Positions 1-64,000 of a DNA stretch of 64,000 nucleotides are shown here, piece after piece (positions within the stretch are counted from its first letter, which is position 1; every line of letters begins with the position of its first letter). The translations under genes were made by a program, and so were the position numbers. This DNA is from Bacteroidota bacterium (GTDB lineage Bacteria; Bacteroidota; Bacteroidia; Palsa-948): assembly GCA_003164895.1 (NCBI GenBank), contig PLUL01000039.1, positions 4,307 to 68,306 of the forward strand, given 5' to 3'. The notes under the pieces were generated by a model. It ran no database searches and was not told where the DNA came from. It saw only the letters and a list, made by a program, of their open reading frames with translations.

Positions 1-1446
1 AGCCAATCCTGTGATGGAGTTTGTGGTGTTTCCACCTGGAGCCCATGCGTAGGTGTAAGGATGCACACCTCCATAGGCATAAACAGTTGCGTTCGCTTTG
101 TAGCCATAACATGAAATGCTAGTAACTTTATTGCTATCTGCCACAGCAGTTGCAGGTTGAGTTAATGTAATGTTTGCTGAATCAAGACAGCCATTGCTGT
201 CGGTAACTTTTACGGTATAAGAACCAGCAGTTAATCCTGTTAACGCTGCGGTACTTGCTCCTGATGACCAAGCATAAGTGAATGGTGAAGTTCCGCCTGC
301 AACACCCACAGTTACTCTTCCGGTGTTGGTTCCATAGCAAGCAATATTTCTTATATGAATCATGCTGTCGCGCAGTTGTCCGGGCTGAGTAATGGTAACA
401 AGGGTAAGCGCTTTACATCCTACAGAATCGGTTGCAGTAAAAGTATAATTTCCTGCAATTAATCCTGAAATAGAAGTAGTAGTATTTCCGCTTGGTGACC
501 ATAAATACGTGTCGTGATGACCTAAACCTCCCACCACACTGCATATTGCGAAACCATTATTTTGTCCATTACATTTTACGTTAGATGAAGTAGTAAGCGA
601 AGAATTAAGTGTGGTGCTATCCGAAACAATTGCTGTTGTGTTTAAATGGCAACCGTGAGCATCAATAACCGTACAGGTATAATTTCCTAAACCAAGCCCA
701 CTGATAGAAGTTGTAGTGTTGCCACTTGGCGACCAAGAGTAGGTGTAGGGAATTACTCCATTTGAAGCAAGAATACTTACAGAACCATTACTAACTGTGC
801 AAGCGCTAGGAGCCACCGTTGCTGTTGTAGTAATAGCAACAGGTTGTGTAATGGTGATTGTATCTTTTGTTTTGCAATTATTAGAATCAGTAACAGTAAC
901 AATATAGTTACCTGCTGTGAGATTACTTGCCGAGTGAGTTGTGCTTACAGCAGGTGACCAAGAAAAAGTATATGAAGGTACTCCGCCTCCTGCCAGTACA
1001 GCTGCACTTCCATTATTTCCACCATTACATATATCGTTTGTAGATGCAGAAGTGGTAAGCGTGAGTTTTGGTGGTTGGGTAACATTAACGATTACTGTAC
1101 CAGTACACCCAAGAGCATTGGTTATGGAAACGGTATAAGTACCTGCAGTTAAATTAACAGCAGCATCAATTGAGTCTTGAGCAAAATTAGTAGCTGAAGG
1201 TGACCATGTAAAAGTATATGGACCTGTACTACCAAAAGCAAATACCAGAAGAGGGGTGGTGAGTCCCGTATTACCTCCATAACATTTTACATTTTGTTGC
1301 AGTATTACAGTGCCAAAAATAAAACAAGAATTTGAAGGAGGATTGCCTTTGTCAGTTAAAGATGAATTGAGTAGTTGATTTTGATTTTGAGCATATGCAA
1401 AAAATGCACTACACAATATTGAACTAATAAGTAATAATTTTTTCAT
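1..1446 (-). CDS. SprB-repeat cell-surface protein, N-terminal portion (gene continues past the left edge)
   Basis: Minus-strand frame is open from base 1 to the ATG at 1446-1444. It is absent from the ORF track because no stop lies inside the window. N-terminus MKKLLLISSILCSAFFAYAQ looks like a signal peptide. It is followed by repeats of the type VKCYGGNTG...GSTGPYTFTWSP...LTAGTYTVSITNALGC, the SprB-repeat pattern of Bacteroidota surface proteins. Confidence 0.7.
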   Translation of the reverse strand, partial: MKKLLLISSILCSAFFAYAQNQNQLLNSSLTDKGNPPSNSCFIFGTVILQQNVKCYGGNTGLTTPLLVFAFGSTGPYTFTWSPSATNFAQDSIDAAVNLTAGTYTVSITNALGCTGTVIVNVTQPPKLTLTTSASTNDICNGGNNGSAAVLAGGGVPSYTFSWSPAVSTTHSASNLTAGNYIVTVTDSNNCKTKDTITITQPVAITTTATVAPSACTVSNGSVSILASNGVIPYTYSWSPSGNTTTSISGLGLGNYTCTVIDAHGCHLNTTAIVSDSTTLNSSLTTSSNVKCNGQNNGFAICSVVGGLGHHDTYLWSPSGNTTTSISGLIAGNYTFTATDSVGCKALTLVTITQPGQLRDSMIHIRNIACYGTNTGRVTVGVAGGTSPFTYAWSSGASTAALTGLTAGSYTVKVTDSNGCLDSANITLTQPATAVADSNKVTSISCYGYKANATVYAYGGVHPYTYAWAPGGNTTNSITGLA

Positions 1447-1641
1447 GCTATAAAGTTTTTAATGAGGGTTTTAAAATTTCTTTTAGATACGATATGTCAT
1501 TGGGAACAAAAATATTTCTACCATACTAAAATAAAACAACTATTTCTGAGAAACAAAGATAATAAAATAGTGATAGGATGTTATAGAGTCAGCGGGTAAT
1601 TTTACTTTAGAAACCCTTTTATGATTGAATATTAAAAAGAT

Positions 1642-1675
1642 AAAACCCCAGTAATTATAAAATCATTGGGGTTTT
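1642..1675 (-). terminator. Hairpin terminator downstream of the S8 peptidase gene
   Basis: AAAACCCCA (1642-1650) pairs with TGGGGTTTT (1667-1675). Read on the minus strand it is followed by a T-rich tract (ATCTTTTTAAT) and lies about 65 nt after the stop at 1740. Confidence 0.5.
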
Positions 1676-1739
1676 ATATATCCTCGATCAGGGTTTGAAC
1701 CTGCGACAGTCAGGTTTTTTCTTTATAAACATTTTAGAA

Positions 1740-4688
1740 TCATCTTGCAATCGTCATTTTCTTGGTTAACATTGCATCTCCTGCTTTCAACTGAATGAAA
1801 TAATTTCCTGAGCTGCACTTTGAAATGTCAAGAGGCAATATATTTCTTCCCTGAACAAGATTATTTACTACCATTACTGTTTCTCCTATTCCGTTAATAA
1901 TAGCAAGAGAAGATCCCGTGATATTTTCAAGATCATAGCTGATATTAACCATGTGAGATGCAGGGTTTGGATAGGCTTCCATCCAAAAATTTTCAGCAGC
2001 TATATTATTCACACCTGTTGCACAAGAGCCAGTATTGTCCCATTTATATTGCGCCTGGCATGCGCTCGCCTGAATGTCTGTAAGGTTATCTCCAGCAATG
2101 AGTGCAAAAGCAACTGTAACGCTATCGCCAGCAGTAATAGTAAACGGACCACTGCCCAAGCAATCCATCACATCGCCTCCTGCTGCAGGGTATCCATCAT
2201 TATTTCTTGGAGTGGAAAGGACCGTGTATTTCATTGCCGTAGTGAAACCGCTGGCAGTTGTTACATCAATTCCTCCATTGCCGGATGCCACATTATCAAC
2301 AATATAACTATTGGCAGGAGCTGTATTGGTAAGTAATTTTATGGCTGCATAAGGTCCATTAGTAACTGTATTCCAAGCATATCCCATTTTATTCGTTGCG
2401 TCATAAGCGCCTTTGTTATGTGAAGCATCTGCATTGGGTATATCCCAGTCAAACATAAGACCTGCATACAAATTGTTGAGTGTGGAACTACCTGTATTTT
2501 TAATATTATATTTTACGATTATAAATTTTCTAAAGGGAGCAGTATTCCATGCGTAAGCGCTGTGATGTACTTGAACCGGAATAGGGCTGCTCGTATTGGA
2601 ATGTGCATCATTAAATTTTCCATCCACATCAAAATTTGAAACTACTACTGGTGATACCTCACGCACACGCTGCAAAGAAACATTATCGGTGTCACCAATG
2701 GTTACACCGCGAAACATATCCGAAACTTGTGTGGAAGATGTTCCTATCATCAAACTTCCTTCATAAAGTATATCTGTGGGAGAAGGCAGTTGGTATTGGA
2801 AACCAAGACCTTGCTGCTGACCATCAAGATTATAACCGACTCTGCCTTTGCTGGTGATAGAAGTAAATACATCGTTGATGGTAATGTTTACATAATCCAC
2901 ATTCACCAACACATCAAAATAAGTATCGCCAGTAAAAGTTCCATCCACAACATGAATTTTAAATTTAATATCCGCATTCACTGTTGCATTGGTATTTATC
3001 TTCGCGGTAAAAGGGGTGGTGTTATTACTATCTCTTGCAAGAGTTGCCAATACGCCAACAGTGAAATTTCCGTTAACTACTGTTCCGGGTCCTGAAACAA
3101 CGGAAAGTGTTGCCGTTGCAGCACTGCTGCTTGGATCAAGATAGTTGGTAAAAACAGCGCTGATATCCAATGTATCTCCCGGCTGAAAAATAGAACTGTT
3201 TTTGTCTTTAACAGTAACAGGATTTACCAAAATAGATTTTGCTGCTTGTGTTAATGCTTTGTACATATCAATTCTTCCTTTACCAAGTTTGCCTGCATTG
3301 TACTGAGCATCACTTGTCATAGGTGTACAGGTTTGTTTAAGTTTTTCTCCTATCTGGAAAGCATTCGTATAATGAAGTTGAGACTGAATGATAGCCGCCG
3401 CACCTGCCGATATTGGGCAAGCCATAGAAGTTCCGCTCATTGGACCATAACTGCCACTTGCCACGTCAATGGTTGAATAGATATTATTACCTGGCGATGT
3501 ATAGTCAACATCTAATCCATAAGATGAAAAACCTGCCATCACATCAGTAGCAGTGGATGCAGACACGCGATAAACATTATTGTAAGAAGAAGGATATACG
3601 ATATCTTCAGTGCCATTATTTCCTGCCGAAGCGCAGATAAGAATATTGCAATTGATGGCAGCATAGTCAATAATATTTTGACCGAACGAACCGCCGACTG
3701 AACCGCCCCATGAATTGCTGATAACTTTAATTACATTGCCATGTGATACTGAAAAAGCCGCCAGCCATTGAATGCCCTGATAAGCCGCAACTAATGCACC
3801 GGTTGAATCTGCAATTTTGCACTCGATAAATTTGCAATTGAAACCAGGACTTGCTACACCAACTCCATTGTTGGTAACCGCATCTGCATCACCTGAAGTG
3901 GCAACTCCATGGTTGCTTCCCTGCCATGTAGGATCATTATCTCCAAGAGGATTGCTTGAATTTGTGTGCCCAACATCCCATCCTTGATAATCATCTATAT
4001 AGCCGTCACCATCATCATCAATTCCATTAATAGGATCAGCAGTATTCTTATAAGCATTTGCTGCAAGATCTGGGTGTGTTAATTCGGTTCCTGTATCAGT
4101 AAGCCCTATCACTACGCTGGTATTTCCGGTTGAAACTCCCCATGCGTTTGGCGCGTTAATGCTTCCTGTTCCTAATACACCTGTTCCTTTCAAATGATAT
4201 TGATTAGTATTTACATCATTAGGAGTAAGATGAATTTTCGGAACATACCATGGTTCTACATATTCAAAATAGCCGAGCGAAAGCATACCGTTAATTACTT
4301 TTTCAATACTTAAACTCGAATTAAATTTGAAAGAATAAATAAGTGTGATATCTACTAATTTTTGTCCAAGTTCATTTCTGTCCTTTGATGGAACTTGTTC
4401 ATTAGGGAACATCTTTACGAGATTTTGAAATCCTACGTTCTGAAAAAAATCCTGTAATGGAAGGAGATTGTCTACTGAATTTCCTTTGCAATTTTGACGA
4501 TACTGAGATTTCACTTTGAAAATAATTGTATTCGTAAGATAATCTCCTTCTTTAACATTGGGAGACATCTTGAATGATTTTGGTGATTGAGCACCAACAA
4601 TAATCACTTCACATTTATTTCCGGCAAACAGAAAAGAAGTGCTACAGGAAAAAAGAGCGATACAAAATAACGTAGAAATTTTTTTCAT
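1740..4688 (-). CDS. S8 family subtilisin-like serine peptidase with T9SS C-terminal sorting domain
   Basis: Subtilase triad motifs occur in D-H-S order: GLTDTGTE, NHGVATSG, GTSMACPISAG. There is an N-terminal signal peptide. The C-terminus YPNPASHMVNISY...GNYFIQLKAGDAMLTKKMTIAR fits the T9SS sorting-domain pattern. Confidence 0.9.
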   Translation of the reverse strand: MKKISTLFCIALFSCSTSFLFAGNKCEVIIVGAQSPKSFKMSPNVKEGDYLTNTIIFKVKSQYRQNCKGNSVDNLLPLQDFFQNVGFQNLVKMFPNEQVPSKDRNELGQKLVDITLIYSFKFNSSLSIEKVINGMLSLGYFEYVEPWYVPKIHLTPNDVNTNQYHLKGTGVLGTGSINAPNAWGVSTGNTSVVIGLTDTGTELTHPDLAANAYKNTADPINGIDDDGDGYIDDYQGWDVGHTNSSNPLGDNDPTWQGSNHGVATSGDADAVTNNGVGVASPGFNCKFIECKIADSTGALVAAYQGIQWLAAFSVSHGNVIKVISNSWGGSVGGSFGQNIIDYAAINCNILICASAGNNGTEDIVYPSSYNNVYRVSASTATDVMAGFSSYGLDVDYTSPGNNIYSTIDVASGSYGPMSGTSMACPISAGAAAIIQSQLHYTNAFQIGEKLKQTCTPMTSDAQYNAGKLGKGRIDMYKALTQAAKSILVNPVTVKDKNSSIFQPGDTLDISAVFTNYLDPSSSAATATLSVVSGPGTVVNGNFTVGVLATLARDSNNTTPFTAKINTNATVNADIKFKIHVVDGTFTGDTYFDVLVNVDYVNITINDVFTSITSKGRVGYNLDGQQQGLGFQYQLPSPTDILYEGSLMIGTSSTQVSDMFRGVTIGDTDNVSLQRVREVSPVVVSNFDVDGKFNDAHSNTSSPIPVQVHHSAYAWNTAPFRKFIIVKYNIKNTGSSTLNNLYAGLMFDWDIPNADASHNKGAYDATNKMGYAWNTVTNGPYAAIKLLTNTAPANSYIVDNVASGNGGIDVTTASGFTTAMKYTVLSTPRNNDGYPAAGGDVMDCLGSGPFTITAGDSVTVAFALIAGDNLTDIQASACQAQYKWDNTGSCATGVNNIAAENFWMEAYPNPASHMVNISYDLENITGSSLAIINGIGETVMVVNNLVQGRNILPLDISKCSSGNYFIQLKAGDAMLTKKMTIAR

Positions 4689-4814
4689 AATTTATTTTTT
4701 TAGAATGTGGGTCATTTAAGAAATGTAAAGGTATAAATATTCATATCAAAGTCAAATTATCTGAGAGTTTATTTCTTACTTAATCTCAAAGTTTTTTCCT
4801 TTCATTAAATCGCA

Positions 4815-5264
4815 TCAGTTAAAGTCAGGGAAATCTTTTAAAAAATCATACTTATTCTTTTCGTAATTTATCTCGCAGCAATAATGTTTTAATCCGTTTG
4901 TTACAGCAAGAAATTTAGTTTTTGTTTTCCCCGACATATTGTAAACCGCCACCTGCTGAAATGTGTCCTGCGAAATCTTTACTTCGGGCGCTTTGCATTC
5001 AATGATCATCCACAGGTTTCCGTTTTTATCGTAAACAGTAATGTCGCTGCGTTTCTTCAAGCGATTGTATTTTAATCCGGTTTCAACAGCAATTAAAGAA
5101 GCAAGGTATTTTTTTTCTTCGATAATGTATTTTATAAAATTCTGCCGAACCCATTCTTCGGGTGTGAGAGCCACAAATTTTTTTCGGATGGAATCAAAAA
5201 TCCGGATTCCTTTTTCAGACTTTTGAATTCTGAAACTATATTCGGGAAGATTTAATTTAATCAT
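4815..5264 (-). CDS. HsdR N-terminal-domain-like (PD-(D/E)xK-type) small protein
   Basis: 149 aa with EWVRQNF...IIECK core, resembling the type I restriction enzyme R N-terminal domain family. From memory, Bacteroidota often encode this as a stand-alone gene next to holA. No methylase or specificity genes are nearby. Confidence 0.55.
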   Translation of the reverse strand: MIKLNLPEYSFRIQKSEKGIRIFDSIRKKFVALTPEEWVRQNFIKYIIEEKKYLASLIAVETGLKYNRLKKRSDITVYDKNGNLWMIIECKAPEVKISQDTFQQVAVYNMSGKTKTKFLAVTNGLKHYCCEINYEKNKYDFLKDFPDFN

Positions 5265-5349
5265 TGTTCGAATCGCGAAAGAGAACGAATATACGAATTT
5301 GAAAATCCCGCAATTCGTATATTCGCAAAGATTCGAGATTCATACAGCT

Positions 5350-6393
5350 ATGGAGTTTGAAAAAATCATATCCGACCTCAAGAACAAAGTTTACCATCCC
5401 GTCTATTTTTTGATGGGGGAAGAGCCGTACTTTATTGATGCGGTTGCAAATTACATTGAAAAAAATGTGCTGGACGATGGCGAAAAAGAATTCAACCAAA
5501 CGGTTGTTTACGGAGGAGAAACAAATATCTCGGCAGTGATTGGTGCTGCAAAGCGCTACCCGATGATGAGCAATTACCAGGTGGTGATTGTAAAGGAAGC
5601 GCAGAATTTGAAACAACTCGCTCCTACTCCATCTTCAAAAAGTGAAAGTAGTGAGGAGAAAAAATTTCCTCTTGAACTTTACCTCGACAATCCTCAAAAG
5701 ACTACCATTCTTGTTTTCTGTCACAAATACAAAACGGTTGACATGCGAACTGCGTTTGCAAAAAATCTTTCCAAGCGTGCAGTGGTGCTTAAGTCAGATC
5801 CGGTAAAAGACTGGAACATTCCGCAATGGATCGAAAGTTTTTTGAAAACAAAAAGCTATTCCATCGAACCAAAGGCGAGTCAAATGCTTACCGAATTTCT
5901 GGGAAATGATTTGAGTAAAATTGTAAATGAACTTGAAAAACTTTTTTTGAACATTCCAGAAAAATCAAAGATTACTCCCGATCATATTCAGCAGTATATC
6001 GGAATCAGCAAAGAATATAATAATTTTGAATTGCAAGATGCCATCGGAAAAAGAGATGTTCTAAAAGCGAACCAGATCATCAACTATTTTGCTTCCAATC
6101 CAAAGGACAATCCGATGGTAATGACTGTTGGATTGCTTGGAAGTTATTTTACTCGTTTGCTTATTTGCCATGAATTTAAAAACCAACCTAAAAATACACT
6201 GGCTGCGGAATTAAAAGTATCTCCTTATATTGTCGATAAAATTTTATTGCAGGCAAATAATTATCCGCAGGCAAAAATATTTAGAAATATTTCTTTGCTT
6301 CGCCATTACGATTTGCGCTCAAAAGGATTTGACGGTGAAAGCATTAACCAAAGCGAATTATTGAAGGAACTTGTTTTCTGGCTTATTCATTAA
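5350..6393 (+). CDS. holA: DNA polymerase III delta subunit
   Basis: N-terminus MEFEKIISDLKNKVYHPVYFLMGEEPYFID and overall length are typical of HolA. Start moved to the ATG at 5350; the ORF-track start at 5299 adds 17 unconserved residues. Confidence 0.8.
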   Translation: MEFEKIISDLKNKVYHPVYFLMGEEPYFIDAVANYIEKNVLDDGEKEFNQTVVYGGETNISAVIGAAKRYPMMSNYQVVIVKEAQNLKQLAPTPSSKSESSEEKKFPLELYLDNPQKTTILVFCHKYKTVDMRTAFAKNLSKRAVVLKSDPVKDWNIPQWIESFLKTKSYSIEPKASQMLTEFLGNDLSKIVNELEKLFLNIPEKSKITPDHIQQYIGISKEYNNFELQDAIGKRDVLKANQIINYFASNPKDNPMVMTVGLLGSYFTRLLICHEFKNQPKNTLAAELKVSPYIVDKILLQANNYPQAKIFRNISLLRHYDLRSKGFDGESINQSELLKELVFWLIH

Positions 6394-6481
6394 AACTACC
6401 ATTCATTTCCTGAAAATAATTTTTCCTTTGAGGTAATGATCTTGGGAGAAAAAATCATACTATTGAATCCCAAAAACAAAA

Positions 6482-6513
6482 AATCCCATCGGAAATTTCT
6501 CTCCGATAGGATT
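6482..6513. terminator. Hairpin between convergent holA and adhesin genes
   Basis: AATCCCATCGGA (6482-6493) pairs with TCCGATAGGATT (6502-6513) with one mismatch. An A-run lies upstream on the plus strand, which is a T-run after the stem on the minus strand. Confidence 0.5.
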
Positions 6514-6546
6514 AATTTGTAAACCATTAACAACTAACCAAACAAC

Positions 6547-9429
6547 CTATTGAATCTTTACAATCTTAGCATTTCTCACCATATCTCCAGAACGTACTTC
6601 TATTAAGTAAACTCCGTTGGTCAAACCACTGATACTTAGTTGCTCCGAGAAATTCTCATTAGCAAAAACAATCTTATCCATCACTTTCTGACCGAACATA
6701 TTGATAATGCTCACTTGCAGATTTGCTGCTACAGAAAGTGTTCCCTCTATGAAAATATAATCGTTTGCAGGATTAGGGAACACCTTGATAGTTCCGTTAT
6801 CCGTTAAGGTAGAAATACCGGTTGGGGAAGAAATAGTAACCGAAGCAATGGTCATACAACCAATAGCATCCGTTACCTGCACAGAATAAGTACCTCTTGG
6901 AAGACCGGAAACACTTTGAGTAGTTGCTGCCAAAGGACTCCATTGATAAGTATATGGCGCACTTCCACCAGTTGGTGTTGCAGTTGCACTTCCATCAGCA
7001 CAAGAAAAACAAGTAGCGTTGGTAGATGTTACAGAAACAGTAAGCAATGGACTAACTGTTATAGCGTGACAACTTGCCAAACTTGTTCCGCATGCATTAC
7101 TTGCAGTTACACATACATTACCGGAAGTGCTTCCAAAATTTACTGTAACAGAATTCGTTCCTTGCCCTGAAACAACATTTCCTCCGGTAGGTGCTGTCCA
7201 TGTATAGGATGTAGCATTGGTAACAGGAGCAATAGAATAGTTTCCTGAACCTGCATTACATACTGTTGTTGCTCCGGTTATTCCACCGGGTATTGCAGGT
7301 GCAATCGGTGAAATCATTACCGCTAAACAGTTTGGAGCACTTGTACTGCAAGAGTTACTTGCATCTACACAAATATTTCCTGAAACATTTCCAAATGCTA
7401 TTGTGATTGTTGCAGTGCCTTGTCCTGCTGTAACTGTTGCGGTAGTTGGAACAGTCCAGTTATAAGAAGTGGCATTTGTAACCGAAGCTATAGAATAAGT
7501 AACTCCTGTTTGATTTGCACAAGCCGATGTTGGTCCAGTAATCGAACCTACAATTCCAACTGCTGCTGCTGCATCTACAGTTATTGTTTGGCAACTTGCC
7601 AAACTTGTGCCGCAAGCATTTCCTGCTGTTACACAAACCGTTCCTGATGTTGCTCCAAATGTTACAGTAGCAGTTGATGTTCCTTGTCCTGCCGTAATAG
7701 TTGCCGTTGCAGGAACTGACCAAGTATAAACAGTCGCATTAGCAACACTTGTTATAGAGTAAACAACTCCTGTTTGTCCACTACAAACCGTTGTTGGACC
7801 CGTTATTGCTCCGGGAATTCCGGGAGCAGTAGGAGCTACATTTATTACTAACGTCTTTGGCGGACTTGTACTGCAATTATTACTTGCTGTTACACTCAGT
7901 GTTCCCGATGTAGTATATGATACTGTAACGGTTTGGGTGCCTTGGCCCGCCGTGATAGTCGCTGTTCCAGGTACAGACCAATTATAACTTGTCGCATTCG
8001 TTACAGTTCCGATTGTATAGTTTACACTCTGTCCTGAACATATGGCTGTCGGTCCCGTGATCGTTCCTACTGCTCCTACATTCGCACTTGGATCTACTGT
8101 TACTGCCAAACAATTTGTTGCGCTTGAACCGCAGGCATTACTGTCCGCTACGCATACTGTTCCGGATGATGCTCCAAATGTTATTGTTACCGATCGTGTT
8201 CCTTGTCCCGCTGTTATCGTTGCTGTTGCCGGAACGGTCCAGTTATAATAGGTCGTATTTGTTACTGCTGTAATTGAATACGCTGCTGTTGCTCCCGTAC
8301 ACACTGTCGTTGCTCCAGTGATTGCTCCTGCTATCGCCGGGATCGAAGGGGATACGGTGACTGTTTTACAAACTGACGCACTGCTATTGCAACTATTACT
8401 TGCTGATACGCAAACATTACCATTGGTAGCTCCAAAACTTACTGTAACAGATGTTGTTCCTTGCCCTGCAGTTACAGTTGCCGATCCTGTTGTTGTCCAA
8501 GTATAAGTAGCAGCATTAGCAACAGGTGCTATTGAATAAGTAATACCTGTTTGATTTAAACATACAGATGATTGTCCCGTAATTGTTCCTACTGTTCCTA
8601 CTTGCGGTGTTGGATTTACTGTTACTGCCACACAGGTTTGAGTACTTGCTCCGCAGGCATTGCTTGCAGAACAGCAAACATTACCAGAGAGTGATCCCAT
8701 AGTTACTGTAAGATTTCTTGTTCCCTGCCCAGCAGTTATTGTAGCACCTGTAGGTACAGTCCATGTATAAACAGGAGTACCGGCAATAGTAGGAACAGAA
8801 TAAGTTAATCCTGCTTGTCCGCTGCAAACAGTTCCAACTCCCGTTCCGGTGATTGGACCCGGTGTAGGAGGTATTGCTGTATTAATAGTTACCGTAACAT
8901 TTGCTGTGCTTGTACATCCACCTACACTTGTGCCTGTAACAGTATATACAGTTGTTACTGTAGGACTTGCCACCACAGTAGCTCCAGTTGTAGTATTCAA
9001 CGAAGCTGCCGGCGACCAAGAGTAAGTATTTGCTCCGCTCGCAGCGAGTGTAGATGAACCAACTGAACAAATACTACCGGGCGAAGCTGTAGCAGTTACT
9101 GTAGGAGTTGCTAATACTGTAATGTAATTTAATTTTATCAGGGTGTCTGGTCCGCTGCCATTTGTAGCAATTACAGAAACAGTATAAACTCCAGGCAAGT
9201 TATATGTTCTTGGTCCAGGCGCTGCAGATCCTGATGTAGGACTAGTTGCTCCAACAAAAGACCATGCATAGGTAATAGGACCCGCACCGGTAGTAAGGTT
9301 GGACCATGTTACAGATTTTCCTGCACAAATGGTTGTTGGAGTTGCAGAAAAACTTGCAACCGGAACTTGTGCAAATGCACCGGAAATAAAACCTGCGCAA
9401 ATAAAAGCTGAGAGGAGAATTTTTTTCAT
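6547..9429 (-). CDS. Large repeat adhesin-like surface protein (PKD-like N-terminus, 7 Ig-like repeats, one SprB repeat, T9SS sorting domain)
   Basis: Signal peptide MKKILLSAFICAGFISGAFAQ, then a PKD-like segment (VASFSATPTTICAGKSVTWSN...GVYTVSVIATNGSG). Seven repeats follow of the form C-x-G/N-Q-x-G-x-x-YSI...NAT-x-Y-x-WTVP-x-x-ATITAGQGT-x-x-x-TV-x-FG...G-x-VCV-x-A-x-N-x-CG. One SprB-type repeat (CFSCADGSATATPTGGSAPYTYQWSP...TYSVQVTDAIGC) precedes the T9SS tail (VFPNPANDYIFIEG...GVYLIEVRSGDMVRNAKIVKIQ). Confidence 0.85.
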   Translation of the reverse strand: MKKILLSAFICAGFISGAFAQVPVASFSATPTTICAGKSVTWSNLTTGAGPITYAWSFVGATSPTSGSAAPGPRTYNLPGVYTVSVIATNGSGPDTLIKLNYITVLATPTVTATASPGSICSVGSSTLAASGANTYSWSPAASLNTTTGATVVASPTVTTVYTVTGTSVGGCTSTANVTVTINTAIPPTPGPITGTGVGTVCSGQAGLTYSVPTIAGTPVYTWTVPTGATITAGQGTRNLTVTMGSLSGNVCCSASNACGASTQTCVAVTVNPTPQVGTVGTITGQSSVCLNQTGITYSIAPVANAATYTWTTTGSATVTAGQGTTSVTVSFGATNGNVCVSASNSCNSSASVCKTVTVSPSIPAIAGAITGATTVCTGATAAYSITAVTNTTYYNWTVPATATITAGQGTRSVTITFGASSGTVCVADSNACGSSATNCLAVTVDPSANVGAVGTITGPTAICSGQSVNYTIGTVTNATSYNWSVPGTATITAGQGTQTVTVSYTTSGTLSVTASNNCSTSPPKTLVINVAPTAPGIPGAITGPTTVCSGQTGVVYSITSVANATVYTWSVPATATITAGQGTSTATVTFGATSGTVCVTAGNACGTSLASCQTITVDAAAAVGIVGSITGPTSACANQTGVTYSIASVTNATSYNWTVPTTATVTAGQGTATITIAFGNVSGNICVDASNSCSTSAPNCLAVMISPIAPAIPGGITGATTVCNAGSGNYSIAPVTNATSYTWTAPTGGNVVSGQGTNSVTVNFGSTSGNVCVTASNACGTSLASCHAITVSPLLTVSVTSTNATCFSCADGSATATPTGGSAPYTYQWSPLAATTQSVSGLPRGTYSVQVTDAIGCMTIASVTISSPTGISTLTDNGTIKVFPNPANDYIFIEGTLSVAANLQVSIINMFGQKVMDKIVFANENFSEQLSISGLTNGVYLIEVRSGDMVRNAKIVKIQ
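7048..8859 (-). repeat. Seven tandem ~86-codon coding repeats inside the adhesin gene
   Basis: Residues ~191-794 of the 960-aa product form 7 consecutive homologous units. Linkers alternate between P-x-A-I-P/A-G and A-x-VG-x-VG types, suggesting two-unit duplications. Confidence 0.8.
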
Positions 9430-9814
9430 GAAGTAGTTTTTAGAAAGTATGTGTATTTAGAATTTATTGTGCGCTTTTGAAATGGAGTGGTAAATGTAAA
9501 AATATATGATTATAATCATATTGAAATGCAATATTTTTTTTATGCACCGTTTTTTTTATTAATTATTGACGATTTTGTGTGATATATAATACAGATGTAA
9601 ATGATATTATAATAGTTGGGTAAAATAATGATTGATAAAAAATATTTTCTTCATCTGCCGAAATTCTAAAACACTTCATCGAAAAATATTTTTCACTCGT
9701 CTAAAATGAAGCATTATTCAAAGTTGCCACGCATAATATTTATTTTCTAAATCGTTTTACTGTAAAAAGAAACTCATGATACAAGTTGTACTCGGTGCTA
9801 AAAAATAAAACTAA

Positions 9815-10070
9815 CCGCCAATACCTTAACACGAGCGAGCACCGGTTAAGGCGGAGGCACAAAAAGCCCTGTGAGTAAAATTGCTCCGAAAGAGTAGAAA
9901 ACCGCAGGCAATTTGTATCATGGCTACAAAGCCTAAAACACCCGTCAAGCACACGCTGGCGGTAGTAAAGTCGCCAAAAAAAATTGGCGACAAAATTGTA
10001 AAGGCACAGTTCGTGCAAAAGTCACTCACAGGGAATACACTTTTTCCCGTGCCTTATCTAGGTTTTTTCT
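9815..10070 (+). ncRNA. Candidate structured small RNA (rod-like nested helices; family not identified)
   Basis: Non-coding gap with nested complementary segments. GGCAC (9856-9860) pairs with GTGCC (10049-10053), and CCCTGTGAGT (9867-9876) pairs with ACTCACAGGG (10024-10033). Shorter pairings continue inward (TTGC/GCAA, CGAA/TTCG, CAATTTGT/ACAAAATTG). The apical hairpin is GTCGCCAA-A6-TTGGCGAC (9970-9991), a 5' hairpin spans 9815-9854, and a T6 run follows at 10063-10068. Strand is uncertain. Confidence 0.35.
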
Positions 10071-10352
10071 GATGTTGCAAATGTAAAACAGTTATTCTCA
10101 AAACCAGAGGGCGTTGAAAAGTATTTGTTTGGGAATACAGCACAAAGGTTTATTATATGATGGCTATCATGTAATTTACATATAGATTCAGTAAAAAAAT
10201 GCTACTATTTTTCATTGGATTATACTTTTAATCTGAACCTGTAACACTAAAACATTACACTTGAGTGCAAAAAACTTTCATATAATTTGACTTTGATATG
10301 AATATTTATACCTTTACACTTCGTAAATACCCCTAATTCTAAAAACTATATC

Positions 10353-13310
10353 ATGAAAAAAATTTCTACGTTGTTTTGTATCGTGCTTTTTTCCTTTAAC
10401 ACTTCTATTCTGTTTGCCGGAAATAAATGCGAGGTTATTTTATCCGGTAACCATTCACCAAAATCATTCAAGATGGCTCCGAACGTGAAGGAAGGAGATT
10501 ATCTTCCTAATACAATTATTTTTAAAGTGAAATCTCAATATCGTCAAAACTGCAAAGGAAATTCAGTGGACAATCTTCTTCCATTACAGGATTTTTTTCA
10601 GAACGTAGGATTTCAAAATCTCGTAAAGATGTTCCCTAATGAACAAGTTCCATCAAAGGACAGAAATGAACTTGGACAAAAATTAGTTGATATCACACTT
10701 ATTTATTCTTTCAAATTTAATTCGAGTTTAAGTATTGAAAAAGTAATTAACGGTATGCTTTCGCTCGGCTATTTTGAATATGTAGAACCATGGTATGTTC
10801 CGAAAGTTACCCTCACTCCTAATGATCCTAATTTGCCTAATCAATATCATTTACTAGGAACTGGTGTTTTAGGTACCGGAAGTATCAATGCAGAAAATGC
10901 TTGGAACATTCAAACCGGAAATCCAAATGTTGTAATTGGGTTAACCGATACAGGAACCGAATTTACTCACCCTGATCTTGCCGCAAATGTTTACCAAAAC
11001 CCTGGTGAAACTGGTCTCGATGCGTTGGGAAATGACAAGCGCTACAATGGAATTGATGATGATGGTGATGGATATATTGACGACTATAGGGGATGGGATG
11101 TAGGGATGAATGATAATGATGCAACATACCAAGGAAATAATCATGGTGTTGCTACATCGGGTGATGCAGATGCGGTTACGAATAACGGAGTGGGAGTAGC
11201 AAGCCCCGGTTTCAATTGCAAATATATGATGTGCAAAATAGCCGATTCAACCGGTGCATTGGTTGCTGCTTATCAAGGCATTCAATGGCTGGCAAATTAT
11301 TCGGAAGCTCACGGTCATGGTAAGATTACAGTCATCAGCAATTCATGGGGAGGTTCAGGTGGAGGAGCGTTCGGACAAGACATCATTAATTACGCTGCTA
11401 TCAACAAAAACATTCTTATATGCGCTTCTGCAGGGAATAACGGAGCTCAGGATATCGTATATCCTTCTTCTTACAATAATGTTTACCGCGTGTCTGCATC
11501 CACTGCTACTGATGTGATGGCAGGTTTTTCATCCTATGGAGTTGATGTGGACTGGGCTGCACCCGGTAATAATATTTATTCCACTGTTAGCGGAGCTACT
11601 TGGGGATATGACAGTGGAACTTCCATGGCTTGTCCAATATCAGCAGGTACAGCAGGTATTGTTGAATCACAACTTAATTATATAGGTACAGGGAGTGGTT
11701 TTCAATTGGGCGAAAAAATTAAACAGACATGTACACCAATGACAAGCGATGCACAATATAATGCAGGAATGCTTGGTAAAGGAAGAATTGATATGTATAA
11801 AGCATTAACTCAAGCGGCAAAATCAATCATTGTAAATCCTGTTACTGTTACAGATAAAAACAGTAATCTATATCTGCCAGGAGATACATTGGATATCAGT
11901 GGAGTTTTTACCAATTATCTCGATCCATGCAGCAGTGCTGCTACTGCAACACTTTCTGTTGTTTCAGGACCCGGAACTGTAATAAACGGAAGTTTCAATA
12001 TTGGTGCACTGGCAACACTTGGATTAGATAGCAATACCATCACTCCTTTCACTGCTAAAATTAATACCAATGCGGCAGTTAATGCCGATATTAAATTTAA
12101 AATTCATATTGTGGACGGTACTTTTACAGGCGATACTTATTTTGATGTGCTGGTGAATGTGGATTATATTAACATTGCCATCAACGATGTATTTACCTCC
12201 ATCACCAGCAAGGGCAGAATCGGCTACAACCTCGATGCCCAAACACAAGGACTCGGCTTCCAGTATCAAGTTCCAAATCCTGCTGCCGATTTATTATACG
12301 AAATGAGTTTGATGATTGGTGTTTCTTCTACACAAGTTTCGGATATGTTTCGCGGAGCAAGCGTTGGAGATACAGATAATGTTGATTTGCAACGTGTGCA
12401 AAAATATCCAGCCATAGTTTCGGATTTTGATGCAGGCGGAAAATTTAATGATGCGCATTCTAATACAAGCAGCCCAATCCCTGTAGAGGTTCGTCATTAC
12501 GAATATGCTTGGAGCACGGCACCCTATAATAAATTTGTAATAGTAAAATATCATATCAAAAACACTGGAGCTTCCACGCTCAATAATTTGTATGCAGGTA
12601 TTATGGCTGATTGGGATGTTCCGAATGCAAATGCATCACAAGACAAAGGAGCTTATGATGCCCTAAACAAAATGGGATATTGCTGGTATGTTAATGGTCC
12701 ATTATATGCGGGAATAAAACTTCTTAGCAGTACGGCTCCTGCCAATAGTTATATTGTTGATAATGTGGCAACCGGCAATGGAGGAGTTGACGTAACAACT
12801 GCAAGCGGGTTCACTACTGCAATGAAATACACGGTGCTTTCCACACCAAGAAATAATGATGGATACCCTACAGCTGGAGGCGATGTAATGGATTGCTTGA
12901 GCAGTGGTCCATTTATGATTAATGCCGGAGACAGTGTAGAAGTTGCTTTCGCTTTAATCGGAGGCGATAATTTGTCCGACCTTCAGGTGAGTGCTTGTGC
13001 AGCGCAAAATAAATATGACAATACTTGTGCTATGGGTGTGAATGATCTCGAAACAAATAATTTCTGGATGTTCAATTATCCGAATCCTGCAACAAATTCA
13101 GTCAACATTAATTATAATGTTGTGGGATATAACAAAGCAGCAATCAGAATTATGAATACGCTTGGAGAAGTGGTGATGACGCTTGATAATATTCCAGTGG
13201 GAAGAAATAATCTTACGGTTGATGTGTCAAAACTCAGCAGCGGAAATTATTTTTATCAGATGAAAGCCGGCGAAGCTACATTGACAAAAAAAATAACGAT
13301 TGCAAAATAA
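10353..13310 (+). CDS. S8 family subtilisin-like serine peptidase with T9SS sorting domain (inverted paralogue of 1740-4688)
   Basis: Motifs GLTDTGTE, NHGVATSG, GTSMACPISAG are present. The C-terminus YPNPATNSVNINY...GNYFYQMKAGEATLTKKITIAK fits a T9SS tail. Residues ~55-150 are identical to the other copy. Confidence 0.9.
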   Translation: MKKISTLFCIVLFSFNTSILFAGNKCEVILSGNHSPKSFKMAPNVKEGDYLPNTIIFKVKSQYRQNCKGNSVDNLLPLQDFFQNVGFQNLVKMFPNEQVPSKDRNELGQKLVDITLIYSFKFNSSLSIEKVINGMLSLGYFEYVEPWYVPKVTLTPNDPNLPNQYHLLGTGVLGTGSINAENAWNIQTGNPNVVIGLTDTGTEFTHPDLAANVYQNPGETGLDALGNDKRYNGIDDDGDGYIDDYRGWDVGMNDNDATYQGNNHGVATSGDADAVTNNGVGVASPGFNCKYMMCKIADSTGALVAAYQGIQWLANYSEAHGHGKITVISNSWGGSGGGAFGQDIINYAAINKNILICASAGNNGAQDIVYPSSYNNVYRVSASTATDVMAGFSSYGVDVDWAAPGNNIYSTVSGATWGYDSGTSMACPISAGTAGIVESQLNYIGTGSGFQLGEKIKQTCTPMTSDAQYNAGMLGKGRIDMYKALTQAAKSIIVNPVTVTDKNSNLYLPGDTLDISGVFTNYLDPCSSAATATLSVVSGPGTVINGSFNIGALATLGLDSNTITPFTAKINTNAAVNADIKFKIHIVDGTFTGDTYFDVLVNVDYINIAINDVFTSITSKGRIGYNLDAQTQGLGFQYQVPNPAADLLYEMSLMIGVSSTQVSDMFRGASVGDTDNVDLQRVQKYPAIVSDFDAGGKFNDAHSNTSSPIPVEVRHYEYAWSTAPYNKFVIVKYHIKNTGASTLNNLYAGIMADWDVPNANASQDKGAYDALNKMGYCWYVNGPLYAGIKLLSSTAPANSYIVDNVATGNGGVDVTTASGFTTAMKYTVLSTPRNNDGYPTAGGDVMDCLSSGPFMINAGDSVEVAFALIGGDNLSDLQVSACAAQNKYDNTCAMGVNDLETNNFWMFNYPNPATNSVNINYNVVGYNKAAIRIMNTLGEVVMTLDNIPVGRNNLTVDVSKLSSGNYFYQMKAGEATLTKKITIAK

Positions 13311-13369
13311 GTTTAAAATGTTTAAAAGAAAAACCCTGACTCTAAAACGGTTGGGGTTTTTTATTTTAG

Positions 13370-13377
13370 TAAATTTG
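13370..13377 (+). promoter_or_regulatory. Candidate Bacteroidota -7 promoter element (TAnnTTTG) for acnA
   Basis: TAAATTTG lies 49 nt upstream of the acnA ATG and matches the published Bacteroidetes sigma-A -7 consensus TAnnTTTG. No clear -33 TTTG was seen. Confidence 0.35.
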
Positions 13378-13425
13378 CTCCGCAATATTAATACCATGTC
13401 TCACATTTAATAAATAATATATCCT

Positions 13426-15693
13426 ATGGCATACGACATCGAAATGATCAAAAAGCTTTACGCAGAATTTCCAAATAAAATTTCTGCAGCGCGAAAACTA
13501 CTTGGCAGACCGCTCACCTTAACAGAAAAAATTCTTTATACGCATCTTGCAGGTGCGATTCCTGCAAAGGCATATGAAAAAGGAAAATCGTATGTTGATT
13601 TTAATCCTGACCGAGTTGCCATGCAGGACGCCACCGCGCAAATGGCACTTCTCCAATTCATGCAGGCGGGAAGAAAAAAAGTGGCAGTGCCGTCCACCGT
13701 TCATTGCGACCATTTGATTACTGCTAAAGACAGTTCTCAAAAGGATTTGGATCGCGCCATAAAAGTAAATCAGGAAGTTTATAATTTTCTTTCTTCTGTC
13801 TCCAATAAATACGGAATAGGATTTTGGAAACCCGGAGCAGGAATTATTCACCAAGTTGTTTTGGAAAATTACGCTTTCCCGGGTGGAATGATGATCGGAA
13901 CGGATTCTCACACCGTGAATGCAGGAGGTTTAGGAATGATTGCGATTGGTGTTGGTGGAGCTGATGCTTGCGATGTGATGGCAGGACTTCCCTGGGAGTT
14001 AAAAATGCCGAAACTCATCGGAATAAAACTTACCGGAAAATTAAATGGCTGGACATCCGCAAAAGATGTCATCCTGAAAGTTGCCGGAATTCTTACCGTG
14101 AAAGGCGGAACAGATAAGATTGTGGAATATTTTGGAGAAGGTGCGCAATCACTTTCCTGCACAGGAAAAGGAACGATTTGCAATATGGGCGCAGAAATTG
14201 GAGCAACCACTTCTACTTTCGGTTATGATACTTCGATGGAAAGATATTTGAAAGCGACTAATCGTGCGGATGTTGCGGAACTTGCTAACAAAATAAAAGA
14301 ACATCTCACTGCCGATGCAGAAGTTTATGCTGATCCGAAAAAATATTTTGACGAAGTAATCGAAATCAATTTATCGGAACTCGAACCGCATCTCAACGGA
14401 CCTTTCACTCCAGATCTTGCAACACCAATTTCTAAGATGAAAGAGATGGCGCAGAAAAATAACTGGCCCACAAAAATTGAATTCGGTTTGATCGGTTCCT
14501 GCACCAATTCTTCCTATGAAGATATTTCACGCGCAGTTTCTATTGCCAAACAAGCGGTGGATAAAAAACTGAAAGCGAAATCTCAATTCACTATTACTCC
14601 GGGTTCGGAACAAGTTCGTTTCACCATTGAGCGAGATGGTTTCATCAATACATTCAATAGTATGGGCGCAACTGTTTTTGCAAATGCATGTGGACCTTGT
14701 ATCGGTATGTGGGATAGAGTTGGAGCAGAAAAACAAGAACGCAATACCATCGTTCATTCTTTCAACCGGAATTTTGCAAAGCGCGCGGATGGAAATCCGA
14801 ACACGCTGGCTTTTGTTGCATCACCCGAAATGGTTACGGCTTTGGCAATCGCTGGAGACTTGACTTTCAATCCGCTTACAGATACACTTACAAATTCAGA
14901 AGGAAAGCAAGTAAAATTAGATGCTCCAAGCGGTGACGAACTTCCAAAGAATGGTTTTGCCGTGAAAGATGCAGGATATCAGGAACCGGCAAAAGACGGA
15001 AGCTCTGTTTCGATTTTGGTTTCTCCAACTTCCGATCGTTTGCAATTGCTTGACCCATTCACTCCATGGGAAGGTGCTGATTTGAAAGGATTAAAACTTC
15101 TTATCAAAGCAAAAGGAAAATGTACCACCGATCATATTTCAATGGCTGGTCCTTGGTTAAAATACCGCGGACATTTGGATAATATTTCAAACAACATGTT
15201 GATTGGTGCGGTGAACGCTTTCAATGAAAAAACAAATTCAGTGAAGAACGGATTGACCGGAACGTTTGATGAAGTTCCGAAAGTTCAGCGTGCATACAAA
15301 GCAGCGCACATCGGTTCAATCGTAGTGGGCGATGAAAATTATGGCGAAGGTTCTTCACGTGAACACGCAGCAATGGAACCGCGTCATCTTGGTGTTCGTG
15401 CGGTGCTGGTAAAATCGTTTGCACGCATTCACGAAACAAATTTGAAGAAGCAAGGAATGCTGGCGCTTACTTTCGCCAACAAAGAAGATTACAATAAAAT
15501 TCTTGAAGATGATACAATTGATATTGTTGGTTTGAAAGAATTTGCTCCCGGAAAGCAACTTCAGCTTGTTTTGAATCACAAAGCAGGTGGCAGCGAAACT
15601 ATCAATGTAAATCATTCTTACAACGAGCAGCAGATTGAATGGTTCAAGGCAGGTGGTGCATTGAATATCATTCGATCAAATGTGAAAGCATAA
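13426..15693 (+). CDS. acnA: Aconitate hydratase (mitochondrial-type, ~755 aa)
   Basis: Length and motifs match: [27 protein letters not shown] and NACGPCIG (Fe-S ligand cysteines), GSSREHAA. Confidence 0.92.
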
Positions 15694-15718
15694 CCGAAAA
15701 TAATAATTTGAAATATTA

Positions 15719-15742
15719 ATGCGCTCCAGATTTGGGGCGCAT
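15719..15742 (+). terminator. Intrinsic terminator after acnA
   Basis: ATGCGC (15719-15724) pairs with GCGCAT (15737-15742), followed by TTTTGTTT. Confidence 0.55.
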
Positions 15743-16475
15743 TTTGTTTCTGAAAATATTTTATTTGAAATTTAGATTTACCATAGCCGTAGTTTTTGGA
15801 CTTTTTACTTCAATGTTTTCTCAAGAAGTGAATGTTAAGGGAATTGTTTTTGACCGAGACAGCGTTACAACCATGCCGTATGCATATGTAGTGAATAAAA
15901 ATTCATCGGTCGGAACTTTGTCGGATGAAGCAGGAAAATTTTCGATCCGAATAAAACTTGGCGACACGCTCAGCTTTTCTTATCTTGGTTACAGCGTAAC
16001 AAAACTATTTTCAAACTCGCTGAAAGATTCGATAAAAAACTCTTTGTTAAACATAAAAATATTTATAAAGCCGAAAATTAATGAATTGAAACAAGTAACT
16101 ATTGCTACACATTCGTTTACAAAAGAGCAAAAAGAATATTATGCAAAAAAAGTAGATGAATACCATAGGGGCATGGAATCTCCTCTGGCGGACCCAATAA
16201 CAGCCATGTATTATGCCTGGAGCAAGAAAGGAAAAGAGTTGCAAAAACTTTCGGTGTTGTATCAGCAATTATTGGTTGATGAAGTGAAAGAACATCGATT
16301 GAGCGATCAGAAAATACGTGAGCTTACCAAGAACGATACGATGAATGTAAAAGCATTTCTGAATACCTGTTTTTTGCCAGATCAATTTATTCTGAATGCT
16401 TCTGATTATGAACTGTATTCTGCGGTAAATAGATATTACAGGGAATATATCGAAGCGTACAATAGAAAAAAATAA
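15732..16475 (+). CDS. Secreted protein with carboxypeptidase-regulatory-like (CarboxypepD_reg) N-terminal domain
   Basis: VKGIVFDRDSVTTMPYAYVVNKNSSVGTLSDEAGKFSIRIKLGDTLSFSYLGYS is the typical beta-sandwich signature. The ORF-track TTG start at 15732 lies inside the acnA terminator hairpin. The in-frame TTG at 15765 (MKFRFTIAVVFGLFTSMFSQ, signal-like) is a more plausible start. Confidence 0.55.
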   Translation: MGRILFLKIFYLKFRFTIAVVFGLFTSMFSQEVNVKGIVFDRDSVTTMPYAYVVNKNSSVGTLSDEAGKFSIRIKLGDTLSFSYLGYSVTKLFSNSLKDSIKNSLLNIKIFIKPKINELKQVTIATHSFTKEQKEYYAKKVDEYHRGMESPLADPITAMYYAWSKKGKELQKLSVLYQQLLVDEVKEHRLSDQKIRELTKNDTMNVKAFLNTCFLPDQFILNASDYELYSAVNRYYREYIEAYNRKK

Positions 16476-16479
16476 TTTA

Positions 16480-17919
16480 TTATTTCTTCTCAAGTATTTT
16501 CACTTTATCCTTTAATATTTTCAAAAGTAAATCTACTTGCTTGAGATGTGTTCGGAAAGATAAACAAGCAAATCGCAAAGTGAATTTTCCATCAAGTAGA
16601 GTGGATGAGATGAAAATTCTTCCATCAGCTACCACTTCATCTAAAAGTTTTTTGTTGAATTCATCCGCATTACCTTTTTTGGGAATCCACCGGTAGGTGC
16701 AAACAGAAAGTTCTGGTTCGGTGCCGACTTCAAAACCAAGTTTTTTAATTTCGCTATAGAAATATTTTGCAAGTAAAAGTTTTTCTTCCAGACAGACACG
16801 GAATGGTTTCAATCCCATCAATTTTAATGGCAGCCATAAGCGCAATCCGCGGAAATGTTTGGTAAGTTCAGGAGATAAATCCGCAGGCGACATTTCTTCA
16901 CTCTCAAAAAGCGCATCCTGCAAATATTGTGCCTGATAAAAATGCGACTGGCGAAGTTTCTGCGCATCTTTTACAAGAACCACACCCAATCCGTAAGGAA
17001 GAAATAAACCTTTGTGCGGGTCAATTGTAAGCGAATCTGAAAGTTCAATGCCTTTAAGTTTTTCTTTTCCTTCATCCGTAAGAACAAAGAATCCTCCGTA
17101 GGCAGCGTCAATGTGATACCAAATATTATTTTTCTTCGCAATCTTTCCGATTTCTTCCAGCGGGTCAATAGCGCCAATATCGGTAGTTCCTGCCGAAGCA
17201 ATTACTAAAAACGGATTCAGGTTTTTCTTTTTGTCGTCCGCAATAATTTTCTCTAACTCTTCTGAATTCATTTTGTGCCGTTCATCCATCGGTACATGCC
17301 GGATGATACATTCTTTTAATCCCGCTATACGAATCGCTTTATCTACTGAATGATGAACTTGTTGCGTGAGATAAATTACACTCTTTGAAATATTTTTAGA
17401 TGAAATATTTTTTGCATCACGCGCTGTAACTACTCCCATCAAATTAGCAAGTGAACCGCCTGAAGTAAGATTGCCGGTTGCATTTTGAGGATAACCCACA
17501 ATTCCTGCCATCCATTTGATGAGCATATTTTCCATTCGCACCGCACCGGGACCTGCATAAAAAACCCCTGCATAACGGTTGAAGATATCAGCGAGATAAT
17601 CTCCTAGTGCCGAATAATAAATTCCTCCTCCGGGAATGTAAGCAAGGTGTCCTCCAGAAGCAGGATTCAATCCGGGATAGTCAACATTCTTTTCAATAAG
17701 TTTTATTGCTTTATCGATGGTGATTGGACTTTCGGAGATCGGAGATTCATGCAAAGCAATTCCTTTGTCCGGAGTTACATTATAAGCATTTATTTTCTCG
17801 ATATCATTCAGAAAGTCTTCGCTGTAGGTGACAACTTTTTTTCTCGCTTCCTTGCGTTCATGAGCCGTAGGTTCAAGAAGGCGGGAAATTTTTTCGAGTT
17901 CTTTAATTCTCTTTATCAT
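16480..17919 (-). CDS. Pyridoxal-phosphate-dependent group II (aromatic amino acid / tyrosine type) decarboxylase
   Basis: PLP-lysine motif SLTIDPHKGLFLPYGLG, upstream TSGGSLANL and HIDAAYGG motifs, 479 aa. Confidence 0.8.
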   Translation of the reverse strand: MIKRIKELEKISRLLEPTAHERKEARKKVVTYSEDFLNDIEKINAYNVTPDKGIALHESPISESPITIDKAIKLIEKNVDYPGLNPASGGHLAYIPGGGIYYSALGDYLADIFNRYAGVFYAGPGAVRMENMLIKWMAGIVGYPQNATGNLTSGGSLANLMGVVTARDAKNISSKNISKSVIYLTQQVHHSVDKAIRIAGLKECIIRHVPMDERHKMNSEELEKIIADDKKKNLNPFLVIASAGTTDIGAIDPLEEIGKIAKKNNIWYHIDAAYGGFFVLTDEGKEKLKGIELSDSLTIDPHKGLFLPYGLGVVLVKDAQKLRQSHFYQAQYLQDALFESEEMSPADLSPELTKHFRGLRLWLPLKLMGLKPFRVCLEEKLLLAKYFYSEIKKLGFEVGTEPELSVCTYRWIPKKGNADEFNKKLLDEVVADGRIFISSTLLDGKFTLRFACLSFRTHLKQVDLLLKILKDKVKILEKK

Positions 17920-17925
17920 AGCTGT

Positions 17926-20106
17926 TTATAAATTGCTCATAAAATAGTCCGTAATCTTTTGATACAAATGCACTCGGTCTTTGCCTAAAACATTATGTTC
18001 ATGTCCCGGATAAACAAAATAATCCGGTTGAGTTCCTTTCTCAATACATTTTTTCAGAAATAAAATACTTTGTTGCCACACTACTATATCATCCGAAGTT
18101 CCGTGAATGAGCAAAAGTTTTCCTTTCAGATTTTCCGCATAGTTAAGCAAGCAACTGTTTTTATAACCTTCAGGATTTTCCTGCGGAGTAACCATGTAAC
18201 GCTCGGTGTACATCACTTCATAATAACTCCAGTCAATTACCGGACCTCCGGCAACAGCGGTTTTGAAAATTCCTGCATGACGCGTCATGAGCGAAGTGGT
18301 CATGAAGCCACCAAAGCTCCAACCAAAAACTCCCAGCCGACTTGCATCAACGTAACTTTTTGATTTCAGAAACTCAATGCCTTTTAACTGGTCGTTCATT
18401 TCTTCCGTTCCGAGATTGCGAAATGTTGCCTGCTCAAATTTTATTCCTCTGTTTCCTGAGCCGCGGCTGTCAACCGTGAAAATAACATAACCGTGTTCAG
18501 CCATATATTGAAACCACAGATCGCTTCCTGCAAGCCAGCTACTGGTGACGAGCTGCACATTCGGACCTCCATACAAATAAACTATTGCAGGATATTTTTT
18601 TGTGGAATCAAAATCAATTGGAAGAATCATTCTGCAATAAAGCGTTGTTACATTATCCGCAGCGGTAAGCGTGAACAAACGCATTTTGCCAAGTTTATAA
18701 TCTTTCAAAGGATTTTCTGCTGTAAGAATATTCTGAATTTGTTTTCCGGAAGTTGAGATGACGTTCACAGTTCTTGGAACATTCACTGAAGAATAAGTGT
18801 CAAGCAAATATTTTCCATCCGAACTGATAATTGCTGAATGTGCTCCTTCGCCAGAAGAAATTGCTTCATCAGATGTACCGTCAATTTTACAAAAACAAAT
18901 TTCCCTTCCAAGAATATTTTTTGAATTTATCCCGATGTAAAAAAGTTTTTCTCCATTCTCATCGAACCCAATCACACTTAATACTTCAACGGAATAAGAT
19001 TTTTTCTTATTCGGTGCAGAGAAATTAGTGAGCTGACGAATGAACTTTCCGCTTGTATTGTACAAATAGACATTATTGTAGCCATCCCGCTCACTTTGCC
19101 AGATGAAAAGGTCATCGTGCTTTTTTACAAATTGCATAGGATGCATCGGATGAACATATTTTTCATCTTTTTCTTCAAATAAAGTTTTTTCAAAATCTCC
19201 GGTAAGCGCATTGTAGCAATTGAGCCAGAGATGATTTTGCTCGCGGTTAAGAACGGCAATATAAATATGAGTTTCATTCGGACTCCAGGAAATGTTGGTG
19301 AGAAATTGTTCTTTTGGTTCTCCGGTTTTTAGAAAAATTGTTTTGTGTGATTTCATATCGAACACACCAACTGTAACCTGATGACTTTTTCCGCCTGCCA
19401 TCGGGTATTTTATATTTTCTACCTGTGCCGGCTGCTTGGTAAAATCAATTATCGGATAATCCGTAACCATCGTTTGGTCCATTCTGTAAAACGCCAAATA
19501 ATTTCCTTTAGGCGACCAAAAAGTTCCTTTTGTAATTCCCCATTCATCGCGGTGAACGGTTTTTCCATTCAAAATATTTTTTTCTGCATCGTTTGTAATT
19601 TGAATTTGTTTTCCTTCCGACCAGAGATAAAGATTATTTTCAATCGTGTAAGCAGCATCAACTTCTGCTGAAGGTCGCTCATCAATGTTTTCTGATTCCT
19701 TTGGAATATTTCTTGAGATAAAATTCACTTTCTTATTCGTTAAATCAAAAGTTGCTTTATAATTGTTCGTCTTAAAACTCATTGAATTTCCTTCGCAATT
19801 GATTGACGGAAAAGAACTCAACGTGTCGTATTTGGATGTTTTCAACTGTTCATTTATATTTGTAAGAAAAATTTTTCTTTCCGGAGTTCCTTTTTCTGCA
19901 TTGCCTGTCATCAGCCAATTTTTGTCTTTCCCATAGCCGAGAAAAAAATAATTATCGGATTTTGAAACCCAATTTAGTTGTTCTAATTTTTGAGGAGCAA
20001 GTGTGGTTCTCTGTTTAAGAACAGCTTCTTCCATCGTCAGCATTTTTGTTTGAGCAAACGACATCAGCGAAAAAGTGGAAAGAAAAAGAATGAAAAGTTT
20101 TTTCAT
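17926..20106 (-). CDS. S9 family serine peptidase, dipeptidyl-peptidase IV-like
   Basis: Signal peptide, long N-terminal beta-propeller-type region, and a C-terminal alpha/beta hydrolase with nucleophile elbow GWSFGGFMT plus downstream GTSDDIV and HEH residues. Confidence 0.85.
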   Translation of the reverse strand: MKKLFILFLSTFSLMSFAQTKMLTMEEAVLKQRTTLAPQKLEQLNWVSKSDNYFFLGYGKDKNWLMTGNAEKGTPERKIFLTNINEQLKTSKYDTLSSFPSINCEGNSMSFKTNNYKATFDLTNKKVNFISRNIPKESENIDERPSAEVDAAYTIENNLYLWSEGKQIQITNDAEKNILNGKTVHRDEWGITKGTFWSPKGNYLAFYRMDQTMVTDYPIIDFTKQPAQVENIKYPMAGGKSHQVTVGVFDMKSHKTIFLKTGEPKEQFLTNISWSPNETHIYIAVLNREQNHLWLNCYNALTGDFEKTLFEEKDEKYVHPMHPMQFVKKHDDLFIWQSERDGYNNVYLYNTSGKFIRQLTNFSAPNKKKSYSVEVLSVIGFDENGEKLFYIGINSKNILGREICFCKIDGTSDEAISSGEGAHSAIISSDGKYLLDTYSSVNVPRTVNVISTSGKQIQNILTAENPLKDYKLGKMRLFTLTAADNVTTLYCRMILPIDFDSTKKYPAIVYLYGGPNVQLVTSSWLAGSDLWFQYMAEHGYVIFTVDSRGSGNRGIKFEQATFRNLGTEEMNDQLKGIEFLKSKSYVDASRLGVFGWSFGGFMTTSLMTRHAGIFKTAVAGGPVIDWSYYEVMYTERYMVTPQENPEGYKNSCLLNYAENLKGKLLLIHGTSDDIVVWQQSILFLKKCIEKGTQPDYFVYPGHEHNVLGKDRVHLYQKITDYFMSNL

Positions 20107-20166
20107 ATATAATTTTTAATTGCCAAAGATATATTATTTGATTCTTATGAAATGATAACTTTGTCC

Positions 20167-21189
20167 ATGCTTAAAAATGATTTGATTCTTCGGGCGGCAC
20201 GCGGTGAAAAAGTTGAACGAATACCTGTTTGGCTGATGCGTCAAGCCGGGCGAGTTTTACCCGAATACAGAAAAGTTCGTGAACAAGTAAAAGACTTTGT
20301 AACGTTTGTCAAAACTCCTGAACTCGCCGCGGAAGTTACGATTCAGCCGGTCGATATTTTTGGAGTGGATGCGGCAATTATTTTTTCAGATATTCTTGTG
20401 ATACCAGAAGCGATGGGACTTCCTTATAAAATGATTGAAGCGAAAGGTCCTTGGTTTGAAAAAACGGTGAAGACAGAAAAAGATGTTGAGCGACTGCGTG
20501 TCGCATGTGGTGATGACTTGAATTATGTAACTGATGCCATTAAACTTGTGAAGAAAGAATTGAACGGAAAAGTTCCGCTCATCGGATTTTCAGGTGCACC
20601 ATGGACGATTTTTGCTTACATGATTGAAGGAAGCGGAAGTAAAACTTTTTCTCAGGCAAAAAAAATGCTTTACACTAATCCTAAACTTTCTCACACGCTT
20701 CTTCAAAAAATTACTGACAGCACAATTAATTATCTGAAAGCTCAGATTATTTCCGGCGCTGACTTGATTCAGATTTTTGATTCATGGGCTGGAATTTTGT
20801 CGCCAGAACAATACAACGAATTTTCTTTGAAATATATTTCGCAAATCTGCAATGCGATAACAACTGTTCCAAAAATAGTTTTTGCCAAAGATGCTTTTTT
20901 CGCCAGGAAAGAAATGAGTAAAATAAACTGCGATGTGATTGGTCTTGACTGGACGATGGATATTTCAGAATCAAGAAAACTTATAGGAGAAAATAAAACT
21001 TTACAAGGAAATGCCGACCCTTGTTTGCTCTATGCGGATTTTGCTGTTATAAAATCTGAAACCGAGAAAATGCTCCGTTCGTTTGGAAACCATCGCTACA
21101 TCGCCAATCTTGGACACGGACTATATCCTGATACAAATAAAAACAGTGTGAAGTTTTTTGTTGATACAGTGAAAGAATTCCGATTTTAA
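20167..21189 (+). CDS. hemE: Uroporphyrinogen decarboxylase
   Basis: N-terminal signature [17 protein letters not shown]. The start at ATG 20167 ([13 protein letters not shown]...) aligns with canonical HemE N-termini; the ORF track begins 5 codons earlier. Confidence 0.9.
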
Positions 21190-21192
21190 AAT

Positions 21193-21855
21193 TTATTTAT
21201 CCTTTTTATGTTTCAGCACTTTCGCCTCGACATAAAAAATAATTTCTTCAGCAATATTTTTTGCCTGATCGCCAACTCGTTCCAGTTTTCTAATCGTGGA
21301 AAGAATATAGAGTGCCTGCTCTAACTTGTCGGGATTTTTTCTAATGAAATCTGCTATAACAGAACTTGCGTTTAAATTTAGATTATCCAGGATTTCATCC
21401 TGCTTAAAAATGCTTCGAGCCAGTGCAGTGTCTTCGTTTTCAAAAGCGGTAAGCACATCCAATAACATGGAAGTAGATACATCAAACATTTTTATCATTT
21501 GTGTAACTTTGAGAAGATTGTCATCAAATGGAGATTCATTGCTGATAATAAATTTCCCGATTCCTTCTGCAATATCCCCAGTGCGTTCCAGATTGTTATT
21601 TATTTTTAGTGCTGCGAGTACAAAACGAAGGTCCACAGCAACGGGATTATAAAGTGCAAAAATATTTTCGCAGTCGCGGTCAATTTTTAATTCGTAGGCA
21701 TTCACCCGTTTTTCATTCAGTATTACTTCGCGGGAAAGGTCTTTATCAAAGCGAAGCAATGAATCTTGTGTTTTCTTCAACTGAAGAATTACCAGAGTCC
21801 AGATGGAAATGATTTCTTTTTTTAGAAGTTGAAGTTCTGTATCTAAATGTGTCAT
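21193..21855 (-). CDS. phoU: Phosphate transport system regulatory protein PhoU
   Basis: 220 aa two-repeat helical protein with paired E/D-x-x-x-D motifs (LERTGDIAEGI and LERVGDQAKNIAEEI), located immediately downstream of pstB. Confidence 0.88.
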   Translation of the reverse strand: MTHLDTELQLLKKEIISIWTLVILQLKKTQDSLLRFDKDLSREVILNEKRVNAYELKIDRDCENIFALYNPVAVDLRFVLAALKINNNLERTGDIAEGIGKFIISNESPFDDNLLKVTQMIKMFDVSTSMLLDVLTAFENEDTALARSIFKQDEILDNLNLNASSVIADFIRKNPDKLEQALYILSTIRKLERVGDQAKNIAEEIIFYVEAKVLKHKKDK

Positions 21856-21960
21856 AGGAGTTTGAAAATTTGAAAATCTGTTAATTTGAAAATTATATTG
21901 TAAAATGTATCAACTGGGATTTTATTTTCAAATCTTCAAATTGATACATTTTCAAATTAT

Positions 21961-22719
21961 TTACCCGAACCTTCCGGTAATATAATTCTGTGTTTTTTCG
22001 TTTCTGGGATTTGTAAATATTTCTTTTGTATCGTTATATTCGATGAGTTCGCCTAAATAAAAAAATGCTGTGCGGTCGCTCACTCTTCCCGCTTGCTGCA
22101 TATTATGAGTTACGATGAGCAGAGAATAATTTTTTTTCAGTTCAAATAAAAGTTCTTCAATTTTGGCAGTGGAAATCGGGTCAAGAGCTGAAGTTGGTTC
22201 GTCTAATAAAAGAATTTCGGGTTTCATTGCAAGTGCGCGAGCAATGCACAAACGTTGCTGCTGCCCGCCTGAAAGAAAAGTTCCTTTGCGGTGCAGAACA
22301 TCTTTCACCTCATTCCACAGAGCAGCTTTGTTAAGAGAATCTTCCACAATCTCATCTTTTTCATTTTTATTTAAACTCGCACCGTTCAACGTATATCCTG
22401 CAATCACATTTTGGTAAATACTCATAGTAGGAAACGGATTTGGTCGCTGAAAAACCATTCCGATAAATCTTCTGAGAATGATGGGATTCATTTTGTAAAT
22501 ATCATTCTTCGTATAAAAAATTGAACCCTCAACGCGAGTATCATTGGTGAGTTCATGCATTCGGTTCACACATCGAATGAAAGTAGTTTTTCCGCAGCCG
22601 GAGGGTCCCATCACCGCCACAATATTATTGCGCGGAATTTCTATGTTGATATTCTTCAACACCTGATGTTCGCCAAACCACGCACTGAAATTTTCGGATT
22701 TTAAAATTGTACTTTCCAT
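21961..22719 (-). CDS. pstB: Phosphate ABC transporter ATP-binding protein
   Basis: Walker A GPSGCGKTT, ABC signature LSGGQQQRL, Walker B LLLDEPTSALD. PstB-typical length (252 aa) and operon context. Confidence 0.93.
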   Translation of the reverse strand: MESTILKSENFSAWFGEHQVLKNINIEIPRNNIVAVMGPSGCGKTTFIRCVNRMHELTNDTRVEGSIFYTKNDIYKMNPIILRRFIGMVFQRPNPFPTMSIYQNVIAGYTLNGASLNKNEKDEIVEDSLNKAALWNEVKDVLHRKGTFLSGGQQQRLCIARALAMKPEILLLDEPTSALDPISTAKIEELLFELKKNYSLLIVTHNMQQAGRVSDRTAFFYLGELIEYNDTKEIFTNPRNEKTQNYITGRFG

Positions 22720-23546
22720 TTTTTCTCGGCTAATTTTGTTAATGTGTTAAGCAGTAAAATAAATACAATCAAAATAAATGCTGCTCCCCAGGCAAGTTCG
22801 TGCCATTCGTCATACGGACTTATTGCGTAATTGAAAATCACCAGCGGCAAACTTGCCATCGGTTTCAAAATATTTGTATTAGTAAAAGGATTTCCAAAAG
22901 CGGTAAAAAGCAAAGGAGCTGTTTCGCCTGCAATACGAGCAATTCCCAAGATTACACCGGAAAGAATTCCGCTGATGCCTGCCGGAAGAATTACTTTCAG
23001 AATAGTTCTGTAATAAGGAACACCCAGCGAAAGCGATGCTTCTTTCAACGTATCGGGTATAAGTTTTAAAGTTTCTTCAGTGGATTTTATAATGGAAGGC
23101 AGCATCATTAACGTGAGTGCTATGCTACCTGACAATGCAGAAAAACTTCCCATTGTTTTTACAATCCATAAATAAATTACGATTCCGATTACGATGGAGG
23201 GAATTCCCTGAAGTACATCCACAGATAAAAGCGTCCAGTAAGCAAGTTTTGTTTTTCGAAATTCACTCAGATAAACTCCGATGCTCACACCAAATGGAAT
23301 AGCAATGACCGCAGCGATGCCAATGATGATGGCACTTCCGATGAGCGCATTAAAAATTCCTCCACCGGTTTCTCCTACCGGCTTTGGAAGGTTCATTAGA
23401 AAACTCCAGCTGATTGCGGAAATGCCCCTTTTAAAAATATAGAACAGAACTAAAAGCAATGGCAATGTTACAACCACTGTAAGAAAAATCACAAGTGATT
23501 TTAAAAAAATATTTTTGTATTTCCGTATGAGAATTCCTCGTTCCAT
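22701..23546 (-). CDS. pstA: Phosphate ABC transporter permease PstA
   Basis: Six-TM permease with EAA-type loop (LKEASLSLG). Start moved to ATG 23546 (MERGILIRKY...), which abuts the pstC stop at 23548. The ORF-track start at 23591 would overlap pstC by 44 nt. Confidence 0.88.
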   Translation of the reverse strand: MERGILIRKYKNIFLKSLVIFLTVVVTLPLLLVLFYIFKRGISAISWSFLMNLPKPVGETGGGIFNALIGSAIIIGIAAVIAIPFGVSIGVYLSEFRKTKLAYWTLLSVDVLQGIPSIVIGIVIYLWIVKTMGSFSALSGSIALTLMMLPSIIKSTEETLKLIPDTLKEASLSLGVPYYRTILKVILPAGISGILSGVILGIARIAGETAPLLFTAFGNPFTNTNILKPMASLPLVIFNYAISPYDEWHELAWGAAFILIVFILLLNTLTKLAEKKWKVQF

Positions 23547-23547
23547 A

Positions 23548-24450
23548 TCAGTTGATTGAGAAACGTTTGATAATTTGTCGTCCAATGACATTAATAATAG
23601 TCGTTACCACAAAAAGAAATAATCCCATTTCAACCAGCGCAGATAAATAAACATCTCCGGTTGCTTCTGTAAATTCATTAGCGATAACACTTGCCATCGT
23701 ATTGCTCGGAGCAAAAATGCTTTTGGGAATAATCTGAGAATTTCCAATCAGCATGGTAACCGCCATGGTTTCTCCCAGCGCGCGACCAAGCGAAAGAAGT
23801 ATTCCTGCAAAAATCCCGGAACGAGTGTAAGGAAGAATTACATTTTTTATTACTTCATATCTTGTTGCACCGAGCGAATACGCGGCTTCTTTGTAGGAGG
23901 AAGGAACTAGCATAATTACCTGACGAATCAAAGAAACTGAATATGGAATAACCATTATTGACAAAATAATTGAAGCGGTAAAAATTCCAACTCCATAAGG
24001 CGGAACATTTAAGCTTGTTTCTAAATCTCTCACGAACGGAACAAGCACAAACATTCCGACAAATCCATATATGACAGAGGGGATTGCAGCGAGCAACTCA
24101 ATAATGTTTTTGAAAAACACAGAAAGAAATCCTTTTGTAAAATATTCTCCAAGAAATAATCCCACAGCAATAGAAAACGGAATAGAAATAATTAATGCAA
24201 GCAATGAAGTAATGAGCGTCCCGATCAGAAAAGGCAATCCTCCGAAATCATTTTCAACCGGATTCCATGTTTTGCCATAGAAGAAACTTATACCTATTGC
24301 TTTTATTGAAGGAATTGAAGCAACCAATATGGTAATAAAAATCGCAAGGAGAATAATTCCTAAAGCCAAAGCAGAAAGTGCTAAGCCATTTCGAAAAAAG
24401 ATTTCTCCAAATTGAAGTTTTCTAATCTGTTTTGTTCCGGTTAGCTGCAT
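23548..24450 (-). CDS. pstC: Phosphate ABC transporter permease PstC
   Basis: Permease with YKEAAYSLGATRYE loop, positioned between pstS and pstA. Confidence 0.88.
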   Translation of the reverse strand: MQLTGTKQIRKLQFGEIFFRNGLALSALALGIILLAIFITILVASIPSIKAIGISFFYGKTWNPVENDFGGLPFLIGTLITSLLALIISIPFSIAVGLFLGEYFTKGFLSVFFKNIIELLAAIPSVIYGFVGMFVLVPFVRDLETSLNVPPYGVGIFTASIILSIMVIPYSVSLIRQVIMLVPSSYKEAAYSLGATRYEVIKNVILPYTRSGIFAGILLSLGRALGETMAVTMLIGNSQIIPKSIFAPSNTMASVIANEFTEATGDVYLSALVEMGLFLFVVTTIINVIGRQIIKRFSIN

Positions 24451-24478
24451 AAAACTTTGTAATAATCTTTTCTTAAAA

Positions 24479-24515
24479 AGTAAAATGTCCCGATAAGAAT
24501 CGAGACTATTTTACT
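24479..24515 (-). other. pstS-pstC intergenic hairpin
   Basis: AGTAAAATGTCCCGA pairs with TCGAGAC-T-ATTTTACT (one mismatch, one bulge) inside the 147-nt gap between pstS and pstC. This is a plausible mRNA-stabilising or attenuating element giving excess PstS. Confidence 0.4.
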
Positions 24516-24597
24516 AAAACAGTTATGGTCGTTCAATTTTTTAACATTAACCAATCCATGATAAAAACATCCGACTTAACTGAATATTTATTTTCAA

Positions 24598-25677
24598 TTA
24601 CAATATTGCTTTGCCATTAAAAGTAACGGACTTTAGAATTTTTTCCGCCACAGCTATTGCTTCTTTTGGTAGAGGAGCATACATCAAAGGAGAAGCGAAT
24701 TGTTGTCCTTCGTGAGTTGTCCACCAAATAAGTTTGAGCGTATTTTTTGCTTTTGCTTCTGCTCTTCCCTCATAATTCTGAGTTTTGTAAACCAGCAAAT
24801 ATGTAAAACTGCTGATAGGATAACCATCTTTTGCGTCGGTGTCGGTGATGGAAACTCTTGCATCATCAGGAATTTTTACATTGGCAGCAGCAGAAACAGA
24901 AGCCAACGTTGCTTCGATAAAATTTCCGCTTTTGTTTTTAAGTTTTGCCATCGGCATTTTATTTTGTTGAGCATAAATTAATTCTACATAGCCAATAGCT
25001 CCCGGGGTCTGTTTTACCATTCCTGCAACTCCTTCATTTCCTTTTGCACCTAGTCCGGCAGGCCATTCAAGCGATTTCCCTTTTCCGGGTTTTGTATTCC
25101 ATTCAGCACTTACTTTAGAAAGATAATCGGAGAAAATATAAGTAGTGCCGCTTCCATCCGAACGATGAACAACTGAAATTGCTAAATCAGTAAGTTTAGC
25201 AGTTGGATTCAGCTTTGTGATTCTTGCATCATTCCATTTTGTTATTTTTCCAAGAAAAATATCGGCAACCACATCGCCTGAAAGCTGAAGCGTTGGTTCG
25301 CCCGGAATATTATAAGTAACCACATCGGCACCAAGACAAGTGGGAATGTGCGCAATTGGAGCAGGAGAATTTTTCAATTCTTCATCGCTCATCGGAGCAT
25401 CGGATGCACCAAAGTCAACTGTCTTTGCTTGAAGTTGCTTAATTCCTCCTCCTGAACCGATGGATTGGTAATTTACTTTGATGCTTGTCTTCTTGTTATA
25501 TTCATCGAAAAGTTTTGAATAAAACGGGAACGGGAATGTAGCTCCCGCTCCTGTTAATTCGTTATCATCGGCTATAGCAATCGGTTTTACTACTTTGTAA
25601 TTTTTAAACGCTGCCATGCTGAACAGCAGAATTATTACTGCTGCCAAATTTATTGTCGTTTTGATTTTTGTTTTCAT
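24598..25677 (-). CDS. pstS: Phosphate ABC transporter substrate-binding protein PstS
   Basis: GAGATFPFPFY, SIGSGGGI and HRSDGSGTT motifs of PstS. Start moved to ATG 25677 (MKTKIKTTINLAAVIILLF, signal peptide). Confidence 0.9.
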   Translation of the reverse strand: MKTKIKTTINLAAVIILLFSMAAFKNYKVVKPIAIADDNELTGAGATFPFPFYSKLFDEYNKKTSIKVNYQSIGSGGGIKQLQAKTVDFGASDAPMSDEELKNSPAPIAHIPTCLGADVVTYNIPGEPTLQLSGDVVADIFLGKITKWNDARITKLNPTAKLTDLAISVVHRSDGSGTTYIFSDYLSKVSAEWNTKPGKGKSLEWPAGLGAKGNEGVAGMVKQTPGAIGYVELIYAQQNKMPMAKLKNKSGNFIEATLASVSAAANVKIPDDARVSITDTDAKDGYPISSFTYLLVYKTQNYEGRAEAKAKNTLKLIWWTTHEGQQFASPLMYAPLPKEAIAVAEKILKSVTFNGKAIL

Positions 25678-25749
25678 ATTTTGTTTTTTACAATAGTTGT
25701 GTTTTAATGTTATCCGATTGCTACCCAAACTTTATCTTTCAATCAATAA

Positions 25750-27108
25750 TTAGTAGTTCATTCCGCTATTAGCAACTTTTTTATTGCCATTGAAAATGAA
25801 ATAGAATGTTAAGCGGTAAACCATGTCATAGTCTTTTTGAACTCTGTCAGAAAAAGTAGTTGTTCCTCCTGGCGTTGAAGTGCTCATCATAGTTTTGTAA
25901 CCGTTATACCAGATATTCGGCATGATATGAATTCTTGCATTTGGAGTCCAGTCAAGACCTACGGTGTAAAATGATTGAGTGTAAAAAGTAGATGCAGTAT
26001 AAACACTTCCATTTATTGATGTGCTTCCTGTAATACCACTATACGCTTTTGAATAAAGATTACCGCTGTTATATTTTGTATCTGGATTATACATATCGTA
26101 TCTTGCAAAAGCGCTCAATTTGTTTTTCAAAATAGCTGCCGATGCAAAAACCGACCATCCCATTTGCACTCCGCTTGTAGTATCGTTTTTTGCACCTGTG
26201 GCAACTGCACCTTTCGTATAAGCTATAGATATATCCGAATTCATATTTGTTTGCTGGAACAATTCTGCGCCTACTCTGAATCTCTCAGTAGCATAAGCAG
26301 CATAGAATTTCATCGTCATGTTGTTGGTTTTGTAAGGCAAAAGCTGTTGCACTACATAATCTCCATACAAACCAATGGTGAGTTTTTGTTTTAATAGAGC
26401 TACAAATAAATTCACTCTTCCTTTTTTGAAGTTGGTTGAATTGGGAACAGCGCTGTTATTATTTCCAATTTGAGCATAATAACCTATGAACATTGGTTTG
26501 AGAGAATCGGCAACTCGCTGCGACCATAATTTTCCTTGCAAGGAAGCTCCAAGATCGGTAGAACCATCTATACTATGCATATCCATAATAGTTCTTTCTA
26601 CAGAACGGTAAGCCCACAATGGCTCTGTTCCGAATGAAGTGGCGAAAGAAGCGGTTTGATATTGTCCAAGAACTATATCTGTATTCTTTAAACCAAAAAT
26701 ATTTGAACATTTTACATTAGCATATTTCACATACATTGTATTTTTTCCACCGCCATCGTAGTTTTGCTCATTGGCTAATACTATTTGTGCAGAAAAATTT
26801 GGCGCAAATTTGTAATCATATCCTAAATAAGCACGTCTGATCTGAAAAGCATTGGTTTGTGTATTTGCTGCTTGTGCACTGGTGCTGGATAATGTGTTAG
26901 AAGAAGACAAAGGAGTTGTTCCTCTGTATTGCACACTGCCTCCGCCTCTTTGAAGGGTATCGTTATGCGATTTGTTGGCATAATCGCCAAAAACGTAACC
27001 CCAAAGATTTCCGGATGGTTTAAACTCTGTATCTTGCGCTCCAAGATAATTACCCATGCCAAGTGCAACCGATGCTCCAATTGTTAAAATGTAGTTTTTG
27101 ATTTTCAT
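25750..27108 (-). CDS. Outer-membrane porin, first gene of the pst cluster (possibly phosphate-selective)
   Basis: Signal peptide MKIKNYILTIGASVALGMGNYLGAQ, alternating beta-strand-like sequence rich in Y/G/N, and an aromatic C-terminal residue. It is co-oriented 21 nt upstream of pstS. Phosphate selectivity is inferred from context only. Confidence 0.6.
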   Translation of the reverse strand: MKIKNYILTIGASVALGMGNYLGAQDTEFKPSGNLWGYVFGDYANKSHNDTLQRGGGSVQYRGTTPLSSSNTLSSTSAQAANTQTNAFQIRRAYLGYDYKFAPNFSAQIVLANEQNYDGGGKNTMYVKYANVKCSNIFGLKNTDIVLGQYQTASFATSFGTEPLWAYRSVERTIMDMHSIDGSTDLGASLQGKLWSQRVADSLKPMFIGYYAQIGNNNSAVPNSTNFKKGRVNLFVALLKQKLTIGLYGDYVVQQLLPYKTNNMTMKFYAAYATERFRVGAELFQQTNMNSDISIAYTKGAVATGAKNDTTSGVQMGWSVFASAAILKNKLSAFARYDMYNPDTKYNSGNLYSKAYSGITGSTSINGSVYTASTFYTQSFYTVGLDWTPNARIHIMPNIWYNGYKTMMSTSTPGGTTTFSDRVQKDYDMVYRLTFYFIFNGNKKVANSGMNY

Positions 27109-27224
27109 AGTGATTTAATTGTTTTAAGGGGTTTGTTAACGTTAAATTTTATTCGGCAAAAGAACACGCATCGTATTATTTAAGAATGAACCCAATATTA
27201 TCTTAATGTTAAATTGACCAAAAC

Positions 27225-27455
27225 CAAATTCGGCAATTTGCAACCTAATCGGGTTTTCTTGATCCTCTATTCAGGAAACAGTCAACACCCAAAGGTTTTC
27301 TTGCAACTGCCAAAAGGTTTCTCTCAACTCCCATCAGGAAACAGGCAACTTCCAAAGGTTTTCTCGCAACTCCCAGAAGGTTTCTTGCAACTTCAATCAG
27401 GAAATAAGCAACTGCCAAAGGTTTTCCCGAAACTCCTGTCAGGAAACAATCAACT
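27225..27455. repeat. Eleven phased 21-bp tandem repeats upstream of the porin-pst operon
   Basis: Units end in CAACT exactly every 21 bp (27308, 27329, 27350, 27371, 27392, 27413, 27434, 27455). There are two unit types, CCAAAGGTTTTCTTGCAACT and CATCAGGAAACAGGCAACT, giving a 63-bp super-period. Confidence 0.9.
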
Positions 27456-27489
27456 GCAAAGTAGAATCTGTGTACTCTCGTTAGTTATC

Positions 27490-28848
27490 TTAAATCACCT
27501 GAGAGAATATCTGTGTCTTGGGGATGTTCTTCCACAGGCGGGCATCAAATGCCATGCAGATGTTGCGGATAAATGGTTTTCCTTTTTCGGTTACCTGCAA
27601 CTGAAAGGGTTTTGTAATTACCAGTCCGTCTTTTTCCATTTCCTTTAATCGCTCAATAGATTCAGGAATGGCTTCGCATTGCTCCGCTTCATTCTGCCAA
27701 GAAGTAGAAAATTTGCAAATGATATTCAATATATGTCTGCGGAGAATCAAATCTTCCTCATTCAAAATATGTCCTCTGAAGATCGGCAGCGTATCCGCGT
27801 TCACTAACTTGTGATATTCCTCTACCGTCTTCACATTCTGCGCATACGCATACCAGCTGTCGCTTATCGAAGAAACGCCCAAGCCGATCATCAGCTTGGT
27901 ATAGGAATGCGTGTAGCCCATAAAATTTCGGTGAAGCGTGCCGTTCTTTGCCGCTTTAAATAATGTATCGGTGATGAGCGCAAAATGATCCATGCCTACT
28001 TCTTTGTATCCTGCTTCTTCAAGCATCGTTCTTCCTGTTTCGTACAACTCGCGTTTCACTTCATCGGCAGGAAGATCGGCTTCGGTAAACTTGCGCTGAC
28101 CGGGTTTCACCCAAGGAACATGCGCGTAACTGTAAAATGCAATCCGATCAGGATTCAGAATCCGTACCTTATTGATAGTATCCATCACGCTTGCTTTCTT
28201 CTGAAATGGCAATCCGTAAATCAAATCGAAGTTGATGGAAGTATAACCAATCTCTCTCGCCTTCACTACCACTTTCTCTACCGTTTCATATGTCTGAACG
28301 CGGTTAACAATATCCTGAACTTTCGGATCAAAATCCTGAATGCCCAAACTCAGCCGCCTGAATCCAATATCATAAAGCGTTTTCAGATGAGAATCGCTCG
28401 TGCTGTTGGGATGCGCTTCAAAACTAAACTCCGCATCTTTCGGCACAATGGATTTTGAAAGTATTCCGTCAATAAGTTTCTTCAAATTCTCAGGACTGAA
28501 AAACGTGGGCGTTCCACCGCCCAAATGAATTTCTTTTACCTTTGGTTTATCGCCAAAAACTTCAAGATATGATTCCCATTCTTTCAGCAGAGTTTTAATA
28601 TACGTTTCTTCCACGGCATGATTTACAGTGATGCGCGTGTTGCATCCGCAATAGGTGCACAAACTTTCACAATAAGGCAAATGAATATAGATGCTGATTC
28701 CGTCTGTTGCATTCGTTTCGTCAAAACATTCTTTCACTTCGGCTTTCCATTCATCCACAGTTGGAAATTTATCCCAATACGGAACGGTAGGATAGCTGGT
28801 GTATCGCGGACCGGGAACATTGTATTTTCTAATCAGTTCTAAATTCAT
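27490..28848 (-). CDS. hemN: Oxygen-independent coproporphyrinogen III oxidase (radical SAM)
   Basis: Radical-SAM motif LPYCESLCTYCGC, GGGTPTF, 452 aa HemN-type length and C-terminal HemN_C-like region. Confidence 0.88.
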   Translation of the reverse strand: MNLELIRKYNVPGPRYTSYPTVPYWDKFPTVDEWKAEVKECFDETNATDGISIYIHLPYCESLCTYCGCNTRITVNHAVEETYIKTLLKEWESYLEVFGDKPKVKEIHLGGGTPTFFSPENLKKLIDGILSKSIVPKDAEFSFEAHPNSTSDSHLKTLYDIGFRRLSLGIQDFDPKVQDIVNRVQTYETVEKVVVKAREIGYTSINFDLIYGLPFQKKASVMDTINKVRILNPDRIAFYSYAHVPWVKPGQRKFTEADLPADEVKRELYETGRTMLEEAGYKEVGMDHFALITDTLFKAAKNGTLHRNFMGYTHSYTKLMIGLGVSSISDSWYAYAQNVKTVEEYHKLVNADTLPIFRGHILNEEDLILRRHILNIICKFSTSWQNEAEQCEAIPESIERLKEMEKDGLVITKPFQLQVTEKGKPFIRNICMAFDARLWKNIPKTQIFSQVI

Positions 28849-28851
28849 TTT

Positions 28852-29313
28852 CTATTTATTGTCATCGGCAAACCACTCGGCATACGATGAAGGAGTTTCT
28901 CTCAATTTCAAATGATGCAGCTTGATGTGTTTCGGAAGATGCTTTTGAATAGTTGTTGCAAAATCAACCAAAAGATTTTCGCAGGTTGGTTGGAATTTAG
29001 TCGGCACAATTTTCTCGAACATTGAATTATCGTTCAGCATCTTTTTGTGAGGAGAATTTTCATTCAGCATCAGCGCGTGATCAAGTTCATCCACAATTAA
29101 TTTATTCACGATTTCTTTCAAAACAGAAAAGTCAAGCACCATTCCTTGCTTCGGATTCTTTTTGTCATTTTCAACTTTGCCAATAATTGTTACAGCAAGT
29201 TCATAAGAATGTCCGTGAATATTTTTGCAAGGACCATCATACCCATAAAGCGCGTGCGCCATTTCAAAATGAAATAGTTTAGTGATGCGGATTGTAGAAG
29301 AATCGTTTTTCAT
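28852..29313 (-). CDS. queD: 6-carboxy-5,6,7,8-tetrahydropterin synthase / 6-pyruvoyl-tetrahydropterin synthase family
   Basis: FHFEMAHAL...CKNIHGHSYEL zinc/His motifs of the PTPS/QueD family. Start moved to ATG 29313 (MKNDSSTIRITK...). Confidence 0.75.
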   Translation of the reverse strand: MKNDSSTIRITKLFHFEMAHALYGYDGPCKNIHGHSYELAVTIIGKVENDKKNPKQGMVLDFSVLKEIVNKLIVDELDHALMLNENSPHKKMLNDNSMFEKIVPTKFQPTCENLLVDFATTIQKHLPKHIKLHHLKLRETPSSYAEWFADDNK

Positions 29314-29528
29314 AATCTCTTCTGCGAAATTAAAAAATCCTTTGCCACAAACATACAAAGACCAGAAGTTTATATGAGAAATTATTTATTGCCGGAAAAC
29401 TCAAAAAGATGATATGTGTTTTTTGAAAGGCGATTGATTGCTAAAAAATATGCTAATAATCATATCGAGTTATAATATTTATCATGTTTTTGTTGGAATA
29501 ATGTTCTCACTTTTGCAAAAAACTATTT

Positions 29529-30278
29529 ATGAATATTATAAATGCACCATGTGAAACTTGTGAAAGCAAAAATTGTTTCATTCAAAAATTGTCTCATGAA
29601 CAATTATCTTGTGTTGATTCGCAAAAACAAACGTTTAGTTTTTTTAGGAATCAAAATATTTTTTGGGAAAACGCAGCAGTGAATGGAGTTTATTTTATTA
29701 AAACAGGCAAAGTAAAAGTTTTTTCTATGGGAATAAATGACAGAGAAAAAATTGTACGTCTTGCTAGTGATGGGCATATTATTGGGCATAGAGGATATGG
29801 CGCAGAAAAATATCCGGTAAGTGCGGCAACACTTGATAAATCATTGGTTTGTTTTATTGACAATGCTACTCTTCATGAACTTTTCATGAATAATCCGGTT
29901 TTTAGTTATGCCATGATGATGTTTTATTCGCAGGAACTTAGAAAATCAGAACAGAGGGCAAAATATAATTCTCAAATGTCAAGCAGAGAAAGAATCATTA
30001 GTGCTCTTTTATATGCAAAAGAAACATTTGGATATTCTGATACGGAAGCATTTCCACCTACTATAAATGTGCATTTATCACGAGCCGAAATCGCAAGTCT
30101 TTCTGATACAACGAAAGAAGAAGTTTCCCGATCGCTCACAGTTTTAGAAAGAGATAATCTCATTATGAAAACAGGAAGGAGTATTCAGATCCTCAACGAA
30201 AAACAACTTCTGCATTTAATTAAAGATTACGGCATATATATGGTGGATGAAGAAAAAAAACAATTGAATCCGCTTTAG
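29529..30278 (+). CDS. Crp/Fnr family transcriptional regulator with N-terminal cysteine cluster (FNR-like)
   Basis: N-terminal cysteines at C8, C11, C16, C28, plus a conserved VCFID cysteine. It has a cNMP-binding-type beta-roll and a C-terminal HTH whose recognition helix TKEEVSRSL carries the E-x-x-S-R motif of E. coli FNR. Confidence 0.8.
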   Translation: MNIINAPCETCESKNCFIQKLSHEQLSCVDSQKQTFSFFRNQNIFWENAAVNGVYFIKTGKVKVFSMGINDREKIVRLASDGHIIGHRGYGAEKYPVSAATLDKSLVCFIDNATLHELFMNNPVFSYAMMMFYSQELRKSEQRAKYNSQMSSRERIISALLYAKETFGYSDTEAFPPTINVHLSRAEIASLSDTTKEEVSRSLTVLERDNLIMKTGRSIQILNEKQLLHLIKDYGIYMVDEEKKQLNPL

Positions 30279-30482
30279 CTTCCTTATATATAGTAAGAAC
30301 TTATAGTTATTTAAGTTTTACTAAGAAAGATTTTTCAATCCCTAATTTTCTGTTTCGAAAATATTTTAGTAATATTATTTTCTTGTCGCTCAAACCGAGT
30401 TGCTTCATAATTCTTTCTGGAAAATAATATCCTTCCTTATTCTTGATGCATAAAGAGCAAGTTGCATCCGAAATATTTTATA

Positions 30483-30498
30483 AGTGATTTAAATCACT
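30483..30498. promoter_or_regulatory. Perfect 16-bp palindrome AGTGATTTAAATCACT (FNR/CRP-type TGAT-N4-ATCA box)
   Basis: Perfect inverted repeat in the 460-bp leader, 241 nt upstream of the ATG at 30739. Confidence 0.5.
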
Positions 30499-30738
30499 AT
30501 TGAAATTGATAAAAAACAACGGAATTACAAATCATTATCATTTTCTAAGAAATTTAAAAAATGTTCTTTTGATTCGTGAAAATAAGTCAACAAACACGAA
30601 TTTGAAACCTGCAATAAATTATTTTAAAAGATGAGAAAAAACAAGTCAACTAATGATAAGAGTCATTGCATGGTACACGATTCTTTCTTCTCTTTGCCGC
30701 GTAATTATTTTAGTTCTTAACCAATTAAAAAAAACATT

Positions 30739-31161
30739 ATGCGATTCAAAATTAAATTTCATCATTTGCTTCTTATGGGAGCTTTGATGTTCGGTTCTTG
30801 TCAAAAAGAATATGTAACACCTAAGCCATCTACACCACCACCACCACCCGGATCAATAAAATTTTCAGCAGATATTGTTCCAATCTTCATAACAAACTGT
30901 GGGAAATCAGGATGCCATGATGCTACTACTGATAAGGCAGGATTGAATTTATCTACTGCTGCTACAGCATATGAAGATCTTTTCGACAATAGTGAAATTG
31001 ATACAACAAATTTACCGAGCAGTGCTGCAACCAGTAATTTGTATATAAGAATGACGAGTACTAATACTCCTATGCCACCTCTTTCAGCAGGAGGCAAATT
31101 ATCGTCAACCGAAACAGATAAAGTTTTAGCATGGATAAAGGCAGGAGCAAAAAATAATTAA
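30739..31161 (+). CDS. Lipoprotein with planctomycete-cytochrome-c-like (PSCyt-type) domain carrying CX4CH instead of CXXCH
   Basis: Lipobox LMFGSC. IVPIFITNCGKSGCHD...LNLST...MPP...L...ETDKVLAWIKAGAKNN follows the PSCyt1-like pattern, but four residues separate the cysteines. Paralogue at 43194-43595. Confidence 0.55.
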   Translation: MRFKIKFHHLLLMGALMFGSCQKEYVTPKPSTPPPPPGSIKFSADIVPIFITNCGKSGCHDATTDKAGLNLSTAATAYEDLFDNSEIDTTNLPSSAATSNLYIRMTSTNTPMPPLSAGGKLSSTETDKVLAWIKAGAKNN

Positions 31162-31194
31162 ATAAATAAAAGAAACGATAAAAAACTAAAATAT

Positions 31195-32103
31195 ATGAAA
31201 TCAAAAATATTTCTTCTAATTCCTCTGCTTTGGGCAGGAGCAGCCATAGCGCAGGACAGCACCGGTACGGAAAAGCCAGCGAAAAAAAATCTGCCGGTGA
31301 AAAATGCATTTGAAAGCAACTGGATTATGAATAATCAAAGCATGGTTGTTCCTTTTGCAAATACACTTGAGTTTGACATTAACCATCGTTTTGGCACGGT
31401 TGAAAAGGGTGACGATATGCTCGGCATGTATGAACCTGCGAATATTCGTTTGGGAGTAACTTATACTCCGATGAAGAACCTACAAATAGGAGGAGGGATT
31501 ACGAAAGAATCAATGATGAATGATTTAAACCTTAAATGGAATATATTACAGCAAACTCGCTCAGGTAGTTTTCCGGTTTTTATTACTTATTACGGAAATG
31601 TAGTGGTTAACGGGACAAGAAACGGAGTTAATTGGTCTATCAAAGGTGTTGATGGAAAAGACAGTATTGTAAATGAAAAATTTCCTAATGATGCCAGCCG
31701 TTTTTCTTATTTCAATCAGTTAATTATTGGAAGAAAATTTTGTGACTGGCTTTCTGTACAGGTAGCCGTTTCCTATGCTCATTATAATTTAATTGATACC
31801 ACAAATGGAAATCCTCACGATAGGAAGAATGATAATCTGGCAATAAGTATAGCCGGACGCGTTAAAACTACAGCAACAATGTCTGTTCTCTTTGCTTACG
31901 ATATGCCATTGAATCCGGCAACAGGAGTAAAACCAAATTTAGCATTGGGAGTTGAGTGGTCAACCGGCTCTCATGCATTTCAAATATTTCTTTCGCCATA
32001 CACATCCATCATCAATCAGCAAGATATGGTCTACAATACCAATGATTTCACAAAGAAACAAGTTGCCATCTGTTTTAATATTTCAAGACTTTGGAATTTT
32101 TAA
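31195..32103 (+). CDS. Outer-membrane beta-barrel protein (HRFG-motif family)
   Basis: Signal peptide, motif LEFDINHRFG, alternating beta-strand pattern, C-terminal NISRLWNF (terminal Phe). Paralogue at 43621-44535 (FEFTIQHRFG, ...ITKRWNYF). Confidence 0.6.
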   Translation: MKSKIFLLIPLLWAGAAIAQDSTGTEKPAKKNLPVKNAFESNWIMNNQSMVVPFANTLEFDINHRFGTVEKGDDMLGMYEPANIRLGVTYTPMKNLQIGGGITKESMMNDLNLKWNILQQTRSGSFPVFITYYGNVVVNGTRNGVNWSIKGVDGKDSIVNEKFPNDASRFSYFNQLIIGRKFCDWLSVQVAVSYAHYNLIDTTNGNPHDRKNDNLAISIAGRVKTTATMSVLFAYDMPLNPATGVKPNLALGVEWSTGSHAFQIFLSPYTSIINQQDMVYNTNDFTKKQVAICFNISRLWNF

Positions 32104-32164
32104 TTAAAAAAATAAATAGAAAATAAAATTTAAAACACAAACCGCCTCTTTAAAAAATAACCCT

Positions 32165-32992
32165 ATGAAAAAATCAATTACCCTAACATTAGCAGGCATC
32201 GTTGCCATTGGAGCTATGTCGTTCGACATTTTAACGAGCAATGGAAAAGCAGGAAAGACCGGTGCATATACTGAAGGCAATTGCACAAGTTGCCACAGTG
32301 ATTATGCTGTCAATTCAGGACCTGGATCCATTGCGATTACATCCACTCCGTCACTTACAAACGGTTATGTTGCCGGAACTACTTATACAGTAAATGTAAC
32401 AGTAGCACAGTCAGGAGTTTCTCTTTTTGGATTTGATTTTGAAGCCTTAACAAATGCAACTACCAATGGAGGAACGCTTGCCGTTGTTTGTACTGATACT
32501 AAAACCTTAGCTTCATCAAGTCGGACTGATGTTGTTCACACAGGAACCGGTAATGCTACCGCAGATTCACATACATTTTCTTTTGTGTGGACCGCACCCA
32601 CCACTGGTACTAGCACCGTTACTTTCTATGCATCTGGAAATGCCGCTGATGGAGATGGATCAACAAGTGGTGACTATATATATACAACATCATTACCCAT
32701 TTCTAATGTTACCAGTGTAGAAGAAAACGTTGAAGCAAACTTTAACCTCTCAGTTTTTCCAAATCCGGTTTCTGATAATGTTAATGTTAAATTTACTTTA
32801 ATGGAAACATCTGATATTACCATTGATCTGATGGACATTAACGGGAACAAAATTGCCAATATTATTTCTGAAAACGGAATGAAAGGCGACATCAACAAAA
32901 CCTTTAATGTTTCTTCTTATTCCAAAGGAGTTTATTTTCTGCAAATAAAAAATGAGAAAGCATCATCTATTAAAAAATTAATTATTAAATAA
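32165..32992 (+). CDS. T9SS-sorted protein with N-terminal CXXCH-containing Reeler/DOMON-like beta-sandwich domain
   Basis: Signal peptide, GNCTSCHSDY (CXXCH) at the start of the mature domain, FSFVWTAPTTGTSTVTFYASGNAADGDG (Reeler-like pattern), and T9SS tail VFPNPVSDNVNVKF...GVYFLQIKNEKASSIKKLIIK. Confidence 0.6.
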   Translation: MKKSITLTLAGIVAIGAMSFDILTSNGKAGKTGAYTEGNCTSCHSDYAVNSGPGSIAITSTPSLTNGYVAGTTYTVNVTVAQSGVSLFGFDFEALTNATTNGGTLAVVCTDTKTLASSSRTDVVHTGTGNATADSHTFSFVWTAPTTGTSTVTFYASGNAADGDGSTSGDYIYTTSLPISNVTSVEENVEANFNLSVFPNPVSDNVNVKFTLMETSDITIDLMDINGNKIANIISENGMKGDINKTFNVSSYSKGVYFLQIKNEKASSIKKLIIK

Positions 32993-33061
32993 TATTTATT
33001 TGGCGCATGAAATCACTTCGGATATCAGAAAAAAAATATCTGAAATAAAATTGAAAAGTTT

Positions 33062-33970
33062 ATGGAAGGGAACGACAATAACAACGATCGCAGGAATTTT
33101 TTGAAGGCAGGATTGCTAACAGGCGGTTCATTATTAGCCGCATCTGCATTGCAATCTGTTTTTTCATCTGAAAAAGATTCCGGTGAAAAAGTAAAAGTGC
33201 TTACCACCGATGGGAAATTGGTGGAAGTGGATTCTACTCACATCAAGAAAGCTCAACCTTGTTGTGTCAATTCCAAGGAATCGCGTGTTGGAATTCCTGA
33301 TAAAAAATTTGTGATGGTAATTGATATGTCTCGTTGTAAAGATGCACTCAAATGTCAGAAGTCATGCGCTAAGCATCATGCATTACCCGAAGATGTGAAA
33401 TGGCTAAAGGTTTTAAAAATGCAGGAGTCGGAAGAAACTGCTCCATACTGGATGCCGAAACCATGTTTTCATTGCGATCATCCGCCTTGCGTGAAAGTTT
33501 GTCCGGTTGATGCAACTTATAAAAGGAGTGATGGAATCGTGTTGATAGATAATGAGCGTTGTATTGGTTGCAGATTTTGCATGGCAGCTTGTCCGTATTC
33601 CGCAAGATCATTTAATTGGGGAGAACCAAAAATCCCTACTGATGCAAATTATTCTCCCGAAACAAGTGTGCCAAGAAAAAAAGGAACAGTTGAGAAATGT
33701 GATTTCTGTCCTGATATGTTAAGGCAAGGAAAACTTCCGCATTGTGTTTCAGCTTGTCCGAATGGTGTATATTATTTTGGTGATTTGAATGAAGATACGG
33801 TTACCAATGGTGATGAAACACTTAGGTTTAGTCAGCTTATTAAGGATAAAGCAGGTTACAGAGAATTGGAATCACTCGGTACAGAACCGAGCGTTTATTA
33901 TTTGCCAGCTGCAAATCGAATTTTTCCTTTTAAAGATAGAGTGGAAAATAAAGAGGAACATCAACATTAA
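33062..33970 (+). CDS. Tat-exported 4Fe-4S ferredoxin-type subunit (NrfC/PsrB/ActB2-like), module 1
   Basis: Twin-arginine motif DRRNFLKAGLL. Cluster motifs CFHCDHPPCVKVCP, CIGCRFCMAACP and CDFCPDMLRQGKLPHCVSACP are present. The first cluster motif is atypical (CKDALKCQKSC). Confidence 0.8.
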   Translation: MEGNDNNNDRRNFLKAGLLTGGSLLAASALQSVFSSEKDSGEKVKVLTTDGKLVEVDSTHIKKAQPCCVNSKESRVGIPDKKFVMVIDMSRCKDALKCQKSCAKHHALPEDVKWLKVLKMQESEETAPYWMPKPCFHCDHPPCVKVCPVDATYKRSDGIVLIDNERCIGCRFCMAACPYSARSFNWGEPKIPTDANYSPETSVPRKKGTVEKCDFCPDMLRQGKLPHCVSACPNGVYYFGDLNEDTVTNGDETLRFSQLIKDKAGYRELESLGTEPSVYYLPAANRIFPFKDRVENKEEHQH

Positions 33971-34032
33971 TTTATGCAATTTATTTTTCAAAAAAAATTA
34001 AAGAGTGATTTGAATAAATAATTTTTCAATTT

Positions 34033-35403
34033 ATGGAAGACATCGTAAAACCGGCAAATGACGCAGAAGCAATTAAAATGTTGCACCAATTTAATGAGGA
34101 TTTATTGCCAAAAAAATTTGGTAAGATTGGTGTAACATGGGTGCTTTTTCTTTGCGTTATCATTATTAATGGATTATTTTTTTACGTCAAACAATTAAGA
34201 AATGGATTAAGTGTAACCGGAATGGGCGACATTGTTTCATGGGGAATTTATATATCCAATTTTGTTTTTTTTGTAGCAATAAGTTTGGTCGGTTCATTAA
34301 TTACTGCCGTACTTTACCTTTTAAATGTAAACTGGCGCTCACCGCTTACACGGATTGCAGAAATTATTGCAGTCGCAGCCATCGTTTTTGCCGGTCTTAT
34401 TATTATAGTAGATATGGGGCGACCGGATCGAATTCTGAACATGTTTATTTATGGAAGAATTCAATCGCCAATAGTTTGGGATGTGATAGTTGTAATGACT
34501 TATATGACGATAAGTCTTTTACTTCTATATTTTCCGTTGCTTCCTGGAATTGCTTTTTGCAGAGACCGTCTTCCTGGTATTCCAAAATGGCAGAAATGGA
34601 TGTACAAATTCTTATCATTTGGATGGCAATGGAAACCGGAACAATTCAAAATTGTGAAAAGAGCTATTGCAATTTTATCGGTACTAATTATTCCGGTTGC
34701 GTTTAGCATTCACACCGTTACTTCGTGGTTATTTGCTACTACATATCGTCCGGGCTGGGACAGCAGCATTTTCGGTCCTTACTTTGTAGCCGGTGCATTT
34801 ATGGTGGGAGCTGGTGGAGTTATTGCTGCCATGTACGTTCTTGTAAGATTTTTTCCGCGCTACGACAAGTATATCACCGATAAACATTTTGACCGCATGG
34901 GAATTTTACTTGCGTTGCTCTCCATGGTTTATTTATACTTTAATATAAATGAATACATGGTTCCCGGTTATAAAATGAAAGGTGAAGATGCACAATACCT
35001 CACAGAATTATTTGTAGGAAAATTTGCGATGATGTTTTGGTCAGTTCAGGTTTTTGGAATGATAATTCCCATTATTCTTCTTTTGTTCAAAAAATTCAGA
35101 CGCCCTTTTCCGATTTTTATTATTTCGATTTGTGTGATTGTCGGAGCATGGTTCAAACGTTTTCTGATTGTCATTCCTACTTTACTTCATCCCTTTCTTC
35201 CAATTCAGGAGGTTCCCGAAAAATTTAAAGTATACATACCCACTCTTGCGGAATGGTCAATCACTCTTGCCTCATTGGCTGGAGCGTTATTAATCATCAC
35301 AGTTTTTATTCGTTATTTTCCAATTATTTCTATTTGGGAAGTGGCTGAAGAAAGAGGAATAGGACATGATGTAATTTATAAACATTTAAACGAAAAAGAA
35401 TGA
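34033..35403 (+). CDS. NrfD/PsrC/ActC-like polytopic quinone-interacting membrane subunit, module 1
   Basis: 456 aa with ~10 hydrophobic helices. Family-like segments include VSWGIYISNFVFFVAISLVGSLI, DMGRPDR and GPYFVAGAF. It lies directly after the FeS gene, the classic NrfC-NrfD order. Confidence 0.75.
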   Translation: MEDIVKPANDAEAIKMLHQFNEDLLPKKFGKIGVTWVLFLCVIIINGLFFYVKQLRNGLSVTGMGDIVSWGIYISNFVFFVAISLVGSLITAVLYLLNVNWRSPLTRIAEIIAVAAIVFAGLIIIVDMGRPDRILNMFIYGRIQSPIVWDVIVVMTYMTISLLLLYFPLLPGIAFCRDRLPGIPKWQKWMYKFLSFGWQWKPEQFKIVKRAIAILSVLIIPVAFSIHTVTSWLFATTYRPGWDSSIFGPYFVAGAFMVGAGGVIAAMYVLVRFFPRYDKYITDKHFDRMGILLALLSMVYLYFNINEYMVPGYKMKGEDAQYLTELFVGKFAMMFWSVQVFGMIIPIILLLFKKFRRPFPIFIISICVIVGAWFKRFLIVIPTLLHPFLPIQEVPEKFKVYIPTLAEWSITLASLAGALLIITVFIRYFPIISIWEVAEERGIGHDVIYKHLNEKE

Positions 35404-36347
35404 AAAATAAAATATCATCTCAGAGGCGGATACTTTCACACATTTATTCATTAGTGATTTTGCTATTAATAAATGGATTTGTTCTCGTTGGAAATAAGGC
35501 AATGTGTCAGGGCAAACAGGAAGGTGCAGAAAAAAAATCCATTTCCATCTCTCTAAGCTGTAAAACTTCCGATGGATTAAAACAAGTTAAAGTAAAAGCT
35601 ACTCGCAGAGAGAATAAAAAAAGTATTCCGCTAGATAATGCAAAATCTCCTATCGCATTATATTTTGATAAAGTTGGAGATAAAGATCCATCAAATGGAA
35701 CTGGACTTATTGGTAAACTTTATTTGAATGATGATGGAGAAGTGAATTTTGATCTTCCAGATAATTTTAATTCACAAACATCTGGGTTACATCAATTCAA
35801 ATTTATTGTCAAGTTGGAATCAGATCCATTGTATGAAGATGCTCAAGAAGAAATTTCTATTTCAGATGCAAAAATCAATATTGATTATTTCGGAAAGGAT
35901 TCTATCAAGACAGCAACAGCAACATTAACCGAATGGAAAGATACTGCGTATGTTCCTGTTTCAGGAGTAGAAATGAAACTATCCATCAAAAGAGCATTCA
36001 GTCTGTTTTCCTTTGGCGGTGAAGGACTTACTACGGATAAAAGCGGAAATGTATCTGCTGATCTTCCTTTGGATATTCCCGGAGAACCAGGTGGAAAAAT
36101 TACAATTGTTGCAAGTGTGATTGACAACGATACTTATGGTTCGCTTGAAAGTACAAAGAAAGTAGAGTGGAGTGTTCTTCCCAAAACAAACGAAGAAATT
36201 GGACGAACACTTTGGTCAAGAGGAAATAACGCGCCAATTTCATTAGTCATTATTTCTTGTTCCATCATTGCGGTAATCTGGGGAATACTGATTTATCTTG
36301 TTTTCCAGTTATTTAAAATAAAAAAAATAAGTAAACAACAAGCGTAA
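35400..36347 (+). CDS. Uncharacterised periplasmic beta-rich protein with C-terminal membrane anchor, module 1
   Basis: ATGA start/stop overlap with the NrfD-like gene (35400-35403). It has an N-terminal hydrophobic leader and ~250 aa without Cys/His cofactor motifs. A C-terminal TM (ISLVIISCSIIAVIWGILIYLVFQLF) is followed by a basic tail. Paralogue at 40219-41094. Confidence 0.6.
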   Translation: MKNKISSQRRILSHIYSLVILLLINGFVLVGNKAMCQGKQEGAEKKSISISLSCKTSDGLKQVKVKATRRENKKSIPLDNAKSPIALYFDKVGDKDPSNGTGLIGKLYLNDDGEVNFDLPDNFNSQTSGLHQFKFIVKLESDPLYEDAQEEISISDAKINIDYFGKDSIKTATATLTEWKDTAYVPVSGVEMKLSIKRAFSLFSFGGEGLTTDKSGNVSADLPLDIPGEPGGKITIVASVIDNDTYGSLESTKKVEWSVLPKTNEEIGRTLWSRGNNAPISLVIISCSIIAVIWGILIYLVFQLFKIKKISKQQA

Positions 36348-36401
36348 AATAAAACACAAACCAAAAATCAATACTAACACTAAAAACCAAGGAGGCAATT
36401 T

Positions 36402-36854
36402 ATGAAATCAAATCCAAAACAACCAACTTTTGCAGCAGTTACAACGGTAATCATGCTGTTTGTATTTGTAGGAATGCTCAGTATGTCATTCATGAATAAT
36501 TCTCAGGATGATAAAAAGAAAAAACCATGGGTAGTACTGGAAAAATCGAAAGCAATGAAAAACCCTGTGAAAGCGGACGCTACTTCACTATCGAAAGGAA
36601 AAGAATTATATACTAAACATTGTAAATCGTGCCATGGATCCGCAGGAAAAGGCGACGGACCTAAAGCAAAAGAATTAGATACTCCAACCGGTGATTTTAC
36701 TGACAAATCATTTCAGGCGCAGACTGAAGGAGAGATTTTTTACAAAGCTAAAGAGGGTAGAGATGATATGCCAAGCTTCAAGAAAAAACTTCCGGAAGAC
36801 GAAGATATTTGGACGATCGTTAATTATGTGCGTTCATTATCAGGAGCGAAATAG
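36402..36854 (+). CDS. Membrane-anchored class I monohaem cytochrome c, module 1
   Basis: N-terminal TM segment, CKSCHG haem motif, distal Met region GRDDMPSF, conserved C-terminal WTIVNYVRSL. Confidence 0.8.
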   Translation: MKSNPKQPTFAAVTTVIMLFVFVGMLSMSFMNNSQDDKKKKPWVVLEKSKAMKNPVKADATSLSKGKELYTKHCKSCHGSAGKGDGPKAKELDTPTGDFTDKSFQAQTEGEIFYKAKEGRDDMPSFKKKLPEDEDIWTIVNYVRSLSGAK

Positions 36855-36878
36855 TTTTATGAATTCATTTTTTTAAAC

Positions 36879-36914
36879 AACAGGGAAAAGAATATCAAAA
36901 ATCTTTTCCCTGTT
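36879..36914 (+). terminator. Intrinsic terminator after module 1
   Basis: AACAGGGAAAAGA (36879-36891) pairs with TCTTTTCCCTGTT (36902-36914) as a 13-bp perfect stem, followed by AATTTATGT. Confidence 0.6.
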
Positions 36915-36935
36915 AATTTATGTCTCAATTAATTT

Positions 36936-37424
36936 ATGCAACTTGAAAAAGAAATACACCAGGTCAAGCCATTCAGGAACGACTATCATAAAGCGTCTGT
37001 AAATATTGTTTATACAGGAAAATGGATGATGCAGTTTCATGCAGATATATTAAAACCCTACGGCTTAACAATTCAGCAATATAATATTCTACGAATCTTA
37101 CGAGGTCAATATCCAAATGCCACAACGGTAAAACTTATTCGTGAACGGATGCTCGATCGTATGAGCGATGCATCTCGAATCGTTGAACTCCTCCGAAAAA
37201 AAGGATTAGTTGAGAGAACTATTTGCGCAGGAGACAGAAGAAGGATGGATGTCGTAATCACTCAACTTGGTATTTATCGGTTGATTGAAATTGAAAATGA
37301 AAACGAGCGTATGGATAAACGTCTCTTTAGTTTAGATGATCAAGAAATTATTCAACTGAATACACTTCTTGATAAAATCAGGAATATTCCTGATATTTTG
37401 CCTTCTGTTGTACCTTCATTATAG
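36936..37424 (+). CDS. MarR family transcriptional regulator
   Basis: 162 aa winged-helix pattern: LTIQQYNILRILRG...RMLDRMSDASRIVELLRKKGLVER...DRRRMDVVIT. Paralogue at 48569-49030. Confidence 0.8.
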   Translation: MQLEKEIHQVKPFRNDYHKASVNIVYTGKWMMQFHADILKPYGLTIQQYNILRILRGQYPNATTVKLIRERMLDRMSDASRIVELLRKKGLVERTICAGDRRRMDVVITQLGIYRLIEIENENERMDKRLFSLDDQEIIQLNTLLDKIRNIPDILPSVVPSL

Positions 37425-37462
37425 TATTCCATCTTATTTCACAATGTTATAATCACCAAAAG

Positions 37463-37476
37463 TTGATATAAATCAC
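37463..37476. promoter_or_regulatory. FNR-type box TTGATATAAATCAC
   Basis: TGAT-N4-ATCA core with a canonical TTGAT left half-site, embedded in AAAAG...CTTTT flanks, 229 nt upstream of the module 2 ATG (37705). Confidence 0.45.
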
Positions 37477-37704
37477 TTTTGATTATGACGAGAATCATTT
37501 CAATTCATGATTCAAGTCATTGCCCTGATTCGTAAACATATTCACATTTGCTCATTAAATGTTACAACAACTTATGTTATACAATTTTAAAAAAAAACAA
37601 ATATGCAAAAAAAATTAGATGTGTGAGGCAAATCATTTTATATAGTAATATATCTCTATTTCTTAAATGAAAAAAATCACTAATGCACATAAAAAAATAA
37701 TATT

Positions 37705-38700
37705 ATGATAGACCAAAATGAACAAAATGGAAACGGCTCAGGAGCTGAATCTAAGGCAACAGGCAGACGAAACTTCCTTAAGTTCGGTGCTTTAGCAGCA
37801 GGACTTACTGTAGTGGGTGGTGGACTACAGAAAGTTTTGTCTCAAGATAAAAAGGAAAACCCAGATACCACCGTGTTCACACGAGATGGAAAGGTTTTCA
37901 AAGCCGACAAAGCATGTTTGCATGAATACACTGCTCCGCCGGTAACAAATGCCGAAGCCCGCATAGGTATTCCCGGTAAAAAATTTACTATGGTGTTTGA
38001 TCTTGCAAAGTGCGATGGTTGTAAAAAATGTACTGAATCCTGTCAGGCAATGCACTTTACTGAATCCGACCGTGAATGGATAAAAGTGTATAAGATGAAG
38101 GATGCTGAAACAACCGCTTCCTATTATATGCCCAAACCTTGTATGCATTGCGACAATCCTCCTTGCACAAAAGTTTGTCCGGTTGGAGCAACTTTCAAAA
38201 GAGAAGATGGTATTGTTCTAATTGATGATGATAGATGCATAGGTTGTCGTTCTTGCATGGCTGCATGTCCTTACTCTGCACGTTTTTTCAATTGGTCAGA
38301 TCCAATGCAACCTGTAGCTGTTGCTAATATCCCTTATTCCCCAGAACATGGATTTCCACGCCAAAGAGGAACGACTGAAAAATGTGATTTCTGTCCACAC
38401 ATGATTCGTGAAGGGAAAATGCCCGCTTGTGTATCTGGATGTCCAATGCAAGCAATTTATTTTGGCGATCAGAATGAAGATGCTGTAACAAATTCAGCCG
38501 GGGTTACTGTAAAATTCAGCCAGCTTTTAGAAGATAATAGTGCTTATCGATTATTGGAAGAATTAGGAACAGAGCCACGTGTATATTATTTGCCTCCTAA
38601 AAACAGGAAATATCCTAAGCCAGATATGGAATCTATAGGAAAGGAAAATAAGATTGAAGGCGGAAAATCTGATACAGGAATGGGAAATATGGCTATGTAA
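37705..38700 (+). CDS. Tat-exported 4Fe-4S ferredoxin-type subunit (NrfC/PsrB/ActB2-like), module 2
   Basis: Twin-arginine motif GRRNFLKFGAL and four complete cluster motifs: CDGCKKCTESC, CMHCDNPPCTKVCP, CIGCRSCMAACP, CDFCPHMIREGKMPACVSGCP. Confidence 0.85.
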   Translation: MIDQNEQNGNGSGAESKATGRRNFLKFGALAAGLTVVGGGLQKVLSQDKKENPDTTVFTRDGKVFKADKACLHEYTAPPVTNAEARIGIPGKKFTMVFDLAKCDGCKKCTESCQAMHFTESDREWIKVYKMKDAETTASYYMPKPCMHCDNPPCTKVCPVGATFKREDGIVLIDDDRCIGCRSCMAACPYSARFFNWSDPMQPVAVANIPYSPEHGFPRQRGTTEKCDFCPHMIREGKMPACVSGCPMQAIYFGDQNEDAVTNSAGVTVKFSQLLEDNSAYRLLEELGTEPRVYYLPPKNRKYPKPDMESIGKENKIEGGKSDTGMGNMAM

Positions 38701-38748
38701 AAATGACAAAACAAAAAATTAATCATAAGAAAATTAAATAAAAAAAAT

Positions 38749-40188
38749 ATGAGCAAAATAATTTATCCAGACAGTCATATTCCGGCAGAACTTTCAGAAG
38801 AAGTTATCCGCGAAGACAGCATGCGCCCAACTATGAAATGGGGACGAAGCACTCAACTTTGGCTTGGCTTTTTATTTATGGTTTTTGGTTGGGGACTTTA
38901 TGCATATATACATCAATTAAGACATGGACTGGGAGAAACAGCCATGCGTAATTATGTTTCCTGGGGATTATACATTTCCACTTTTGTATTTTTCATCGGC
39001 ATCAGCCATTCCGGCACACTTGTTTCAGCGATTCTTAGAATCACAAAACAAGACTGGAGAATGCCGATCACACGAATTGCAGAGTTGATGACTTTTGTAT
39101 CTCTTTGTTTTGGCGGTCTTATGCCTATTATTGATTTAGGTCGTGCAGATCGCATTGCAAACCTTGTCATTTTCGGAAGAGTACAATCACCACTCATGTG
39201 GGATGTGATGTCAATCGTAACTTATTTTACAGGAAGCACAATCTTCTTATGGCTTCCTATGATACCAGACATGGGACTGATGAGAGACAGATTAACAGTA
39301 GTTGATACTCCGTTCAAAAAATTCAAAAAGTGGCTTTACAAAACATTGGCGATTGGTTGGACAGGTTCAAAATCTCAGTGGAAACGCTTGGAGTTAGTGA
39401 TGACAATTATGACAATCATTATTATTCCTGTAGCAGTTTCTGTTCATACAGTTGTAAGTTACATTTTCGCGATGACACTTCGCCCTGGATGGAACAGTAC
39501 TATATTTGGTCCGTACTTTGTGGCTGGTGCATTGTACAGCGGTTCGGCAGTAGTAATTCTTGCCATGGTTATTTTCCGAAAACTTTATCATCTTGAAAAA
39601 TATATCACCTATAGACATTTTGATCTGATGGGTCGAGTGGTATTGTCGCTGACACTTATATATGGATATCTGAACCTGAATGAATATTGGATTCCTGCCT
39701 ATAAAATGGCAACTTCAGAAGGCCATTTGTTACACGATTTATTTAGTGGAAGTTATTCTACCGCTTTTTGGTTATGCCAGTTCGGAACAGTACTTTTTCC
39801 AATTGTTGTAATGTGTTTTCCAAAAGGACGAACACCGGGAGCGCTTACTGTCGTTTGTATATTTATAGCAATTGGAGCTTGGGTAAAACGTTATCTCATT
39901 GTGGTTCCTACACTATTGCATCCTTTTTTACCAATACAAGATGTTCCATTGACTTGGTCGCAATATTTTCCTAATTGGGTTGAATGGTCAGTTACGATGG
40001 CAGCATTTTCAGGAATGGTAATCATTGTAACTCTTTATGCGAAATTTTTTCCAATGATGTCAATGTGGGAAGTTGTGCACGGAGCTCACATAGAAGAAAG
40101 TAAAAGGGTTGCATTTGAAAAAGTTGAGCATGCAGAAGAAATAAATGAAGCAAAAACAAATCATAAAAAAGCAACAGTAGTTGGATAA
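38749..40188 (+). CDS. NrfD/PsrC/ActC-like polytopic membrane subunit, module 2
   Basis: 479 aa, clear paralogue of 34033-35403 (VSWGLYISTFVFFIGISHSGTLV, DLGRADR, GPYFVAGALY). Confidence 0.78.
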   Translation: MSKIIYPDSHIPAELSEEVIREDSMRPTMKWGRSTQLWLGFLFMVFGWGLYAYIHQLRHGLGETAMRNYVSWGLYISTFVFFIGISHSGTLVSAILRITKQDWRMPITRIAELMTFVSLCFGGLMPIIDLGRADRIANLVIFGRVQSPLMWDVMSIVTYFTGSTIFLWLPMIPDMGLMRDRLTVVDTPFKKFKKWLYKTLAIGWTGSKSQWKRLELVMTIMTIIIIPVAVSVHTVVSYIFAMTLRPGWNSTIFGPYFVAGALYSGSAVVILAMVIFRKLYHLEKYITYRHFDLMGRVVLSLTLIYGYLNLNEYWIPAYKMATSEGHLLHDLFSGSYSTAFWLCQFGTVLFPIVVMCFPKGRTPGALTVVCIFIAIGAWVKRYLIVVPTLLHPFLPIQDVPLTWSQYFPNWVEWSVTMAAFSGMVIIVTLYAKFFPMMSMWEVVHGAHIEESKRVAFEKVEHAEEINEAKTNHKKATVVG

Positions 40189-40218
40189 TGCAAAATAATA
40201 AATAGAAATATAACAACA

Positions 40219-41094
40219 ATGAACAATATGAAAATAACCAGAATTACATTAGCAGCAGTTCTTTTCTGCGGAGTTTCATTTGCGCAAGCTCAAAAAGCAG
40301 AAAGCAGTCTTCAATTATCATTTTCTAAGCAAACTGATAATAGTAAAACTATAAGCGCATTAGTGATGGGAAAAAAGAGTGGCGAAAAATTTAAGCCCGC
40401 ATCAAATGCTCACATCAGTTTTTATGCACAGAAAGAAAAAGAATTAGTTCTTCTTTCAAAAACGGTATCCGATGATCGTGGCAAAGCAACATTAACTCTT
40501 CCTAAAGATTTACCATTGGATGCAGATCATTTTTTCGGTATAACTGTAAAAGTTGAAAACGATGATACGTTTGAAAACTCAGAAGAAAAATTAAAATTAA
40601 AGGATGTAAATCTTTCTCTTAAACTTAATCCGCATGACACAGCGAGAGTCGCAACTGCAACTGTTACTGAAATTACCGATGAAGGAACTGAGAAAGCAGT
40701 AAAAGATGTTTCGATTAATTTTTATGTGCAGCGCTTATTTGGAAAAATGCCAGCAGCAGAAGATCACACGGTTAAAACAGATGAAAAGGGTATAGCAGTT
40801 TTTTCTTTTCCTAAAGGAATTCCTGGTGATACTGCTGGAAGTATGACAGTACTTGCTATGATTGAGGATAACGATTCGTATGGAACAGTGGAAAGTAAAA
40901 GTTCCACCAATTGGGGAGTTGTTGTGCCTCTCGAAAAAGATCCGTTTCCTCGAGCTATTTGGGGAGCAAAAGCACAATGGGGAATGATAATCACGCTTAC
41001 AATTCTTTATGGTGGAGTATGGTCGTCATACATCTTCATGGCTTTTCAATTAAGAAAAATAAAAAAAGAAGAAAATTTAACAACCAATAATTAA
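40219..41094 (+). CDS. Uncharacterised periplasmic beta-rich protein with C-terminal membrane anchor, module 2
   Basis: Signal peptide ending AQA, no cofactor motifs. Blocks shared with 35400-36347 include ATATVTEITDEG vs ATATLTEWKD, GIPGDTAGSMTVLAMIEDNDSYGTVES vs IPGEPGGKITIVASVIDNDTYGSLES. C-terminal TM plus basic tail. Confidence 0.6.
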   Translation: MNNMKITRITLAAVLFCGVSFAQAQKAESSLQLSFSKQTDNSKTISALVMGKKSGEKFKPASNAHISFYAQKEKELVLLSKTVSDDRGKATLTLPKDLPLDADHFFGITVKVENDDTFENSEEKLKLKDVNLSLKLNPHDTARVATATVTEITDEGTEKAVKDVSINFYVQRLFGKMPAAEDHTVKTDEKGIAVFSFPKGIPGDTAGSMTVLAMIEDNDSYGTVESKSSTNWGVVVPLEKDPFPRAIWGAKAQWGMIITLTILYGGVWSSYIFMAFQLRKIKKEENLTTNN

Positions 41095-41119
41095 TCACTA
41101 ATACTTAAAAATAAACACA

Positions 41120-41590
41120 ATGAAAACTATTATCACACAAGTAAGCAAAATGAAACTTTCAGGTTTCATTTTAATTGGAGCACTTGCAATTTGCAGTGCG
41201 TTTATTCCAAAGCCAAAGGGAGAAGTAATTAATTTAGTTGGTGGACAGGAAAAATGGGTTGCACCGGCAGATGCTGATAAGAAAACCAATCCGAATGCTT
41301 CTGATCCCAAAAGTCTTGCTACAGGTAAAGACATTTTTATTCAAAAATGTGCTATTTGCCATGGTAAAAAAGGAAAAGGTGATGGACCAAAGAGCGCAGA
41401 ATTAGACAAACCAGTGCCAGATTTTACAAAAGGCGATTTCAGCAAACAAAGCGATGGTGCGATCTTCTGGAAAATTGCCGAAGGAAGAAAACCAATGCCT
41501 TCTTTCAAAAGTGAACTTTCTGAAGTGCAACGCTGGCAGGTAATAATTTATTTAAGAGAACTTGGAAAGACCACTACTTCACAAAAATAA
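41120..41590 (+). CDS. Class I monohaem cytochrome c, module 2
   Basis: CAICHGKKGKGDG, GRKPMPSF, WQVIIYLREL; same family as 36402, 46539 and 53531. Confidence 0.8.
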   Translation: MKTIITQVSKMKLSGFILIGALAICSAFIPKPKGEVINLVGGQEKWVAPADADKKTNPNASDPKSLATGKDIFIQKCAICHGKKGKGDGPKSAELDKPVPDFTKGDFSKQSDGAIFWKIAEGRKPMPSFKSELSEVQRWQVIIYLRELGKTTTSQK

Positions 41591-41659
41591 AAGAAAATAA
41601 TAATAACAACTATTTACCTATACCAACAAATCAATTAACCAATTAATAATACAATTAAC

Positions 41660-43120
41660 ATGAAAAATTTAAACAAAAAATTAGTGTCTGCCTTTATGAT
41701 GGGGGCATTCATTGTACTGGGGTTGTCGAATTGCAAAAAAAAGGATGAGGTACTTGACTTACCACCCGCACCCGCACCAACACCAGTATTAAATACTGAT
41801 ACTTTGTATTCAGTTCCTGGAACTGCCACACTTCAAGCAATAGGCGGAGCTGCGTGGGATGGTACAATTGAAGGAGTTTGGAATAATGCACCTGCATTAA
41901 ATGTAACCGGTACAGTGCCAGATTTAGGAAATGGAACTTTTACAGGATATGTTGGTAACAGTACTCAAATTAAATTACGTTCCTTATACGATGCGAGCAA
42001 TATTTATTTTCTTTTTGAATTTGCTGCTGACCGTCCGAACGTGCTAAGTGCACAATGGTATTTTAATCCAACAACACATCTTTGGGCGCAGGAAGCTACC
42101 GCTGCCAGTTTAACTAATTTGAATCCTGATGGAAGTTACAGACCTCCTTTTTCACAGGATGAAATTGTAATGATGTTTAATATTTCAGATGCAACATTTA
42201 ATACATTATCTTGTTATGCTGCTTGCCATGTCATGTCTTCGTATGGATATTCAGTTACACCTTCAGGCGGATACATGGCTACAAATGGTCCTAGTGAAAG
42301 ATTAGATGTGTGGAGAATGCGCACGTTTCAGACTATGCCTATGAACCAAGTAAATGACTGTTTTATTGATGATGGTTCAAGCATTGGATTAGGAGAAAGT
42401 GGTGTGTTAGATAAAAATATGGTTCACAGCGATTGGCAGGTAAATAATGGTCCGGCATCTTCTGTACCTCCAAGCTTACAATCACCTGGAGTAGTGGTAT
42501 CAGCACCTACTGCAACATCAAAAGTTTATGCAGCAGATGGAGGATTCAGCAATAAGCAAACATTAAAACTAAGCGGAGGATCAAATCCGGCGAATGCATT
42601 CCCTGCTGCTAATGGAGGAAAAGTATCGGTTCCAATTTGGGTAATAGAAGGTGCTGCCGGAACTAATCCATATAGCAGTAAACAAGGTGCAATCTTTACT
42701 TCAGATACCGGTGCAACAGCAGTTATGGTTATAGGAGTTGATTCTACTACAGGAATTTTACATCTAAAAGATGGAAATACTTTAGATCCTCGAACTTCAA
42801 CATCAGGTACTGCTTATCAGCAAGTAGGAACCGGAGATGGACCAAATTGTATTCCTGGTTCTATTGTTAGTGTATATACCGGTAGTCGTGGTGATGTAAC
42901 ATGTAATGGATTTTGGACAGGATCAGGTTGGAGATTCTTATTCAAACGTGCATTGAAAACAAGTGATAATGTTAATGACGTTGATTTCTCTTCTCTTGGC
43001 AATCAGCCATTTGGTGTTGGCGTAATGTTTAACGGCGCTGATAACGAACATGCTATTGTAGCTGGCTTGACATTGCATTTTGGTCAAAGAGGAAGTGCTC
43101 GTATTAAAAAAACAAAATAA
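41660..43120 (+). CDS. Lipoprotein with ethylbenzene-dehydrogenase-like (EB_dh, DOMON superfamily) haem-binding-type domain
   Basis: Lipobox GLSNC. Segments fit my recollection of the EB_dh family pattern: WNNAPALNV...IKLRSLYDASNIYFLFEF, LDVWRMR, GWRFLFKRALKTSDNVNDVDF, GVGVMFNGADNEH. It contains CYAACH (CX3CH). Confidence 0.5.
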   Translation: MKNLNKKLVSAFMMGAFIVLGLSNCKKKDEVLDLPPAPAPTPVLNTDTLYSVPGTATLQAIGGAAWDGTIEGVWNNAPALNVTGTVPDLGNGTFTGYVGNSTQIKLRSLYDASNIYFLFEFAADRPNVLSAQWYFNPTTHLWAQEATAASLTNLNPDGSYRPPFSQDEIVMMFNISDATFNTLSCYAACHVMSSYGYSVTPSGGYMATNGPSERLDVWRMRTFQTMPMNQVNDCFIDDGSSIGLGESGVLDKNMVHSDWQVNNGPASSVPPSLQSPGVVVSAPTATSKVYAADGGFSNKQTLKLSGGSNPANAFPAANGGKVSVPIWVIEGAAGTNPYSSKQGAIFTSDTGATAVMVIGVDSTTGILHLKDGNTLDPRTSTSGTAYQQVGTGDGPNCIPGSIVSVYTGSRGDVTCNGFWTGSGWRFLFKRALKTSDNVNDVDFSSLGNQPFGVGVMFNGADNEHAIVAGLTLHFGQRGSARIKKTK

Positions 43121-43126
43121 GTTAAT

Positions 43127-43158
43127 GGGTACTGGGATAAATTTTTATCCCAGTACCC
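43127..43158 (+). terminator. Strong hairpin after the EB_dh-like gene (possible terminator or processing site)
   Basis: GGGTACTGGGATA pairs with TATCCCAGTACCC as a 13-bp perfect stem, 7 nt after the stop. No T-tract follows on the plus strand, so a terminator function is uncertain. Confidence 0.4.
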
Positions 43159-43193
43159 AAAACCAAAAACGATTAACAATTAAAATACTCATC

Positions 43194-43595
43194 ATGAAAA
43201 AAGCACTAATATTTATGACTGCAGTGGGCATGTTGTTAATTGCTGTTGTAACAGGTTGTCAAAAAAACGCAACATTTATTTACAAAGCCCCGACAGTTGT
43301 AGTTACTACTCCGGTTTCTTTTAGTAAAAATCTGGTTCCACTTTTTACTGCAAATTGTGCTCTGAGCGGTTGTCATGTATCAGGAGGTCAGACTCCGAAT
43401 TTAACGGCAGCTTCAGCATACGCATCGTTATCAGGCGGCAATTTTTTTAATGTTAGCAATCCGTCAAGCAGCATAATATACGAGCGATTAACAGGAACAC
43501 TTACTCCGGAAATGCCTTTTGGAAAACCCAATAACCCATCCAACATTAATGCTCTGGTATTGGCGTGGATTACACAAGGAGCAAAGAACAATTAG
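43194..43595 (+). CDS. PSCyt-like lipoprotein with CX4CH motif (paralogue of 30739-31161)
   Basis: Start taken at ATG 43194 (MKKALIFMTAVGMLLIAVVTGC, lipobox). Also LVPLFTANCALSGCHVSGGQTPNL...PEMPFG...ALVLAWITQGAKNN. The longer ORF-track start overlaps the upstream gene. Confidence 0.55.
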   Translation: MKKALIFMTAVGMLLIAVVTGCQKNATFIYKAPTVVVTTPVSFSKNLVPLFTANCALSGCHVSGGQTPNLTAASAYASLSGGNFFNVSNPSSSIIYERLTGTLTPEMPFGKPNNPSNINALVLAWITQGAKNN

Positions 43596-43620
43596 GAAAA
43601 AACAATTAAAAAATAATAAA

Positions 43621-44535
43621 ATGAAAAAAAATATAAAACAATTTGCAATCTGGATGCAAATAGGAATAGTTGCCTATTTGCTATTTGCAATTGGTAATAA
43701 TGTCTGCGCACAGGATAGCACCTCAGCTAAATCTGTAGCTAAGATAGAAAGAGTAAGAAATACTTTTCTTGGCAATATGCTTATTGATAATCAAACGGTG
43801 ATGGTGCCAGTTAAAAAAACTTTTGAGTTTACTATTCAGCACCGCTTTGGAACTATCAATAACGGTTATACAGATATGTACGGACTATTTGCCACTGCCA
43901 ACATGCGCTTGGGATGGAATTATACTCCTATTGATAATTTGCAATTAGGTGTTGGAATATGCAAGGAAAATATGCAGTGGGATGGCAGTGTTAAATATGC
44001 AATTACCAAACAAGCTGTATCTCACGGTTGTCCGGTAAGCGTTACTTATTTTGGAGATATGGCGGTGTCAACTCTTCCGCTGAAAGGAAATTTTGCAAAT
44101 GATGCCGACAGAATTTCGTATTTCAATCAATTAATTGTAGCTAGAAAAGTTACAAGTCATTTTTCAGTTCAGGTGTCACCAAGTTTATCTTATTATAATA
44201 ATGTGGCAGGATATATGAGTGCCGAAGGAACTGTTAAACCAACAATGAATAATGCTCAGCTTTCTGTTGCTACAATGGGTTGTTATATGATTACCGGTGG
44301 AATGGGTATTATTGTTGACTACGATCAGCCGCTTACTCAAAACCCAACTAATAATCCATGTCCCAACGTAAGTTTTGGAATTCAGTTTGCAACCATTACT
44401 CACACATTTCAGGTATTTCTTGGAAACTTCCAAGGTATTCTTCAGCAGTCAAATAATTTCTTTAACCAAAATGATTATACACAAAGCAGATATTTAATAG
44501 GATTTAATATTACTAAACGTTGGAATTATTTTTAA
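43621..44535 (+). CDS. Outer-membrane beta-barrel protein (HRFG-motif family), second copy
   Basis: Start taken at ATG 43621 (MKKNIKQFAIWMQIGIVAYLLFAIGNNVCAQ). Also FEFTIQHRFG, RISYFNQLIVARK and C-terminal FNITKRWNYF. Confidence 0.6.
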   Translation: MKKNIKQFAIWMQIGIVAYLLFAIGNNVCAQDSTSAKSVAKIERVRNTFLGNMLIDNQTVMVPVKKTFEFTIQHRFGTINNGYTDMYGLFATANMRLGWNYTPIDNLQLGVGICKENMQWDGSVKYAITKQAVSHGCPVSVTYFGDMAVSTLPLKGNFANDADRISYFNQLIVARKVTSHFSVQVSPSLSYYNNVAGYMSAEGTVKPTMNNAQLSVATMGCYMITGGMGIIVDYDQPLTQNPTNNPCPNVSFGIQFATITHTFQVFLGNFQGILQQSNNFFNQNDYTQSRYLIGFNITKRWNYF

Positions 44536-44660
44536 TCGGCAATAATACTTTTCATAGGGTTTGTATTCGCCCCTCGCTGTTATTCCTTCTGTAAATTGAA
44601 GAATGAACGGAGGGGTGAAAAACAAAATTTCTTTCAGATAGAATTTGAAATGAAAAAATA

Positions 44661-44990
44661 ATGAGTCAACCAAAAACATATTCTCCAACAATGAAGGTGA
44701 AAAATATCAGCCACCTTTTGCAAATGCTTCGATTTGAAGATATGCAAAACACCGGAAGTCAAGAATTACCTCCGGGACAATGCATAGTTCTGGAGCGATT
44801 TGTTGGCAAGGAAAATGTTTCGGAACCAAATTTAAATTTTGGATTAGCTGAAGTAGTTGGAAGTGTGCAGTATGAGATAAACTTTACGCAAGCTGATGTT
44901 GGAAAAACAATTTATTACCGATGCTGTTATATAAGTACTCAGGGTAAAAAAAGTCCTTGGAGTAAAACTCTAACGGTTGTCATAGTTTAG
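44661..44990 (+). CDS. Orphan 109-aa ORF, function unknown (possibly a gene remnant)
   Basis: Open frame only. It has no signal peptide, no recognisable motif and no paralogue in the window, and sits between a hairpin-terminated operon and the regulator pair. Confidence 0.25.
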   Translation: MSQPKTYSPTMKVKNISHLLQMLRFEDMQNTGSQELPPGQCIVLERFVGKENVSEPNLNFGLAEVVGSVQYEINFTQADVGKTIYYRCCYISTQGKKSPWSKTLTVVIV

Positions 44991-45035
44991 AAAAAATAAT
45001 TTGGTGATGTTTGCTATGCCATTAAATGAATTACA

Positions 45036-45761
45036 ATGAGCAAAAAAATTATCTGTAAAAAATGTAGTAACTCAGCATGTTTTATTAAAAAACATTGTTC
45101 ATCCGATTGGTTAAAAAGAATTGAGTTAAAAAAAATTCAAATTGAACATCAGGCGAAGGATATTATTTTCCGTGAAGGCGGTTATATGGAAGGTGTTTAT
45201 TTTATTCAACAGGGAAAAGTAAAAGTGGTAGCAAAAGGGGCCAATAACAAAGAACAAATTGTTAGAATGGCAATTGATGGACAGATATTAGGTCACCGTG
45301 GATCGGGCGATGACAAATACCCAATTAGTGCCATCGCGTTATGCGACACTACGGTTTGCTTTATTGACAACGATACGCTTTACGATGCATTTATGGAAAT
45401 TCCAAAACTTACTTTGCAAATGATGGAATTCTATTCTCGTGAATTGCGTCGAACAGAAATAAGAATGAAATACCTCACCCAGATGAATGTGAAAGAAAAA
45501 ATTGCAGAATCATTACTTTTTCTCAAGCAAGTTTTTGGAATCAAACCTAATGATGGAACTATAAATGTTTGTTTGACACGATGTGAAATTGCAAGTATGA
45601 TTGGTGTTACTGCTGAACAGATTAGTCGAGACATTGGAGTATTTGAAAAGAAAAAACTAATCAAAAAAAAGGGGCGATTTGGAATAAAACTGGTTGATGA
45701 AAATGGATTGCACGATATTGTCAGAAAATATGGGATAGAACAATACGTCGAACAAAGATGA
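45036..45761 (+). CDS. Crp/Fnr family regulator with N-terminal Cys4 cluster (FNR-like)
   Basis: CKKCSNSACFIKKHC (C-x2-C-x4-C-x5-C), conserved VCFID cysteine, recognition helix TAEQISRDI with the FNR-type E-x-x-S-R. Confidence 0.8.
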   Translation: MSKKIICKKCSNSACFIKKHCSSDWLKRIELKKIQIEHQAKDIIFREGGYMEGVYFIQQGKVKVVAKGANNKEQIVRMAIDGQILGHRGSGDDKYPISAIALCDTTVCFIDNDTLYDAFMEIPKLTLQMMEFYSRELRRTEIRMKYLTQMNVKEKIAESLLFLKQVFGIKPNDGTINVCLTRCEIASMIGVTAEQISRDIGVFEKKKLIKKKGRFGIKLVDENGLHDIVRKYGIEQYVEQR

Positions 45762-46477
45762 AAACAATAGTTAGTTGCAACGAGTGTAGTAATACTGTTT
45801 GTTTAATTAAACAGCACTGCCTTCCTATTTGGAAAGAAAAAATTGATGCGAATAAAATCCAAATGCGATACATGGCGGGTGATTATATTTTCAGAGAAGG
45901 AAATAAAGTGTATGGAATATATTTTATCAAGCACGGAAAAGCAAAAGTAATATCAACAGGATTAAACGACAAGGAACAAATTGTTCGACTTGCTGCTAAC
46001 GGACATATATTGGGACATCGAGGTTACGGAGGAGAATCTTATCCTGTGAGCGCAATGGCTTTGTGCGATACATCCGTCTGTTTTATTGATAATGATTCAT
46101 TTTATGATGTGTGTATGAATAATCCTCAGTTCACTATGGAAATGACCATGTTCTATTCTCGCGAACTGCGTAAAGCCGAGATACGATTAAAATATCTTGG
46201 TCAAATGTCTTGCAGAGAAAAAATTGCAGAAGCACTACTTTATTTAAAAGATATTTTTGGAATGGACGAAGAAAAAAAATGTTTGAATGTTTATTTAACC
46301 AGAAAGGAAATTGCAGATATGGTTGGAACGACCTCCACTCAGGTAATCAGAGAACTTCATGTATTGGAAGCGGAAAAACTTATTGCCAAACAGGGAAAAG
46401 GAACACTCTTGCTGATAAACATGCCGGGGTTAGAAAATATTGTCAGCAATTACGAAATGAAACAACAATTTGTGTGA
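45758..46477 (+). CDS. Crp/Fnr family regulator with N-terminal Cys4 cluster, divergent recognition helix
   Basis: ATGA overlap with the previous gene. CNECSNTVCLIKQHC is present, but the recognition helix TSTQVIREL lacks the E and S of the FNR motif. Confidence 0.8.
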   Translation: MKTIVSCNECSNTVCLIKQHCLPIWKEKIDANKIQMRYMAGDYIFREGNKVYGIYFIKHGKAKVISTGLNDKEQIVRLAANGHILGHRGYGGESYPVSAMALCDTSVCFIDNDSFYDVCMNNPQFTMEMTMFYSRELRKAEIRLKYLGQMSCREKIAEALLYLKDIFGMDEEKKCLNVYLTRKEIADMVGTTSTQVIRELHVLEAEKLIAKQGKGTLLLINMPGLENIVSNYEMKQQFV

Positions 46478-46538
46478 TAAGAATGATTTATAATTTTGTA
46501 GTGATAAATCAACACATAAATTCAATAAATAAAATACT

Positions 46539-46961
46539 ATGAAAAAATTTAAAATCCGTAAAGCATCAATGTTGGCAGGCATAGCAACTGTTGTCATCGC
46601 TCTATCATTGGCATTTCAGCAAAACAAAGAATGGAAAGCGCCAGATTCGGCAAAAGACAAAAAGAATCCCATCACTTCGGATGATGCTTCAATTGCTGCC
46701 GGTAAAAAAATTTATGAAAAAGATTGTATTAACTGTCATGGAAAAAAAGGTAAAGGTGATGGCAAGGACGCAGCAAATCAAGATGTAACAGTTGCTGATT
46801 TAACTTCATCCAAAGTTCAATCTCAAACCGACGGAGAAATTTTTTGGAAAGTCAGCGAAGGAAGAAAGCCAATGCCATCAAATAAAAAAGATCATTCTGA
46901 TGAACAACTTTGGCAAACAGTGAATTACCTGCGCACACTTGGTAAGTCAGTAAAAAAGTAA
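46539..46961 (+). CDS. Class I monohaem cytochrome c
   Basis: Signal/anchor peptide, CINCHGKKGKGDG, GRKPMPSN, WQTVNYLRTL. Confidence 0.8.
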   Translation: MKKFKIRKASMLAGIATVVIALSLAFQQNKEWKAPDSAKDKKNPITSDDASIAAGKKIYEKDCINCHGKKGKGDGKDAANQDVTVADLTSSKVQSQTDGEIFWKVSEGRKPMPSNKKDHSDEQLWQTVNYLRTLGKSVKK

Positions 46962-46986
46962 ATAATGGTACAAAAATAAATACAAG

Positions 46987-48204
46987 ATGAAAAAATCAAT
47001 TTTGCTTTTCGGATTTATTGGGGGAATGTTTTTATTTCCATTCAATGCAAATATATTTGCTCAATCAGGAACTGATTCTACGGTTATTAAGTTGGCACAG
47101 GAAGTAAATTCTCTGAAGGCAGGAGAAAGCCATTTTTTGGTAGTTGGACTTACTACTTTCGGGTTTGTGAATTCTTCAACCACTACAAATGGAATCAAGC
47201 AAAAACCATCTTCTACAAATACATTTGATGCAAATCATTATGAATTTAGTCCAATGTTTTTGTGGAGGCATGGAAAAAATCTTCTTCTTGAATTTGAGCC
47301 ATCGTTTGACGGCAATCAAATTGGTGTGAACTGGGCTTGCGCATCTTATTTTGTTACTCCCGGATTGATCGTTCGTGGAGGTTATTTTGTTTTGCCGTTT
47401 GGAATGTATAACAAACGCCTTGCTGCCGGATGGATTGACAAAGTTGCTACCGATCCAATTGGCGTGGCTGATGCTCCTCCGGCAAGCGATTGGGGAGTTG
47501 AAGCAGAAGGCGGTCTTCCGCTTGGTTCCATGAAATGCAGTTATGATATTGCGATTACAACAGGATATCAGATGCTTCACGACAAATTGCAAGATGGTGC
47601 ATTACAAAATCCGAATGGATCAGGATTGACTGATAACAACAACAATAAAATGGTGAGCGGACGTTTTGCGTTGCTTCCATTTTCAAATTCATCTCTTGAA
47701 ATAGGCGTGTCTGGAATTTTTGGAAAAGTTGGTGATACAAATGATTCCCTCTACAAAGATGCAACCACCACCATGTATGCCGGCGATATTACTTATTTAG
47801 CGGACATACGACCTTTTCTTTTGAATATAAAAGGACAGTATAATGTTATCAATGTAAATAAAGGAACATTTCCTAATCCTGGTGATTCTACCAAAACATA
47901 TTCTTTCTCTAATACTTCAACTTCTTATTTCGGACAAATTTCTCTGCGACCAGTTTCTCTTCGTAATAAAATTATTAGAAACTTTGAACTTGCATTTCGT
48001 TATGCAAATTACATAACTCCAAAAGGCTCTTTGTGGGAACAGAATTCAACTCAAACAAGTATTGGTTTGGATTATTGGTTAAGCTGGAGGTCAATTATCA
48101 AACTTACCTATGAAACAGTAAATTCAAATTATGCTTCAATGGGAATTTCGGGAGATAAAACAAAAACAAATTATGTTTATCTGCAATACTCAGTTCAATT
48201 TTGA
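46987..48204 (+). CDS. Porin-like outer-membrane beta-barrel
   Basis: Signal peptide ending FAQ, 405 aa, alternating strand pattern, C-terminal YLQYSVQF. Paralogue at 53973-55229. Confidence 0.6.
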   Translation: MKKSILLFGFIGGMFLFPFNANIFAQSGTDSTVIKLAQEVNSLKAGESHFLVVGLTTFGFVNSSTTTNGIKQKPSSTNTFDANHYEFSPMFLWRHGKNLLLEFEPSFDGNQIGVNWACASYFVTPGLIVRGGYFVLPFGMYNKRLAAGWIDKVATDPIGVADAPPASDWGVEAEGGLPLGSMKCSYDIAITTGYQMLHDKLQDGALQNPNGSGLTDNNNNKMVSGRFALLPFSNSSLEIGVSGIFGKVGDTNDSLYKDATTTMYAGDITYLADIRPFLLNIKGQYNVINVNKGTFPNPGDSTKTYSFSNTSTSYFGQISLRPVSLRNKIIRNFELAFRYANYITPKGSLWEQNSTQTSIGLDYWLSWRSIIKLTYETVNSNYASMGISGDKTKTNYVYLQYSVQF

Positions 48205-48217
48205 AAAATTTATAACG

Positions 48218-48493
48218 ATGAAAAAAATAAATATAAAAAACCTGATTGTTGCTTGCTTACTATTTTCTATTCCGGTATCAACTATAATCAGCGGATGCGC
48301 TGCAAGTGCAAAAGTAGCTGCCAAAACCGGATCACAACTTTGGTCAGAAAATTGCCGCCGATGTCATAATACTCCTCCTGCCACGGCTTTTTCAGCAGAT
48401 CAGTGGGAAACAATTGGATTGCACATGCAAAGCCGAGCGTTGCTCACCGAAACGGAAAAAAATAAAATAGTTCAGTTTCTGAAAGGAGAGTAA
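48218..48493 (+). CDS. Mini (~70-aa mature) CXXCH lipoprotein, putative monohaem cytochrome
   Basis: Start taken at ATG 48218; lipobox IISGC. GSQLWSENCRRCHNTPP...DQWETIGLHMQSRALLTETEKNKIVQFLK is paralogous to 55282-55551. Confidence 0.6.
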   Translation: MKKINIKNLIVACLLFSIPVSTIISGCAASAKVAAKTGSQLWSENCRRCHNTPPATAFSADQWETIGLHMQSRALLTETEKNKIVQFLKGE

Positions 48494-48568
48494 TTGTGAA
48501 AATTTTTAAAGCACTTAATAATAGAATGAGAGAAATGAATAAAGATAATAGTCGTCAGCTAATTGTTT

Positions 48569-49030
48569 ATGCAACTTGAAAAAGAAATACACCAAGTCAG
48601 ACCATTCAGGAATGATTATCATAAAGCCACAGTTAATCTTATTTATTCCGGCAAATGGGTTTTGCAGTTTGTTACGGATTTTCTGAAGCCATATAAATTA
48701 ACTCTCCAGCAATATAATATTCTTCGCATTTTACGTGGAAAATATCCTGAAGCTATTACGGTAACATTTATTCGTGATAGAATGCTTGATCGGATGTCAG
48801 ACGCGTCAAGGTTAGTCGAACATCTCAGAAAAAAAGAATTGGTTATAAGAACTACTGCAGGTTCTGACAGGCGCAGAATGGATGTTGTAATTACTGAAAA
48901 AGGACTTGCCTTGCTTGAGGAAATTGAAAAAGAAAATGATCAAATGGATAAACGGCTTGCGACCTTAGATGAACAAGAAGTTGTTCAATTGAATTTTCTC
49001 CTCGATAAACTCAGGAATATCTTGCCTTGA
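48569..49030 (+). CDS. MarR family transcriptional regulator (paralogue of 36936-37424)
   Basis: MQLEKEIHQVRPFRNDYHKA... The first ~70 nt are nearly identical to the other copy. Start taken at ATG 48569 rather than the upstream TTG. Confidence 0.8.
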   Translation: MQLEKEIHQVRPFRNDYHKATVNLIYSGKWVLQFVTDFLKPYKLTLQQYNILRILRGKYPEAITVTFIRDRMLDRMSDASRLVEHLRKKELVIRTTAGSDRRRMDVVITEKGLALLEEIEKENDQMDKRLATLDEQEVVQLNFLLDKLRNILP

Positions 49031-49285
49031 TTTAATTTATTTATTATTTCCGTATCCCGCATCCCTTCTTCTTTATTAATTGCGATATTTTCTAAATCCA
49101 AAAACGAGTATTCAATTTCGTTTTTCTGTAGTATTTGTTTTGCTAATTTTCCCTGATAAATAACAAGTATTTAGCTAATCAAAATCATTGGAGGATTTTG
49201 ATTATATGATGTGATTTGCAAATTATTAATCAGAAAAAAAGTTCCTAATTCAAAAAAAACAGAAAAATATTTCATCAAAATTCTT

Positions 49286-49303
49286 AACTGATAATTATCA
49301 GTT
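49286..49303. promoter_or_regulatory. Perfect 18-bp palindrome AACTGATAATTATCAGTT (TGAT-N4-ATCA box)
   Basis: Perfect inverted repeat in the 481-bp leader, 209 nt upstream of the ATG at 49512. Confidence 0.5.
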
Positions 49304-49511
49304 CAATGACATGGAATAAATATTCTTCACTATGAAACCATTTTCAATGATGCAATTTCGATTCGAAACTTGTCTATTTCTCATATTAAAAAGTGATATA
49401 AAACAAATTTTTTACTAATCAAAGTCATTGTGAGGGTCTATCACTTTTCCCAATATTGCGCAATAATTTAATGAATAAAAAAAATAAAACAACAACCAAA
49501 TACTTTTACCT

Positions 49512-52346
49512 ATGAAAAAGTTAATCTTTACATTAGTCTCGCTCGCGAGTGCAGTGCTGATTATTTTCAGCACGTTCTCCTTGTCTCATTCAAGGAGTCA
49601 GAAATTAGTTCCCTCCGCCAGATCGGGAGGACCAGCATCAGGACCGGATGGTGGGCAATCATGTACTGCTTGCCATTCCTCGTATTCGAGTTCATTTGCA
49701 AAAACAGGATGGATCACTTCAGATATTCCTGGAAATGCCTATGTGCCTGGAGCAACTTATAATATTACTGTTACAGTAAATTCTAAAGGTTACAAACATG
49801 GCTTTGAAACAAGCTGTCAAACAGCAACAGCATGTGTAGGAACCTTTATCTCGAATGATTCAACACAAGTACTTTATGCTGGAACAAATTCATGGATTAC
49901 ACACTTAGATAGCATTACTGCCATGCAACGTGTTCCACAAATTGTTCCTTGCCAAAAAGGTTTCTATGGAACTCATCATAATCAAAATTCCCATTCTTGG
50001 ACATTCCAATGGACAGCTCCAACTGCTGGCACAGGCACAGTAACAATTTATTCAGCAATGGTTGCAGCAAATGGAAATGGAAGCGATAATTTAGCTGCCT
50101 ATCCACAAACATCTTGGAAAGGTGATTCTGTATTTACTTCTTCACTTGCACTTACAGAAAATACTACAGCAAATTTTTCAAGTATTGTAAAACCATGCGG
50201 AAGTTCCAGTAATGGTTCGGCAACAGTTAACGCTACCTTTGGAACGGGTCCTTATACATATTTATGGACACCTTCTGCTCAAACAACTTCTAATGCTACG
50301 GGTTTGGCAGCAGGTAATTACACTGTTAGTGTTCATGATGCTTTATCTGCAAGTATGAATTTGCATTTAACATTACAAAACGGCGTAAGTGCAATAATAA
50401 ATGATCAAAATACACCAAGTTGCCCAGGTGCAATTGCCACACATGCTGTGCTTGCTTTGGGTGGAACAACTCCTTATACATATTTATGGAGTGGTGGTGG
50501 ACAAACCACTTCATCGGTTACTGGTTTAATTCCTGGAACATATTCAGTTACAATTACGGATGCGGCTGCTTGTTCCACTATATATACTTTTAATGCAACA
50601 GATAAACAAGCTTTTTTTACTTATTTCTATAACTGGCAGGATAGTAATGTAACTTGCAAAGGCGGAAACAACGGCTATGCAAAAATACAAACTCGAAATA
50701 ATATTACCGGTTCTTTAGCTTACTCATGGAATTCCGGTCAAACAACGCAGACAGTAACTAACTTAGCAGCAGGTACATATACCTGCACTGTAGTAAACAC
50801 AGGTACTGTTACCGGATGTACAACAACGGTAACTACTACATCCACAGTTACCATTACTGAACCGGCAGCGGCACTTACTGCATCAATAACAGCGCAAAAC
50901 AACGGTTGTAATAATGCAAATAACGGCACTGCAACAGCTTCTGGTTTTGGCGGAACTGCTCCTTATTCGTATGCTTGGAGTAATGGCTCAACAACTTTTC
51001 CAGTGCAAACCACACCAACGGCTACTGGTTTAGCACCAGGAAATTATTCTTGTACTGTAACTTGTTACGGTACATATGTAACTTCGCAAGATGTTCCTCC
51101 ACTACAAAGAGCAACTTCAAAAGTTGGTTCGTGTTATTCAATAGCTACTGTAACAATCACAAATCCCACAGCCCTTACTTCAACGGTTACCAGTACTAAT
51201 GCAAGTTGCAATATTTCTAATGGAACTGCAAGCGTTAGTGCATCGGGTGGAGCAGGAAGTTATACATATTTTTGGTCTAACTCACATACAACTGCAAGTA
51301 TAACAGGACTTAATGCTAATTCATACGGTGTTATTGTAACAGATGCCAACGGTTGCACTTCTGCAGGTGTTGCCAATGTTATTAACAATGGTGCTCCTAC
51401 TGCAACTGTAACACCAACTAATGCGTTGTGTCATGGCGGTAATGGCAGTGCAACGGTAGCAGCGAGCGGTGGAACCGGAGCATTCTCTTATGTATGGAGC
51501 AGCGGTTCAAGTACATCGGCAGCAAATAATCTTGCATCAGGAAATTACACAGTAACCGTTACCGATGCAAGTAGTTGCTCAACAACAACAACAGTAACTA
51601 TTACTCAGCCAACCGCTGTTACAGCATCCGCTTCAGTAACTGCAAATGTTAGTTGCAATGGTGGAAATGATGGCAGTGCAGCAGTAACAGCAGGGGGCGG
51701 TACTCCAACTTATAATTATGCTTGGAGCAATGGTTCACCAAATCCAAGTGCCGGGCAGCTTACTGTTGGAGGTTATACAGTAACTATAACTGATGCCAAC
51801 GGTTGTACAAAAATTGCTTCTGTAACAATTACTCAACCTATTGTTTTAACTGCTACAATGAGTTCTACTGACCAAACAGTTGCATCTCCTGCAAATGGAA
51901 CTGCAACAGCAAATCCATCCGGCGGATCAGGAGCATACTTATATGCTTGGAGTACAACTCCAGTGCAAACTACATCCACGGCTACGGATCTTGATGATGG
52001 AACTTATTCAGTAACTGTTACTGATGCTCATGGTTGTACACTTACAAATACCGTAGTTGTTCTCAGTACCGTGGGTATTAATACGATTGATTTGGAAAAT
52101 TCAGTTTCAGTGTTTCCTAATCCAAACCTCGGAGAGTTTAATATTACTCTGAATGCTTCTGTGAGCAATAATTATGTGATTGAAGTGCGAAATTTGCTAG
52201 GACAAGTAATGTATAACGAAACATTGACAAACTTTAGTGGTAATTACATTAAACATCTTGATGTAAAAACTTATGGCGGAGGAATTTATTTCTTGAATAT
52301 CCGAAGCAATGAAAATCAAGTGGTGCGCAAGGTGGTTGTGAACTAA
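49512..52346 (+). CDS. Large T9SS-sorted surface protein: CXXCH Reeler/DOMON-like N-domain + ~8 SprB repeats
   Basis: Signal peptide, GGQSCTACHSSY, WTFQWTAPTAGTGTVTIYSAMVAANGNG (same domain as 32165-32992). About 8 repeats follow of the type C-x-G-x-x-NG-x-A...GG-x-x-PY-x-Y-x-WS...GTYSVTVTDA-x-GC. T9SS tail VFPNPNLGEFNITL...GIYFLNIRSNENQVVRKVVVN. Confidence 0.7.
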   Translation: MKKLIFTLVSLASAVLIIFSTFSLSHSRSQKLVPSARSGGPASGPDGGQSCTACHSSYSSSFAKTGWITSDIPGNAYVPGATYNITVTVNSKGYKHGFETSCQTATACVGTFISNDSTQVLYAGTNSWITHLDSITAMQRVPQIVPCQKGFYGTHHNQNSHSWTFQWTAPTAGTGTVTIYSAMVAANGNGSDNLAAYPQTSWKGDSVFTSSLALTENTTANFSSIVKPCGSSSNGSATVNATFGTGPYTYLWTPSAQTTSNATGLAAGNYTVSVHDALSASMNLHLTLQNGVSAIINDQNTPSCPGAIATHAVLALGGTTPYTYLWSGGGQTTSSVTGLIPGTYSVTITDAAACSTIYTFNATDKQAFFTYFYNWQDSNVTCKGGNNGYAKIQTRNNITGSLAYSWNSGQTTQTVTNLAAGTYTCTVVNTGTVTGCTTTVTTTSTVTITEPAAALTASITAQNNGCNNANNGTATASGFGGTAPYSYAWSNGSTTFPVQTTPTATGLAPGNYSCTVTCYGTYVTSQDVPPLQRATSKVGSCYSIATVTITNPTALTSTVTSTNASCNISNGTASVSASGGAGSYTYFWSNSHTTASITGLNANSYGVIVTDANGCTSAGVANVINNGAPTATVTPTNALCHGGNGSATVAASGGTGAFSYVWSSGSSTSAANNLASGNYTVTVTDASSCSTTTTVTITQPTAVTASASVTANVSCNGGNDGSAAVTAGGGTPTYNYAWSNGSPNPSAGQLTVGGYTVTITDANGCTKIASVTITQPIVLTATMSSTDQTVASPANGTATANPSGGSGAYLYAWSTTPVQTTSTATDLDDGTYSVTVTDAHGCTLTNTVVVLSTVGINTIDLENSVSVFPNPNLGEFNITLNASVSNNYVIEVRNLLGQVMYNETLTNFSGNYIKHLDVKTYGGGIYFLNIRSNENQVVRKVVVN

Positions 52347-52365
52347 GGTTAAGTATCTTTTTATT

Positions 52366-52399
52366 AAAAAAGTCCTCCGATTTTTCGGAGGACTTTTTT
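52366..52399 (+). terminator. Intrinsic terminator
   Basis: AAAAAGTCCTCCGA-TTTT-TCGGAGGACTTTTTT: 9-bp GC-rich stem with flanking A and T tracts, 20 nt after the stop. Confidence 0.75.
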
Positions 52400-52432
52400 A
52401 GTTCTATCTAAACTAAAAACAAAATTTTATAT

Positions 52433-53206
52433 ATGAACAATATTCAAAAACATAAATTGATTCACGGTTGGAATCCTGATTTACCAGACCATCGTGATTT
52501 TTTGTATGAAGCTCCTTCACTCATTTTGAAAATTCTTCCTCCATTGATTGATTTGCGTGCGCAGTGTCCGCCTGTGTTTGATCAAGGTGAATTGGGAAGT
52601 TGTACAGCGAATGCAATTGCTGCTGCGGTTCAGTTTGAGCAAATGAAACAAAAAGAAAAAAACTCATTTATTCCTTCTCGGTTATTCATCTACTATAACG
52701 AAAGATTTATTGAACATACTGTTAAATATGATAGCGGTGGTATGCTGCGCGATGGAATAAAAACTGTGAGTAAGCAAGGTGTTTGTTCGGAAAAAATATG
52801 GCCGTATAATATTTCTGAGTTTACAAAAAAACCATCCGCTCAATGCTACAAAGAAGCTCTAAAAAATGAAGTTTTGTCATATCACCGAATAGCTCAAACA
52901 TCGGAACAAATGAAAGCTTGCCTTACAGAGGGATATCCTTTTGTTTTCGGATTTTCTGTTTATGAAAGTTTTGAAAGTGAAGAAGTGGCAACAACGGGCA
53001 TTATGCCAATTCCTGCAAAGAACGAAAAGTTACTTGGCGGACATGCCGTGATCGCTGTAGGATATGATAATTCAAAACAAAGTTTTATTATCAGAAATTC
53101 TTGGGGAACGAAATGGGGAATCAAAGGATATTTTTATATGCCTTACTCTTACATAACCGATAGCAATAAATCCGATGACTTTTGGACCATACGATTGGTG
53201 GAATGA
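52433..53206 (+). CDS. C1 (papain) family cysteine peptidase, no detectable signal peptide
   Basis: Catalytic Cys motif DQGELGSCTANA, His motif GGHAVIAVGYDN, Asn/Trp motif IIRNSWGTKWG. Confidence 0.75.
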   Translation: MNNIQKHKLIHGWNPDLPDHRDFLYEAPSLILKILPPLIDLRAQCPPVFDQGELGSCTANAIAAAVQFEQMKQKEKNSFIPSRLFIYYNERFIEHTVKYDSGGMLRDGIKTVSKQGVCSEKIWPYNISEFTKKPSAQCYKEALKNEVLSYHRIAQTSEQMKACLTEGYPFVFGFSVYESFESEEVATTGIMPIPAKNEKLLGGHAVIAVGYDNSKQSFIIRNSWGTKWGIKGYFYMPYSYITDSNKSDDFWTIRLVE

Positions 53207-53409
53207 ATGAGTTTTACTAAGTAGTCTGGCATTTGTCCTGTCTTGTTTACGTACAACTTAATACCCAAAAACATTCAGGTTGAACAATATGAGTAAAATC
53301 ATATTGTTATATGATTAGCGTCATATTATAATTCAACAAACAATCATATATTTGATTAATTAAATGTTACAACAATAATTGTTAATCCATGAAATGTAAA
53401 AACATCTTT

Positions 53410-53417
53410 TATCTTTG
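53410..53417 (+). promoter_or_regulatory. Candidate -7 promoter element TATCTTTG (TAnnTTTG)
   Basis: Matches the Bacteroidetes -7 consensus, 114 nt upstream of the ATG at 53531. No clear -33 element was seen. Confidence 0.3.
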
Positions 53418-53530
53418 CAAACTGTTTTGAATAAAATAAATCGAAACTATCGGTTAACTAAAATTATAATACCAACACAGATAACCCCAATTTATTGACA
53501 AAAAAATAAAACAATTAAAATAATTTCTAC

Positions 53531-53956
53531 ATGAAAACAACTATTCAACCCCCAGTACTCATGACACTCCTTGTTATATGCGGAGCAATTTTGTTTATGT
53601 CATCAACCTTAAAAAAAGTTCAGCAAACAACACCATGGGTGGCACCTTCGTCGGCTGATACAATTAAAAATCCATTGAAAGGCAATGCACAAGCGGCAGA
53701 TGAAGGAAAAAAATTATACGCTCAGAATTGTGCAGTATGCCACGGCGACAAAGGAAAGGGAGATGGAATTGCAGCGGCAGGATTAAATCCTAAACCGGCA
53801 AATCACACTTCAGAAAAAGTTCAAATGCAAACTGACGGAGCAATTTTTTGGAAAATGACTACAGGAAGACCACCAATGGCATCGTATGCAACAACATTAA
53901 GCGTAACACAACGCTGGCAGTTGGTGAATTTTATGCGCACTCTAAAGAAAAAATAA
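53531..53956 (+). CDS. Class I monohaem cytochrome c
   Basis: CAVCHGDKGKGDG, GRPPMASY, WQLVNFMRTL; same family as 36402, 41120 and 46539. Confidence 0.8.
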   Translation: MKTTIQPPVLMTLLVICGAILFMSSTLKKVQQTTPWVAPSSADTIKNPLKGNAQAADEGKKLYAQNCAVCHGDKGKGDGIAAAGLNPKPANHTSEKVQMQTDGAIFWKMTTGRPPMASYATTLSVTQRWQLVNFMRTLKKK

Positions 53957-53972
53957 TTATCTAACTATAAAT

Positions 53973-55229
53973 ATGAAACCTATGAAAACACTTATTAAAA
54001 CAATCACAATAGGAGGATTCATGTTATTCAACTTTGCAACAGTTAGCAAAGCGCAAGACTCAACACAAATAGATAAGCCCAATAAACCCGGTGGAAGTAA
54101 CACGAAGTTTTTACTTGCCGGAAAAGCGCAGATGTCATGCACAAATACAATTACTCAAATGCCCGGAAGCCCAGATGTAAAGGCAAACACTTTTTTTCCG
54201 GATGCGTTTATGTTGATGCCATTAGTGAAAGTAAATAACAAACTTTTTTTAGATGCACAGATTGAAGTTGACGCTAATGGAATTGGAGGTGGGTCGTCAA
54301 TTAATCTGAATGAATTAATTGTCTATTATAGAGTCGCTCCCGCTCTTAGCATTTTTGCAGGAAACTTTAGTCCTAAATATGGTTTGTATGCAGGTGTGTT
54401 GGATGATTTTACCAATCGTTATTGCACTGACCCAATAGGAATGAGCAGAGGACCAAGTACACAAACAGGAATTGGTATTCAAGGTGGAGTGCAGGCAGGA
54501 TATTCTAAATTTAATTACCAATTGTATGTTGCAAACGGACCTCAAATGACGGTGGATAGCACAACTAAAGGAAGCAACAATCTTACAGGACAATTGACCT
54601 ACGGAAATTACTCAGATAATAATATGAATAAAGCAATAGGAGGATCAATCGGTTTTCTTCCTTTTTCAAATTCTTCTCTTCAAATTGATGTATCTGGACA
54701 ATGGGCTGGAAAAGTAGGTACTACTGGAACTCCTTTTGAAAACATCAGCAGTACATCATTTGCCGCAGATCTGAATTACTATCATGTGTTTAGTCCTATT
54801 ATGGTAAGAGTGTTGGCAGAATATAATAGTACAACTACAAAAAATTATAATTATCCTTGGTATTCTGATTCTACAAAATCATCTTATTTAATACCGACGT
54901 TTAATAATCAATTCAGCGGATGGTTTTGCGGAGCTACTGTGCGCGCTTCGGGATCAGGACATGCATTTCTAAGCAACCTTGAATTAGGTGCACGTGTTGG
55001 CGGCTACACTCCACCAAGCTATGTTAATGATAAAGATAAATATACTAATTATCCGAATCAGACGGGATTACAGTCACCTTGGGGAGAAAATCCTGAAACG
55101 CAAACCACTGTGTGTCTCACTTATTGGTTAACCTGGAAGACACCGCTTAATATAGCTTATGATGTTCTAAAGATGTCCAATGGACCAACTGTTACTACTT
55201 ATACAGCAAGATTGATTTACTTTTTCTAA
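53973..55229 (+). CDS. Porin-like outer-membrane beta-barrel (paralogue of 46987-48204)
   Basis: Signal peptide ending KAQ, 418 aa, shared blocks (TDPIGM vs TDPIGV; GGSIGFLPFSNSSLQIDVSG vs SGRFALLPFSNSSLEIGVSG), C-terminal ARLIYFF. Confidence 0.6.
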   Translation: MKPMKTLIKTITIGGFMLFNFATVSKAQDSTQIDKPNKPGGSNTKFLLAGKAQMSCTNTITQMPGSPDVKANTFFPDAFMLMPLVKVNNKLFLDAQIEVDANGIGGGSSINLNELIVYYRVAPALSIFAGNFSPKYGLYAGVLDDFTNRYCTDPIGMSRGPSTQTGIGIQGGVQAGYSKFNYQLYVANGPQMTVDSTTKGSNNLTGQLTYGNYSDNNMNKAIGGSIGFLPFSNSSLQIDVSGQWAGKVGTTGTPFENISSTSFAADLNYYHVFSPIMVRVLAEYNSTTTKNYNYPWYSDSTKSSYLIPTFNNQFSGWFCGATVRASGSGHAFLSNLELGARVGGYTPPSYVNDKDKYTNYPNQTGLQSPWGENPETQTTVCLTYWLTWKTPLNIAYDVLKMSNGPTVTTYTARLIYFF

Positions 55230-55281
55230 ATAATTAACTACGACTTAAAGAAAAAAAGAAATCATAAAAAAAATTAAAAAT

Positions 55282-55551
55282 ATGAAAACCACAAAACATA
55301 TCTGCATTGGTGTAATTGTACTTATTATCGGTGTAATCATTGGCAACGGATGCAAAGTTCCTGAATCTATTGCCAATAAATCAGGAGCGCAACTGTGGGG
55401 AGAGAATTGCAATCGCTGCCACAATGCACCCGATCCCAAAACATATAGTGATGATCAATGGGATGCAGCTACCGAACACATGAGGCAGAAAGCGATTCTT
55501 ACCAATACCGAAATTAATAAGATCAGAGTGTTTCTTAAATCAGCAAATTAA
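55282..55551 (+). CDS. Mini CXXCH lipoprotein, putative monohaem cytochrome (paralogue of 48218-48493)
   Basis: Lipobox IGNGC; GAQLWGENCNRCHNAPDP...DQWDAATEHMRQKAILTNTEINKIRVFLK. Confidence 0.6.
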   Translation: MKTTKHICIGVIVLIIGVIIGNGCKVPESIANKSGAQLWGENCNRCHNAPDPKTYSDDQWDAATEHMRQKAILTNTEINKIRVFLKSAN

Positions 55552-55552
55552 A

Positions 55553-55879
55553 ATGTTAAACGGTAATCAATATTTGTACACCATGTTTGACCAAAACAAT
55601 AAAAAAAATAGTCGGATTGATTTGTCCGAACCATTGCAGGCAATAAGAGAATCTATCATTTCGATCAGGCGGACAATAGATTTCATGAATTCACGCAAGC
55701 ACAAAAATGATAAGGAAGAACAACCCATGTTTGAAGATATTCATAACCTGCTTTCATCTCTCAGCCATGTGTTGAAACACAGTATTCATCACGCAAAAAA
55801 CAAGGATGAAATTCTTCAGGTAAAACAAACACACGATTTGGTAAATGAAGCGTGCTCGGAGTTAAAACAAATATTATAA
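55553..55879 (+). CDS. Small cytoplasmic helical His-rich protein, function unknown
   Basis: The start codon lies 1 nt after the previous stop (TAA-A-ATG). No signal peptide; His-rich stretch HNLLSSLSHVLKHSIHHAKN. Confidence 0.4.
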   Translation: MLNGNQYLYTMFDQNNKKNSRIDLSEPLQAIRESIISIRRTIDFMNSRKHKNDKEEQPMFEDIHNLLSSLSHVLKHSIHHAKNKDEILQVKQTHDLVNEACSELKQIL

Positions 55880-55946
55880 TCAATCATAAATTCATAACAA
55901 ACTGTTTATATAAATCAATCTTCATCAACCAATAAAATCAAATACA

Positions 55947-56405
55947 ATGCGCAAAAAAATCTTAACAGCAATTGCCGTATGTACATTATTCCTAATAGTA
56001 AAGTGCGGCACCGACACTCAACCTACCACCACAACGCAATCAACGGTAGCCAAAAAGGATACAGTTGATAATGGAATCGGTCAGTTTAAAGATGTGAAGT
56101 TAACTCACCCATTGGATCAAGGAATGGCTGGCAAAGGCGAAGATATTTACAAAGCAAAATGTATTGCTTGTCATAAATTAACTACCGAAAAATTAGTTGG
56201 TCCGGGTTGGAAAGGAGTTACCGACAGAAGAACTCCCGAGTGGATCATGAATTTTATTACCAACACCAATGTGATGCTGGATAGCGACTTAGTTGCTCAG
56301 CAATTAATGGTTGTTTGTGTGGCAAGAATGCCTAATCAGAATGTGAACAACGATGACGCTCGTTTTGTACTTGAGTTCTTGAGAAAGAATGACGGAAAAA
56401 ATTAA
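55947..56405 (+). CDS. Lipoprotein class I cytochrome c (distinct subfamily)
   Basis: Lipobox LIVKC, CIACHK haem motif, distal Met in ARMPNQN. Confidence 0.75.
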   Translation: MRKKILTAIAVCTLFLIVKCGTDTQPTTTTQSTVAKKDTVDNGIGQFKDVKLTHPLDQGMAGKGEDIYKAKCIACHKLTTEKLVGPGWKGVTDRRTPEWIMNFITNTNVMLDSDLVAQQLMVVCVARMPNQNVNNDDARFVLEFLRKNDGKN

Positions 56406-56484
56406 CACTGCGAATTACGAATTGGCAAATTACTAATCATTCGTAATTAGAAGATTGGTAATTCGTAGAACTAAAAATGATAGT

Positions 56485-57780
56485 ATGATGAAGTCTAAAA
56501 ATTTCTGGATCAGTTTATCACTTCTCAACCTATGTATTGTAACTGTGCTGGGCGTTATTTTGAGAAGCAAAGCGCTTTTTGATCTGCCTATCATTGATTA
56601 CAACCATTTACTAAACGCTCATTCGCATTTTGCTTTTGGCGGATGGGTAACACTTGCGCTGATGGTGTTACTGATGCACACGTTATTGACCGAATCGCAG
56701 AAACAAAAATCTATTTACCAGTTTGTTTTCTGGAGCATCTTTGTTACGGTATGGGGATTGCTTTTTACATTTCCTTTTTCGGGATATAATACATGGTCAA
56801 CCTACATTTCAACTCTTTTTACTTTCACCACATATATTTTTAGCTGGGTTTTTATCCGCGATGTGCTGAAAGCAAAAGTGAGCAAAACAGTTCTTATTTT
56901 ATCCATCGCATCCGTTTTTTGCATGGTATTGTCTTCGGCAGGTTCTTTCACATTGGGATATTTGTTTGCCACCAAATCGTTGAAAGCAATTTTGTATCGC
57001 GATGCATTGTTCTCGTATTTGCATTTGCAGTACAATGGTTTTTTTACACTCGCTGTCTTTGCGTTGCTCTTTCAAAAGATAGAATCAAAGTTTTCGGTCG
57101 AAGTTCAAAAAAAGATATATCGTTTTGCTTTGGTACTTGTAATTTCAATTTTGCCATCCATGTTTCTTTCTTATCACTGGCACGATCCAAGTTTTCTTTT
57201 TCACGTAATTGCTTATATCGGCAGCGCTCTTTTATTAATCAGTTTTGGTTTGTTTATTCCTGTATTGAAGGCAATTTTAAAACTGTATAAATCGGTTCCC
57301 ATCTTATTTAAATTTATCGGAGGACTATCGCTTGGAGCTTTCATGCTCAAAATGTTTTTGCAAAGTTTCACCATAATTAATTTTTTTGGCAACTTGGTTT
57401 TTGGCGATCGCCCCATCATTATGGGATTTCTGCATTTGGTGTTTCTTGGTTTTGTTTCACTTTTTCTGCTTGCCTATTTTGCAAAAACCGGATTGCTCAA
57501 TACCGAAAAAACATTTACAAAAGTTTCGCTGGTTGTGTTTGCAATGGGAGCGTTGCTTAACGAAACTCTTTTGTGGGCGCAGGGTTTTGCCGCCATGCTT
57601 ATTCAAAGCAGCGATATATTCCCATGGCTGCTTTGGGGAGCCGGCATTTGGCTCTTTATCGGCGCTGCTTTAATTGGCATTGCCCGAATTATTAGTGTGC
57701 CAAGTGTGGTGGCAGAAAAGAAAAAGGCACAAGTGCGCGAGGGCTTTTCGCCTTCAATTCCCGAACTGAAAAGATTTTAG
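56485..57780 (+). CDS. Polytopic membrane protein (>=10 TM) with conserved His motifs; possibly NnrS-like
   Basis: Start taken at ATG 56485. Hydrophobic throughout, with NAHSHFAFGGW and GFLHLVFLGF motifs that faintly recall the H-x-H...FG motifs of NnrS haem/copper membrane proteins. Family assignment is not secure. Confidence 0.4.
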   Translation: MMKSKNFWISLSLLNLCIVTVLGVILRSKALFDLPIIDYNHLLNAHSHFAFGGWVTLALMVLLMHTLLTESQKQKSIYQFVFWSIFVTVWGLLFTFPFSGYNTWSTYISTLFTFTTYIFSWVFIRDVLKAKVSKTVLILSIASVFCMVLSSAGSFTLGYLFATKSLKAILYRDALFSYLHLQYNGFFTLAVFALLFQKIESKFSVEVQKKIYRFALVLVISILPSMFLSYHWHDPSFLFHVIAYIGSALLLISFGLFIPVLKAILKLYKSVPILFKFIGGLSLGAFMLKMFLQSFTIINFFGNLVFGDRPIIMGFLHLVFLGFVSLFLLAYFAKTGLLNTEKTFTKVSLVVFAMGALLNETLLWAQGFAAMLIQSSDIFPWLLWGAGIWLFIGAALIGIARIISVPSVVAEKKKAQVREGFSPSIPELKRF

Positions 57781-57795
57781 AAGAGTATTTGTTTT

Positions 57796-58653
57796 TTATT
57801 TAGATACCACAATTTTTTTTGTAGCAACTCCATCAGTAGTTTTTACTTGAAGAAAATATATTCCATCAGGAACTTGGCTTAAATCAATTGACAATGAAGA
57901 ATTGATAATTGACAATTTCTCGAACACCTTTTCTCCATAAACATTATATATAACTGCACCTGTAATTCGCAAATTGTTATTATTAATTTGGAATTTTCCA
58001 TTTGTTGGATTGGGGGAAATAGTAAATGAATTTTCATATATTGAAAGTTCACTTACTGAAACTACTTGACAGTAAGGAGCACCACCCAATAGATTAATAT
58101 TGTCTACAGAAAAACAAGATAAAGAATTATCACCTTCGGGCCAAGTCCACCATAAATCACCTACGCCTACAAGATATGCACCAGAATCAAGATTATTAAT
58201 CATATTCTTAAAAATATATTCTTTATGATACTTAGTTCCAATCAGAATAGAGTCAATCCTACTTATTATATCACCATGTCCAGTATAGAATGAGGTTGTT
58301 GGGAAAGTATCTCCTACAACTAAATGCTGGTTGAAAGAAATATCATGTTCCACGCCACTAAAATCTACGTGAAATATTTTCTCATTAGGAATATCTTGCC
58401 GAATACCACCACTATATGTATATATAGTAAAATTTTGACTGCTGAATTGTTTTGTATAATGAATAGAATTAATTACTGTATCGCCAAGCCATTCTGTTAA
58501 ATTATATTGAGGAGAGGGAGGATAGTTTGTACCATTTGTATTAATACTAAACCATACAGCACTATCATTAGGAAAGGGCTGATAAACATTTGTCTGCGCA
58601 TTGGCAGAGAAGAAGATACTTGCAAACAAAATAATTGTGTAAAGTTTTTTCAT
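57796..58653 (-). CDS. Hypothetical secreted protein with T9SS sorting domain
   Basis: Signal peptide MKKLYTIILFASIFFSANAQ; C-terminal ISPNPTNGKFQI...GIYFLQVKTTDGVATKKIVVSK. Confidence 0.6.
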   Translation of the reverse strand: MKKLYTIILFASIFFSANAQTNVYQPFPNDSAVWFSINTNGTNYPPSPQYNLTEWLGDTVINSIHYTKQFSSQNFTIYTYSGGIRQDIPNEKIFHVDFSGVEHDISFNQHLVVGDTFPTTSFYTGHGDIISRIDSILIGTKYHKEYIFKNMINNLDSGAYLVGVGDLWWTWPEGDNSLSCFSVDNINLLGGAPYCQVVSVSELSIYENSFTISPNPTNGKFQINNNNLRITGAVIYNVYGEKVFEKLSIINSSLSIDLSQVPDGIYFLQVKTTDGVATKKIVVSK

Positions 58654-58808
58654 GGCAATTAGTTTACAATCAGGAGGGGGTACACAAATGTAAACAAAAA
58701 ATAATTAATGCTAAAATATTTTCCAATGGAATAGAGGTGGAGTATAAGTAATTTGGAAATTGGTAATTAGTAGTAACTTTAGCGTAATCATTGCTTATCT
58801 TTGCTTTA

Positions 58809-59801
58809 ATGGAGTTGCCTGTAAATAATATTGTTGATCAATTTGGCAGGGTGCACGATTATCTGCGCATCTCGCTCACCGAGCGTTGCAACCTGCGTTG
58901 TGTTTATTGTATGCCCGAGGAAGGAATTGCGCTTCGCCCCAAAGCTGAATTCATGAACACCAGCGAAGTGCTGAAAATGGCAGAAACATTTGTTTCGTTG
59001 GGAGTAAAAAAAATTCGTTTAACAGGCGGTGAACCTTTGGTGCGGAGCGATGCAAAAATTCTTCTCGAAAAACTTTCCAAACTCCCTGTCGAACTTGCCA
59101 TCACCACTAATGGAATTTTAATAGACAAGTTTTTTGACACCATCAAAACATCGGGAATAAAATCCATCAACGTGAGCTTGGATTCTCTCAACAAAGAAAA
59201 ATTTAATTCCATCACTCGTCGAAATGATTTTGATAAAGTAATTTCTAACATCAACTTGCTTTTGAATAATAATTTTCATGTAAAGGTGAATGCGGTGGTG
59301 ATAAAAGGTGTGAATGAGGATGAGCTTGCTGATTTTGTTCGATGGACAAGCGATAAGAATGTTCATGTACGCTTTATTGAGTTCATGCCGTTCGATGGCA
59401 ACAAGTGGGATTTCAGCAAAGTGATTTCTTTAGAAACAATTCTTGCAAAAGTGCGCAAGCAGTTTGGAGAAAAAGTTAAACGCATCAATGATCGTAAAAA
59501 CGACACATCAAAAAATTATTCCATCGAAGGATTCAAAGGAACATTTGCCATTATCAGTTCTGTTACCAATCCTTTTTGCGATACCTGCAACCGACTTCGC
59601 CTCACCGCAGACGGAAAAATAAAAAACTGTTTGTTCTCCGATTCTGAAACCGACTTACTTTCTGCCATGAGAAGGGGAGAGGACATTGTTCCGCTGATAA
59701 GAGAAGCGGTATGGCACAAAAAATCTGTGCGTGCCGGAATTACTTCATTCGAGAATTTAGAGAAAAGAAAAAACCGTGCAATGATTGCGATTGGAGGATA
59801 A
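58809..59801 (+). CDS. moaA: GTP 3',8-cyclase (molybdenum cofactor biosynthesis protein A)
   Basis: Radical-SAM motif CNLRCVYCMP, LTGGEPL, C-terminal second-cluster cysteines CDTCNRLRLTADGKIKNCLF. Start taken at ATG 58809. Confidence 0.88.
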   Translation: MELPVNNIVDQFGRVHDYLRISLTERCNLRCVYCMPEEGIALRPKAEFMNTSEVLKMAETFVSLGVKKIRLTGGEPLVRSDAKILLEKLSKLPVELAITTNGILIDKFFDTIKTSGIKSINVSLDSLNKEKFNSITRRNDFDKVISNINLLLNNNFHVKVNAVVIKGVNEDELADFVRWTSDKNVHVRFIEFMPFDGNKWDFSKVISLETILAKVRKQFGEKVKRINDRKNDTSKNYSIEGFKGTFAIISSVTNPFCDTCNRLRLTADGKIKNCLFSDSETDLLSAMRRGEDIVPLIREAVWHKKSVRAGITSFENLEKRKNRAMIAIGG

Positions 59802-60836
59802 CTAATTTGAATGTTCTATCATAATTAATATTCCCTTTTCAAAGTGCAGATTATATTTCCAGTTATAAAACCAGATTTCATTTACTCCTGTTGAAGTTTT
59901 TGTTTTAGAAATATCCCAAGGCGTTCCCCATGCAGCTTTACACATTTCCATTGTCATTCCAATTTCTATTTTATTTTGCGCAATTACTTCCCCTTTCTCC
60001 TTTCCGAATTTGCTTATGCATTCTGATAGATGTTTTTCCTTTTTTTCATTCAGTGATTTGTATAATTCTTCTCGTTCATTTCTATTGGCATGGTCAATCC
60101 AGTAGTATTCTTTTTCGGTCATGAAACTTTTTTCAAGTTTTTCTGAAGGAGTTCTGAGTTGAAGCTCTGCGCCTTTCTCGTTTCTTAACAAACAGAATGT
60201 GAAGTAAGTGCTGTCGTTGCTTTCATTGTCCTTGCTCTTTTTAAAAAGAACTTCTTTGCATACCCATTTACTTTTATCTTTTAGATAAATAATATCCTGA
60301 TTCAAATAAGTTTTTCTTTGTTTTTCAAAATAAGGAGTCGCAACAAAAGAATTAAAATAACTGCAACTGTAAGGAGGAATCTTGCTCTGGCAAACAACCC
60401 AATAGAGAGTTTCGTTTGTATTATTATCTCGAAGAACAAAAACAGCATAAACGATCATCTCTTTCCATAGAGGAGAATTAAAATCCTTGTATCTGTAGCC
60501 GCATTGATTGATAAGTTTTTTTTGTTTGAGATATTCAATAGCATCTCCTTGAAGAATATCCGTAATGGTGTAAAACTTATTTCCACTAAAACCATTGCTG
60601 TCTTTTGAAAACACAACAGGTCCTGCTTCGGGATTTACGACAGGAGGAAGAAATAATTGCAATCCAATAAATTGATATTGGTTTTCGGGTTTGAATTGTT
60701 CCTCAAAAGTTTTAGTACTATCGAAAGTAGAAGGTTTTAATACAGCAAGTTCTTCTTTATCAATCTTGCTTTGTGAGAAAACAAAACTTGAGATAGAAGA
60801 AAAGAACACAATGCCAAAAACAAATTTTATTTTCAT
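59802..60836 (-). CDS. Hypothetical secreted protein
   Basis: Signal peptide MKIKFVFGIVFFSSISSFVFSQ; no recognisable catalytic motif. Confidence 0.45.
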   Translation of the reverse strand: MKIKFVFGIVFFSSISSFVFSQSKIDKEELAVLKPSTFDSTKTFEEQFKPENQYQFIGLQLFLPPVVNPEAGPVVFSKDSNGFSGNKFYTITDILQGDAIEYLKQKKLINQCGYRYKDFNSPLWKEMIVYAVFVLRDNNTNETLYWVVCQSKIPPYSCSYFNSFVATPYFEKQRKTYLNQDIIYLKDKSKWVCKEVLFKKSKDNESNDSTYFTFCLLRNEKGAELQLRTPSEKLEKSFMTEKEYYWIDHANRNEREELYKSLNEKKEKHLSECISKFGKEKGEVIAQNKIEIGMTMEMCKAAWGTPWDISKTKTSTGVNEIWFYNWKYNLHFEKGILIMIEHSN

Positions 60837-60851
60837 CTCAGAATTGTAACC

Positions 60852-62222
60852 TTATTGCTTCACAAATTTATTAACCGCCATTCCATTTTCTGTTTTCATT
60901 TTTACAATGTAGATTCCGTTTGAAAAACCTGAAACATTTATTTCTGTTTTCTGTTCCTGCATAAGTTGCTGAAAGATCAATTGTCCTTGAATATTATAAA
61001 TTGAAATCATTTTTCCCTGATCATCCAACGAACTGTTTTCAATTGTAATATTTGTGTTCGCAGGATTTGGATAAATGATGAATTGTGAATTATGAGTTGC
61101 AAGTTGATCAATCCCAGTTGTGCATCCTAATAAACTATTGAATGCAGTCTGGTTTCCGTTGAAAACATCCATATCAACATTGCCGCTGATTCCGGGAACA
61201 CTTCCTACCCATGAGTATTGATTAAAAGACCAATTGGGCGCCCATACTCCTAAACTGGGTGGAGTAGCTGTTGTGCTGCCATCATCAGATGCAATCCAAA
61301 GATTACAATATGTAGCCATGGCACTGGTAAAGGATGCGGCAATTGAGCCATCGGTATAAATTATCGGATTGATACCTGTTGCAGTTTTAACAGTGCTCAT
61401 CCAGGCTTGAACCCATGCAGTTAATTGGGAGGCAGTAAGCGAAGTGTTTACTTCAAAATCAAGTGCTGGTGGCAGTTCACAGGAAATAATATAAGGTTGT
61501 GCCGCACTTAAAAAATGATTTGCTTCTGAAACTGCGCCTGATGTAGTTGAGTTTACATCGGGATGTGCAAAATGATAAGCACCCATTTTAACTCCTGCAG
61601 TTACACCATTTGTTGCGTTGTTGTGATACTGACTGTCGGTAATGGTTAAACCTTCGGTAGCTTTTGCCCAGGCAAAAGAATAACCTGCTGCTTTTACCGA
61701 AGTCCAATTGATTGTAGCTTGATAGCTGGAAACATCAATTCCGAGTATTTGAGTAGTTACCGCTCCGCTGCTATCTCTCCACATTAAAGTTGAATAAGGA
61801 GAACCTGTATTAGTTACACAACCCGAAACTGTTGTTAAAAGTCGTACTACACCGGTATAGGTAGCGTTCCATTTTATATACGGTGCCGCAGTGCAACCGG
61901 TTAATCCGCAATTATTGGCGTAGCAAAGAGTAGCTGCGCTTGTATTATTGAACAAAGTTAATTCTGCATCCCAGGATTGACTTCCTCCAAAGTTGCTGCA
62001 ATAGGTCCATTCATAAGTATCACCTGCGGTTACGTTAAACAATGTCCAGTTGCCTGCATTCATGTAGGCACTTACTGTTTGCCATGTGGATGAAGTAGTG
62101 GAAAATGTTGTAGAAGGATACTGATTTGTTTCTGCCGCACTGGTGCATCCGCCGGTGGCGCAGGTTTGTGCATTTGCAATTCCACAAATTGCAATTAATA
62201 AAATGAGTAAAAGTTTTTTCAT
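60852..62222 (-). CDS. GH25 family lysozyme (muramidase) with N-terminal Cys-rich domain and T9SS sorting domain
   Basis: GH25 signature GIDVSSYQATINWTSVKAAGYSFAWAKATEG. C-terminal IYPNPANTNITIEN...GIYIVKMKTENGMAVNKFVKQ. Confidence 0.75.
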   Translation of the reverse strand: MKKLLLILLIAICGIANAQTCATGGCTSAAETNQYPSTTFSTTSSTWQTVSAYMNAGNWTLFNVTAGDTYEWTYCSNFGGSQSWDAELTLFNNTSAATLCYANNCGLTGCTAAPYIKWNATYTGVVRLLTTVSGCVTNTGSPYSTLMWRDSSGAVTTQILGIDVSSYQATINWTSVKAAGYSFAWAKATEGLTITDSQYHNNATNGVTAGVKMGAYHFAHPDVNSTTSGAVSEANHFLSAAQPYIISCELPPALDFEVNTSLTASQLTAWVQAWMSTVKTATGINPIIYTDGSIAASFTSAMATYCNLWIASDDGSTTATPPSLGVWAPNWSFNQYSWVGSVPGISGNVDMDVFNGNQTAFNSLLGCTTGIDQLATHNSQFIIYPNPANTNITIENSSLDDQGKMISIYNIQGQLIFQQLMQEQKTEINVSGFSNGIYIVKMKTENGMAVNKFVKQ

Positions 62223-62474
62223 GATATATTATTAATGAATGGTTATTGTTTTAAGCAAGCAGTATGATTTTAGTAAATCATAATTCAAATGTAAATAATA
62301 AACTTAATTCCACCAAAAGAACTTTAAAACAAGAAGAAATAAAAATAATTTTATTATTGTAAATGAATGAAAATCACAGTTTCTAACTCTGGCAATGGAG
62401 CAAAAAGATTGAAGCGTATAGCCAGACTTGAGCAAAGCGAGAGGGCACAAAAAATATTGCAAAATGAAAAGAAT

Positions 62475-63386
62475 CTAATAAACCCAAGAAGGATTATTTT
62501 TTATTGATGGCTTACGTTTTTTTCCCTTAGCAGATTCTTTAAGAAGTTTTTTGTGAAAATTAAATGTCAGCACAGGCAGTGATGCGTGATTCACTACTTC
62601 CTCGGCAATACTGCCTTTAAATAAATGCGATAGTCCGTGTCTGCCATGTGTTCCTAATGCAATCATATCGGCTTTTGCATTTGCTGCAAAATCTCGGATA
62701 CCTTCATCCTTCGAGTAGGCATAATATATCTGCGTGGGACATTTATATATTTTATTGTGTTTCCAAAATTTTTCTATTTGTTTTTCGGTTTCGTGTGTTG
62801 ATTCAAAATCTACCATCGTTACAATTTTCATGAGCATCAGTTTGGCATTAAACATTGCGGATATTTTACTTACCGCAGGAAGTACCAATTCGGTTTCTTT
62901 TGAAAAGTCGGTTGCAAAAACAATAATAGATATTTTTGAACTCTTAATTTTATCTCTTACGGATAGAACCGGAATTTCTGCATTACGAATAACCCGTTCG
63001 GCATTGCTTCCTAAAAGTGATTCCTGAAAACCGCTGACGCCATGCGTACCCATCACAATCATATCGGCTTTATACTTTTTAGCCGACTCATAAATTTTTG
63101 AAGGCACGTTGCCAATCTCAATGGCATCAATAACTTTTACATTTTTAAATACTTTACTGTTTTTAAGTTTTGATATTCTCAATTTTGTAAACTTCATTAC
63201 CTCCATCATATAATGTGCACCTGCTGCTATCTTATTATCACCTTCAGGCGTTGGAGCTGAATAAGGTCCGTCCATTATGTGCAGAAGATGAATAGTTGCG
63301 CCTGTTTTTCCTGCGAGCATTACTGCATAATCATAAGCAACAGCGGCGTTTTCTGAAAAATCGGTAGGAACTAAAATGGTTTTCAT
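62475..63386 (-). CDS. Universal stress protein, tandem Usp domains
   Basis: Two Usp-type halves (ILVPTDFSENA...GTHGVSGFQESLLGSNAERVI and IVFATDFSKE...GTHGRHGLSHLFKGSIAEEVV). Start taken at ATG 63386. Confidence 0.8.
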   Translation of the reverse strand: MKTILVPTDFSENAAVAYDYAVMLAGKTGATIHLLHIMDGPYSAPTPEGDNKIAAGAHYMMEVMKFTKLRISKLKNSKVFKNVKVIDAIEIGNVPSKIYESAKKYKADMIVMGTHGVSGFQESLLGSNAERVIRNAEIPVLSVRDKIKSSKISIIVFATDFSKETELVLPAVSKISAMFNAKLMLMKIVTMVDFESTHETEKQIEKFWKHNKIYKCPTQIYYAYSKDEGIRDFAANAKADMIALGTHGRHGLSHLFKGSIAEEVVNHASLPVLTFNFHKKLLKESAKGKKRKPSIKNNPSWVY

Positions 63387-63499
63387 AATATCTTGGTTTG
63401 ATGTGTTGAACAAATATCTTAAATTTTTGACACAACGGAATGATAGAAATCAGTTCGGGAATGAAATTATAGTTTGAAAAAAAGAAGTAATAATGGAAA

Positions 63500-64000
63500 T
63501 TATCCGATGTTCACTACTTCGGGAAGGACAAGCTCAATAACTTTGGATTCTAAACTTGACAAATCTTCCATAAAATTATCCCACTGCATTTCGGCATCGT
63601 GTTTTAATTTCGGACCAAGATTTTTATAATACTCTATTCCTTCTATCAAGTTATTTTGGAAATCAGCCAAATATTTTTTTTGCTTCTGGGAAATTTCTGT
63701 AACATTTTTGTCTATTTCTTTTTTTAGATAATCCGCATACATTTTAAGTTCGTTCACAAACATGTGTGGCCTTTGTAATGAATTAAGAATGTTTATCCTT
63801 CCGTAGATATGACTCACCATTTCGCTCAAAGAAAATACTCCGGAAAAATATGCCAGATTCGGTCCGGGACAAATAGATATTGCGGTTAGTTGATGTGCAG
63901 GAGTTAAATGATTTTTTATCAACACACCGGCTCCAAGTCCTTCGCATAAACAATCTTTTTCTGTAACTCGATCCATTTCTTCCTGCAGTTGCGCAGGAGC
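63500..64000 (-). CDS. C-terminal part of an unidentified protein (frame open to the right edge)
   Basis: The minus-strand frame stays open upstream of the ORF-track Met at 63976 (…APAQLQEEMDRVTEKDCLCEGLGAG…), so the gene probably starts beyond the window. No family assigned. Confidence 0.4.
   Translation of the reverse strand, partial: APAQLQEEMDRVTEKDCLCEGLGAGVLIKNHLTPAHQLTAISICPGPNLAYFSGVFSLSEMVSHIYGRINILNSLQRPHMFVNELKMYADYLKKEIDKNVTEISQKQKKYLADFQNNLIEGIEYYKNLGPKLKHDAEMQWDNFMEDLSSLESKVIELVLPEVVNIG

Follow-up and report, generated by a model that had tools for sequence, protein, structure and literature searches.

The FoxE-like cytochrome fold is widespread and is present in hydrazine synthase as well as in the FoxE Fe(II) oxidoreductase. 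The outer-membrane protein Cyc2 has been modelled on OprO/OprP templates (PMC8406198), and the described haem-copper oxidase (HCO) and NOR families all retain the active-site His residues, with one Asp substitution in gNOR (PMC11214002). Parts that resemble FoxE, the Cyc2 porin and the HCO fold occur in a gene cluster found in a 64-kb stretch of DNA from an uncultured Bacteroidota genome (the window). Judged from gene content, this cluster is two conserved sets joined together, one of which occurs in several hundred species. Our literature search found no paper describing the cluster or the gene sets, and no expression or phenotype data for the sets were found. The probable role of both sets is electron transfer across the cell envelope.

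The ORF map of the window contains 31 consecutive plus-strand ORFs at 29529-57780, together with four long AT-rich spacers (30279-30738, 37425-37704, 49031-49511 and 53207-53530; GC 0.23-0.26), in agreement with the roughly 30 co-oriented ORFs and four AT-rich leaders described in an earlier sequence-only reading. That reading had also spoken of an island; composition comparison gave the cluster the same GC as its flanks, and it is therefore a gene cluster rather than a compositional island. Profile searches bear out the earlier parts list, with an AF2 model for one of two barrels that have no Pfam match, and pairwise identities among the cluster proteins bear out the reported redundancy, which is explained by paralogous modules. 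Likely true starts, as corrections to the ORF list, are 43194, 43621, 48218 and 56485. Genes for HemN, Usp and MoaA are found in the flanks, and the cluster itself also includes the following ORFs.

52433, +, signal-less C1 peptidase
44661 and 55553, +, small ORFs without a family

Set 1 is present in two copies, 30739-36854 and 37705-44535. Its core combines a Tat FeS protein and an NrfD subunit with an Ig-like anchor and a cytochrome c, and a CX4CH lipoprotein and a DUF5777 barrel accompany it.

30739..31161, +, CX4CH haem lipoprotein A, FoxE/PSCyt1-type (PSCyt1 21.4 bits, just short of the 22-bit cutoff)
31195..32103, +, DUF5777 beta-barrel A (PF19089, 1.3e-66; C-terminal Phe)
32165..32992, +, choice-of-anchor V (Reeler-like) CXXCH protein with T9SS C-terminal domain (NF041895, 1.4e-28; Por_Secre_tail)
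33062..33970, +, Tat-exported four-cluster FeS protein 1, NrfC/DsrO/PsrB type (Fer4_11)
34033..35403, +, NrfD-family membrane subunit 1 (NrfD, 1.7e-37)
35400..36347, +, bitopic Ig-like subunit 1 (N- and C-terminal hydrophobic segments by hydropathy)
36402..36854, +, monohaem class-I cytochrome c 1, CKSCH (Cytochrom_C/Cytochrome_CBB3)
37705..38700, +, Tat FeS protein 2 (Fer4_11; 54% identity with FeS protein 1)
38749..40188, +, NrfD-family subunit 2 (NrfD, 6.7e-33; 43% identity with subunit 1)
40219..41094, +, Ig-like subunit 2 (weak Big_1 match; 28% identity with subunit 1)
41120..41590, +, class-I cytochrome c 2, CAICH (profile match)
41660..43120, +, EB_dh/DOMON-type lipoprotein with CX3CH (EB_dh, 6.4e-14)
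43194..43595, +, CX4CH haem lipoprotein B (37% identity with lipoprotein A, in whose family alignment it falls)
43621..44535, +, DUF5777 barrel B (PF19089, 6.8e-66)

With respect to the inner-membrane module, the NrfD subunit is nearest to ActC of Alternative Complex III (ACIII): subunit 1 matches ActC 6btm_C at 2.3e-53, and its best solved relatives are the ActC subunits of four ACIII structures. Both Fer4_11 proteins carry the Tat signal RRNFLK, and FeS protein 1 matches PsrB (2vpw_B) at 1.4e-29 and the DsrO profile at 200.6 bits (cutoff 200). Profile searches returned no family for Ig-like subunit 1, a protein type encoded after NrfD in 70 of the best 80 loci among at least 488 NrfD relatives.

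The proposed outer-membrane pair begins with the CX4CH lipoprotein, whose lipobox Cys and C-x4-CH are invariant across 46 sequences. Its family profile matches FoxE (5mab) at 1.8e-6, with homology extending to the terminal WIxQGAK motif; the CX4CH aligns as a CXXCH with two residues inserted, and one homologue has a plain CXXCH. That the FoxE-like fold is widespread, hydrazine synthase included, counts against the electron-relay reading. The third haem protein of Set 1 is variable, being here either the EB_dh/DOMON lipoprotein, whose family profile matches NxrC (7b04_C) at 1.4e-12, or the Reeler-like T9SS protein; in other genomes the same slot holds YceI-like lipoproteins and other cytochromes. 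In the T9SS protein, C40, C43 and H44 are invariant among 39 homologues, several of which contain PF02014 Reeler, and the N-terminus of a second T9SS protein is similar.

49512..52346, +, choice-of-anchor V CXXCH domain, six SprB repeats and T9SS C-terminal domain (SprB, Por_Secre_tail)

Set 2 is likewise present in two copies, 46539-48493 and 53531-57780, and is built on a triad of cytochrome c, OprO/OprP-like porin and mini-cytochrome lipoprotein.

46539..46961, +, class-I cytochrome c 3, CINCH (profile match)
46987..48204, +, 16-strand OprO/OprP-like porin 1 (AF2 pLDDT 81)
48218..48493, +, mini CXXCH lipoprotein 1, CRRCH (weak Cytochrome_CBB3; 51% identity with mini 2)
53531..53956, +, class-I cytochrome c 4, CAVCH (profile match)
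53973..55229, +, porin 2 (29% identity with porin 1, full length)
55282..55551, +, mini CXXCH lipoprotein 2, CNRCH (weak Cytochrome_CBB3)
55947..56405, +, class-I cytochrome c 5, CIACH, partner of the HCO-fold protein (profile match)
56485..57780, +, 12-TM protein with haem-copper-oxidase subunit-I fold (AF2 pLDDT 87.5)

Neither of the two barrels of about 410 residues (46987, 53973) has a Pfam match; homologues of porin 1 pass the Porin_O_P cutoff, and the top Foldseek matches of its AF2 model are PorB, OprO (4rjw) and OprP (2o4v). The predicted fold thus has OprO/OprP in common with the Cyc2 model. Six porin homologues are natural cytochrome c-porin fusions, an architecture like that of Cyc2. 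One fused locus also has Usp and ScdA/hemerythrin genes. The HCO-fold protein has no Pfam or NCBIfam family, and its AF2 model aligns with CcoN and NorB at a Foldseek TMq of 0.70-0.75. Unlike the described HCO and NOR families, it has only three invariant His (H46, H180 and H317), three of the six canonical His being absent. Three other loci (L087, L089 and L090) likewise have the Set 2 triad next to cytochrome c 5 and the HCO-fold gene, and in L087 the Set 2 genes adjoin a COX1-SCO1-cytochrome c-HemN group.

The window has nine real CXXCH ORFs, and every one lies inside the cluster, between 32 and 56 kb; the remaining 37 kb of the window has none save two spurious overlapping frames. CXXCH occurs no more than once in any ORF of the window, in agreement with the sequence-only reading, which reported no multihaem cytochrome. 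Its report of no haem-copper oxidase holds by sequence but is weakened by the fold of the last ORF (56485-57780). Neither a catalytic subunit nor a canonical terminal oxidase is encoded in the window, which, like the missing His of the HCO-fold protein, speaks against an electron relay. Three further cluster lipoproteins have CX3CH or CX4CH motifs, atypical sites that may fail to bind haem. The motif residues are invariant in the CX4CH lipoprotein and choice-of-anchor V families, and the CX3CH of the EB_dh lipoprotein (CYAACH) is kept in 24 of 29 homologues. Haem attachment in the cluster proteins is a prediction.

The profile searches returned three Crp/FNR and two MarR regulators, and the long leaders contain candidate operators.

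29529..30278, +, Crp/FNR-family regulator 1 (cNMP_binding and HTH_Crp_2; N-terminal C-x2-C-x4-C; 44-45% identity with regulators 2 and 3)
45036..45761 and 45758..46477, +, Crp/FNR regulators 2 and 3 (each C-x2-C-x4-C-x5-C, from translation)
36936..37424, +, MarR regulator 1 (MarR_2; 72% identity with MarR 2)
48563..49030, +, MarR regulator 2 (profile match)
30485..30496, unstranded, leader 1 palindrome TGATTTAAATCA
~30654-30668, leader 1 second TGA-N6-TCA box with AGTCATTG
37464..37475, unstranded, leader 2 palindrome TGATATAAATCA
~37508-37522, leader 2 second box with AGTCATTG
49289..49300, unstranded, leader 3 palindrome TGATAATTATCA
49423-49430, leader 3 AGTCATTG

Three of the four long leaders (1-3) and the usp promoter carry Crp/FNR-like TGA-N6-TCA boxes; seven were observed against 2.4 expected, six of them intergenic. 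The 8-mer AGTCATTG is confined to leaders 1-3. The cluster may be induced at low oxygen.

The NrfD scan, in which one genome per species was searched, returned at least 488 relatives. The gene order in the best 80 loci, which include the isolates Solitalea agri, Emticicia sp. and Pinibacter aurantiacus, is [YceI]-[EB_dh]-CX4CH lipoprotein-DUF5777-(cyt c)-FeS-NrfD-Ig-cyt c. Among 44 other Bacteroidota loci with full flanks, NrfD is accompanied by FeS and by DUF5777 in 42 each, by cytochrome c in 43 and by the CX4CH lipoprotein in 40, so that co-occurrence outside this genome, on which the earlier proposal had been staked, is found for the Set 1 core. The 27-kb unit as a whole is not conserved: Crp lies near NrfD in 2/44 loci, MarR in 0/44, choice-of-anchor V in 2/44 and the porin triad in 0/44. 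By this comparison the T9SS proteins, the regulators, the Set 1-Set 2 adjacency and the 27-kb arrangement are lineage-specific. Three other choice-of-anchor V genes do not adjoin an NrfD operon. One homologue adjoins a TonB-dependent receptor gene. Given this rarity beside NrfD and the separate location of the three other genes, surface placement of a terminal redox protein by T9SS, an element of the sequence-only reading, would be a local elaboration at most.

The account we find somewhat the more probable is that two conserved envelope redox sets form an electron relay connecting the quinone pool or inner membrane with a solute at outer-membrane pores. The envelope-spanning conduit proposed earlier is partly supported in this form, by core co-occurrence and metal-redox-like parts, while its 27-kb unity and T9SS role are weakened. 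Specifically, the Set 1 inner-membrane module would act as a pared-down ACIII, in which the ActC-like NrfD subunit binds menaquinol, electrons pass from the Tat-exported FeS protein to the monohaem cytochrome c, and the Ig-like bitopic protein is structural; the module is operonic with its proposed outer-membrane pair of FoxE/PSCyt1-type CX4CH lipoprotein and DUF5777 barrel. Set 2 would be a split cytochrome-porin whose cytochrome c is periplasmic, whose pore is 16-stranded and OprO/OprP-like, and whose third member is a tiny haem lipoprotein; its second copy would be wired via a further cytochrome c to the inner-membrane HCO-fold protein. In the present lineage both sets would have come under the control of Crp/FNR-type and MarR regulators. 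Unlike multihaem wires, one or two monohaems cannot span the outer membrane, and for this reason the model requires a small redox-active solute with access to haems at or within the pores, iron or humic-type compounds being the leading candidates. The process might be extracellular electron transfer or Fe(II) oxidation. Subunit contacts, substrate and electron direction are what we infer here; for Set 1, flow from quinol to the outside is favoured because ACIII and NrfCD oxidise quinol.

It is unlikely, in our estimate, that the cluster is instead a low-oxygen branch of an ordinary periplasmic respiratory chain, with FeS-NrfD-cytochrome c as alternative quinol:cytochrome c oxidoreductases, soluble cytochromes feeding terminal oxidases encoded elsewhere (cbb3, caa3) and perhaps also the HCO-fold protein, and barrels and lipoproteins serving assembly or solute uptake instead of electron transfer through the outer membrane. 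The ActC-like NrfD, the FNR-type regulators and boxes, the flanking HemN, Usp and MoaA genes and the COX1-SCO1-cytochrome c-HemN neighbours in L087 would all suit such a branch, but it leaves the extra outer-membrane haem lipoproteins without a role, the module forms a tight operon with DUF5777 and the haem lipoprotein in 40-42 of 44 loci, and in the cytochrome-porin fusions an outer-membrane protein bears a haem domain. Reductive metal acquisition in place of energy metabolism has a parallel in the Reeler-DOMON-cytochrome b561 ferric reductases of eukaryotes; here a surface or outer-membrane reductase of ferric iron or another metal would free Fe(II) for uptake through the pores. The Reeler-like and DOMON/EB_dh haem proteins, the YceI lipoproteins of related operons and the TonB-dependent receptor beside one choice-of-anchor V homologue point this way, yet iron transporters, Fur boxes and siderophore genes were not seen in the cluster, its regulators are of FNR/MarR type, and two NrfD modules would be costly for nutrition; we consider it quite unlikely.

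Hypoxic detoxification of NO, peroxide or another oxidant, with cytochrome c 5 and the HCO-fold protein as a NorCB-like reductase supplied by the remaining cytochromes, appears improbable. Although the fold is nearest CcoN and NorB, the adjacent cytochrome c gene recalls NorC-NorB and a fused cytochrome-porin locus carries Usp and ScdA/hemerythrin genes, described HCO/NOR proteins keep the active-site His (PMC11214002) where this one has just three invariant His, and Set 1 and the outer-membrane parts are left unexplained. Finally, the cluster could be an accidental neighbourhood of cytochrome genes with no common function, as its lineage-specific arrangement and its unrelated C1 peptidase and two orphan ORFs might indicate; the confinement of all nine real CXXCH ORFs to 27 kb, the duplicated modules, the common leader motifs and the independent conservation of two sub-clusters make this highly improbable.

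Taken together, the envelope relay, if true, would be built from single-haem parts and not from multihaem wires, and its pieces resemble known metal-redox parts, namely ActC of ACIII, FoxE and the Cyc2-type OprO/OprP porin.

The cluster at 29529-57780 comprises 31 consecutive ORFs, all on the plus strand of our ORF map, and profile searches against Pfam and NCBIfam bore out every item in the parts list of the sequence-only reading. Its four long spacers (leaders 1 to 4: 30279-30738, 37425-37704, 49031-49511 and 53207-53530) were likewise confirmed as AT-rich, with GC contents of 0.23-0.26. At gathering thresholds, no Rfam family matched anywhere in the window, so that these leaders contain no known riboswitch or RNA family.

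Protein families of the cluster (29529-57780, plus strand), as identified by profile searches
Two Tat-signal Fer4_11 proteins (FeS proteins) and two NrfD proteins
Five class-I cytochromes c
Two mini CXXCH lipoproteins
Two DUF5777 barrels
Two CX4CH lipoproteins (PSCyt1, 21.4 bits, slightly below the 22-bit cutoff)
One EB_dh lipoprotein
Two Por_Secre_tail proteins, whose N-terminal domain is the NCBIfam 'choice-of-anchor V' domain
Three Crp/FNR regulators and two MarR regulators

With respect to haem-binding motifs, no ORF in the 64-kb window contains two or more CXXCH motifs, in agreement with the earlier statement that multihaem cytochromes are absent, and all of the real CXXCH ORFs of the window (9/9) lie inside the cluster. 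The GC content of the cluster matches that of its flanks, which makes it a gene cluster as opposed to a compositional island. Horizontal acquisition was rejected on this ground and because related assemblies keep the same flanking genes. The window derives from an uncultured member of the Bacteroidota, and the same proteins are also found on metagenome contigs from ENA, JGI and NCBI, including GCA_003168055.1. Accessory genes of a clade II nos system, which use NapGH-like proteins and not NrfD, were ruled out as well, and the window contains neither NosZ nor NosD. A C1 (papain-family) peptidase lacking a signal peptide (52433-53206), located between an SprB-repeat T9SS protein and leader 4, has no evident redox link.

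An all-against-all comparison of the cluster proteins revealed three types of duplicated module, which we group into two sets. Additionally, the MarR proteins are 72% identical to one another, and the three Crp proteins are 44-52% identical.

Duplicated modules, with identity between copies
30739-36854 and 37705-44535, plus strand: Set 1, module type one, FeS protein (54%), NrfD (43%), Ig-like bitopic protein (28%) and cytochrome c
Same regions: Set 1, module type two, CX4CH lipoprotein (37%) and DUF5777 barrel (38%)
46539-48493 and 53531-57780, plus strand: Set 2, module type three (the triad), cytochrome c (50%), ~410-aa barrel (29%) and mini-cytochrome (51%)

In terms of the Set 1 inner-membrane proteins, the best solved relatives of NrfD are the ActC subunits of four alternative complex III (ACIII) structures (6btm_C, 6lod_C, 8k9e_C and 6f0k_C; E 2e-53 to 1e-46). 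The FeS protein is of the NrfC/PsrB/DsrO type (NCBIfam DsrO: 200.6 bits, cutoff 200) and carries an RRNFLK motif and Fer4_11; a twin-arginine motif is found in 73 of 85 homologues. The two copies (302 and 331 aa) consist of Fer4 domains only, and they match ActB in its C-terminal part only. In 82 of 85 homologues (loci L007-L086 of other genomes), the motif of the first cluster has three Cys, C-x5-C-x3-C, and not the canonical four; one cluster may therefore be [3Fe-4S] or differently liganded. Within the window, the protein at 33062-33970 has this three-Cys motif and the second copy (37705-38700) the canonical C-x2-C-x2-C-x3-C. For the Ig-like protein no relative was detectable, a profile search of PDB sequences giving no usable match; with no conserved Cys, His or Met, it is taken to be a structural subunit.

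We assessed the conservation of Set 1 by scanning an alignment of the two NrfD paralogues against one genome per GTDB species, which yielded at least 488 NrfD relatives. Among the best 80 of these loci, the recurring gene order was [YceI]-[EB_dh]-CX4CH lipoprotein-DUF5777-(cyt c)-FeS-NrfD-Ig-cyt c. This order is present in Chitinophagaceae, Sphingobacteriales, Cytophagales, Cyclobacteriaceae, Saprospiraceae and Flavobacteriales, and in the isolates Solitalea agri, Emticicia sp. and Pinibacter aurantiacus. Neighbours were counted at the 44 NrfD loci with full flanks.

Genes near NrfD (loci of 44)
Cytochrome c: 43
FeS protein: 42
DUF5777 barrel: 42
CX4CH lipoprotein: 40
Ig-like protein: 37
YceI: 29
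EB_dh lipoprotein: 19
Choice-of-anchor V protein: 2
Crp regulator: 2
MarR regulator: 0
Porin triad: 0

These counts indicate that a core is conserved and that the 27-kb assembly is local to the lineage of the window. Co-occurrence outside this genome thus holds for the Set 1 core (40-43 of 44 loci) and fails for the full assembly, for which Crp (2/44), MarR (0/44) and the triad (0/44) are telling. Pfam and NCBIfam matches of Set 1 name domains only and no function, no description of the operon or of the wider system was found in the literature searched, and its FeS-NrfD module is not listed in a review of NrfD proteins (PMC8076601). Related operons (L009-L084) contain a YceI-like lipoprotein gene (29/44) upstream of the CX4CH lipoprotein gene, a position in which many also encode a 176-aa polytopic membrane protein and a 170-aa lipoprotein without family; none of these three is encoded in the window.

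The predicted outer-membrane lipoproteins of Set 1 carry unusual haem-like motifs. Specifically, the lipobox Cys and C-x4-CH are invariant among 46 sequences of the CX4CH family, with plain CXXCH in one homologue. The family profile aligns with haem domain 2 of FoxE (5mab) through the terminal WIKQGAK (E 1.8e-6). It also aligns with the hydrazine synthase alpha cytochrome domain, and in each case CX4CH reads as a CXXCH enlarged by two inserted residues. The EB_dh family matches NxrC, and some members add a canonical cytochrome c domain. Among the EB_dh/DOMON-type lipoproteins (41660-43120 and homologues in L009-L083), C-x3-CH is conserved in 24 of 29, making it an unusual candidate haem c site within a domain known for haem b. 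Judged by motifs that are invariant or nearly so, the CX3CH and CX4CH lipoproteins are putative c-type cytochromes.

Both Por_Secre_tail proteins bear the C-terminal sorting domain of T9SS type A cargo (5.5e-17 and 1.3e-15). Their CXXCH is invariant among 39 choice-of-anchor V homologues, some of which have a Pfam Reeler domain. Choice-of-anchor V proteins lie beside the NrfD operon in 6 of the 80 best loci, in the closest relatives only, and at none of 3 independent loci, and a role as general companion of this operon was rejected. Of those independent loci, one has the gene next to that of a TonB-dependent receptor, and another has YceI and a PSCyt1-like gene in its vicinity. In locus L092 (4794-9210), the gene for a choice-of-anchor V CXXCH T9SS protein shares a putative operon with those for a TonB-dependent receptor (Plug) and for a DUF5074 protein, neighbours that suggest a metal or haem uptake context for the domain family. 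Five further T9SS-sorted proteins flank the cluster (1740-4688, 6547-9429, 10353-13310, 57796-58653 and 60852-62222). They comprise an S8 peptidase, a PKD-repeat protein, two proteins of unknown function and a GH25 lysozyme, so that T9SS cargo, unrelated proteins included, is generally dense in this part of the genome.

Turning to regulation, the three Crp proteins combine Crp-family domains with an N-terminal C-x2-C-x4-C(-x5-C) motif, a candidate site for the [4Fe-4S] cluster of FNR-type oxygen sensors. The palindrome TGAT-N4-ATCA occurs 7 times in the window against 2.4 expected, with 6 sites intergenic; sites precede the first ORF after leaders 1, 2 and 3 by 223-254 nt, and the palindrome is also found directly upstream of the usp gene. 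Perfect sites for the strict FNR consensus TTGAT-N4-ATCAA are absent, and the enrichment is limited to this shorter core. In 64 kb the 8-mer AGTCATTG is found just three times, once each in leaders 1, 2 and 3 (30661-30668, 37515-37522 and 49423-49430), 77-189 nt upstream of the first ORF, and is part of a second TGA-N6-TCA box that is exact in leaders 1 and 2 and has one mismatch in leader 3. From these sequence features, low-oxygen induction of the cluster is a reasonable inference. The flanks encode a HemN-like radical-SAM protein (27490-28848, minus strand), MoaA (58791-59801, plus strand) and a tandem Usp protein (62475-63413, minus strand), with a TGATAGAAATCA box in the usp promoter region (63441-63452). 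These genes and the box are consistent with a wider low-oxygen regulon, and they hint at a molybdoenzyme encoded elsewhere.

The ~410-aa barrel of Set 2 has no Pfam match in the window, and several of its homologues pass the Porin_O_P cutoff. An AF2 model of the porin at 46987-48204 (pLDDT 81) has 16 main strands, and its Foldseek matches include PorB, OprO (4rjw) and OprP (2o4v), the latter two within the top 5; a profile search of PDB sequences with the porin family gave no usable match, and fold comparison alone was informative. OprO 4rjw and OprP 2o4v are reported by Keffer et al. (PMC8406198) as structural relatives of, and templates for, the Cyc2 porin. The porin family numbers 568 representatives at 50% clustering. 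Among the homologues read, six (P0310, P0312, P0329, P0330, P0358 and P0361) have a class-I cytochrome c fused at the N-terminus of the porin, resembling the cytochrome c encoded upstream of the window porin. These natural fusions argue that cytochrome and porin are functionally linked. In these proteins a long coiled-coil-like linker joins a class-I monohaem cytochrome c to an OprO/OprP-like porin, and one of them is encoded at locus L095 near Usp and a ScdA/hemerythrin gene. No cytochrome fusion was found among 66 DUF5777 barrel homologues. The triad is also present at L087/L088, L089, L090 (Flavitalea sp. BT771) and L091, and in the first three of these it stands beside homologues of cytochrome c 5 (55947-56405) and of the last cluster ORF.

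This last ORF (56485-57780) belongs to no Pfam or NCBIfam family, and its more than 860 homologues are all annotated as hypothetical. Pfam COX1 does not match the window protein and matches 2 of 37 relatives weakly, and a profile search of PDB sequences gave no usable match for the family, leaving fold comparison alone informative. The AF2 model (pLDDT 87.5, pTM 0.88) contains twelve helices, and Foldseek matched it to CcoN of cbb3 oxidases and to NorB (TMq 0.70-0.75, probability 1.0). The earlier claim that the window lacks a haem-copper oxidase (HCO) therefore stands by sequence and is incomplete by structure, given the subunit-I fold of this protein. Canonical HCOs have six His ligands, one each on helices II and VI and two each on helices VII and X. 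Among 37 sequences of this family, the only invariant His residues are H46, H180 and H317, which fall on model helices II, VI and X when helices are assigned by DSSP order. We infer that the protein is HCO-derived and may keep a bis-His haem b, with no canonical binuclear centre.

Taken together, the evidence best fits an envelope redox relay. The sequence-only reading, which had proposed an envelope-spanning electron conduit, is confirmed in its observation and supported in part in its interpretation. In the mechanism we propose, a minimal ACIII-like menaquinol:cytochrome c module would serve pairs of outer-membrane haem lipoprotein and barrel, and a split cytochrome-porin would be wired to the inner-membrane HCO-fold protein. 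[quoted passage not shown] This relay has to be weighed against a low-oxygen respiratory branch working in the periplasm only, against reductive metal uptake and against detoxification of NO or oxidants.

Returning to the relay, we consider it possible, if somewhat short of an even chance, that the cluster represents a phylum-wide, undescribed class of trans-outer-membrane redox systems built from single haems only. Such a class would couple a mini-ACIII (FeS, ActC-like NrfD, Ig-like protein and cytochrome c) to a FoxE-type CX4CH lipoprotein in a DUF5777 barrel, and a split Cyc2-like cytochrome-porin to a new HCO branch whose metal site is reduced. In soils, peat, freshwater and sediments, Bacteroidota rank with the most abundant heterotrophs and, to our knowledge, do not figure among the organisms credited with electron exchange with iron or humic matter; if the proposal is true, this heterotroph-dominated phylum would be capable of iron or humic redox cycling at low oxygen. 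The Set 1 core operon is found in several hundred species representatives and is related to known ACIII, as Set 2 is to known cytochrome-porins. A working conduit would bring a large overlooked guild into the redox cycling of iron and humic matter at oxic-anoxic interfaces, and would mean that monohaem parts suffice to build electron transfer at the outer membrane. It would also offer two new objects of study, namely a four-subunit minimal relative of ACIII and an HCO-fold protein with half its metal ligands. Direct testing is feasible in cultured carriers (Solitalea agri, Emticicia sp., Pinibacter aurantiacus and Flavitalea sp. BT771).

Among known systems, the Set 1 module shares with ACIII (e.g. 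that of Flavobacterium johnsoniae, 6btm) an ActC-kind NrfD quinol subunit, a periplasmic FeS protein from the same superfamily, an operon that includes a gene for a monohaem cytochrome c and, presumably, quinol:cytochrome c activity. Unlike ACIII (ActABCDEF), it has no pentahaem ActA, and its FeS protein lacks the molybdopterin-like half that is fused to the FeS part in ActB (~950-1040 aa). It also has a single NrfD per module in place of ActC and ActF, includes an Ig-like bitopic subunit without known relative, and is operonic with outer-membrane proteins. As in NrfCD, DsrOP and PsrBC, a Tat-exported multi-cluster ferredoxin adjoins an NrfD partner; in contrast to those systems, the partners NrfAB, DsrMKJ and PsrA are missing from the window, NrfAB and DsrMKJ also being missing from 80 related loci, and the Set 1 NrfD scores 141.8 bits, far under the DsrP cutoff of 350.

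The CX4CH lipoprotein has significant homology to domain 2 of FoxE, the dihaem Fe(II) oxidoreductase of Rhodobacter ferrooxidans SW2, a type of fold also shared with hydrazine synthase alpha. Whereas FoxE is soluble and periplasmic and has two CXXCH class-I-like domains, this protein is single-domain with a CX4CH motif and is predicted from its lipobox Cys to be lipid-anchored, and no foxYZ genes accompany it. The HCO-fold protein resembles CcoN and NorB in its 12-helix subunit-I fold and neighbouring cytochrome c gene, and departs from the HCO superfamily in having three of the six canonical His. The described HCO and NOR families keep their active-site histidines, and the family of this protein corresponds to none of them (PMC11214002).

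In gene logic, the cluster is similar to MtrCAB and Geobacter Pcc, with a periplasmic cytochrome, an outer-membrane barrel and a lipoprotein cytochrome. Those systems employ a multihaem wire in a barrel of at least 20 strands, whereas the cluster cytochromes are all monohaem and its barrels have at most 16 strands, which rules out a continuous haem wire through the pore. Set 2 differs from Cyc2 of Fe(II) oxidisers, in which a monohaem domain is fused to the porin N-terminus, in that the window encodes cytochrome and porin separately (46539 and 46987), in that the cytochrome comprises a full class-I domain of ~100 residues (with a long linker in fused forms), and in that a mini-cytochrome lipoprotein is added. 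Like Cyc2, it pairs a single-haem cytochrome with a porin modelled as 16-stranded and OprO/OprP-like, and fused cytochrome-porin forms exist among its homologues.

What the first reader, a model, noticed from the sequence alone, without database searches (positions are those of the whole stretch)
30739..32992. CX4CH PSCyt-like lipoprotein + HRFG-motif OM barrel + T9SS-sorted CXXCH Reeler/DOMON-like protein as an operon head
Three consecutive genes sit immediately upstream of module 1. They encode a lipoprotein whose cytochrome-like domain has C-GKSG-CH instead of CXXCH, a 302-aa barrel with the conserved LEFDINHRFG motif, and a secreted or surface T9SS cargo beginning with NCTSCH. The lipoprotein + barrel pair is duplicated at 43194-44535, and the CXXCH N-domain recurs in the 944-aa protein at 49512. 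If the CXXCH is a real haem c site, this would be a c-type cytochrome exported by T9SS. I am not aware of a characterised example. This is mechanistically plausible because T9SS moves folded periplasmic proteins.
Basis: partly seen in the sequence, partly recalled or inferred. Interest (0 to 1): 0.68.

Follow-up and report, generated by a model that had tools for sequence, protein, structure and literature searches.

The report
Surface haem proteins on a respiratory cluster
Three neighbouring genes in an uncultured Bacteroidota genome encode a small lipoprotein cytochrome, an outer-membrane barrel and a secreted protein with a haem-attachment motif on an unusual fold; together with the genes next to them they look like an undescribed route for carrying respiratory electrons to the cell surface, but no haem or electron transfer has been measured.

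Summary

- **Gene 1 (30739-31161)** is a lipoprotein c-type cytochrome domain. Its family profile matches the iron oxidase cytochrome FoxE (E 5e-11). It carries C-GKSG-CH in place of CXXCH.
- **Gene 2 (31195-32103)** is a DUF5777 outer-membrane barrel of 12-14 strands.
- **Gene 3 (32165-32992)** is an NCBIfam "choice-of-anchor V" domain plus a T9SS sorting tail. The domain has a Reeler fold, not a DOMON fold, behind an N-terminal C-Xn-CH.

The Cys…Cys-His triad is present in all 149 family representatives checked. Its spacing varies (n=2, 3, 4 or 5), and a second His is about 97% conserved.

The lipoprotein and barrel are an almost obligate pair: 73 of 78 barrels have the lipoprotein directly upstream. 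The usual order is EB_dh, lipoprotein cytochrome, DUF5777, cytochrome c, DsrO/NrfC-like, DsrP/NrfD-like, 300-aa anchored protein.

The T9SS protein is an occasional addition, absent from all 80 barrel-centred loci. It is still tied to the pair by synteny (27 and 16 of 82 loci) and by one natural fusion to a DUF5777 barrel.

My best reading is the outer-membrane and surface end of a quinol-linked electron chain. Haem binding, direction and substrate are untested. I found no paper on any of it.

The parts
29529..30278 (+). FNR/CRP-family regulator upstream of the cluster, with a Cys-rich N-terminus
   Evidence: NCBIfam Fnr subfamily E 3.9e-18, below cut-off. A Crp-type gene precedes the lipoprotein-barrel pair in many related loci.
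30739..31161 (+). FoxE-like / PSCyt1-like monohaem cytochrome c lipoprotein. Lipobox Cys21; C54-GKSG-C59-H60 at nt 30898-30918; M112-P113; C-terminal WIKAGAKNN.
   Evidence: Pfam PSCyt1 21.4 bits against a cut-off of 22. Family alignment has C59, H60, M112 and P113 invariant. Profile against PDB: FoxE E 5.3e-11.
31195..32103 (+). DUF5777 outer-membrane beta-barrel. Signal peptide then Q20; HRFG at nt 31384-31395; invariant H64 and H260.
   Evidence: PF19089 E 1.3e-66. AF2 pLDDT 85.3, pTM 0.81, 12-14 strands. Foldseek best matches are FapF, OmpG and COG4313 barrels. Invariant columns.
32165..32992 (+). T9SS cargo. Choice-of-anchor V domain (aa ~24-180): a Reeler-fold sandwich behind N-terminal C40-TS-C43-H44 (nt 32282-32296), with conserved H125. 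T9SS type A tail at aa 197-274 (nt 32753-32992).
   Evidence: NF041895 99.8 bits, PF18962 62.3 bits. AF2 pLDDT 85.5. F-spondin reeler TM 0.70. Conservation.
33062..33970 (+). Module 1: DsrO/NrfC-like periplasmic 4Fe-4S protein (RRNFLK twin-arginine motif read by eye)
   Evidence: NCBIfam DsrO 200.6 bits, cut-off 200. Follows DUF5777 in about half of related loci.
34033..35403 (+). Module 1: DsrP/NrfD-like integral membrane quinone-interacting subunit
   Evidence: NCBIfam DsrP 141.8 bits, below cut-off 350. PF03916 NrfD on the orthologues.
35400..36347 (+). Module 1: 315-aa protein with a C-terminal membrane anchor and no family match. It follows NrfD in nearly all related loci where sequence continues.
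36402..36854 (+). Module 1: periplasmic monohaem class I cytochrome c (CKSCH)
   Evidence: Weak NCBIfam matches to a CcoP-type cytochrome c and to cytochrome 579.
37705..41590 (+). Module 2: a second set of DsrO-like (37705-38700), DsrP-like (38749-40188), 291-aa anchored protein (40219-41094) and cytochrome c (41120-41590)
41660..43120 (+). EB_dh-type (ethylbenzene dehydrogenase gamma-like) lipoprotein, a haem-b-binding family by Pfam annotation. It sits in the usual position upstream of the lipoprotein-barrel pair.
   Evidence: PF09459 53 bits, cut-off 33.3. EB_dh lies upstream of the pair in 23 of 53 loci.
43194..43595 (+). Second FoxE-like lipoprotein cytochrome (C-ALSG-CH)
43621..44535 (+). 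Second DUF5777 barrel (TFEFTIQHRFG)
   Evidence: PF19089 E 6.8e-66.
49512..52346 (+). 944-aa T9SS cargo: N-terminal choice-of-anchor V domain (C-TA-CH), seven SprB repeats, T9SS tail
   Evidence: NF041895 71.1 bits, SprB E 1.2e-48, PF18962 57.9 bits. An orthologous 940-aa gene follows the short choice-of-anchor V gene in L003.

Best explanation
The three genes are the outer-membrane and cell-surface end of a conserved Bacteroidota electron-transfer gene cluster.

Core, inferred from conserved gene order:
- A DsrO/NrfC-like iron-sulfur protein, a DsrP/NrfD-like membrane subunit and a 300-aa anchored protein exchange electrons between the quinone pool and a periplasmic monohaem cytochrome c.
- That cytochrome connects to a FoxE-like lipoprotein cytochrome, which is always encoded next to a small DUF5777 outer-membrane barrel. 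An EB_dh-type protein (haem-b-binding family by Pfam annotation) or a YceI protein is often encoded nearby.

Addition in this genome:
- One barrel-lipoprotein pair has gained a T9SS-exported protein. Its N-terminal domain is a Reeler-type sandwich carrying a covalent-haem motif (C-Xn-CH) and a second conserved His, so it is probably a bis-His haem c protein.
- After export, the T9SS tail would be exchanged for a surface anchor. That places the haem domain at the far end of the protein. In the 944-aa paralogue it sits at the tip of a stalk of SprB repeats.
- This domain would be the final contact with an extracellular electron acceptor or donor such as iron, manganese or humic quinones. FNR-type regulators would control the system.

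Shown: the sequence motifs, folds, family memberships, conservation, synteny and one natural fusion.
Inferred: haem attachment, protein contacts, direction of electron flow and the substrate.
For: - The lipoprotein is a cytochrome c domain. Its profile matches FoxE (E 5.3e-11), the hydrazine synthase alpha haem domain (4e-6), PccH and cytochrome c6. The CX4CH aligns to FoxE's CXXCH with a two-residue gap, and the Met-Pro and WIxxGA motifs are shared. C59, H60, M112 and P113 are invariant.
- The choice-of-anchor V domain keeps its motif. C-Xn-CH is present in 149 of 149 representatives of a family of 9566 clusters and in all full-length copies among 85 genome loci. H125 is conserved in 84 of 87. 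Variable spacing with a fixed 'CH' fits a haem c site better than a fixed metal site. CX3CH and CX4CH are accepted haem motifs (PMC5566968).
- Export is plausible. T9SS tail scores are far above cut-off. The domain always sits at the N-terminus, ahead of Ig-like spacer repeats.
- The three parts are coupled. The lipoprotein is adjacent to choice-of-anchor V in 27 of 82 loci and DUF5777 in 16 of 82. P0089 is a natural fusion of the domain to a DUF5777 barrel, found in two independent assemblies and preceded by two lipoprotein-type cytochrome genes.
- The pair is coupled to the quinol module. The lipoprotein is upstream of DUF5777 in 73 of 78 cases, cytochrome c is downstream in 25 of 48, and NrfC/NrfD in 24-25 of 48. 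The window's gene order recurs in L085 and L003.
- There is no terminator-like site between 30783 and 33874, that is, between the three genes or before module 1.
- DUF5777 is a confident 12-14-strand barrel.
Against: - No experiment exists; haem attachment is inferred from sequence alone.
- Spacings of n=5-6 (and n=1 in two paralogues) have no precedent known to me as haem c sites. Some members may therefore not bind haem, or the site may be something else.
- A 12-14-strand barrel is too narrow to hold a cytochrome domain the way MtrB holds MtrA. One or two single-haem proteins can hardly span an outer membrane, so how electrons would cross is unclear.
- The choice-of-anchor V gene is absent from all 80 barrel-centred metagenome loci. 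It stands without lipoprotein or barrel neighbours in 55 of 82 of its own loci. Its job may therefore be more general than serving this cluster.
- In the fusion protein the haem domain is N-terminal to the barrel. By ordinary barrel topology that is the periplasmic side, unless the linker runs through the pore.
- Co-transcription is not shown. The promoter scan does not cover Bacteroidota promoters.
Confidence: 0.5

Rival explanations
1. This is a periplasmic respiratory or detoxifying chain for a soluble substrate. DUF5777 is only a substrate-specific channel that lets a small molecule into the periplasm. There the lipoprotein cytochrome, the EB_dh haem protein, cytochrome c and the NrfC/NrfD-like module oxidise or reduce it. 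No electrons cross the outer membrane. The T9SS protein is a loosely associated surface protein.
For: - The barrel resembles small channels such as FapF, OmpG and COG4313. It is too narrow to house a cytochrome.
- All redox partners are single-haem or iron-sulfur proteins, as is typical of periplasmic chains.
- The choice-of-anchor V gene is absent from 80 of 80 barrel-centred loci.
- By general knowledge, EB_dh-type subunits normally work inside periplasmic enzyme complexes.
Against: - No catalytic subunit (molybdopterin, multicopper, multihaem reductase) is present in any of the conserved clusters.
- The near-obligate pairing of a lipoprotein cytochrome with a barrel (73 of 78) is what porin-cytochrome systems look like; plain substrate channels do not show it.
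- The fusion of the choice-of-anchor V domain to the barrel argues for direct contact between a haem-motif domain and the barrel.
Confidence: 0.25
2. The Cys-Xn-Cys-His of the T9SS protein is not a haem site. The two cysteines form a disulfide, or the triad binds a metal. The Reeler-type domain is a binding or adhesion module, as Reeler domains are in animals. Its neighbourhood with cytochromes in this window is secondary.
For: - The Cys spacing runs from 1 to 6 residues in close relatives, which is looser than in any well-studied haem c family.
- The sandwich part is homologous to the F-spondin reeler domain, which has no haem.
- Partner domains are adhesin-like repeats: SprB, PKD and Ig.
- Most family members have no redox neighbours within 10 kb.
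Against: - The His directly after the second Cys is kept in 149 of 149 representatives, whatever the spacing. A disulfide alone does not explain this.
- A second His is 97% conserved.
- The same unusual spacings (notably xxSG-CH) occur in the neighbouring lipoprotein, which is demonstrably a cytochrome c fold.
- The commonest neighbour is that cytochrome, in 27 of 82 loci.
- CX3CH and CX4CH are known haem sites.
Confidence: 0.2
3. This is a haem or iron acquisition system. The secreted domain captures haem or iron outside the cell, and the barrel imports it.
For: - The protein is on the surface or secreted and has conserved His and Tyr residues.
- Haem biosynthesis genes lie nearby in the window.
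Against: - No TonB-dependent receptor or ABC importer is found in the conserved cluster.
- The motif is that of covalent attachment, which would not release haem.
- The steady partners are respiratory-type proteins.
Confidence: 0.05

Closest known systems
FoxE, the dihaem c-type cytochrome proposed as the Fe(II) oxidase of Rhodobacter ferrooxidans SW2 (PDB 5MAB)
   Same: It is the best solved relative of the lipoprotein family (profile E 5.3e-11). They share the N-terminal helix before the haem motif, the Met-Pro axial-ligand motif and the C-terminal WIxxGA(K/P)N helix. The Pfam family is also the same, PSCyt1.
   Different: FoxE is a soluble periplasmic protein with two domains and canonical CXXCH. 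The window protein is a single-domain lipoprotein with CX4CH, and its relatives have 2-6 spacer residues. It is always paired with a DUF5777 barrel, which the fox operon lacks as far as I know.
Porin-cytochrome conduits (MtrCAB / PCC type) and the fused cytochrome-porin Cyc2
   Same: A cytochrome gene is paired with an outer-membrane barrel gene, next to periplasmic cytochromes and a quinol-linked inner-membrane module. A further haem protein sits on the cell surface. The fusion P0089 (haem-motif domain plus barrel) has the same layout as Cyc2, with an N-terminal monohaem part and a C-terminal barrel.
   Different: All haem proteins here are single-haem, and the barrel has only 12-14 strands, against 26 in MtrB by general knowledge. 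The families are unrelated (DUF5777, Reeler fold). The surface protein would leave by T9SS, not T2SS. Sequence similarity to Cyc2 was not tested.
Reeler domain (PF02014; F-spondin, reelin, insect immune proteins; N-terminal domain of animal ferric-chelate reductase 1, Reeler-DOMON-cytochrome b561)
   Same: The sandwich of the T9SS protein matches the F-spondin reeler domain by fold (TM 0.70) and by profile (E 2e-4). Eleven of 52 longer relatives pass Pfam Reeler at E<=1e-4. By general knowledge, the animal ferric reductase combines Reeler, DOMON and a transmembrane electron carrier. This cluster echoes that with a Reeler-type protein, an EB_dh (DOMON-related) protein and a membrane quinol module.
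   Different: The bacterial domain has an extra N-terminal segment carrying C-Xn-CH, which the animal domains lack; the alignment starts after it. The window protein itself does not reach Pfam Reeler at E<=0.1. No Reeler domain is known to me to bind haem.
DsrOP / NrfCD / NosGH-type two-subunit quinol modules
   Same: The genes right after the three are a twin-arginine iron-sulfur protein (DsrO 200.6 bits, at cut-off) and an NrfD-family membrane protein. A monohaem cytochrome c comes with them, as with NosGH and NosC1/C2 (general knowledge).
   Different: The cluster has no DsrMKJ, NrfA/B, NosZ or molybdoenzyme partner. A conserved 300-aa anchored protein of unknown family follows NrfD in nearly all related loci where sequence continues.
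Extracellular single-haem cytochrome domains on multidomain secreted proteins (the Cellvibrio japonicus Cbp2D X183 domain, with the YceI-like X158 domain of Cbp2E), recalled from memory
   Same: A single c-type haem domain is carried on a secreted multidomain protein outside a Gram-negative cell. YceI-like proteins occur in the same context.
   Different: The fold, the secretion route and the taxon all differ. No carbohydrate-active enzyme is linked here.

Membership tests
c-type cytochrome, PSCyt1 / FoxE-like domain (gene 30739-31161) | Export signal that places the domain in the periplasm, where haem is attached | tested here: met
   Signal peptide with lipobox MFGS-C21 read from the sequence. 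Cys21 is nearly invariant in the family. A lipobox is present in most of 39 relatives.
c-type cytochrome, PSCyt1 / FoxE-like domain (gene 30739-31161) | Canonical CXXCH haem-attachment motif | tested here: not met
   The motif is C-GKSG-CH (CX4CH). Family spacing is n=4 in 21, n=2 in 8, n=6 in 7, n=5 in 5 and n=3 in 1. The second Cys and the His are invariant. CX4CH is an accepted variant; n=5-6 is not known to me.
c-type cytochrome, PSCyt1 / FoxE-like domain (gene 30739-31161) | Significant profile similarity to solved c-type cytochromes, including the distal Met | tested here: met
   FoxE E 5.3e-11, hydrazine synthase haem domain 4e-6, PccH 5e-4, cytochrome c6 7e-4. M112-P113 is invariant and aligned to FoxE's MP. 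Pfam PSCyt1 scores 21.4 bits against a cut-off of 22.
c-type cytochrome (both haem-motif proteins) | Covalently bound haem | not testable with these tools
   Needs purified protein: haem stain, pyridine haemochrome, mass spectrometry.
DUF5777 (PF19089) outer-membrane barrel | HMM match above the gathering score, and a beta-barrel fold with a signal peptide | tested here: met
   224.8 bits against a cut-off of 23.1. AF2 pTM 0.81 with 12-14 strands. Foldseek probability 1.0 to outer-membrane barrels. Q20 after the signal peptide is invariant.
choice-of-anchor V domain (NCBIfam NF041895) | HMM match above the curated cut-off | tested here: met
   99.8 bits against a cut-off of 42 for 32165-32992, and 71.1 bits for 49512-52346.
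Reeler domain (PF02014) | Pfam HMM match for this protein | tested here: not met
   No Reeler hit at E<=0.1 for the window protein. Eleven of 52 longer relatives hit at E<=1e-4, and some homologues carry a precomputed PF02014 hit.
Reeler domain (PF02014) | Reeler-type beta-sandwich fold | tested here: met
   Foldseek to F-spondin reeler 3coo_B gives TMt 0.70 and 2zot_A gives 0.65. The family profile against the F-spondin chains gives E 2e-4.
DOMON domain | Fold or profile similarity to DOMON, cellobiose dehydrogenase cytochrome or EB_dh domains | tested here: not met
   No such match in Pfam, in the 50 listed Foldseek PDB matches or in the profile search of PDB. The EB_dh match belongs to a different gene, 41660-43120.
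T9SS cargo (type A C-terminal domain) | C-terminal sorting domain above cut-off, plus an N-terminal signal peptide | tested here: met
   PF18962 62.3 bits (cut-off 27) and TIGR04183 45.1 bits (cut-off 23), covering aa 197-275. Five T9SS-tailed proteins are encoded in the window, so the organism uses T9SS.
T9SS cargo (type A C-terminal domain) | Actual T9SS-dependent export and surface attachment | not testable with these tools
   Needs localisation in wild type against a T9SS mutant.
Porin-cytochrome complex (MtrAB / PCC) | A multihaem periplasmic cytochrome inserted in a wide barrel (20 strands or more) | tested here: not met
   All the cytochromes have one motif each. The barrel has 12-14 strands.
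Cyc2-type fused cytochrome-porin | A single polypeptide with an N-terminal monohaem segment and a C-terminal barrel | tested here: not met
   In the window these are separate genes. The layout is met only by the relative P0089. Homology to Cyc2 was not tested.

The most novel reading that the evidence does not exclude
The choice-of-anchor V domain is a new kind of c-type cytochrome. It would be a Reeler-fold sandwich with covalently bound, bis-His haem, attached through a C-Xn-CH site whose spacer varies from 2 to about 6 residues. It would be folded and loaded with haem in the periplasm, exported by T9SS and displayed on the surface, in some proteins at the tip of long stalks. Together with FoxE-like lipoprotein cytochromes and the DUF5777 barrel it would form a previously unknown outer-membrane electron conduit. 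That conduit would link a DsrOP-like quinol module to extracellular iron, manganese or humic substances across many Bacteroidota.
Probability: 0.3. Interest if true: 0.85.

Novelty: new variant of a known kind. Interest (0 to 1): 0.62.

Why it matters
- **Abundance without a known route.** Bacteroidota are abundant in lakes, soils, sediments and guts, yet no route for exchanging electrons with the outside is known for them.
- **How common the parts are.** The choice-of-anchor V family has about 9,600 sequence clusters at 50% identity. DUF5777 had 676 relatives in one search. The conserved cluster has no published function.
- **What follows if the haem is real.** This would be the first c-type cytochrome known to use T9SS. 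It would also be the first haem-binding Reeler-type domain and a new small-barrel version of a porin-cytochrome system.
- **Practical consequences.** Iron and humic redox cycling would need to be revisited in habitats where these bacteria dominate. Current gene-based screens count multihaem proteins and Cyc2 and would miss this system.
- **Maturation.** The wide range of Cys spacings would also say something new about what the cytochrome c maturation system of these bacteria can handle.

Tried and rejected
- **Single-sequence searches of solved structures.** For all three proteins these gave nothing useful. Profiles were needed. The DUF5777 profile found no solved relative.
- **DOMON reading.** Rejected for the T9SS protein.
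- **Bis-His haem site inside the barrel.** I considered that the two invariant histidines of DUF5777 (H64, H260) might form such a site. From the strand pattern both lie in the hydrophobic, outward-facing register. H64 is at the far end of strand 1, and H260 lies just after a tight turn at the opposite end of the barrel. This is unlikely, but I could not check it without coordinates.
- **FNR-type binding site.** A search for TTGA-N6-TCAA upstream of 30739 found none there, and only 2 in the whole window against 4.2 expected.
- **Promoter and terminator scan.** It was uninformative for Bacteroidota promoters.
- The first attempt to scan genomes with the wide alignment failed for lack of a conserved stretch.
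- **HMM drift.** My iterated HMM for the choice-of-anchor V domain drifted into T9SS tails.
- **Literature.** No hits for DUF5777. Choice-of-anchor with haem returned two papers, neither relevant. No hits for T9SS with multihaem or CXXCH. Six unrelated papers for type IX secretion with c-type cytochrome.
- **The ~410-aa barrels.** The barrels next to the other cytochrome genes have no Pfam, NCBIfam or PDB match.


Full report
**1. What is there**

Intergenic gaps are 33, 61 and 69 nt, and no terminator-like site lies between 30783 and 33874.

- **Gene 1 (30739-31161, 140 aa).** It has a lipoprotein signal with Cys21, then C54-GKSG-C59-H60, a Met-Pro pair at 112-113 and a C-terminal WIKAGAKNN.
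- **Gene 2 (31195-32103, 302 aa).** It matches Pfam DUF5777 at E 1.3e-66.
- **Gene 3 (32165-32992, 275 aa).** It matches the NCBIfam domain "choice-of-anchor V" (NF041895, 99.8 bits, cut-off 42). It also has a T9SS type A tail (PF18962 62.3 bits, TIGR04183 45.1 bits).
- **Paralogues.** They are the lipoprotein at 43194-43595 (C-ALSG-CH), the DUF5777 at 43621-44535, and the 944-aa protein at 49512-52346. The last has a choice-of-anchor V domain, seven SprB repeats and a T9SS tail.

**2. The lipoprotein is a cytochrome c domain**

On its own it just misses the PSCyt1 threshold (21.4 bits against 22). A profile of it and 14 relatives settles the matter:

| PDB match | E-value |
|---|---|
| FoxE, putative iron oxidase dihaem cytochrome (5mab) | 5.3e-11 |
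| Hydrazine synthase alpha, haem domain | 4e-6 |
| PccH | 5e-4 |
| Cytochrome c6 | 7e-4 |

- In the FoxE alignment the family's C-xxxG-CH lines up with FoxE's CXXCH with a two-residue gap. The Met-Pro and WIxxGA motifs are shared.
- Within the family the second Cys, the His and the Met-Pro are invariant.
- The first Cys moves. Among 39 relatives in fetched loci the spacer is 4 residues in 21 motifs, 2 in 8, 6 in 7, 5 in 5 and 3 in 1.
- CX3CH and CX4CH are accepted haem c sites (PMC5566968). I know of no precedent for spacers of five or six.

**3. The T9SS protein**

- The AF2 model is confident (pLDDT 85.5).
- The best single-domain structural match of the N-domain is the reeler domain of F-spondin (TM 0.70 and 0.65).
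- A family profile also finds the F-spondin reeler chains by sequence (E 2e-4). That alignment starts only after the Cys-Cys-His segment.
- So "Reeler-like" is right, "DOMON-like" is not, and the haem-type motif sits on an N-terminal extension that animal Reeler domains lack.
- The family is very large: 9566 clusters at 50% identity with E<=1e-3.
- All 149 best representatives have C-Xn-CH within the first 110 residues: n=2 in 96, n=4 in 38, n=3 in 14 and n=5 in 1.
- In 85 copies from genome assemblies the picture is the same, apart from truncated ORFs and two paralogues with n=1.
- A second histidine (H125) is kept in 84 of 87, along with Y68, Y74, W142, Y155 and D170.
- Distant members that end in a different membrane-anchor tail, not a T9SS tail, also keep CXXCH.
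- A fixed "CH" with a movable first Cys, plus a second conserved His, is what a covalent bis-His haem site would look like. It is harder to explain as a plain disulfide or a fixed metal site. This is an inference, not a measurement.
- The domain is always N-terminal. In longer proteins it is followed by PKD, SprB and Ig-like repeats and then the T9SS tail. After anchoring by the C-terminus it would sit furthest from the cell.

**4. The barrel**

- With 59 sequences, AF2 gives pLDDT 85.3 and pTM 0.81, with 12-14 strands.
- Foldseek finds only generic small outer-membrane barrels at TM 0.45-0.5: FapF, OmpG, COG4313 and autotransporter translocators.
- Invariant residues include Q20 directly after the signal peptide, H64 of the HRFG motif and H260.
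- From strand periodicity both histidines seem to face outward at opposite ends of the barrel. I could not check coordinates.

**5. How the three genes relate to each other and to their neighbours**

Around 82 choice-of-anchor V genes from genome assemblies, all uncultured Bacteroidota:
- The lipoprotein cytochrome is a neighbour in 27.
- DUF5777 is a neighbour in 16, always together with the lipoprotein.

One representative, P0089, is a natural fusion of the choice-of-anchor V domain (CTECH) to a DUF5777 barrel. It is found identically in two independent assemblies and is preceded by two lipoprotein-type cytochrome genes.

Around 80 DUF5777 genes from metagenomes, the counts are:

| Neighbour of DUF5777 | Loci |
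|---|---|
| Lipoprotein cytochrome directly upstream | 73 of 78 |
| Monohaem cytochrome c downstream | 25 of 48 |
| NrfC-like and NrfD-like genes downstream | 24-25 of 48 |
| EB_dh-type or YceI gene upstream | 28 of 53 |
| Choice-of-anchor V gene within 10 kb | 0 of 80 |

- The typical order is EB_dh, lipoprotein cytochrome, DUF5777, cytochrome c, NrfC-like, NrfD-like, 300-aa anchored protein.
- The window holds two copies of this set. One is 30739-36854. The other is 37705-44535 with the module first.
- In the first copy the T9SS gene sits where the cytochrome c gene usually is.
- A close relative (L085, 77% identical barrel) has the same arrangement, T9SS gene included. So does L003 in a different order.
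- The NrfC-like protein scores as DsrO at the cut-off (200.6 bits). The NrfD-like protein scores best as DsrP, below cut-off.
- No catalytic subunit is present in any version of the cluster.

**6. Interpretation**

- The lipoprotein-barrel pair belongs to the core of a widespread, unstudied cluster. The cluster joins a quinone-linked inner-membrane module, periplasmic cytochrome c and outer-membrane components.
- The closest functional analogy is a porin-cytochrome conduit or Cyc2. The parts are unrelated and much smaller, so how electrons would cross the membrane is unclear.
- The T9SS protein is an optional extra part. It is tied to the pair by synteny and by a fusion, and it is most simply read as a surface haem protein that extends the chain outward.
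- FNR-type regulators at 29529, 45036 and 45758, and the oxygen-independent HemN nearby, suggest use under low oxygen. This is inference.
- The main rival is that the barrel is only a substrate channel and the chain is purely periplasmic.
- The second rival is that the Cys-Cys-His of the Reeler-type domain is not a haem site.

**7. Novelty**

- The families have database names but no function.
- Full-text searches found nothing on DUF5777. They found nothing linking T9SS to c-type or multihaem cytochromes as cargo and nothing on haem in bacterial Reeler domains.
- Surface cytochromes and porin-cytochrome systems are known, so I class this as a new variant of a known kind. There is a fair chance that it contains a new cytochrome fold and a new export route.
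- Nothing here was measured; the first experiment is a haem stain on the purified domain.

Noticed in passing
window 46539-48493 and 53531-55229: There are two more 'monohaem cytochrome c followed by an outer-membrane-like ~410-aa protein' pairs. The first is cyt c 46539-46961 plus ORF 46987-48204 plus a small CRRCH protein at 48218-48493. The second is cyt c 53531-53956 plus ORF 53973-55229. The two large proteins are paralogues (29% identity, E 7e-39) with no Pfam, NCBIfam or PDB match. The same triple occurs in L042 near a choice-of-anchor V gene. This may be a second type of cytochrome-barrel pair.
   Followed up: partly
P0089; L083 959-2329 and L084 540-1910: A natural fusion of a choice-of-anchor V domain (CTECH) to a DUF5777 barrel, without a T9SS tail. 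It is identical in a JGI and a Logan assembly and is preceded by two lipoprotein-type cytochrome genes. The layout recalls Cyc2 or a classical autotransporter.
   Followed up: partly
L060 1068-4066; loci L002, L008, L009, L011, L013, L020, L026, L027, L059, L065, L069: Unusual Cys spacings occur in both haem-motif families. L060 has four tandem choice-of-anchor V paralogues, two with C-X-CH (n=1). Many lipoprotein cytochromes next to choice-of-anchor V genes have C-G-[ST]-[DN]-N-x(1-2)-CH (n=5-6). I did not test whether these bind haem or need a special haem lyase.
   Followed up: partly
window 35400-36347 and 40219-41094: A protein of about 300 aa with an N-terminal signal and a C-terminal membrane anchor follows the NrfD-like gene in nearly every related locus where sequence continues. 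It matches no family. It looks like a dedicated third subunit of this quinol module.
   Followed up: no
L001 2820-3374, L085 6986-7534, L086 1255-2043 and several metagenome loci: A YceI-family gene (by general knowledge, a family of periplasmic polyisoprenoid or quinone binders) often sits beside the lipoprotein-barrel pair, sometimes in place of the EB_dh gene. The window itself has no YceI gene in the region examined.
   Followed up: partly
window 29529-30278, 45036-45761, 45758-46477; 36936-37424, 48563-49030: Three FNR/CRP-family regulators with Cys-rich N-termini, two of them in tandem, and two MarR-type regulators that look closely similar by eye are interspersed with the redox genes. 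No canonical FNR box was found upstream of 30739.
   Followed up: partly
window 1740-4688, 6547-9429, 10353-13310: Three further large T9SS-tailed proteins lie in the same window: an S8 peptidase, a protein with seven PKD_6 repeats, and a 985-aa protein with no other domain hit. With the two choice-of-anchor V proteins that makes five T9SS cargo genes in 64 kb.
   Followed up: no
window 20152-21189 and 27490-28848: Haem biosynthesis genes lie close to the cluster. HemE (URO-D, E 8.6e-134) is confirmed. The ORF at 27490-28848 reads like an oxygen-independent coproporphyrinogen oxidase (HemN) by eye only.
   Followed up: no

Follow-up and report, generated by a model that had tools for sequence, protein, structure and literature searches.

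A previously undescribed seven-gene cluster of Bacteroidota carrying genes for a predicted quinone-interacting electron-transfer module and a predicted outer-membrane unit

The described systems closest to the locus examined in this work are built around an iron-sulfur (FeS) protein and an NrfD-type membrane protein. In alternative complex III (ACIII), which follows a quinol to cytochrome c logic, a periplasmic Tat-exported FeS subunit and ActC operate with a pentahaem protein (ActA), a molybdopterin-like domain (ActB1), a second NrfD-like subunit (ActF), ActD and the monohaem class I cytochrome ActE, and the three-Cys cluster of ActB lies next to the quinol site (PMC7439408). DsrO and DsrP form a comparable dimer that works with a periplasmic c-type cytochrome, the trihaem DsrJ, in DsrMKJOP, while the NrfCD, PsrBC and QrcCD pairs of the CISM superfamily are partnered by NrfB/NrfA, PsrA and QrcA/B, respectively, Qrc being a menaquinone reducer (PMC6303296). 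NrfCD pairs that lack a molybdopterin subunit and serve periplasmic cytochromes have been proposed earlier, for example in Melioribacter (PMC3534657). At the outer membrane, MtrCAB combines a surface cytochrome, a periplasmic cytochrome and a porin, and Cyc2 is a fused cytochrome-porin (PMC6344600).

Here we describe a locus in a 64,000-nucleotide stretch of Bacteroidota DNA (the window) that forms part of a previously undescribed seven-gene cluster with an inner-membrane half and an outer-membrane half (Table 1). Four same-strand genes of 302, 456, 315 and 150 aa (module 1) had been singled out in a sequence-only reading, whose open reading frames, gaps (62, -4 and 54 nt) and ATGA overlap at 35400-35403 are reproduced in the sequence. 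Its start at 33062 is too narrow, however, because three further same-strand genes, spanning 30739-32992 with gaps of 33, 61 and 69 nt, lie directly upstream and are part of the same conserved cluster. From 30739 on, intergenic gaps do not exceed 69 nt, and the transcription unit most likely begins there. The perfect hairpin behind the cytochrome gene bears out only part of an earlier call of a strong terminator, because the U-run of its tail (AAUUUAUG) is weak. The proposed operon comprises seven genes at 30739-36854, with module 1 as its inner-membrane half. Chance or assembly artefact is dismissed because an identical NrfD-like protein occurs on 13 contigs, with the same gene order at the four places listed, from different samples, and because relatives of the four-gene unit are present in at least 594 Bacteroidota species genomes. 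The four genes are real and most likely specify a membrane enzyme that links the quinone pool to a small cytochrome c by electron transfer.

Table 1. Features of the locus and of its second copy, in window positions
Feature	Position	Strand	Remarks
Crp/Fnr-family regulator	29529..30278	+	N-terminal Cys cluster CETCESKNC; Pfam cNMP_binding, HTH_Crp_2; candidate operon regulator
FNR/CRP-type palindrome TGATTTAAATCA	30485..30496	.	About 250 nt upstream of first operon gene
Small CX4CH lipoprotein, PSCyt1-like	30739..31161	+	Lipobox FGSC; putative monohaem cytochrome c, periplasmic face of outer membrane
DUF5777 outer-membrane beta-barrel	31195..32103	+	Pfam DUF5777 224.8 bits
Choice-of-anchor-V protein (variable X)	32165..32992	+	CTSCH; C-terminal T9SS sorting domain; possibly a haem protein at the cell surface
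Tat-exported four-cluster FeS subunit, NrfC/PsrB/DsrO type	33062..33970	+	RRNFLK; Fer4_11; Cys motifs at residues 92, 135, 167, 213
NrfD-family quinone-interacting membrane subunit, ActC/DsrP type	34033..35403	+	No cofactor; Pfam NrfD; end-to-end alignment with 10-TM ActC
Bitopic Ig-like subunit	35400..36347	+	N-terminal signal peptide or anchor; tandem pair of Ig-like beta-sandwich domains; C-terminal TM helix with basic tail
Class I monohaem cytochrome c	36402..36854	+	CKSCH, Met in DMPSF, N-terminal hydrophobic anchor or signal
13-bp perfect hairpin after cytochrome gene	36879..36914	+	Likely operon end; centroid -17.6 kcal/mol, z = -4.25
Paralogous copy of whole system (module 2)	37705..44535	+	FeS, NrfD-like, Ig-like, cytochrome c, EB_dh-like, CX4CH, DUF5777 genes
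Module 2 EB_dh-like CX3CH lipoprotein	41660-43120	+	
Module 2 CX4CH lipoprotein	43194-43595	+	
Module 2 DUF5777 barrel	about 43618-44535	+	

The Tat signal, NrfD domain and monohaem cytochrome c reported earlier for module 1 were all borne out. Its FeS protein (Fer4_11, 78.7 bits in Pfam) has PsrB (2vpw_B, 1.4e-29) and ArrB as nearest solved relatives (1e-29). The first FeS motif had been called degenerate in module 1 and canonical in module 2; the motifs read as reported (CKDALKCQKSC, and CDGCKKCTESC with its canonical CxxCxxCxxxC), but the former is not degenerate, as Cys group I, which here lacks the second Cys, takes the form Cx2[A/L/V/E/T]x2Cx3C in 92 of 95 relatives, with group III intact. 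This form is the classical [3Fe-4S] signature, and a three-Cys group I thus implies that the membrane-distal cluster is probably [3Fe-4S]. The membrane subunit (Pfam NrfD, 130.2 bits; cut-off 25.8) has about 9-10 hydrophobic segments and matches ActC over its full length (6btm_C, 2.3e-53), which upholds the earlier view that its size is that of ActC/ActF and not of NrfD; its family profile retrieved ActC (7e-75, about 1e-74 at full length) and ActF (8e-11), and PsrC was not matched even at E = 10. Q-site residues Asp127, Ser145 and Asp150 are invariant (roles from PMC8076601), Asp127 standing at the position of ActC His139, as in DsrP and QrcD. These comparisons support a putative NrfC/NrfD-type electron-transfer dimer.

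Module 1 shares with the ActB2-ActC-ActE part of ACIII a quinol to cytochrome c logic, and ActC is the closest solved relative of its membrane subunit. Both also have a periplasmic Tat-exported FeS subunit, whose four clusters comprise three of the [4Fe-4S] type and probably one of the [3Fe-4S] type, and a monohaem class I cytochrome c, that of the module being akin to ActE. Module 1 nevertheless lacks ActA, ActB1, ActF and ActD and has an Ig-like bitopic subunit instead; its three-Cys motif lies in the distal group I, whereas that of ActB (CIGTRYC) lies in group III, proximal to the membrane; and ActC His139 and Asp253 are replaced by Asp and Leu. Moreover, at locus L026 a complete ACIII operon stands beside the module, its ActC being only about 31% identical to the NrfD-like subunits of the window. 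We therefore reject the description of module 1 as a stripped-down ACIII-like unit. DsrO and DsrP are the top NCBIfam models for the two subunits (200.6 and 141.8 bits), and DsrP likewise has Asp at the Q-site proton-acceptor position, but the DsrP score is far under its cut-off of 350, the DsrO score is borderline in module 1 (cut-off 200) and under the cut-off in module 2 (191.6), genes for DsrM, DsrK and DsrJ are absent, the cytochrome is not of the trihaem DsrJ type, and the host lineages are not sulfur-metabolising. With NrfCD, PsrBC and QrcCD the module has the Fer4_11 and NrfD domain families in common; it scores far under the cut-offs for NrfC, TtrB, QrcC and QrcD, and its partner is a monohaem cytochrome.

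That cytochrome (Cytochrom_C, 51 bits in Pfam) matches cytochrome c552 (1.4e-20), ActE (1.3e-9) and CcoP-type domains in the PDB; its C74, C77, H78 and M123 are invariant, and CxxCH is present in 93/93 cytochromes c of related loci. Paralogues of it adjoin two other predicted outer-membrane barrels within the window. The third protein, for which searches of Pfam, NCBIfam and PDB sequences found no family, is bitopic and cofactor-less with two tandem Ig-like domains as modelled by AF2 (pLDDT 79.8), for which Foldseek returned only Ig, macroglobulin and transglutaminase-barrel folds. It contains no cofactor motif and no conserved Cys, His or Met, and its family comprises 1022 clusters at 50% identity, the full-length entries among 150 listed all measuring about 270-340 aa.

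The outer-membrane half changes the reading of the monohaem cytochrome as the only redox partner, since it adds an outer-membrane barrel together with one or two more proteins bearing haem motifs. CX4CH occurs in 60 of 62 orthologues of the small lipoprotein, with the lipobox Cys, C59, H60, W132, I133 and G136 invariant. A PSCyt1 score of 21.4 bits (cut-off 22), an hhalign match to a class I cytochrome c profile that aligns the haem motif and MPP/MPS (E = 5e-4, probability 31%) and Pfam matches in 3 of 29 members weakly suggest a cytochrome fold. The DUF5777 protein is modelled by AF2 as a 14-strand barrel (pLDDT 78.7, pTM 0.76) whose best Foldseek matches are OmpG, FapF, a COG4313 channel and TodX/FadL, with CymD also among the matches. 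The X gene is variable, encoding a T9SS-anchored CxxCH protein, an EB_dh-like lipoprotein (CX3CH in 19/21) or, most commonly (26/40 loci), a YceI-like protein without a haem motif; lipoprotein export signals weakly suggest that X may be surface-exposed. In module 1, X scores 99.8 bits against NCBIfam choice_anch_V and 62.3 bits against Por_Secre_tail, and its CxxCH is kept in three of four full-length orthologues, the fourth having CTCH.

Linkage between the two halves was counted in the 40 loci that extend at least 6 kb beyond the module in either direction. Of these, 39 have the Ig-like protein, 39 have the cytochrome c, and 37 have the CX4CH, DUF5777 and X genes together, upstream or downstream depending on the genome; such rearranged yet conserved linkage is hard to explain other than by functional coupling. 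Each of the two window modules has its own outer-membrane gene set, the products of module 2 being 54% (FeS), 43% (NrfD), 28% (Ig-like), 38% (cytochrome c), 38% (DUF5777) and 37% (CX4CH) identical to those of module 1. At locus L034 a hexahaem lipoprotein fills the slot before a DUF5777 gene, and its 43% identical homologue at L026 has an MtrC/MtrF-like domain.

The adjacent Crp/Fnr regulator, whose best NCBIfam match is Fnr (65.6 bits, under the cut-off), has two paralogues at 45036-46477 (44-52% identical). The FNR/CRP-type palindrome is matched 7 times in the window, where 2.4 matches would be expected, and a near-identical site lies at 37464 ahead of module 2. Of 67 related loci, 20 have an exact TGAT-N4-ATCA in the 450 nt preceding the cluster, as opposed to an expectation of about 1 (approximately 20-fold enrichment). 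Fnr-like regulators probably control the operon, and the boxes suggest oxygen control.

Several other readings of the cluster have to be weighed. The relatives' NCBI name, 'NrfD/PsrC family molybdoenzyme membrane anchor subunit', a MoaA gene at 58791-59801 and a molybdopterin oxidoreductase 2.4 kb downstream of the divergent locus L088 would fit a dimer that holds a catalytic subunit of the molybdopterin or multihaem type at the membrane and exchanges electrons with it, the gene for that subunit lying elsewhere in the genome. We regard this as very improbable: in agreement with the earlier remark that a catalytic partner is missing, no molybdopterin or multihaem gene was found among the window genes scanned and none was consistently linked in 89 related loci, where multihaem ORFs occurred in only two; nine of the ten nearest large ORFs are unrelated housekeeping genes, and L088, lacking the Ig-like protein, is atypical. 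Both the three-Cys cluster at the distal position and the presence of a dedicated cytochrome c speak for a cytochrome partner. A respiratory quinol:cytochrome c oxidoreductase that works on its own, as an alternative to ACIII at low oxygen, and passes electrons through cytochrome c to cbb3-/caa3-type oxidases or periplasmic reductases, would agree with the ActC-like membrane subunit, the ActE and CcoP kinship of the cytochrome, the FNR-type boxes and coexistence with ACIII, as for a possible paralogous system; oxidases are, in addition, typically served by monohaem class I cytochromes. Its outer-membrane genes would then be co-regulated neighbours only, which sits poorly with their linkage on either side of the module and with the separate set in each window module, and the neighbours of the cluster that were examined included no oxidase genes, making this reading unlikely.

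Electrons might instead enter from an extracellular or periplasmic donor, such as Fe(II) or reduced humics, through a split-Cyc2-like barrel/haem unit to cytochrome c, and thence to oxidases and 'uphill' via FeS/NrfD to menaquinone. NrfD-type modules can run both ways, a probable high-potential [3Fe-4S] cluster faces the cytochrome, and a small barrel with a monohaem protein may recall Cyc2, but that likeness rests on the gene-set concept and not on sequence similarity. Transfer from a class I cytochrome c to menaquinone would also be strongly endergonic, and no carbon-fixation genes were found among the window genes scanned. The named isolates with relatives (Niastella, Emticicia, Solitalea and Pinibacter) are, to our knowledge, heterotrophs with no known iron oxidation, and we consider reverse flow improbable. 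It is quite improbable, too, that the cluster serves to import a small or hydrophobic compound and to process it by redox chemistry in the periplasm, with DUF5777 as a FadL/COG4313-like uptake channel, X (YceI, EB_dh-like) as ligand-binding lipoprotein, and the module and cytochromes reducing or oxidising the ligand. The Foldseek matches to the hydrophobic-substrate channels TodX, FadL, CymD and COG4313 and the prevalence of YceI-like X, a family that binds lipids and polyisoprenoids, speak for it; the cluster, however, has no enzyme-like catalytic subunit, other X types bear haem-attachment motifs, and at L034 a hexahaem cytochrome takes the CX4CH place.

Quinol:cytochrome c (or reverse) transfer, the activity given in the sequence-only reading, remains the most reasonable core activity in view of the ActC-like NrfC/NrfD-type dimer, the dedicated monohaem cytochrome c and the lack of a linked molybdopterin or multihaem subunit, but the module is half of a seven-gene cluster and does not stand alone. 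An outward conduit would be formally analogous to the mtrC-mtrA-mtrB logic of surface cytochrome, periplasmic cytochrome and porin, a parallel drawn from gene logic and not from sequence homology to MtrA, MtrB, MtrC or Cyc2; the hexahaem lipoprotein at L034 and the cytochrome paralogues beside other barrels lend it extra support. Against it, a barrel of only about 14 strands flanked by monohaem proteins (CX4CH, CX3CH or CxxCH) would not obviously bridge the outer membrane, and the commonest X has no haem motif. It is just as possible that cytochrome c supplies terminal oxidases, and the potential of the 4Fe-4S clusters that connect menaquinol with a high-potential acceptor may be low. Many of the host bacteria are aerobic heterotrophs for which we know of no extracellular electron transfer, which also counts against this reading.

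Gene content, homologies, motif conservation, synteny and the enrichment of the upstream box are established here, and cofactor occupancy, assembly into a physical complex, the route and outward direction of the electrons and their terminal substrate are inferred. In the outward-conduit reading, menaquinol would bind at a periplasm-side site of the NrfD-family subunit, and electrons would pass through the four predicted clusters of the FeS subunit to the membrane-distal one, probably [3Fe-4S], and on to the membrane-tethered cytochrome c. The tandem-Ig protein, held by its C-terminal helix, may be a structural or docking subunit of the putative complex. Cytochrome c would then carry electrons across the periplasm to the outer-membrane unit of the same operon, comprising the CX4CH haem lipoprotein, the DUF5777 barrel and a surface protein, here the T9SS-anchored CxxCH protein, and so outwards to a presumed terminal substrate. 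We put at about one in two the chance that these bacteria possess, in this cluster, a low-oxygen-regulated menaquinol:cytochrome c oxidoreductase that feeds a porin-cytochrome-like outer-membrane unit.

Four genes encoding an FeS subunit, an NrfD-family membrane subunit, an Ig-like protein and a cytochrome c constitute module 1, and their sizes and spacing are as the sequence-only reading had given them, with gaps of 62, -4 and 54 nt and an ATGA overlap beginning at 35400. Recovery of the same protein on 13 contigs, together with a gene order that is constant across the four displayed places, each taken from a different sample, indicates that this unit is real. The terminator proposed for its end was borne out in part: the hairpin 3' of the cytochrome gene is a perfect 13 bp (-17.6 kcal/mol, z = -4.25), while its U-tail is weak. 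Three outer-membrane genes precede the module on the same strand, at gaps of 33, 61 and 69 nt. Scanned against Rfam, the window yielded no matches over its full length, such that known riboswitches are absent from the long leaders, and a sigma-70-type promoter scan of the window returned 51 sites against 65 expected, a scan that is uninformative for Bacteroidota.

Features of the redox island and its surroundings, in window positions
Feature	Position	Strand	Description
T9SS-sorted cargo	1740-13310; 49512-52346; 60852-62222		S8 protease, PKD-repeat protein, SprB-repeat protein, GH25 lysozyme
Crp/Fnr paralogues	29529-30278; 45036-45761; 45758-46477		flank the redox island
Palindrome, module 1	30485		about 250 nt 5' of the first operon gene
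Lipoprotein	upstream of module 1	+	140 aa, CX4CH, PSCyt1-like
DUF5777 beta-barrel	31195-32103	+	upstream of module 1
Choice-of-anchor-V protein	upstream of module 1	+	CTSCH and T9SS sorting domain
FeS subunit, module 1	33062-33970	+	twin-arginine motif, 4Fe-4S dicluster domains
NrfD-family subunit, module 1	34033-35403	+	NrfD profile match
ATGA overlap	35400-35403	+	between second and third genes
Ig-like protein, module 1	35400-36347	+	without curated family
Class I cytochrome c, module 1	36402-36854	+	single CKSCH motif
Hairpin	36879-36914		3' of the cytochrome gene
MarR-family regulators	36936-37424; 48563-49030		72% identical
Palindrome, module 2	37464		equivalent place 5' of module 2
Module 2	37705-44535		complete second system
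Module 2 core	37705-41590		FeS-NrfD-Ig-like-cytochrome c
EB_dh-like lipoprotein	41660-43120		TCYASCH (CX3CH)
Cytochrome c and ~410-aa protein pairs	46539-48493; 53531-55229		monohaem cytochrome first
Further TGAT-N4-ATCA boxes	47226; 49289		
Small CRRCH lipoprotein	48218-48493		after the first cytochrome/~410-aa pair
Fifth monohaem cytochrome c and 441-aa protein	55947-57780		lipoprotein of 152 aa, then 441-aa protein
MoaA	58791-59801		molybdenum cofactor biosynthesis; edge of the redox island

When a single genome of each species was scanned by pattern, at least 594 carriers of the cluster were identified, the best 80 of which are all Bacteroidota; the carriers belong to Chitinophagaceae, Saprospiraceae, Cytophagales and Sphingobacteriales, groups abundant in soil, freshwater and wastewater. 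Over 89 related loci the gene order was found to be near-universal, running from a variable gene X (YceI-like, EB_dh-like or choice-of-anchor-V) through the CX4CH lipoprotein and the DUF5777 barrel to the FeS, NrfD and Ig-like genes, with optional places for cytochrome c before FeS and after the Ig-like gene. Among close relatives the three outer-membrane genes lie either 5' or 3' of the module. At the 40 loci flanked on either side by 6 kb or more, the Ig-like protein and the cytochrome c are each present in 39, while the CX4CH-DUF5777 combination and any X gene are each present in 37.

The FeS subunit is a four-cluster ferredoxin of the NrfC/PsrB type, with a Tat motif (RRNFLK), Cys groups at residues 92, 135, 167 and 213, and a Fer4_11 match of 78.7 bits. 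Its closest solved relatives are PsrB (1.4e-29) and ArrB, the C-terminal domain of ActB being more distant, and its best NCBIfam model is DsrO. Group I carries three Cys, and its motif CKDALKCQKSC had been taken as degenerate; it proves instead to be a conserved Cx2Xx2Cx3C, shared by 92 of 95 relatives with A, L, V, E or T at the X position, a fourth Cys occurring only in subunits of the module 2 type (3 of the 95). Cx2(V/A/W)x2Cx3C is a [3Fe-4S] signature (FrdB, SdhB, NarH, DmsB mutants), and in NrfC/PsrB-type proteins the cluster most distant from the membrane is coordinated by the first three Cys of group I. The membrane-proximal cluster is coordinated by group III, which module 1 retains in full (CIGCRFCMAACP); Rhodothermus marinus ActB there reads CIGTRYC, in agreement with the proximal [3Fe-4S] cluster seen in structures of alternative complex III (ACIII) (PMC7439408) and inferred for Qrc (PMC6303296). 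To judge from these motifs, the FeS subunit would be a four-cluster wire with a probable high-potential [3Fe-4S] cluster at its distal end, an arrangement plainly distinct from that of ACIII. This distal face would correspond to that on which the catalytic subunit docks in Psr-type enzymes, and would offer a sensible exit to a c-type cytochrome. Given the four-Cys group I of module 2, the distal potentials of the two modules may differ.

The membrane subunit belongs to the NrfD/PsrC superfamily (PF03916, 130.2 bits against a gathering score of 25.8) and is polytopic, with about 10 hydrophobic segments and no cofactor motifs. It resembles the quinol-binding ActC-type subunit of ACIII, since four solved ActC chains are matched over their full length (E 1e-46 to 2e-53), with end-to-end alignment to those of F. 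johnsoniae (6btm_C, 2.3e-53), Roseiflexus and Rhodothermus. For its placement we used HMM and bit-score triangulation with the DsrP model in place of a tree with DsrP, PsrC, NrfD and QrcD. A profile of nine family members reached 240-256 bits with ActC and 45 with ActF and gave no match to PsrC even at E = 10, and the only NCBIfam models matched by the subunit itself were DsrP, QrcD and HybB. On the DsrP model (cut-off 350), F. johnsoniae ActC scores 58, the module 2 subunit 114 (113.9) and the module 1 subunit 141.8. Judged by these profile and bit scores, the family is placed inside the ActC/ActF/DsrP group, which is group C of the NrfD superfamily (PMC8076601), in neither named branch. Quinol-site residues of R. 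marinus ActC (from PMC8076601) were transferred through the alignment: Ser164 and Asp169 correspond to Ser145 and Asp150, both invariant across the family; His139 corresponds to Asp127, likewise invariant and the state of DsrP and QrcD; and Asp253 corresponds to Leu233, which is not conserved. This mapping makes a quinone site plausible. Among related proteins, P0112 (571 aa) joins Fer4_11 and NrfD domains in one polypeptide, and the NrfD proteins P0036 and P0105, at 776 and 739 aa respectively, have room for the Ig-like partner as well; fusions of this kind would speak for a physical complex.

For the third protein, sequence searches returned no family in curated collections and no PDB sequence or Pfam relative. 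Searching 1.84 billion cluster representatives with a profile yielded 1022 clusters, and every full-length entry among the best 150 listed has about 270-340 aa; its homologues are all annotated as hypothetical. The AlphaFold model (pLDDT 79.8) comprises an N-terminal helix, two tandem beta-sandwich domains, a C-terminal TM helix and a basic tail, the first of these being a signal peptide with AxA-type sites in most relatives. The only folds matched by Foldseek were generic ones of the Ig, macroglobulin and transglutaminase-barrel kinds, at low TM-scores, conserved Cys, His and Met are absent from the family alignment, and we read the protein as a cofactor-less structural or docking subunit. 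The fourth protein is a class I cytochrome c (Cytochrom_C, 51 bits against 21.3) in which C74, C77, H78 and M123 are invariant, the Met within a (D)MPSF motif; it has one hydrophobic segment, at the N-terminus, and lies nearest to c552-type cytochromes (1.4e-20), with ActE also matched (1.3e-9).

Haem motifs recur among the outer-membrane genes: of 62 small lipoproteins 60 keep CX4CH, 19 of the 21 EB_dh-like proteins keep CX3CH, and of the four true orthologues of the choice-of-anchor-V protein three keep CxxCH. The CX4CH family retains its lipobox Cys, haem motif and C-terminal WI..GA helix; it aligns weakly, motif on motif, with a class I cytochrome profile (hhalign E = 5e-4), and a Pfam cytochrome family is matched by only 3 of 29 members. 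EB_dh (ethylbenzene dehydrogenase gamma-like) is normally a haem b domain, and the strongly conserved TCYASCH of the EB_dh-like lipoproteins, found in the window and in orthologues at loci L012-L080, points to a covalently bound haem within a DOMON-like fold. The DUF5777 protein is modelled as a 14-strand barrel, similar to OmpG, FapF and COG4313/TodX channels. It has two invariant His, H64 (in DIxHRFG) and H260 (in SHAFQIF), as well as the invariant polar residues K114, Q120, K181, Q189 and N198; a bis-His haem b was considered and dropped, because in the model H64 closes strand 1 and H260 opens strand 13, which, given periplasmic termini, puts them on opposite faces of the membrane. The lipoprotein export signal C-X-K-(D/E)2 (PMC5080379) was likewise discarded as surface evidence for X, its enrichment being weak (4/15 EB_dh-like, 19/31 YceI-like and 9/59 CX4CH proteins). 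At locus L034 (13113-16720), a ResB-like protein, a hexahaem lipoprotein and a DUF5777 barrel stand in a row. The hexahaem lipoprotein directly precedes DUF5777, in the slot usually occupied by CX4CH, and shares 43% identity with that of locus L026, which scores 34.8 bits on an MtrC/MtrF domain model; these findings make it more plausible to read the outer-membrane genes as a porin-cytochrome unit. Viewed through gene order, haem motifs, the barrel model and sorting signals, they would be candidates for an Mtr/PCC-like conduit, in which a periplasmic cytochrome would sit within the barrel and exchange electrons with a surface redox protein across the outer membrane.

Dimers of the NrfC/NrfD type are standard building blocks in respiration, and the core of the module would work as do the electron-transfer dimers of ACIII, DsrOP, Nrf and Psr. 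As the sequence-only reading had noted, a classical catalytic partner is lacking: ORFs with at least three CxxCH motifs occur at only 2 of 89 loci and nowhere in the window operon, and when the ten nearest large ORFs around the module in other genomes were identified, nine proved to be housekeeping genes unrelated to it and one a molybdopterin enzyme, at the atypical L088. This locus (9045-15976) is a divergent variant with a 56% identical NrfD protein and without the Ig-like protein, in which a dihaem protein accompanies a cytochrome-domain protein of 300 aa and a molybdopterin oxidoreductase lies 2.4 kb downstream. The accompanying description of the module as a stripped-down ACIII had to be abandoned. 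Whereas ActB, at about 950-1040 aa, carries a molybdopterin-like B1 domain at its N-terminus, fused to the FeS domain, the FeS protein here is 302 aa long and can be aligned with ActB over residues 859-992 only; a pentahaem ActA is wanting from the operon and from 87 of the 89 related loci, where no ORF reaches three CxxCH; each module has one NrfD gene, with no second, ActF-like subunit; and the missing Cys lies in group I, not in group III as expected of a membrane-proximal [3Fe-4S] cluster. Furthermore, a full ACIII operon (ActA-F) and the hexahaem lipoprotein lie directly upstream of the module at L026 (1-8663), showing that the two systems coexist. In neither module do both subunits reach the DsrMKJOP equivalog cut-offs (module 1/module 2: DsrO 200.6/191.6 against 200, DsrP 141.8/113.9 against 350), DsrO of module 1 lying right at its own, and dsrM, dsrK and dsrJ are not adjacent, the neighbours in module 1 being the CX4CH lipoprotein, DUF5777, the T9SS protein, the Ig-like protein, cytochrome c and MarR. 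Scores for NrfABCD, QrcABCD and TtrABC are lower than their cut-offs throughout (NrfC 131.5/377.6, QrcC 140.8/400, QrcD 60.6/570, TtrB 137.5/416). NosGH, which we take to be of the NapGH rather than the NrfCD type, was set aside as a comparator. NrfCD pairs that lack a catalytic subunit and feed periplasmic cytochromes have been proposed earlier (PMC3534657).

Module 2 reverses the arrangement, with its core first and the outer-membrane genes after it: the EB_dh-like lipoprotein, a second CX4CH lipoprotein and a second DUF5777. The palindromes TGATTTAAATCA and TGATATAAATCA occupy equivalent places before modules 1 and 2, respectively; the window holds 7 matches against 2.4 expected, and at 20 of 67 related loci the 450 nt upstream of the cluster contain an exact TGAT-N4-ATCA, with about one expected. 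The three flanking Crp/Fnr paralogues share 44-52% identity, and all of them have a CxxCx4-5C cluster near the N-terminus; from these features we infer oxygen (or NO) control of the cluster. Both MarR-family regulators directly follow a cytochrome-containing unit. In the two additional pairs of the island, the cytochromes are 35-51% identical to that of the module, and the unannotated ~410-aa proteins (29% mutual identity, signal peptide, C-terminal aromatic residue) are probably outer-membrane barrels; similar cytochrome/barrel pairs lie near the cluster at L058 and L089. The 441-aa protein after the fifth cytochrome has hydrophobic N-terminal segments and no family match. A molybdoenzyme to accompany MoaA is absent among the window genes scanned. 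The many T9SS cargo genes confirm a Bacteroidota host with an active T9SS, and SprB-repeat proteins also adjoin the cluster at L003, L005 and L013.

Homologies, motifs and synteny are what is directly established for the cluster. The most far-reaching interpretation, possible but less likely than not, is that of a phylum-wide trans-envelope conduit of Bacteroidota, monohaem almost throughout, in which a menaquinol dehydrogenase of ActC/DsrP-like type, having an Ig-like subunit and a [3Fe-4S] cluster at the distal site, is joined by a shuttle cytochrome c to an outer-membrane unit, with a surface module interchangeable between a T9SS-anchored haem protein, an EB_dh-like CX3CH lipoprotein and a YceI-like lipid/quinone binder. 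On the main reading, about as likely as not, the NrfD-type subunit would oxidise menaquinol, and electrons would pass through three [4Fe-4S] clusters and the distal [3Fe-4S] cluster to the tethered cytochrome c, and thence to the CX4CH lipoprotein, the DUF5777 barrel and the surface protein X. The main weakness of this path lies at the outer membrane, which monohaem proteins do not obviously span, and the YceI-like protein, the commonest X, has no haem motif. A quinol:cytochrome c oxidoreductase standing alone and feeding oxidases at low oxygen would dispense with the outer-membrane step, and the FNR-type boxes suggest oxygen control in keeping with it; the outer-membrane genes accompany the module at 37 of the 40 loci, and we regard this account as unlikely. 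The same chain of carriers could run inward from extracellular donors, which appears quite improbable. Processing in the periplasm of an imported hydrophobic or redox-active ligand, for which the channel-like barrel and the YceI-like proteins could serve, is given a slim chance next to the haem motifs kept in the lipoproteins. That the module anchors an unlinked molybdo- or multihaem enzyme seems scarcely credible, the molybdopterin enzyme of L088 being set beside the rarity of such partners elsewhere.

Full-text literature searches (DUF5777; YceI/EB_dh/NrfD; DsrOP with Bacteroidetes; NrfD with Chitinophagaceae) found no description of the cluster, the clade, the Ig-like subunit or the link to DUF5777, CX4CH and X, and the clade is absent from the list in a review of the NrfD family (PMC8076601). 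Its NrfC/NrfD proteins bear generic annotation and no other name, and of the seven families three are uncharacterised, namely DUF5777, known only as a domain of unknown function, the Ig-like protein, for which Pfam has no model, and the small CX4CH lipoprotein. Secreted multihaem cytochromes of Bacteroidota have been put forward as candidates for extracellular electron transfer (PMC11495043; PMC6344600), though the present system has not; candidates other than multihaem ones are not known to have been discussed for this phylum. The cluster is widespread and unnamed, and the existence of cultivated carriers (Niastella vici, Emticicia sp., Solitalea agri, Pinibacter aurantiacus and Danxiaibacter flavus) makes the conduit hypothesis directly testable. 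If true, several uncharacterised families would gain functions, and 'aerobic' soil and freshwater Bacteroidota would gain low-oxygen electron exchange with extracellular iron, humics or partners; linking the menaquinone pool to the cell surface in this way would amount to a widespread and simple form of extracellular electron exchange, possibly regulated by oxygen.
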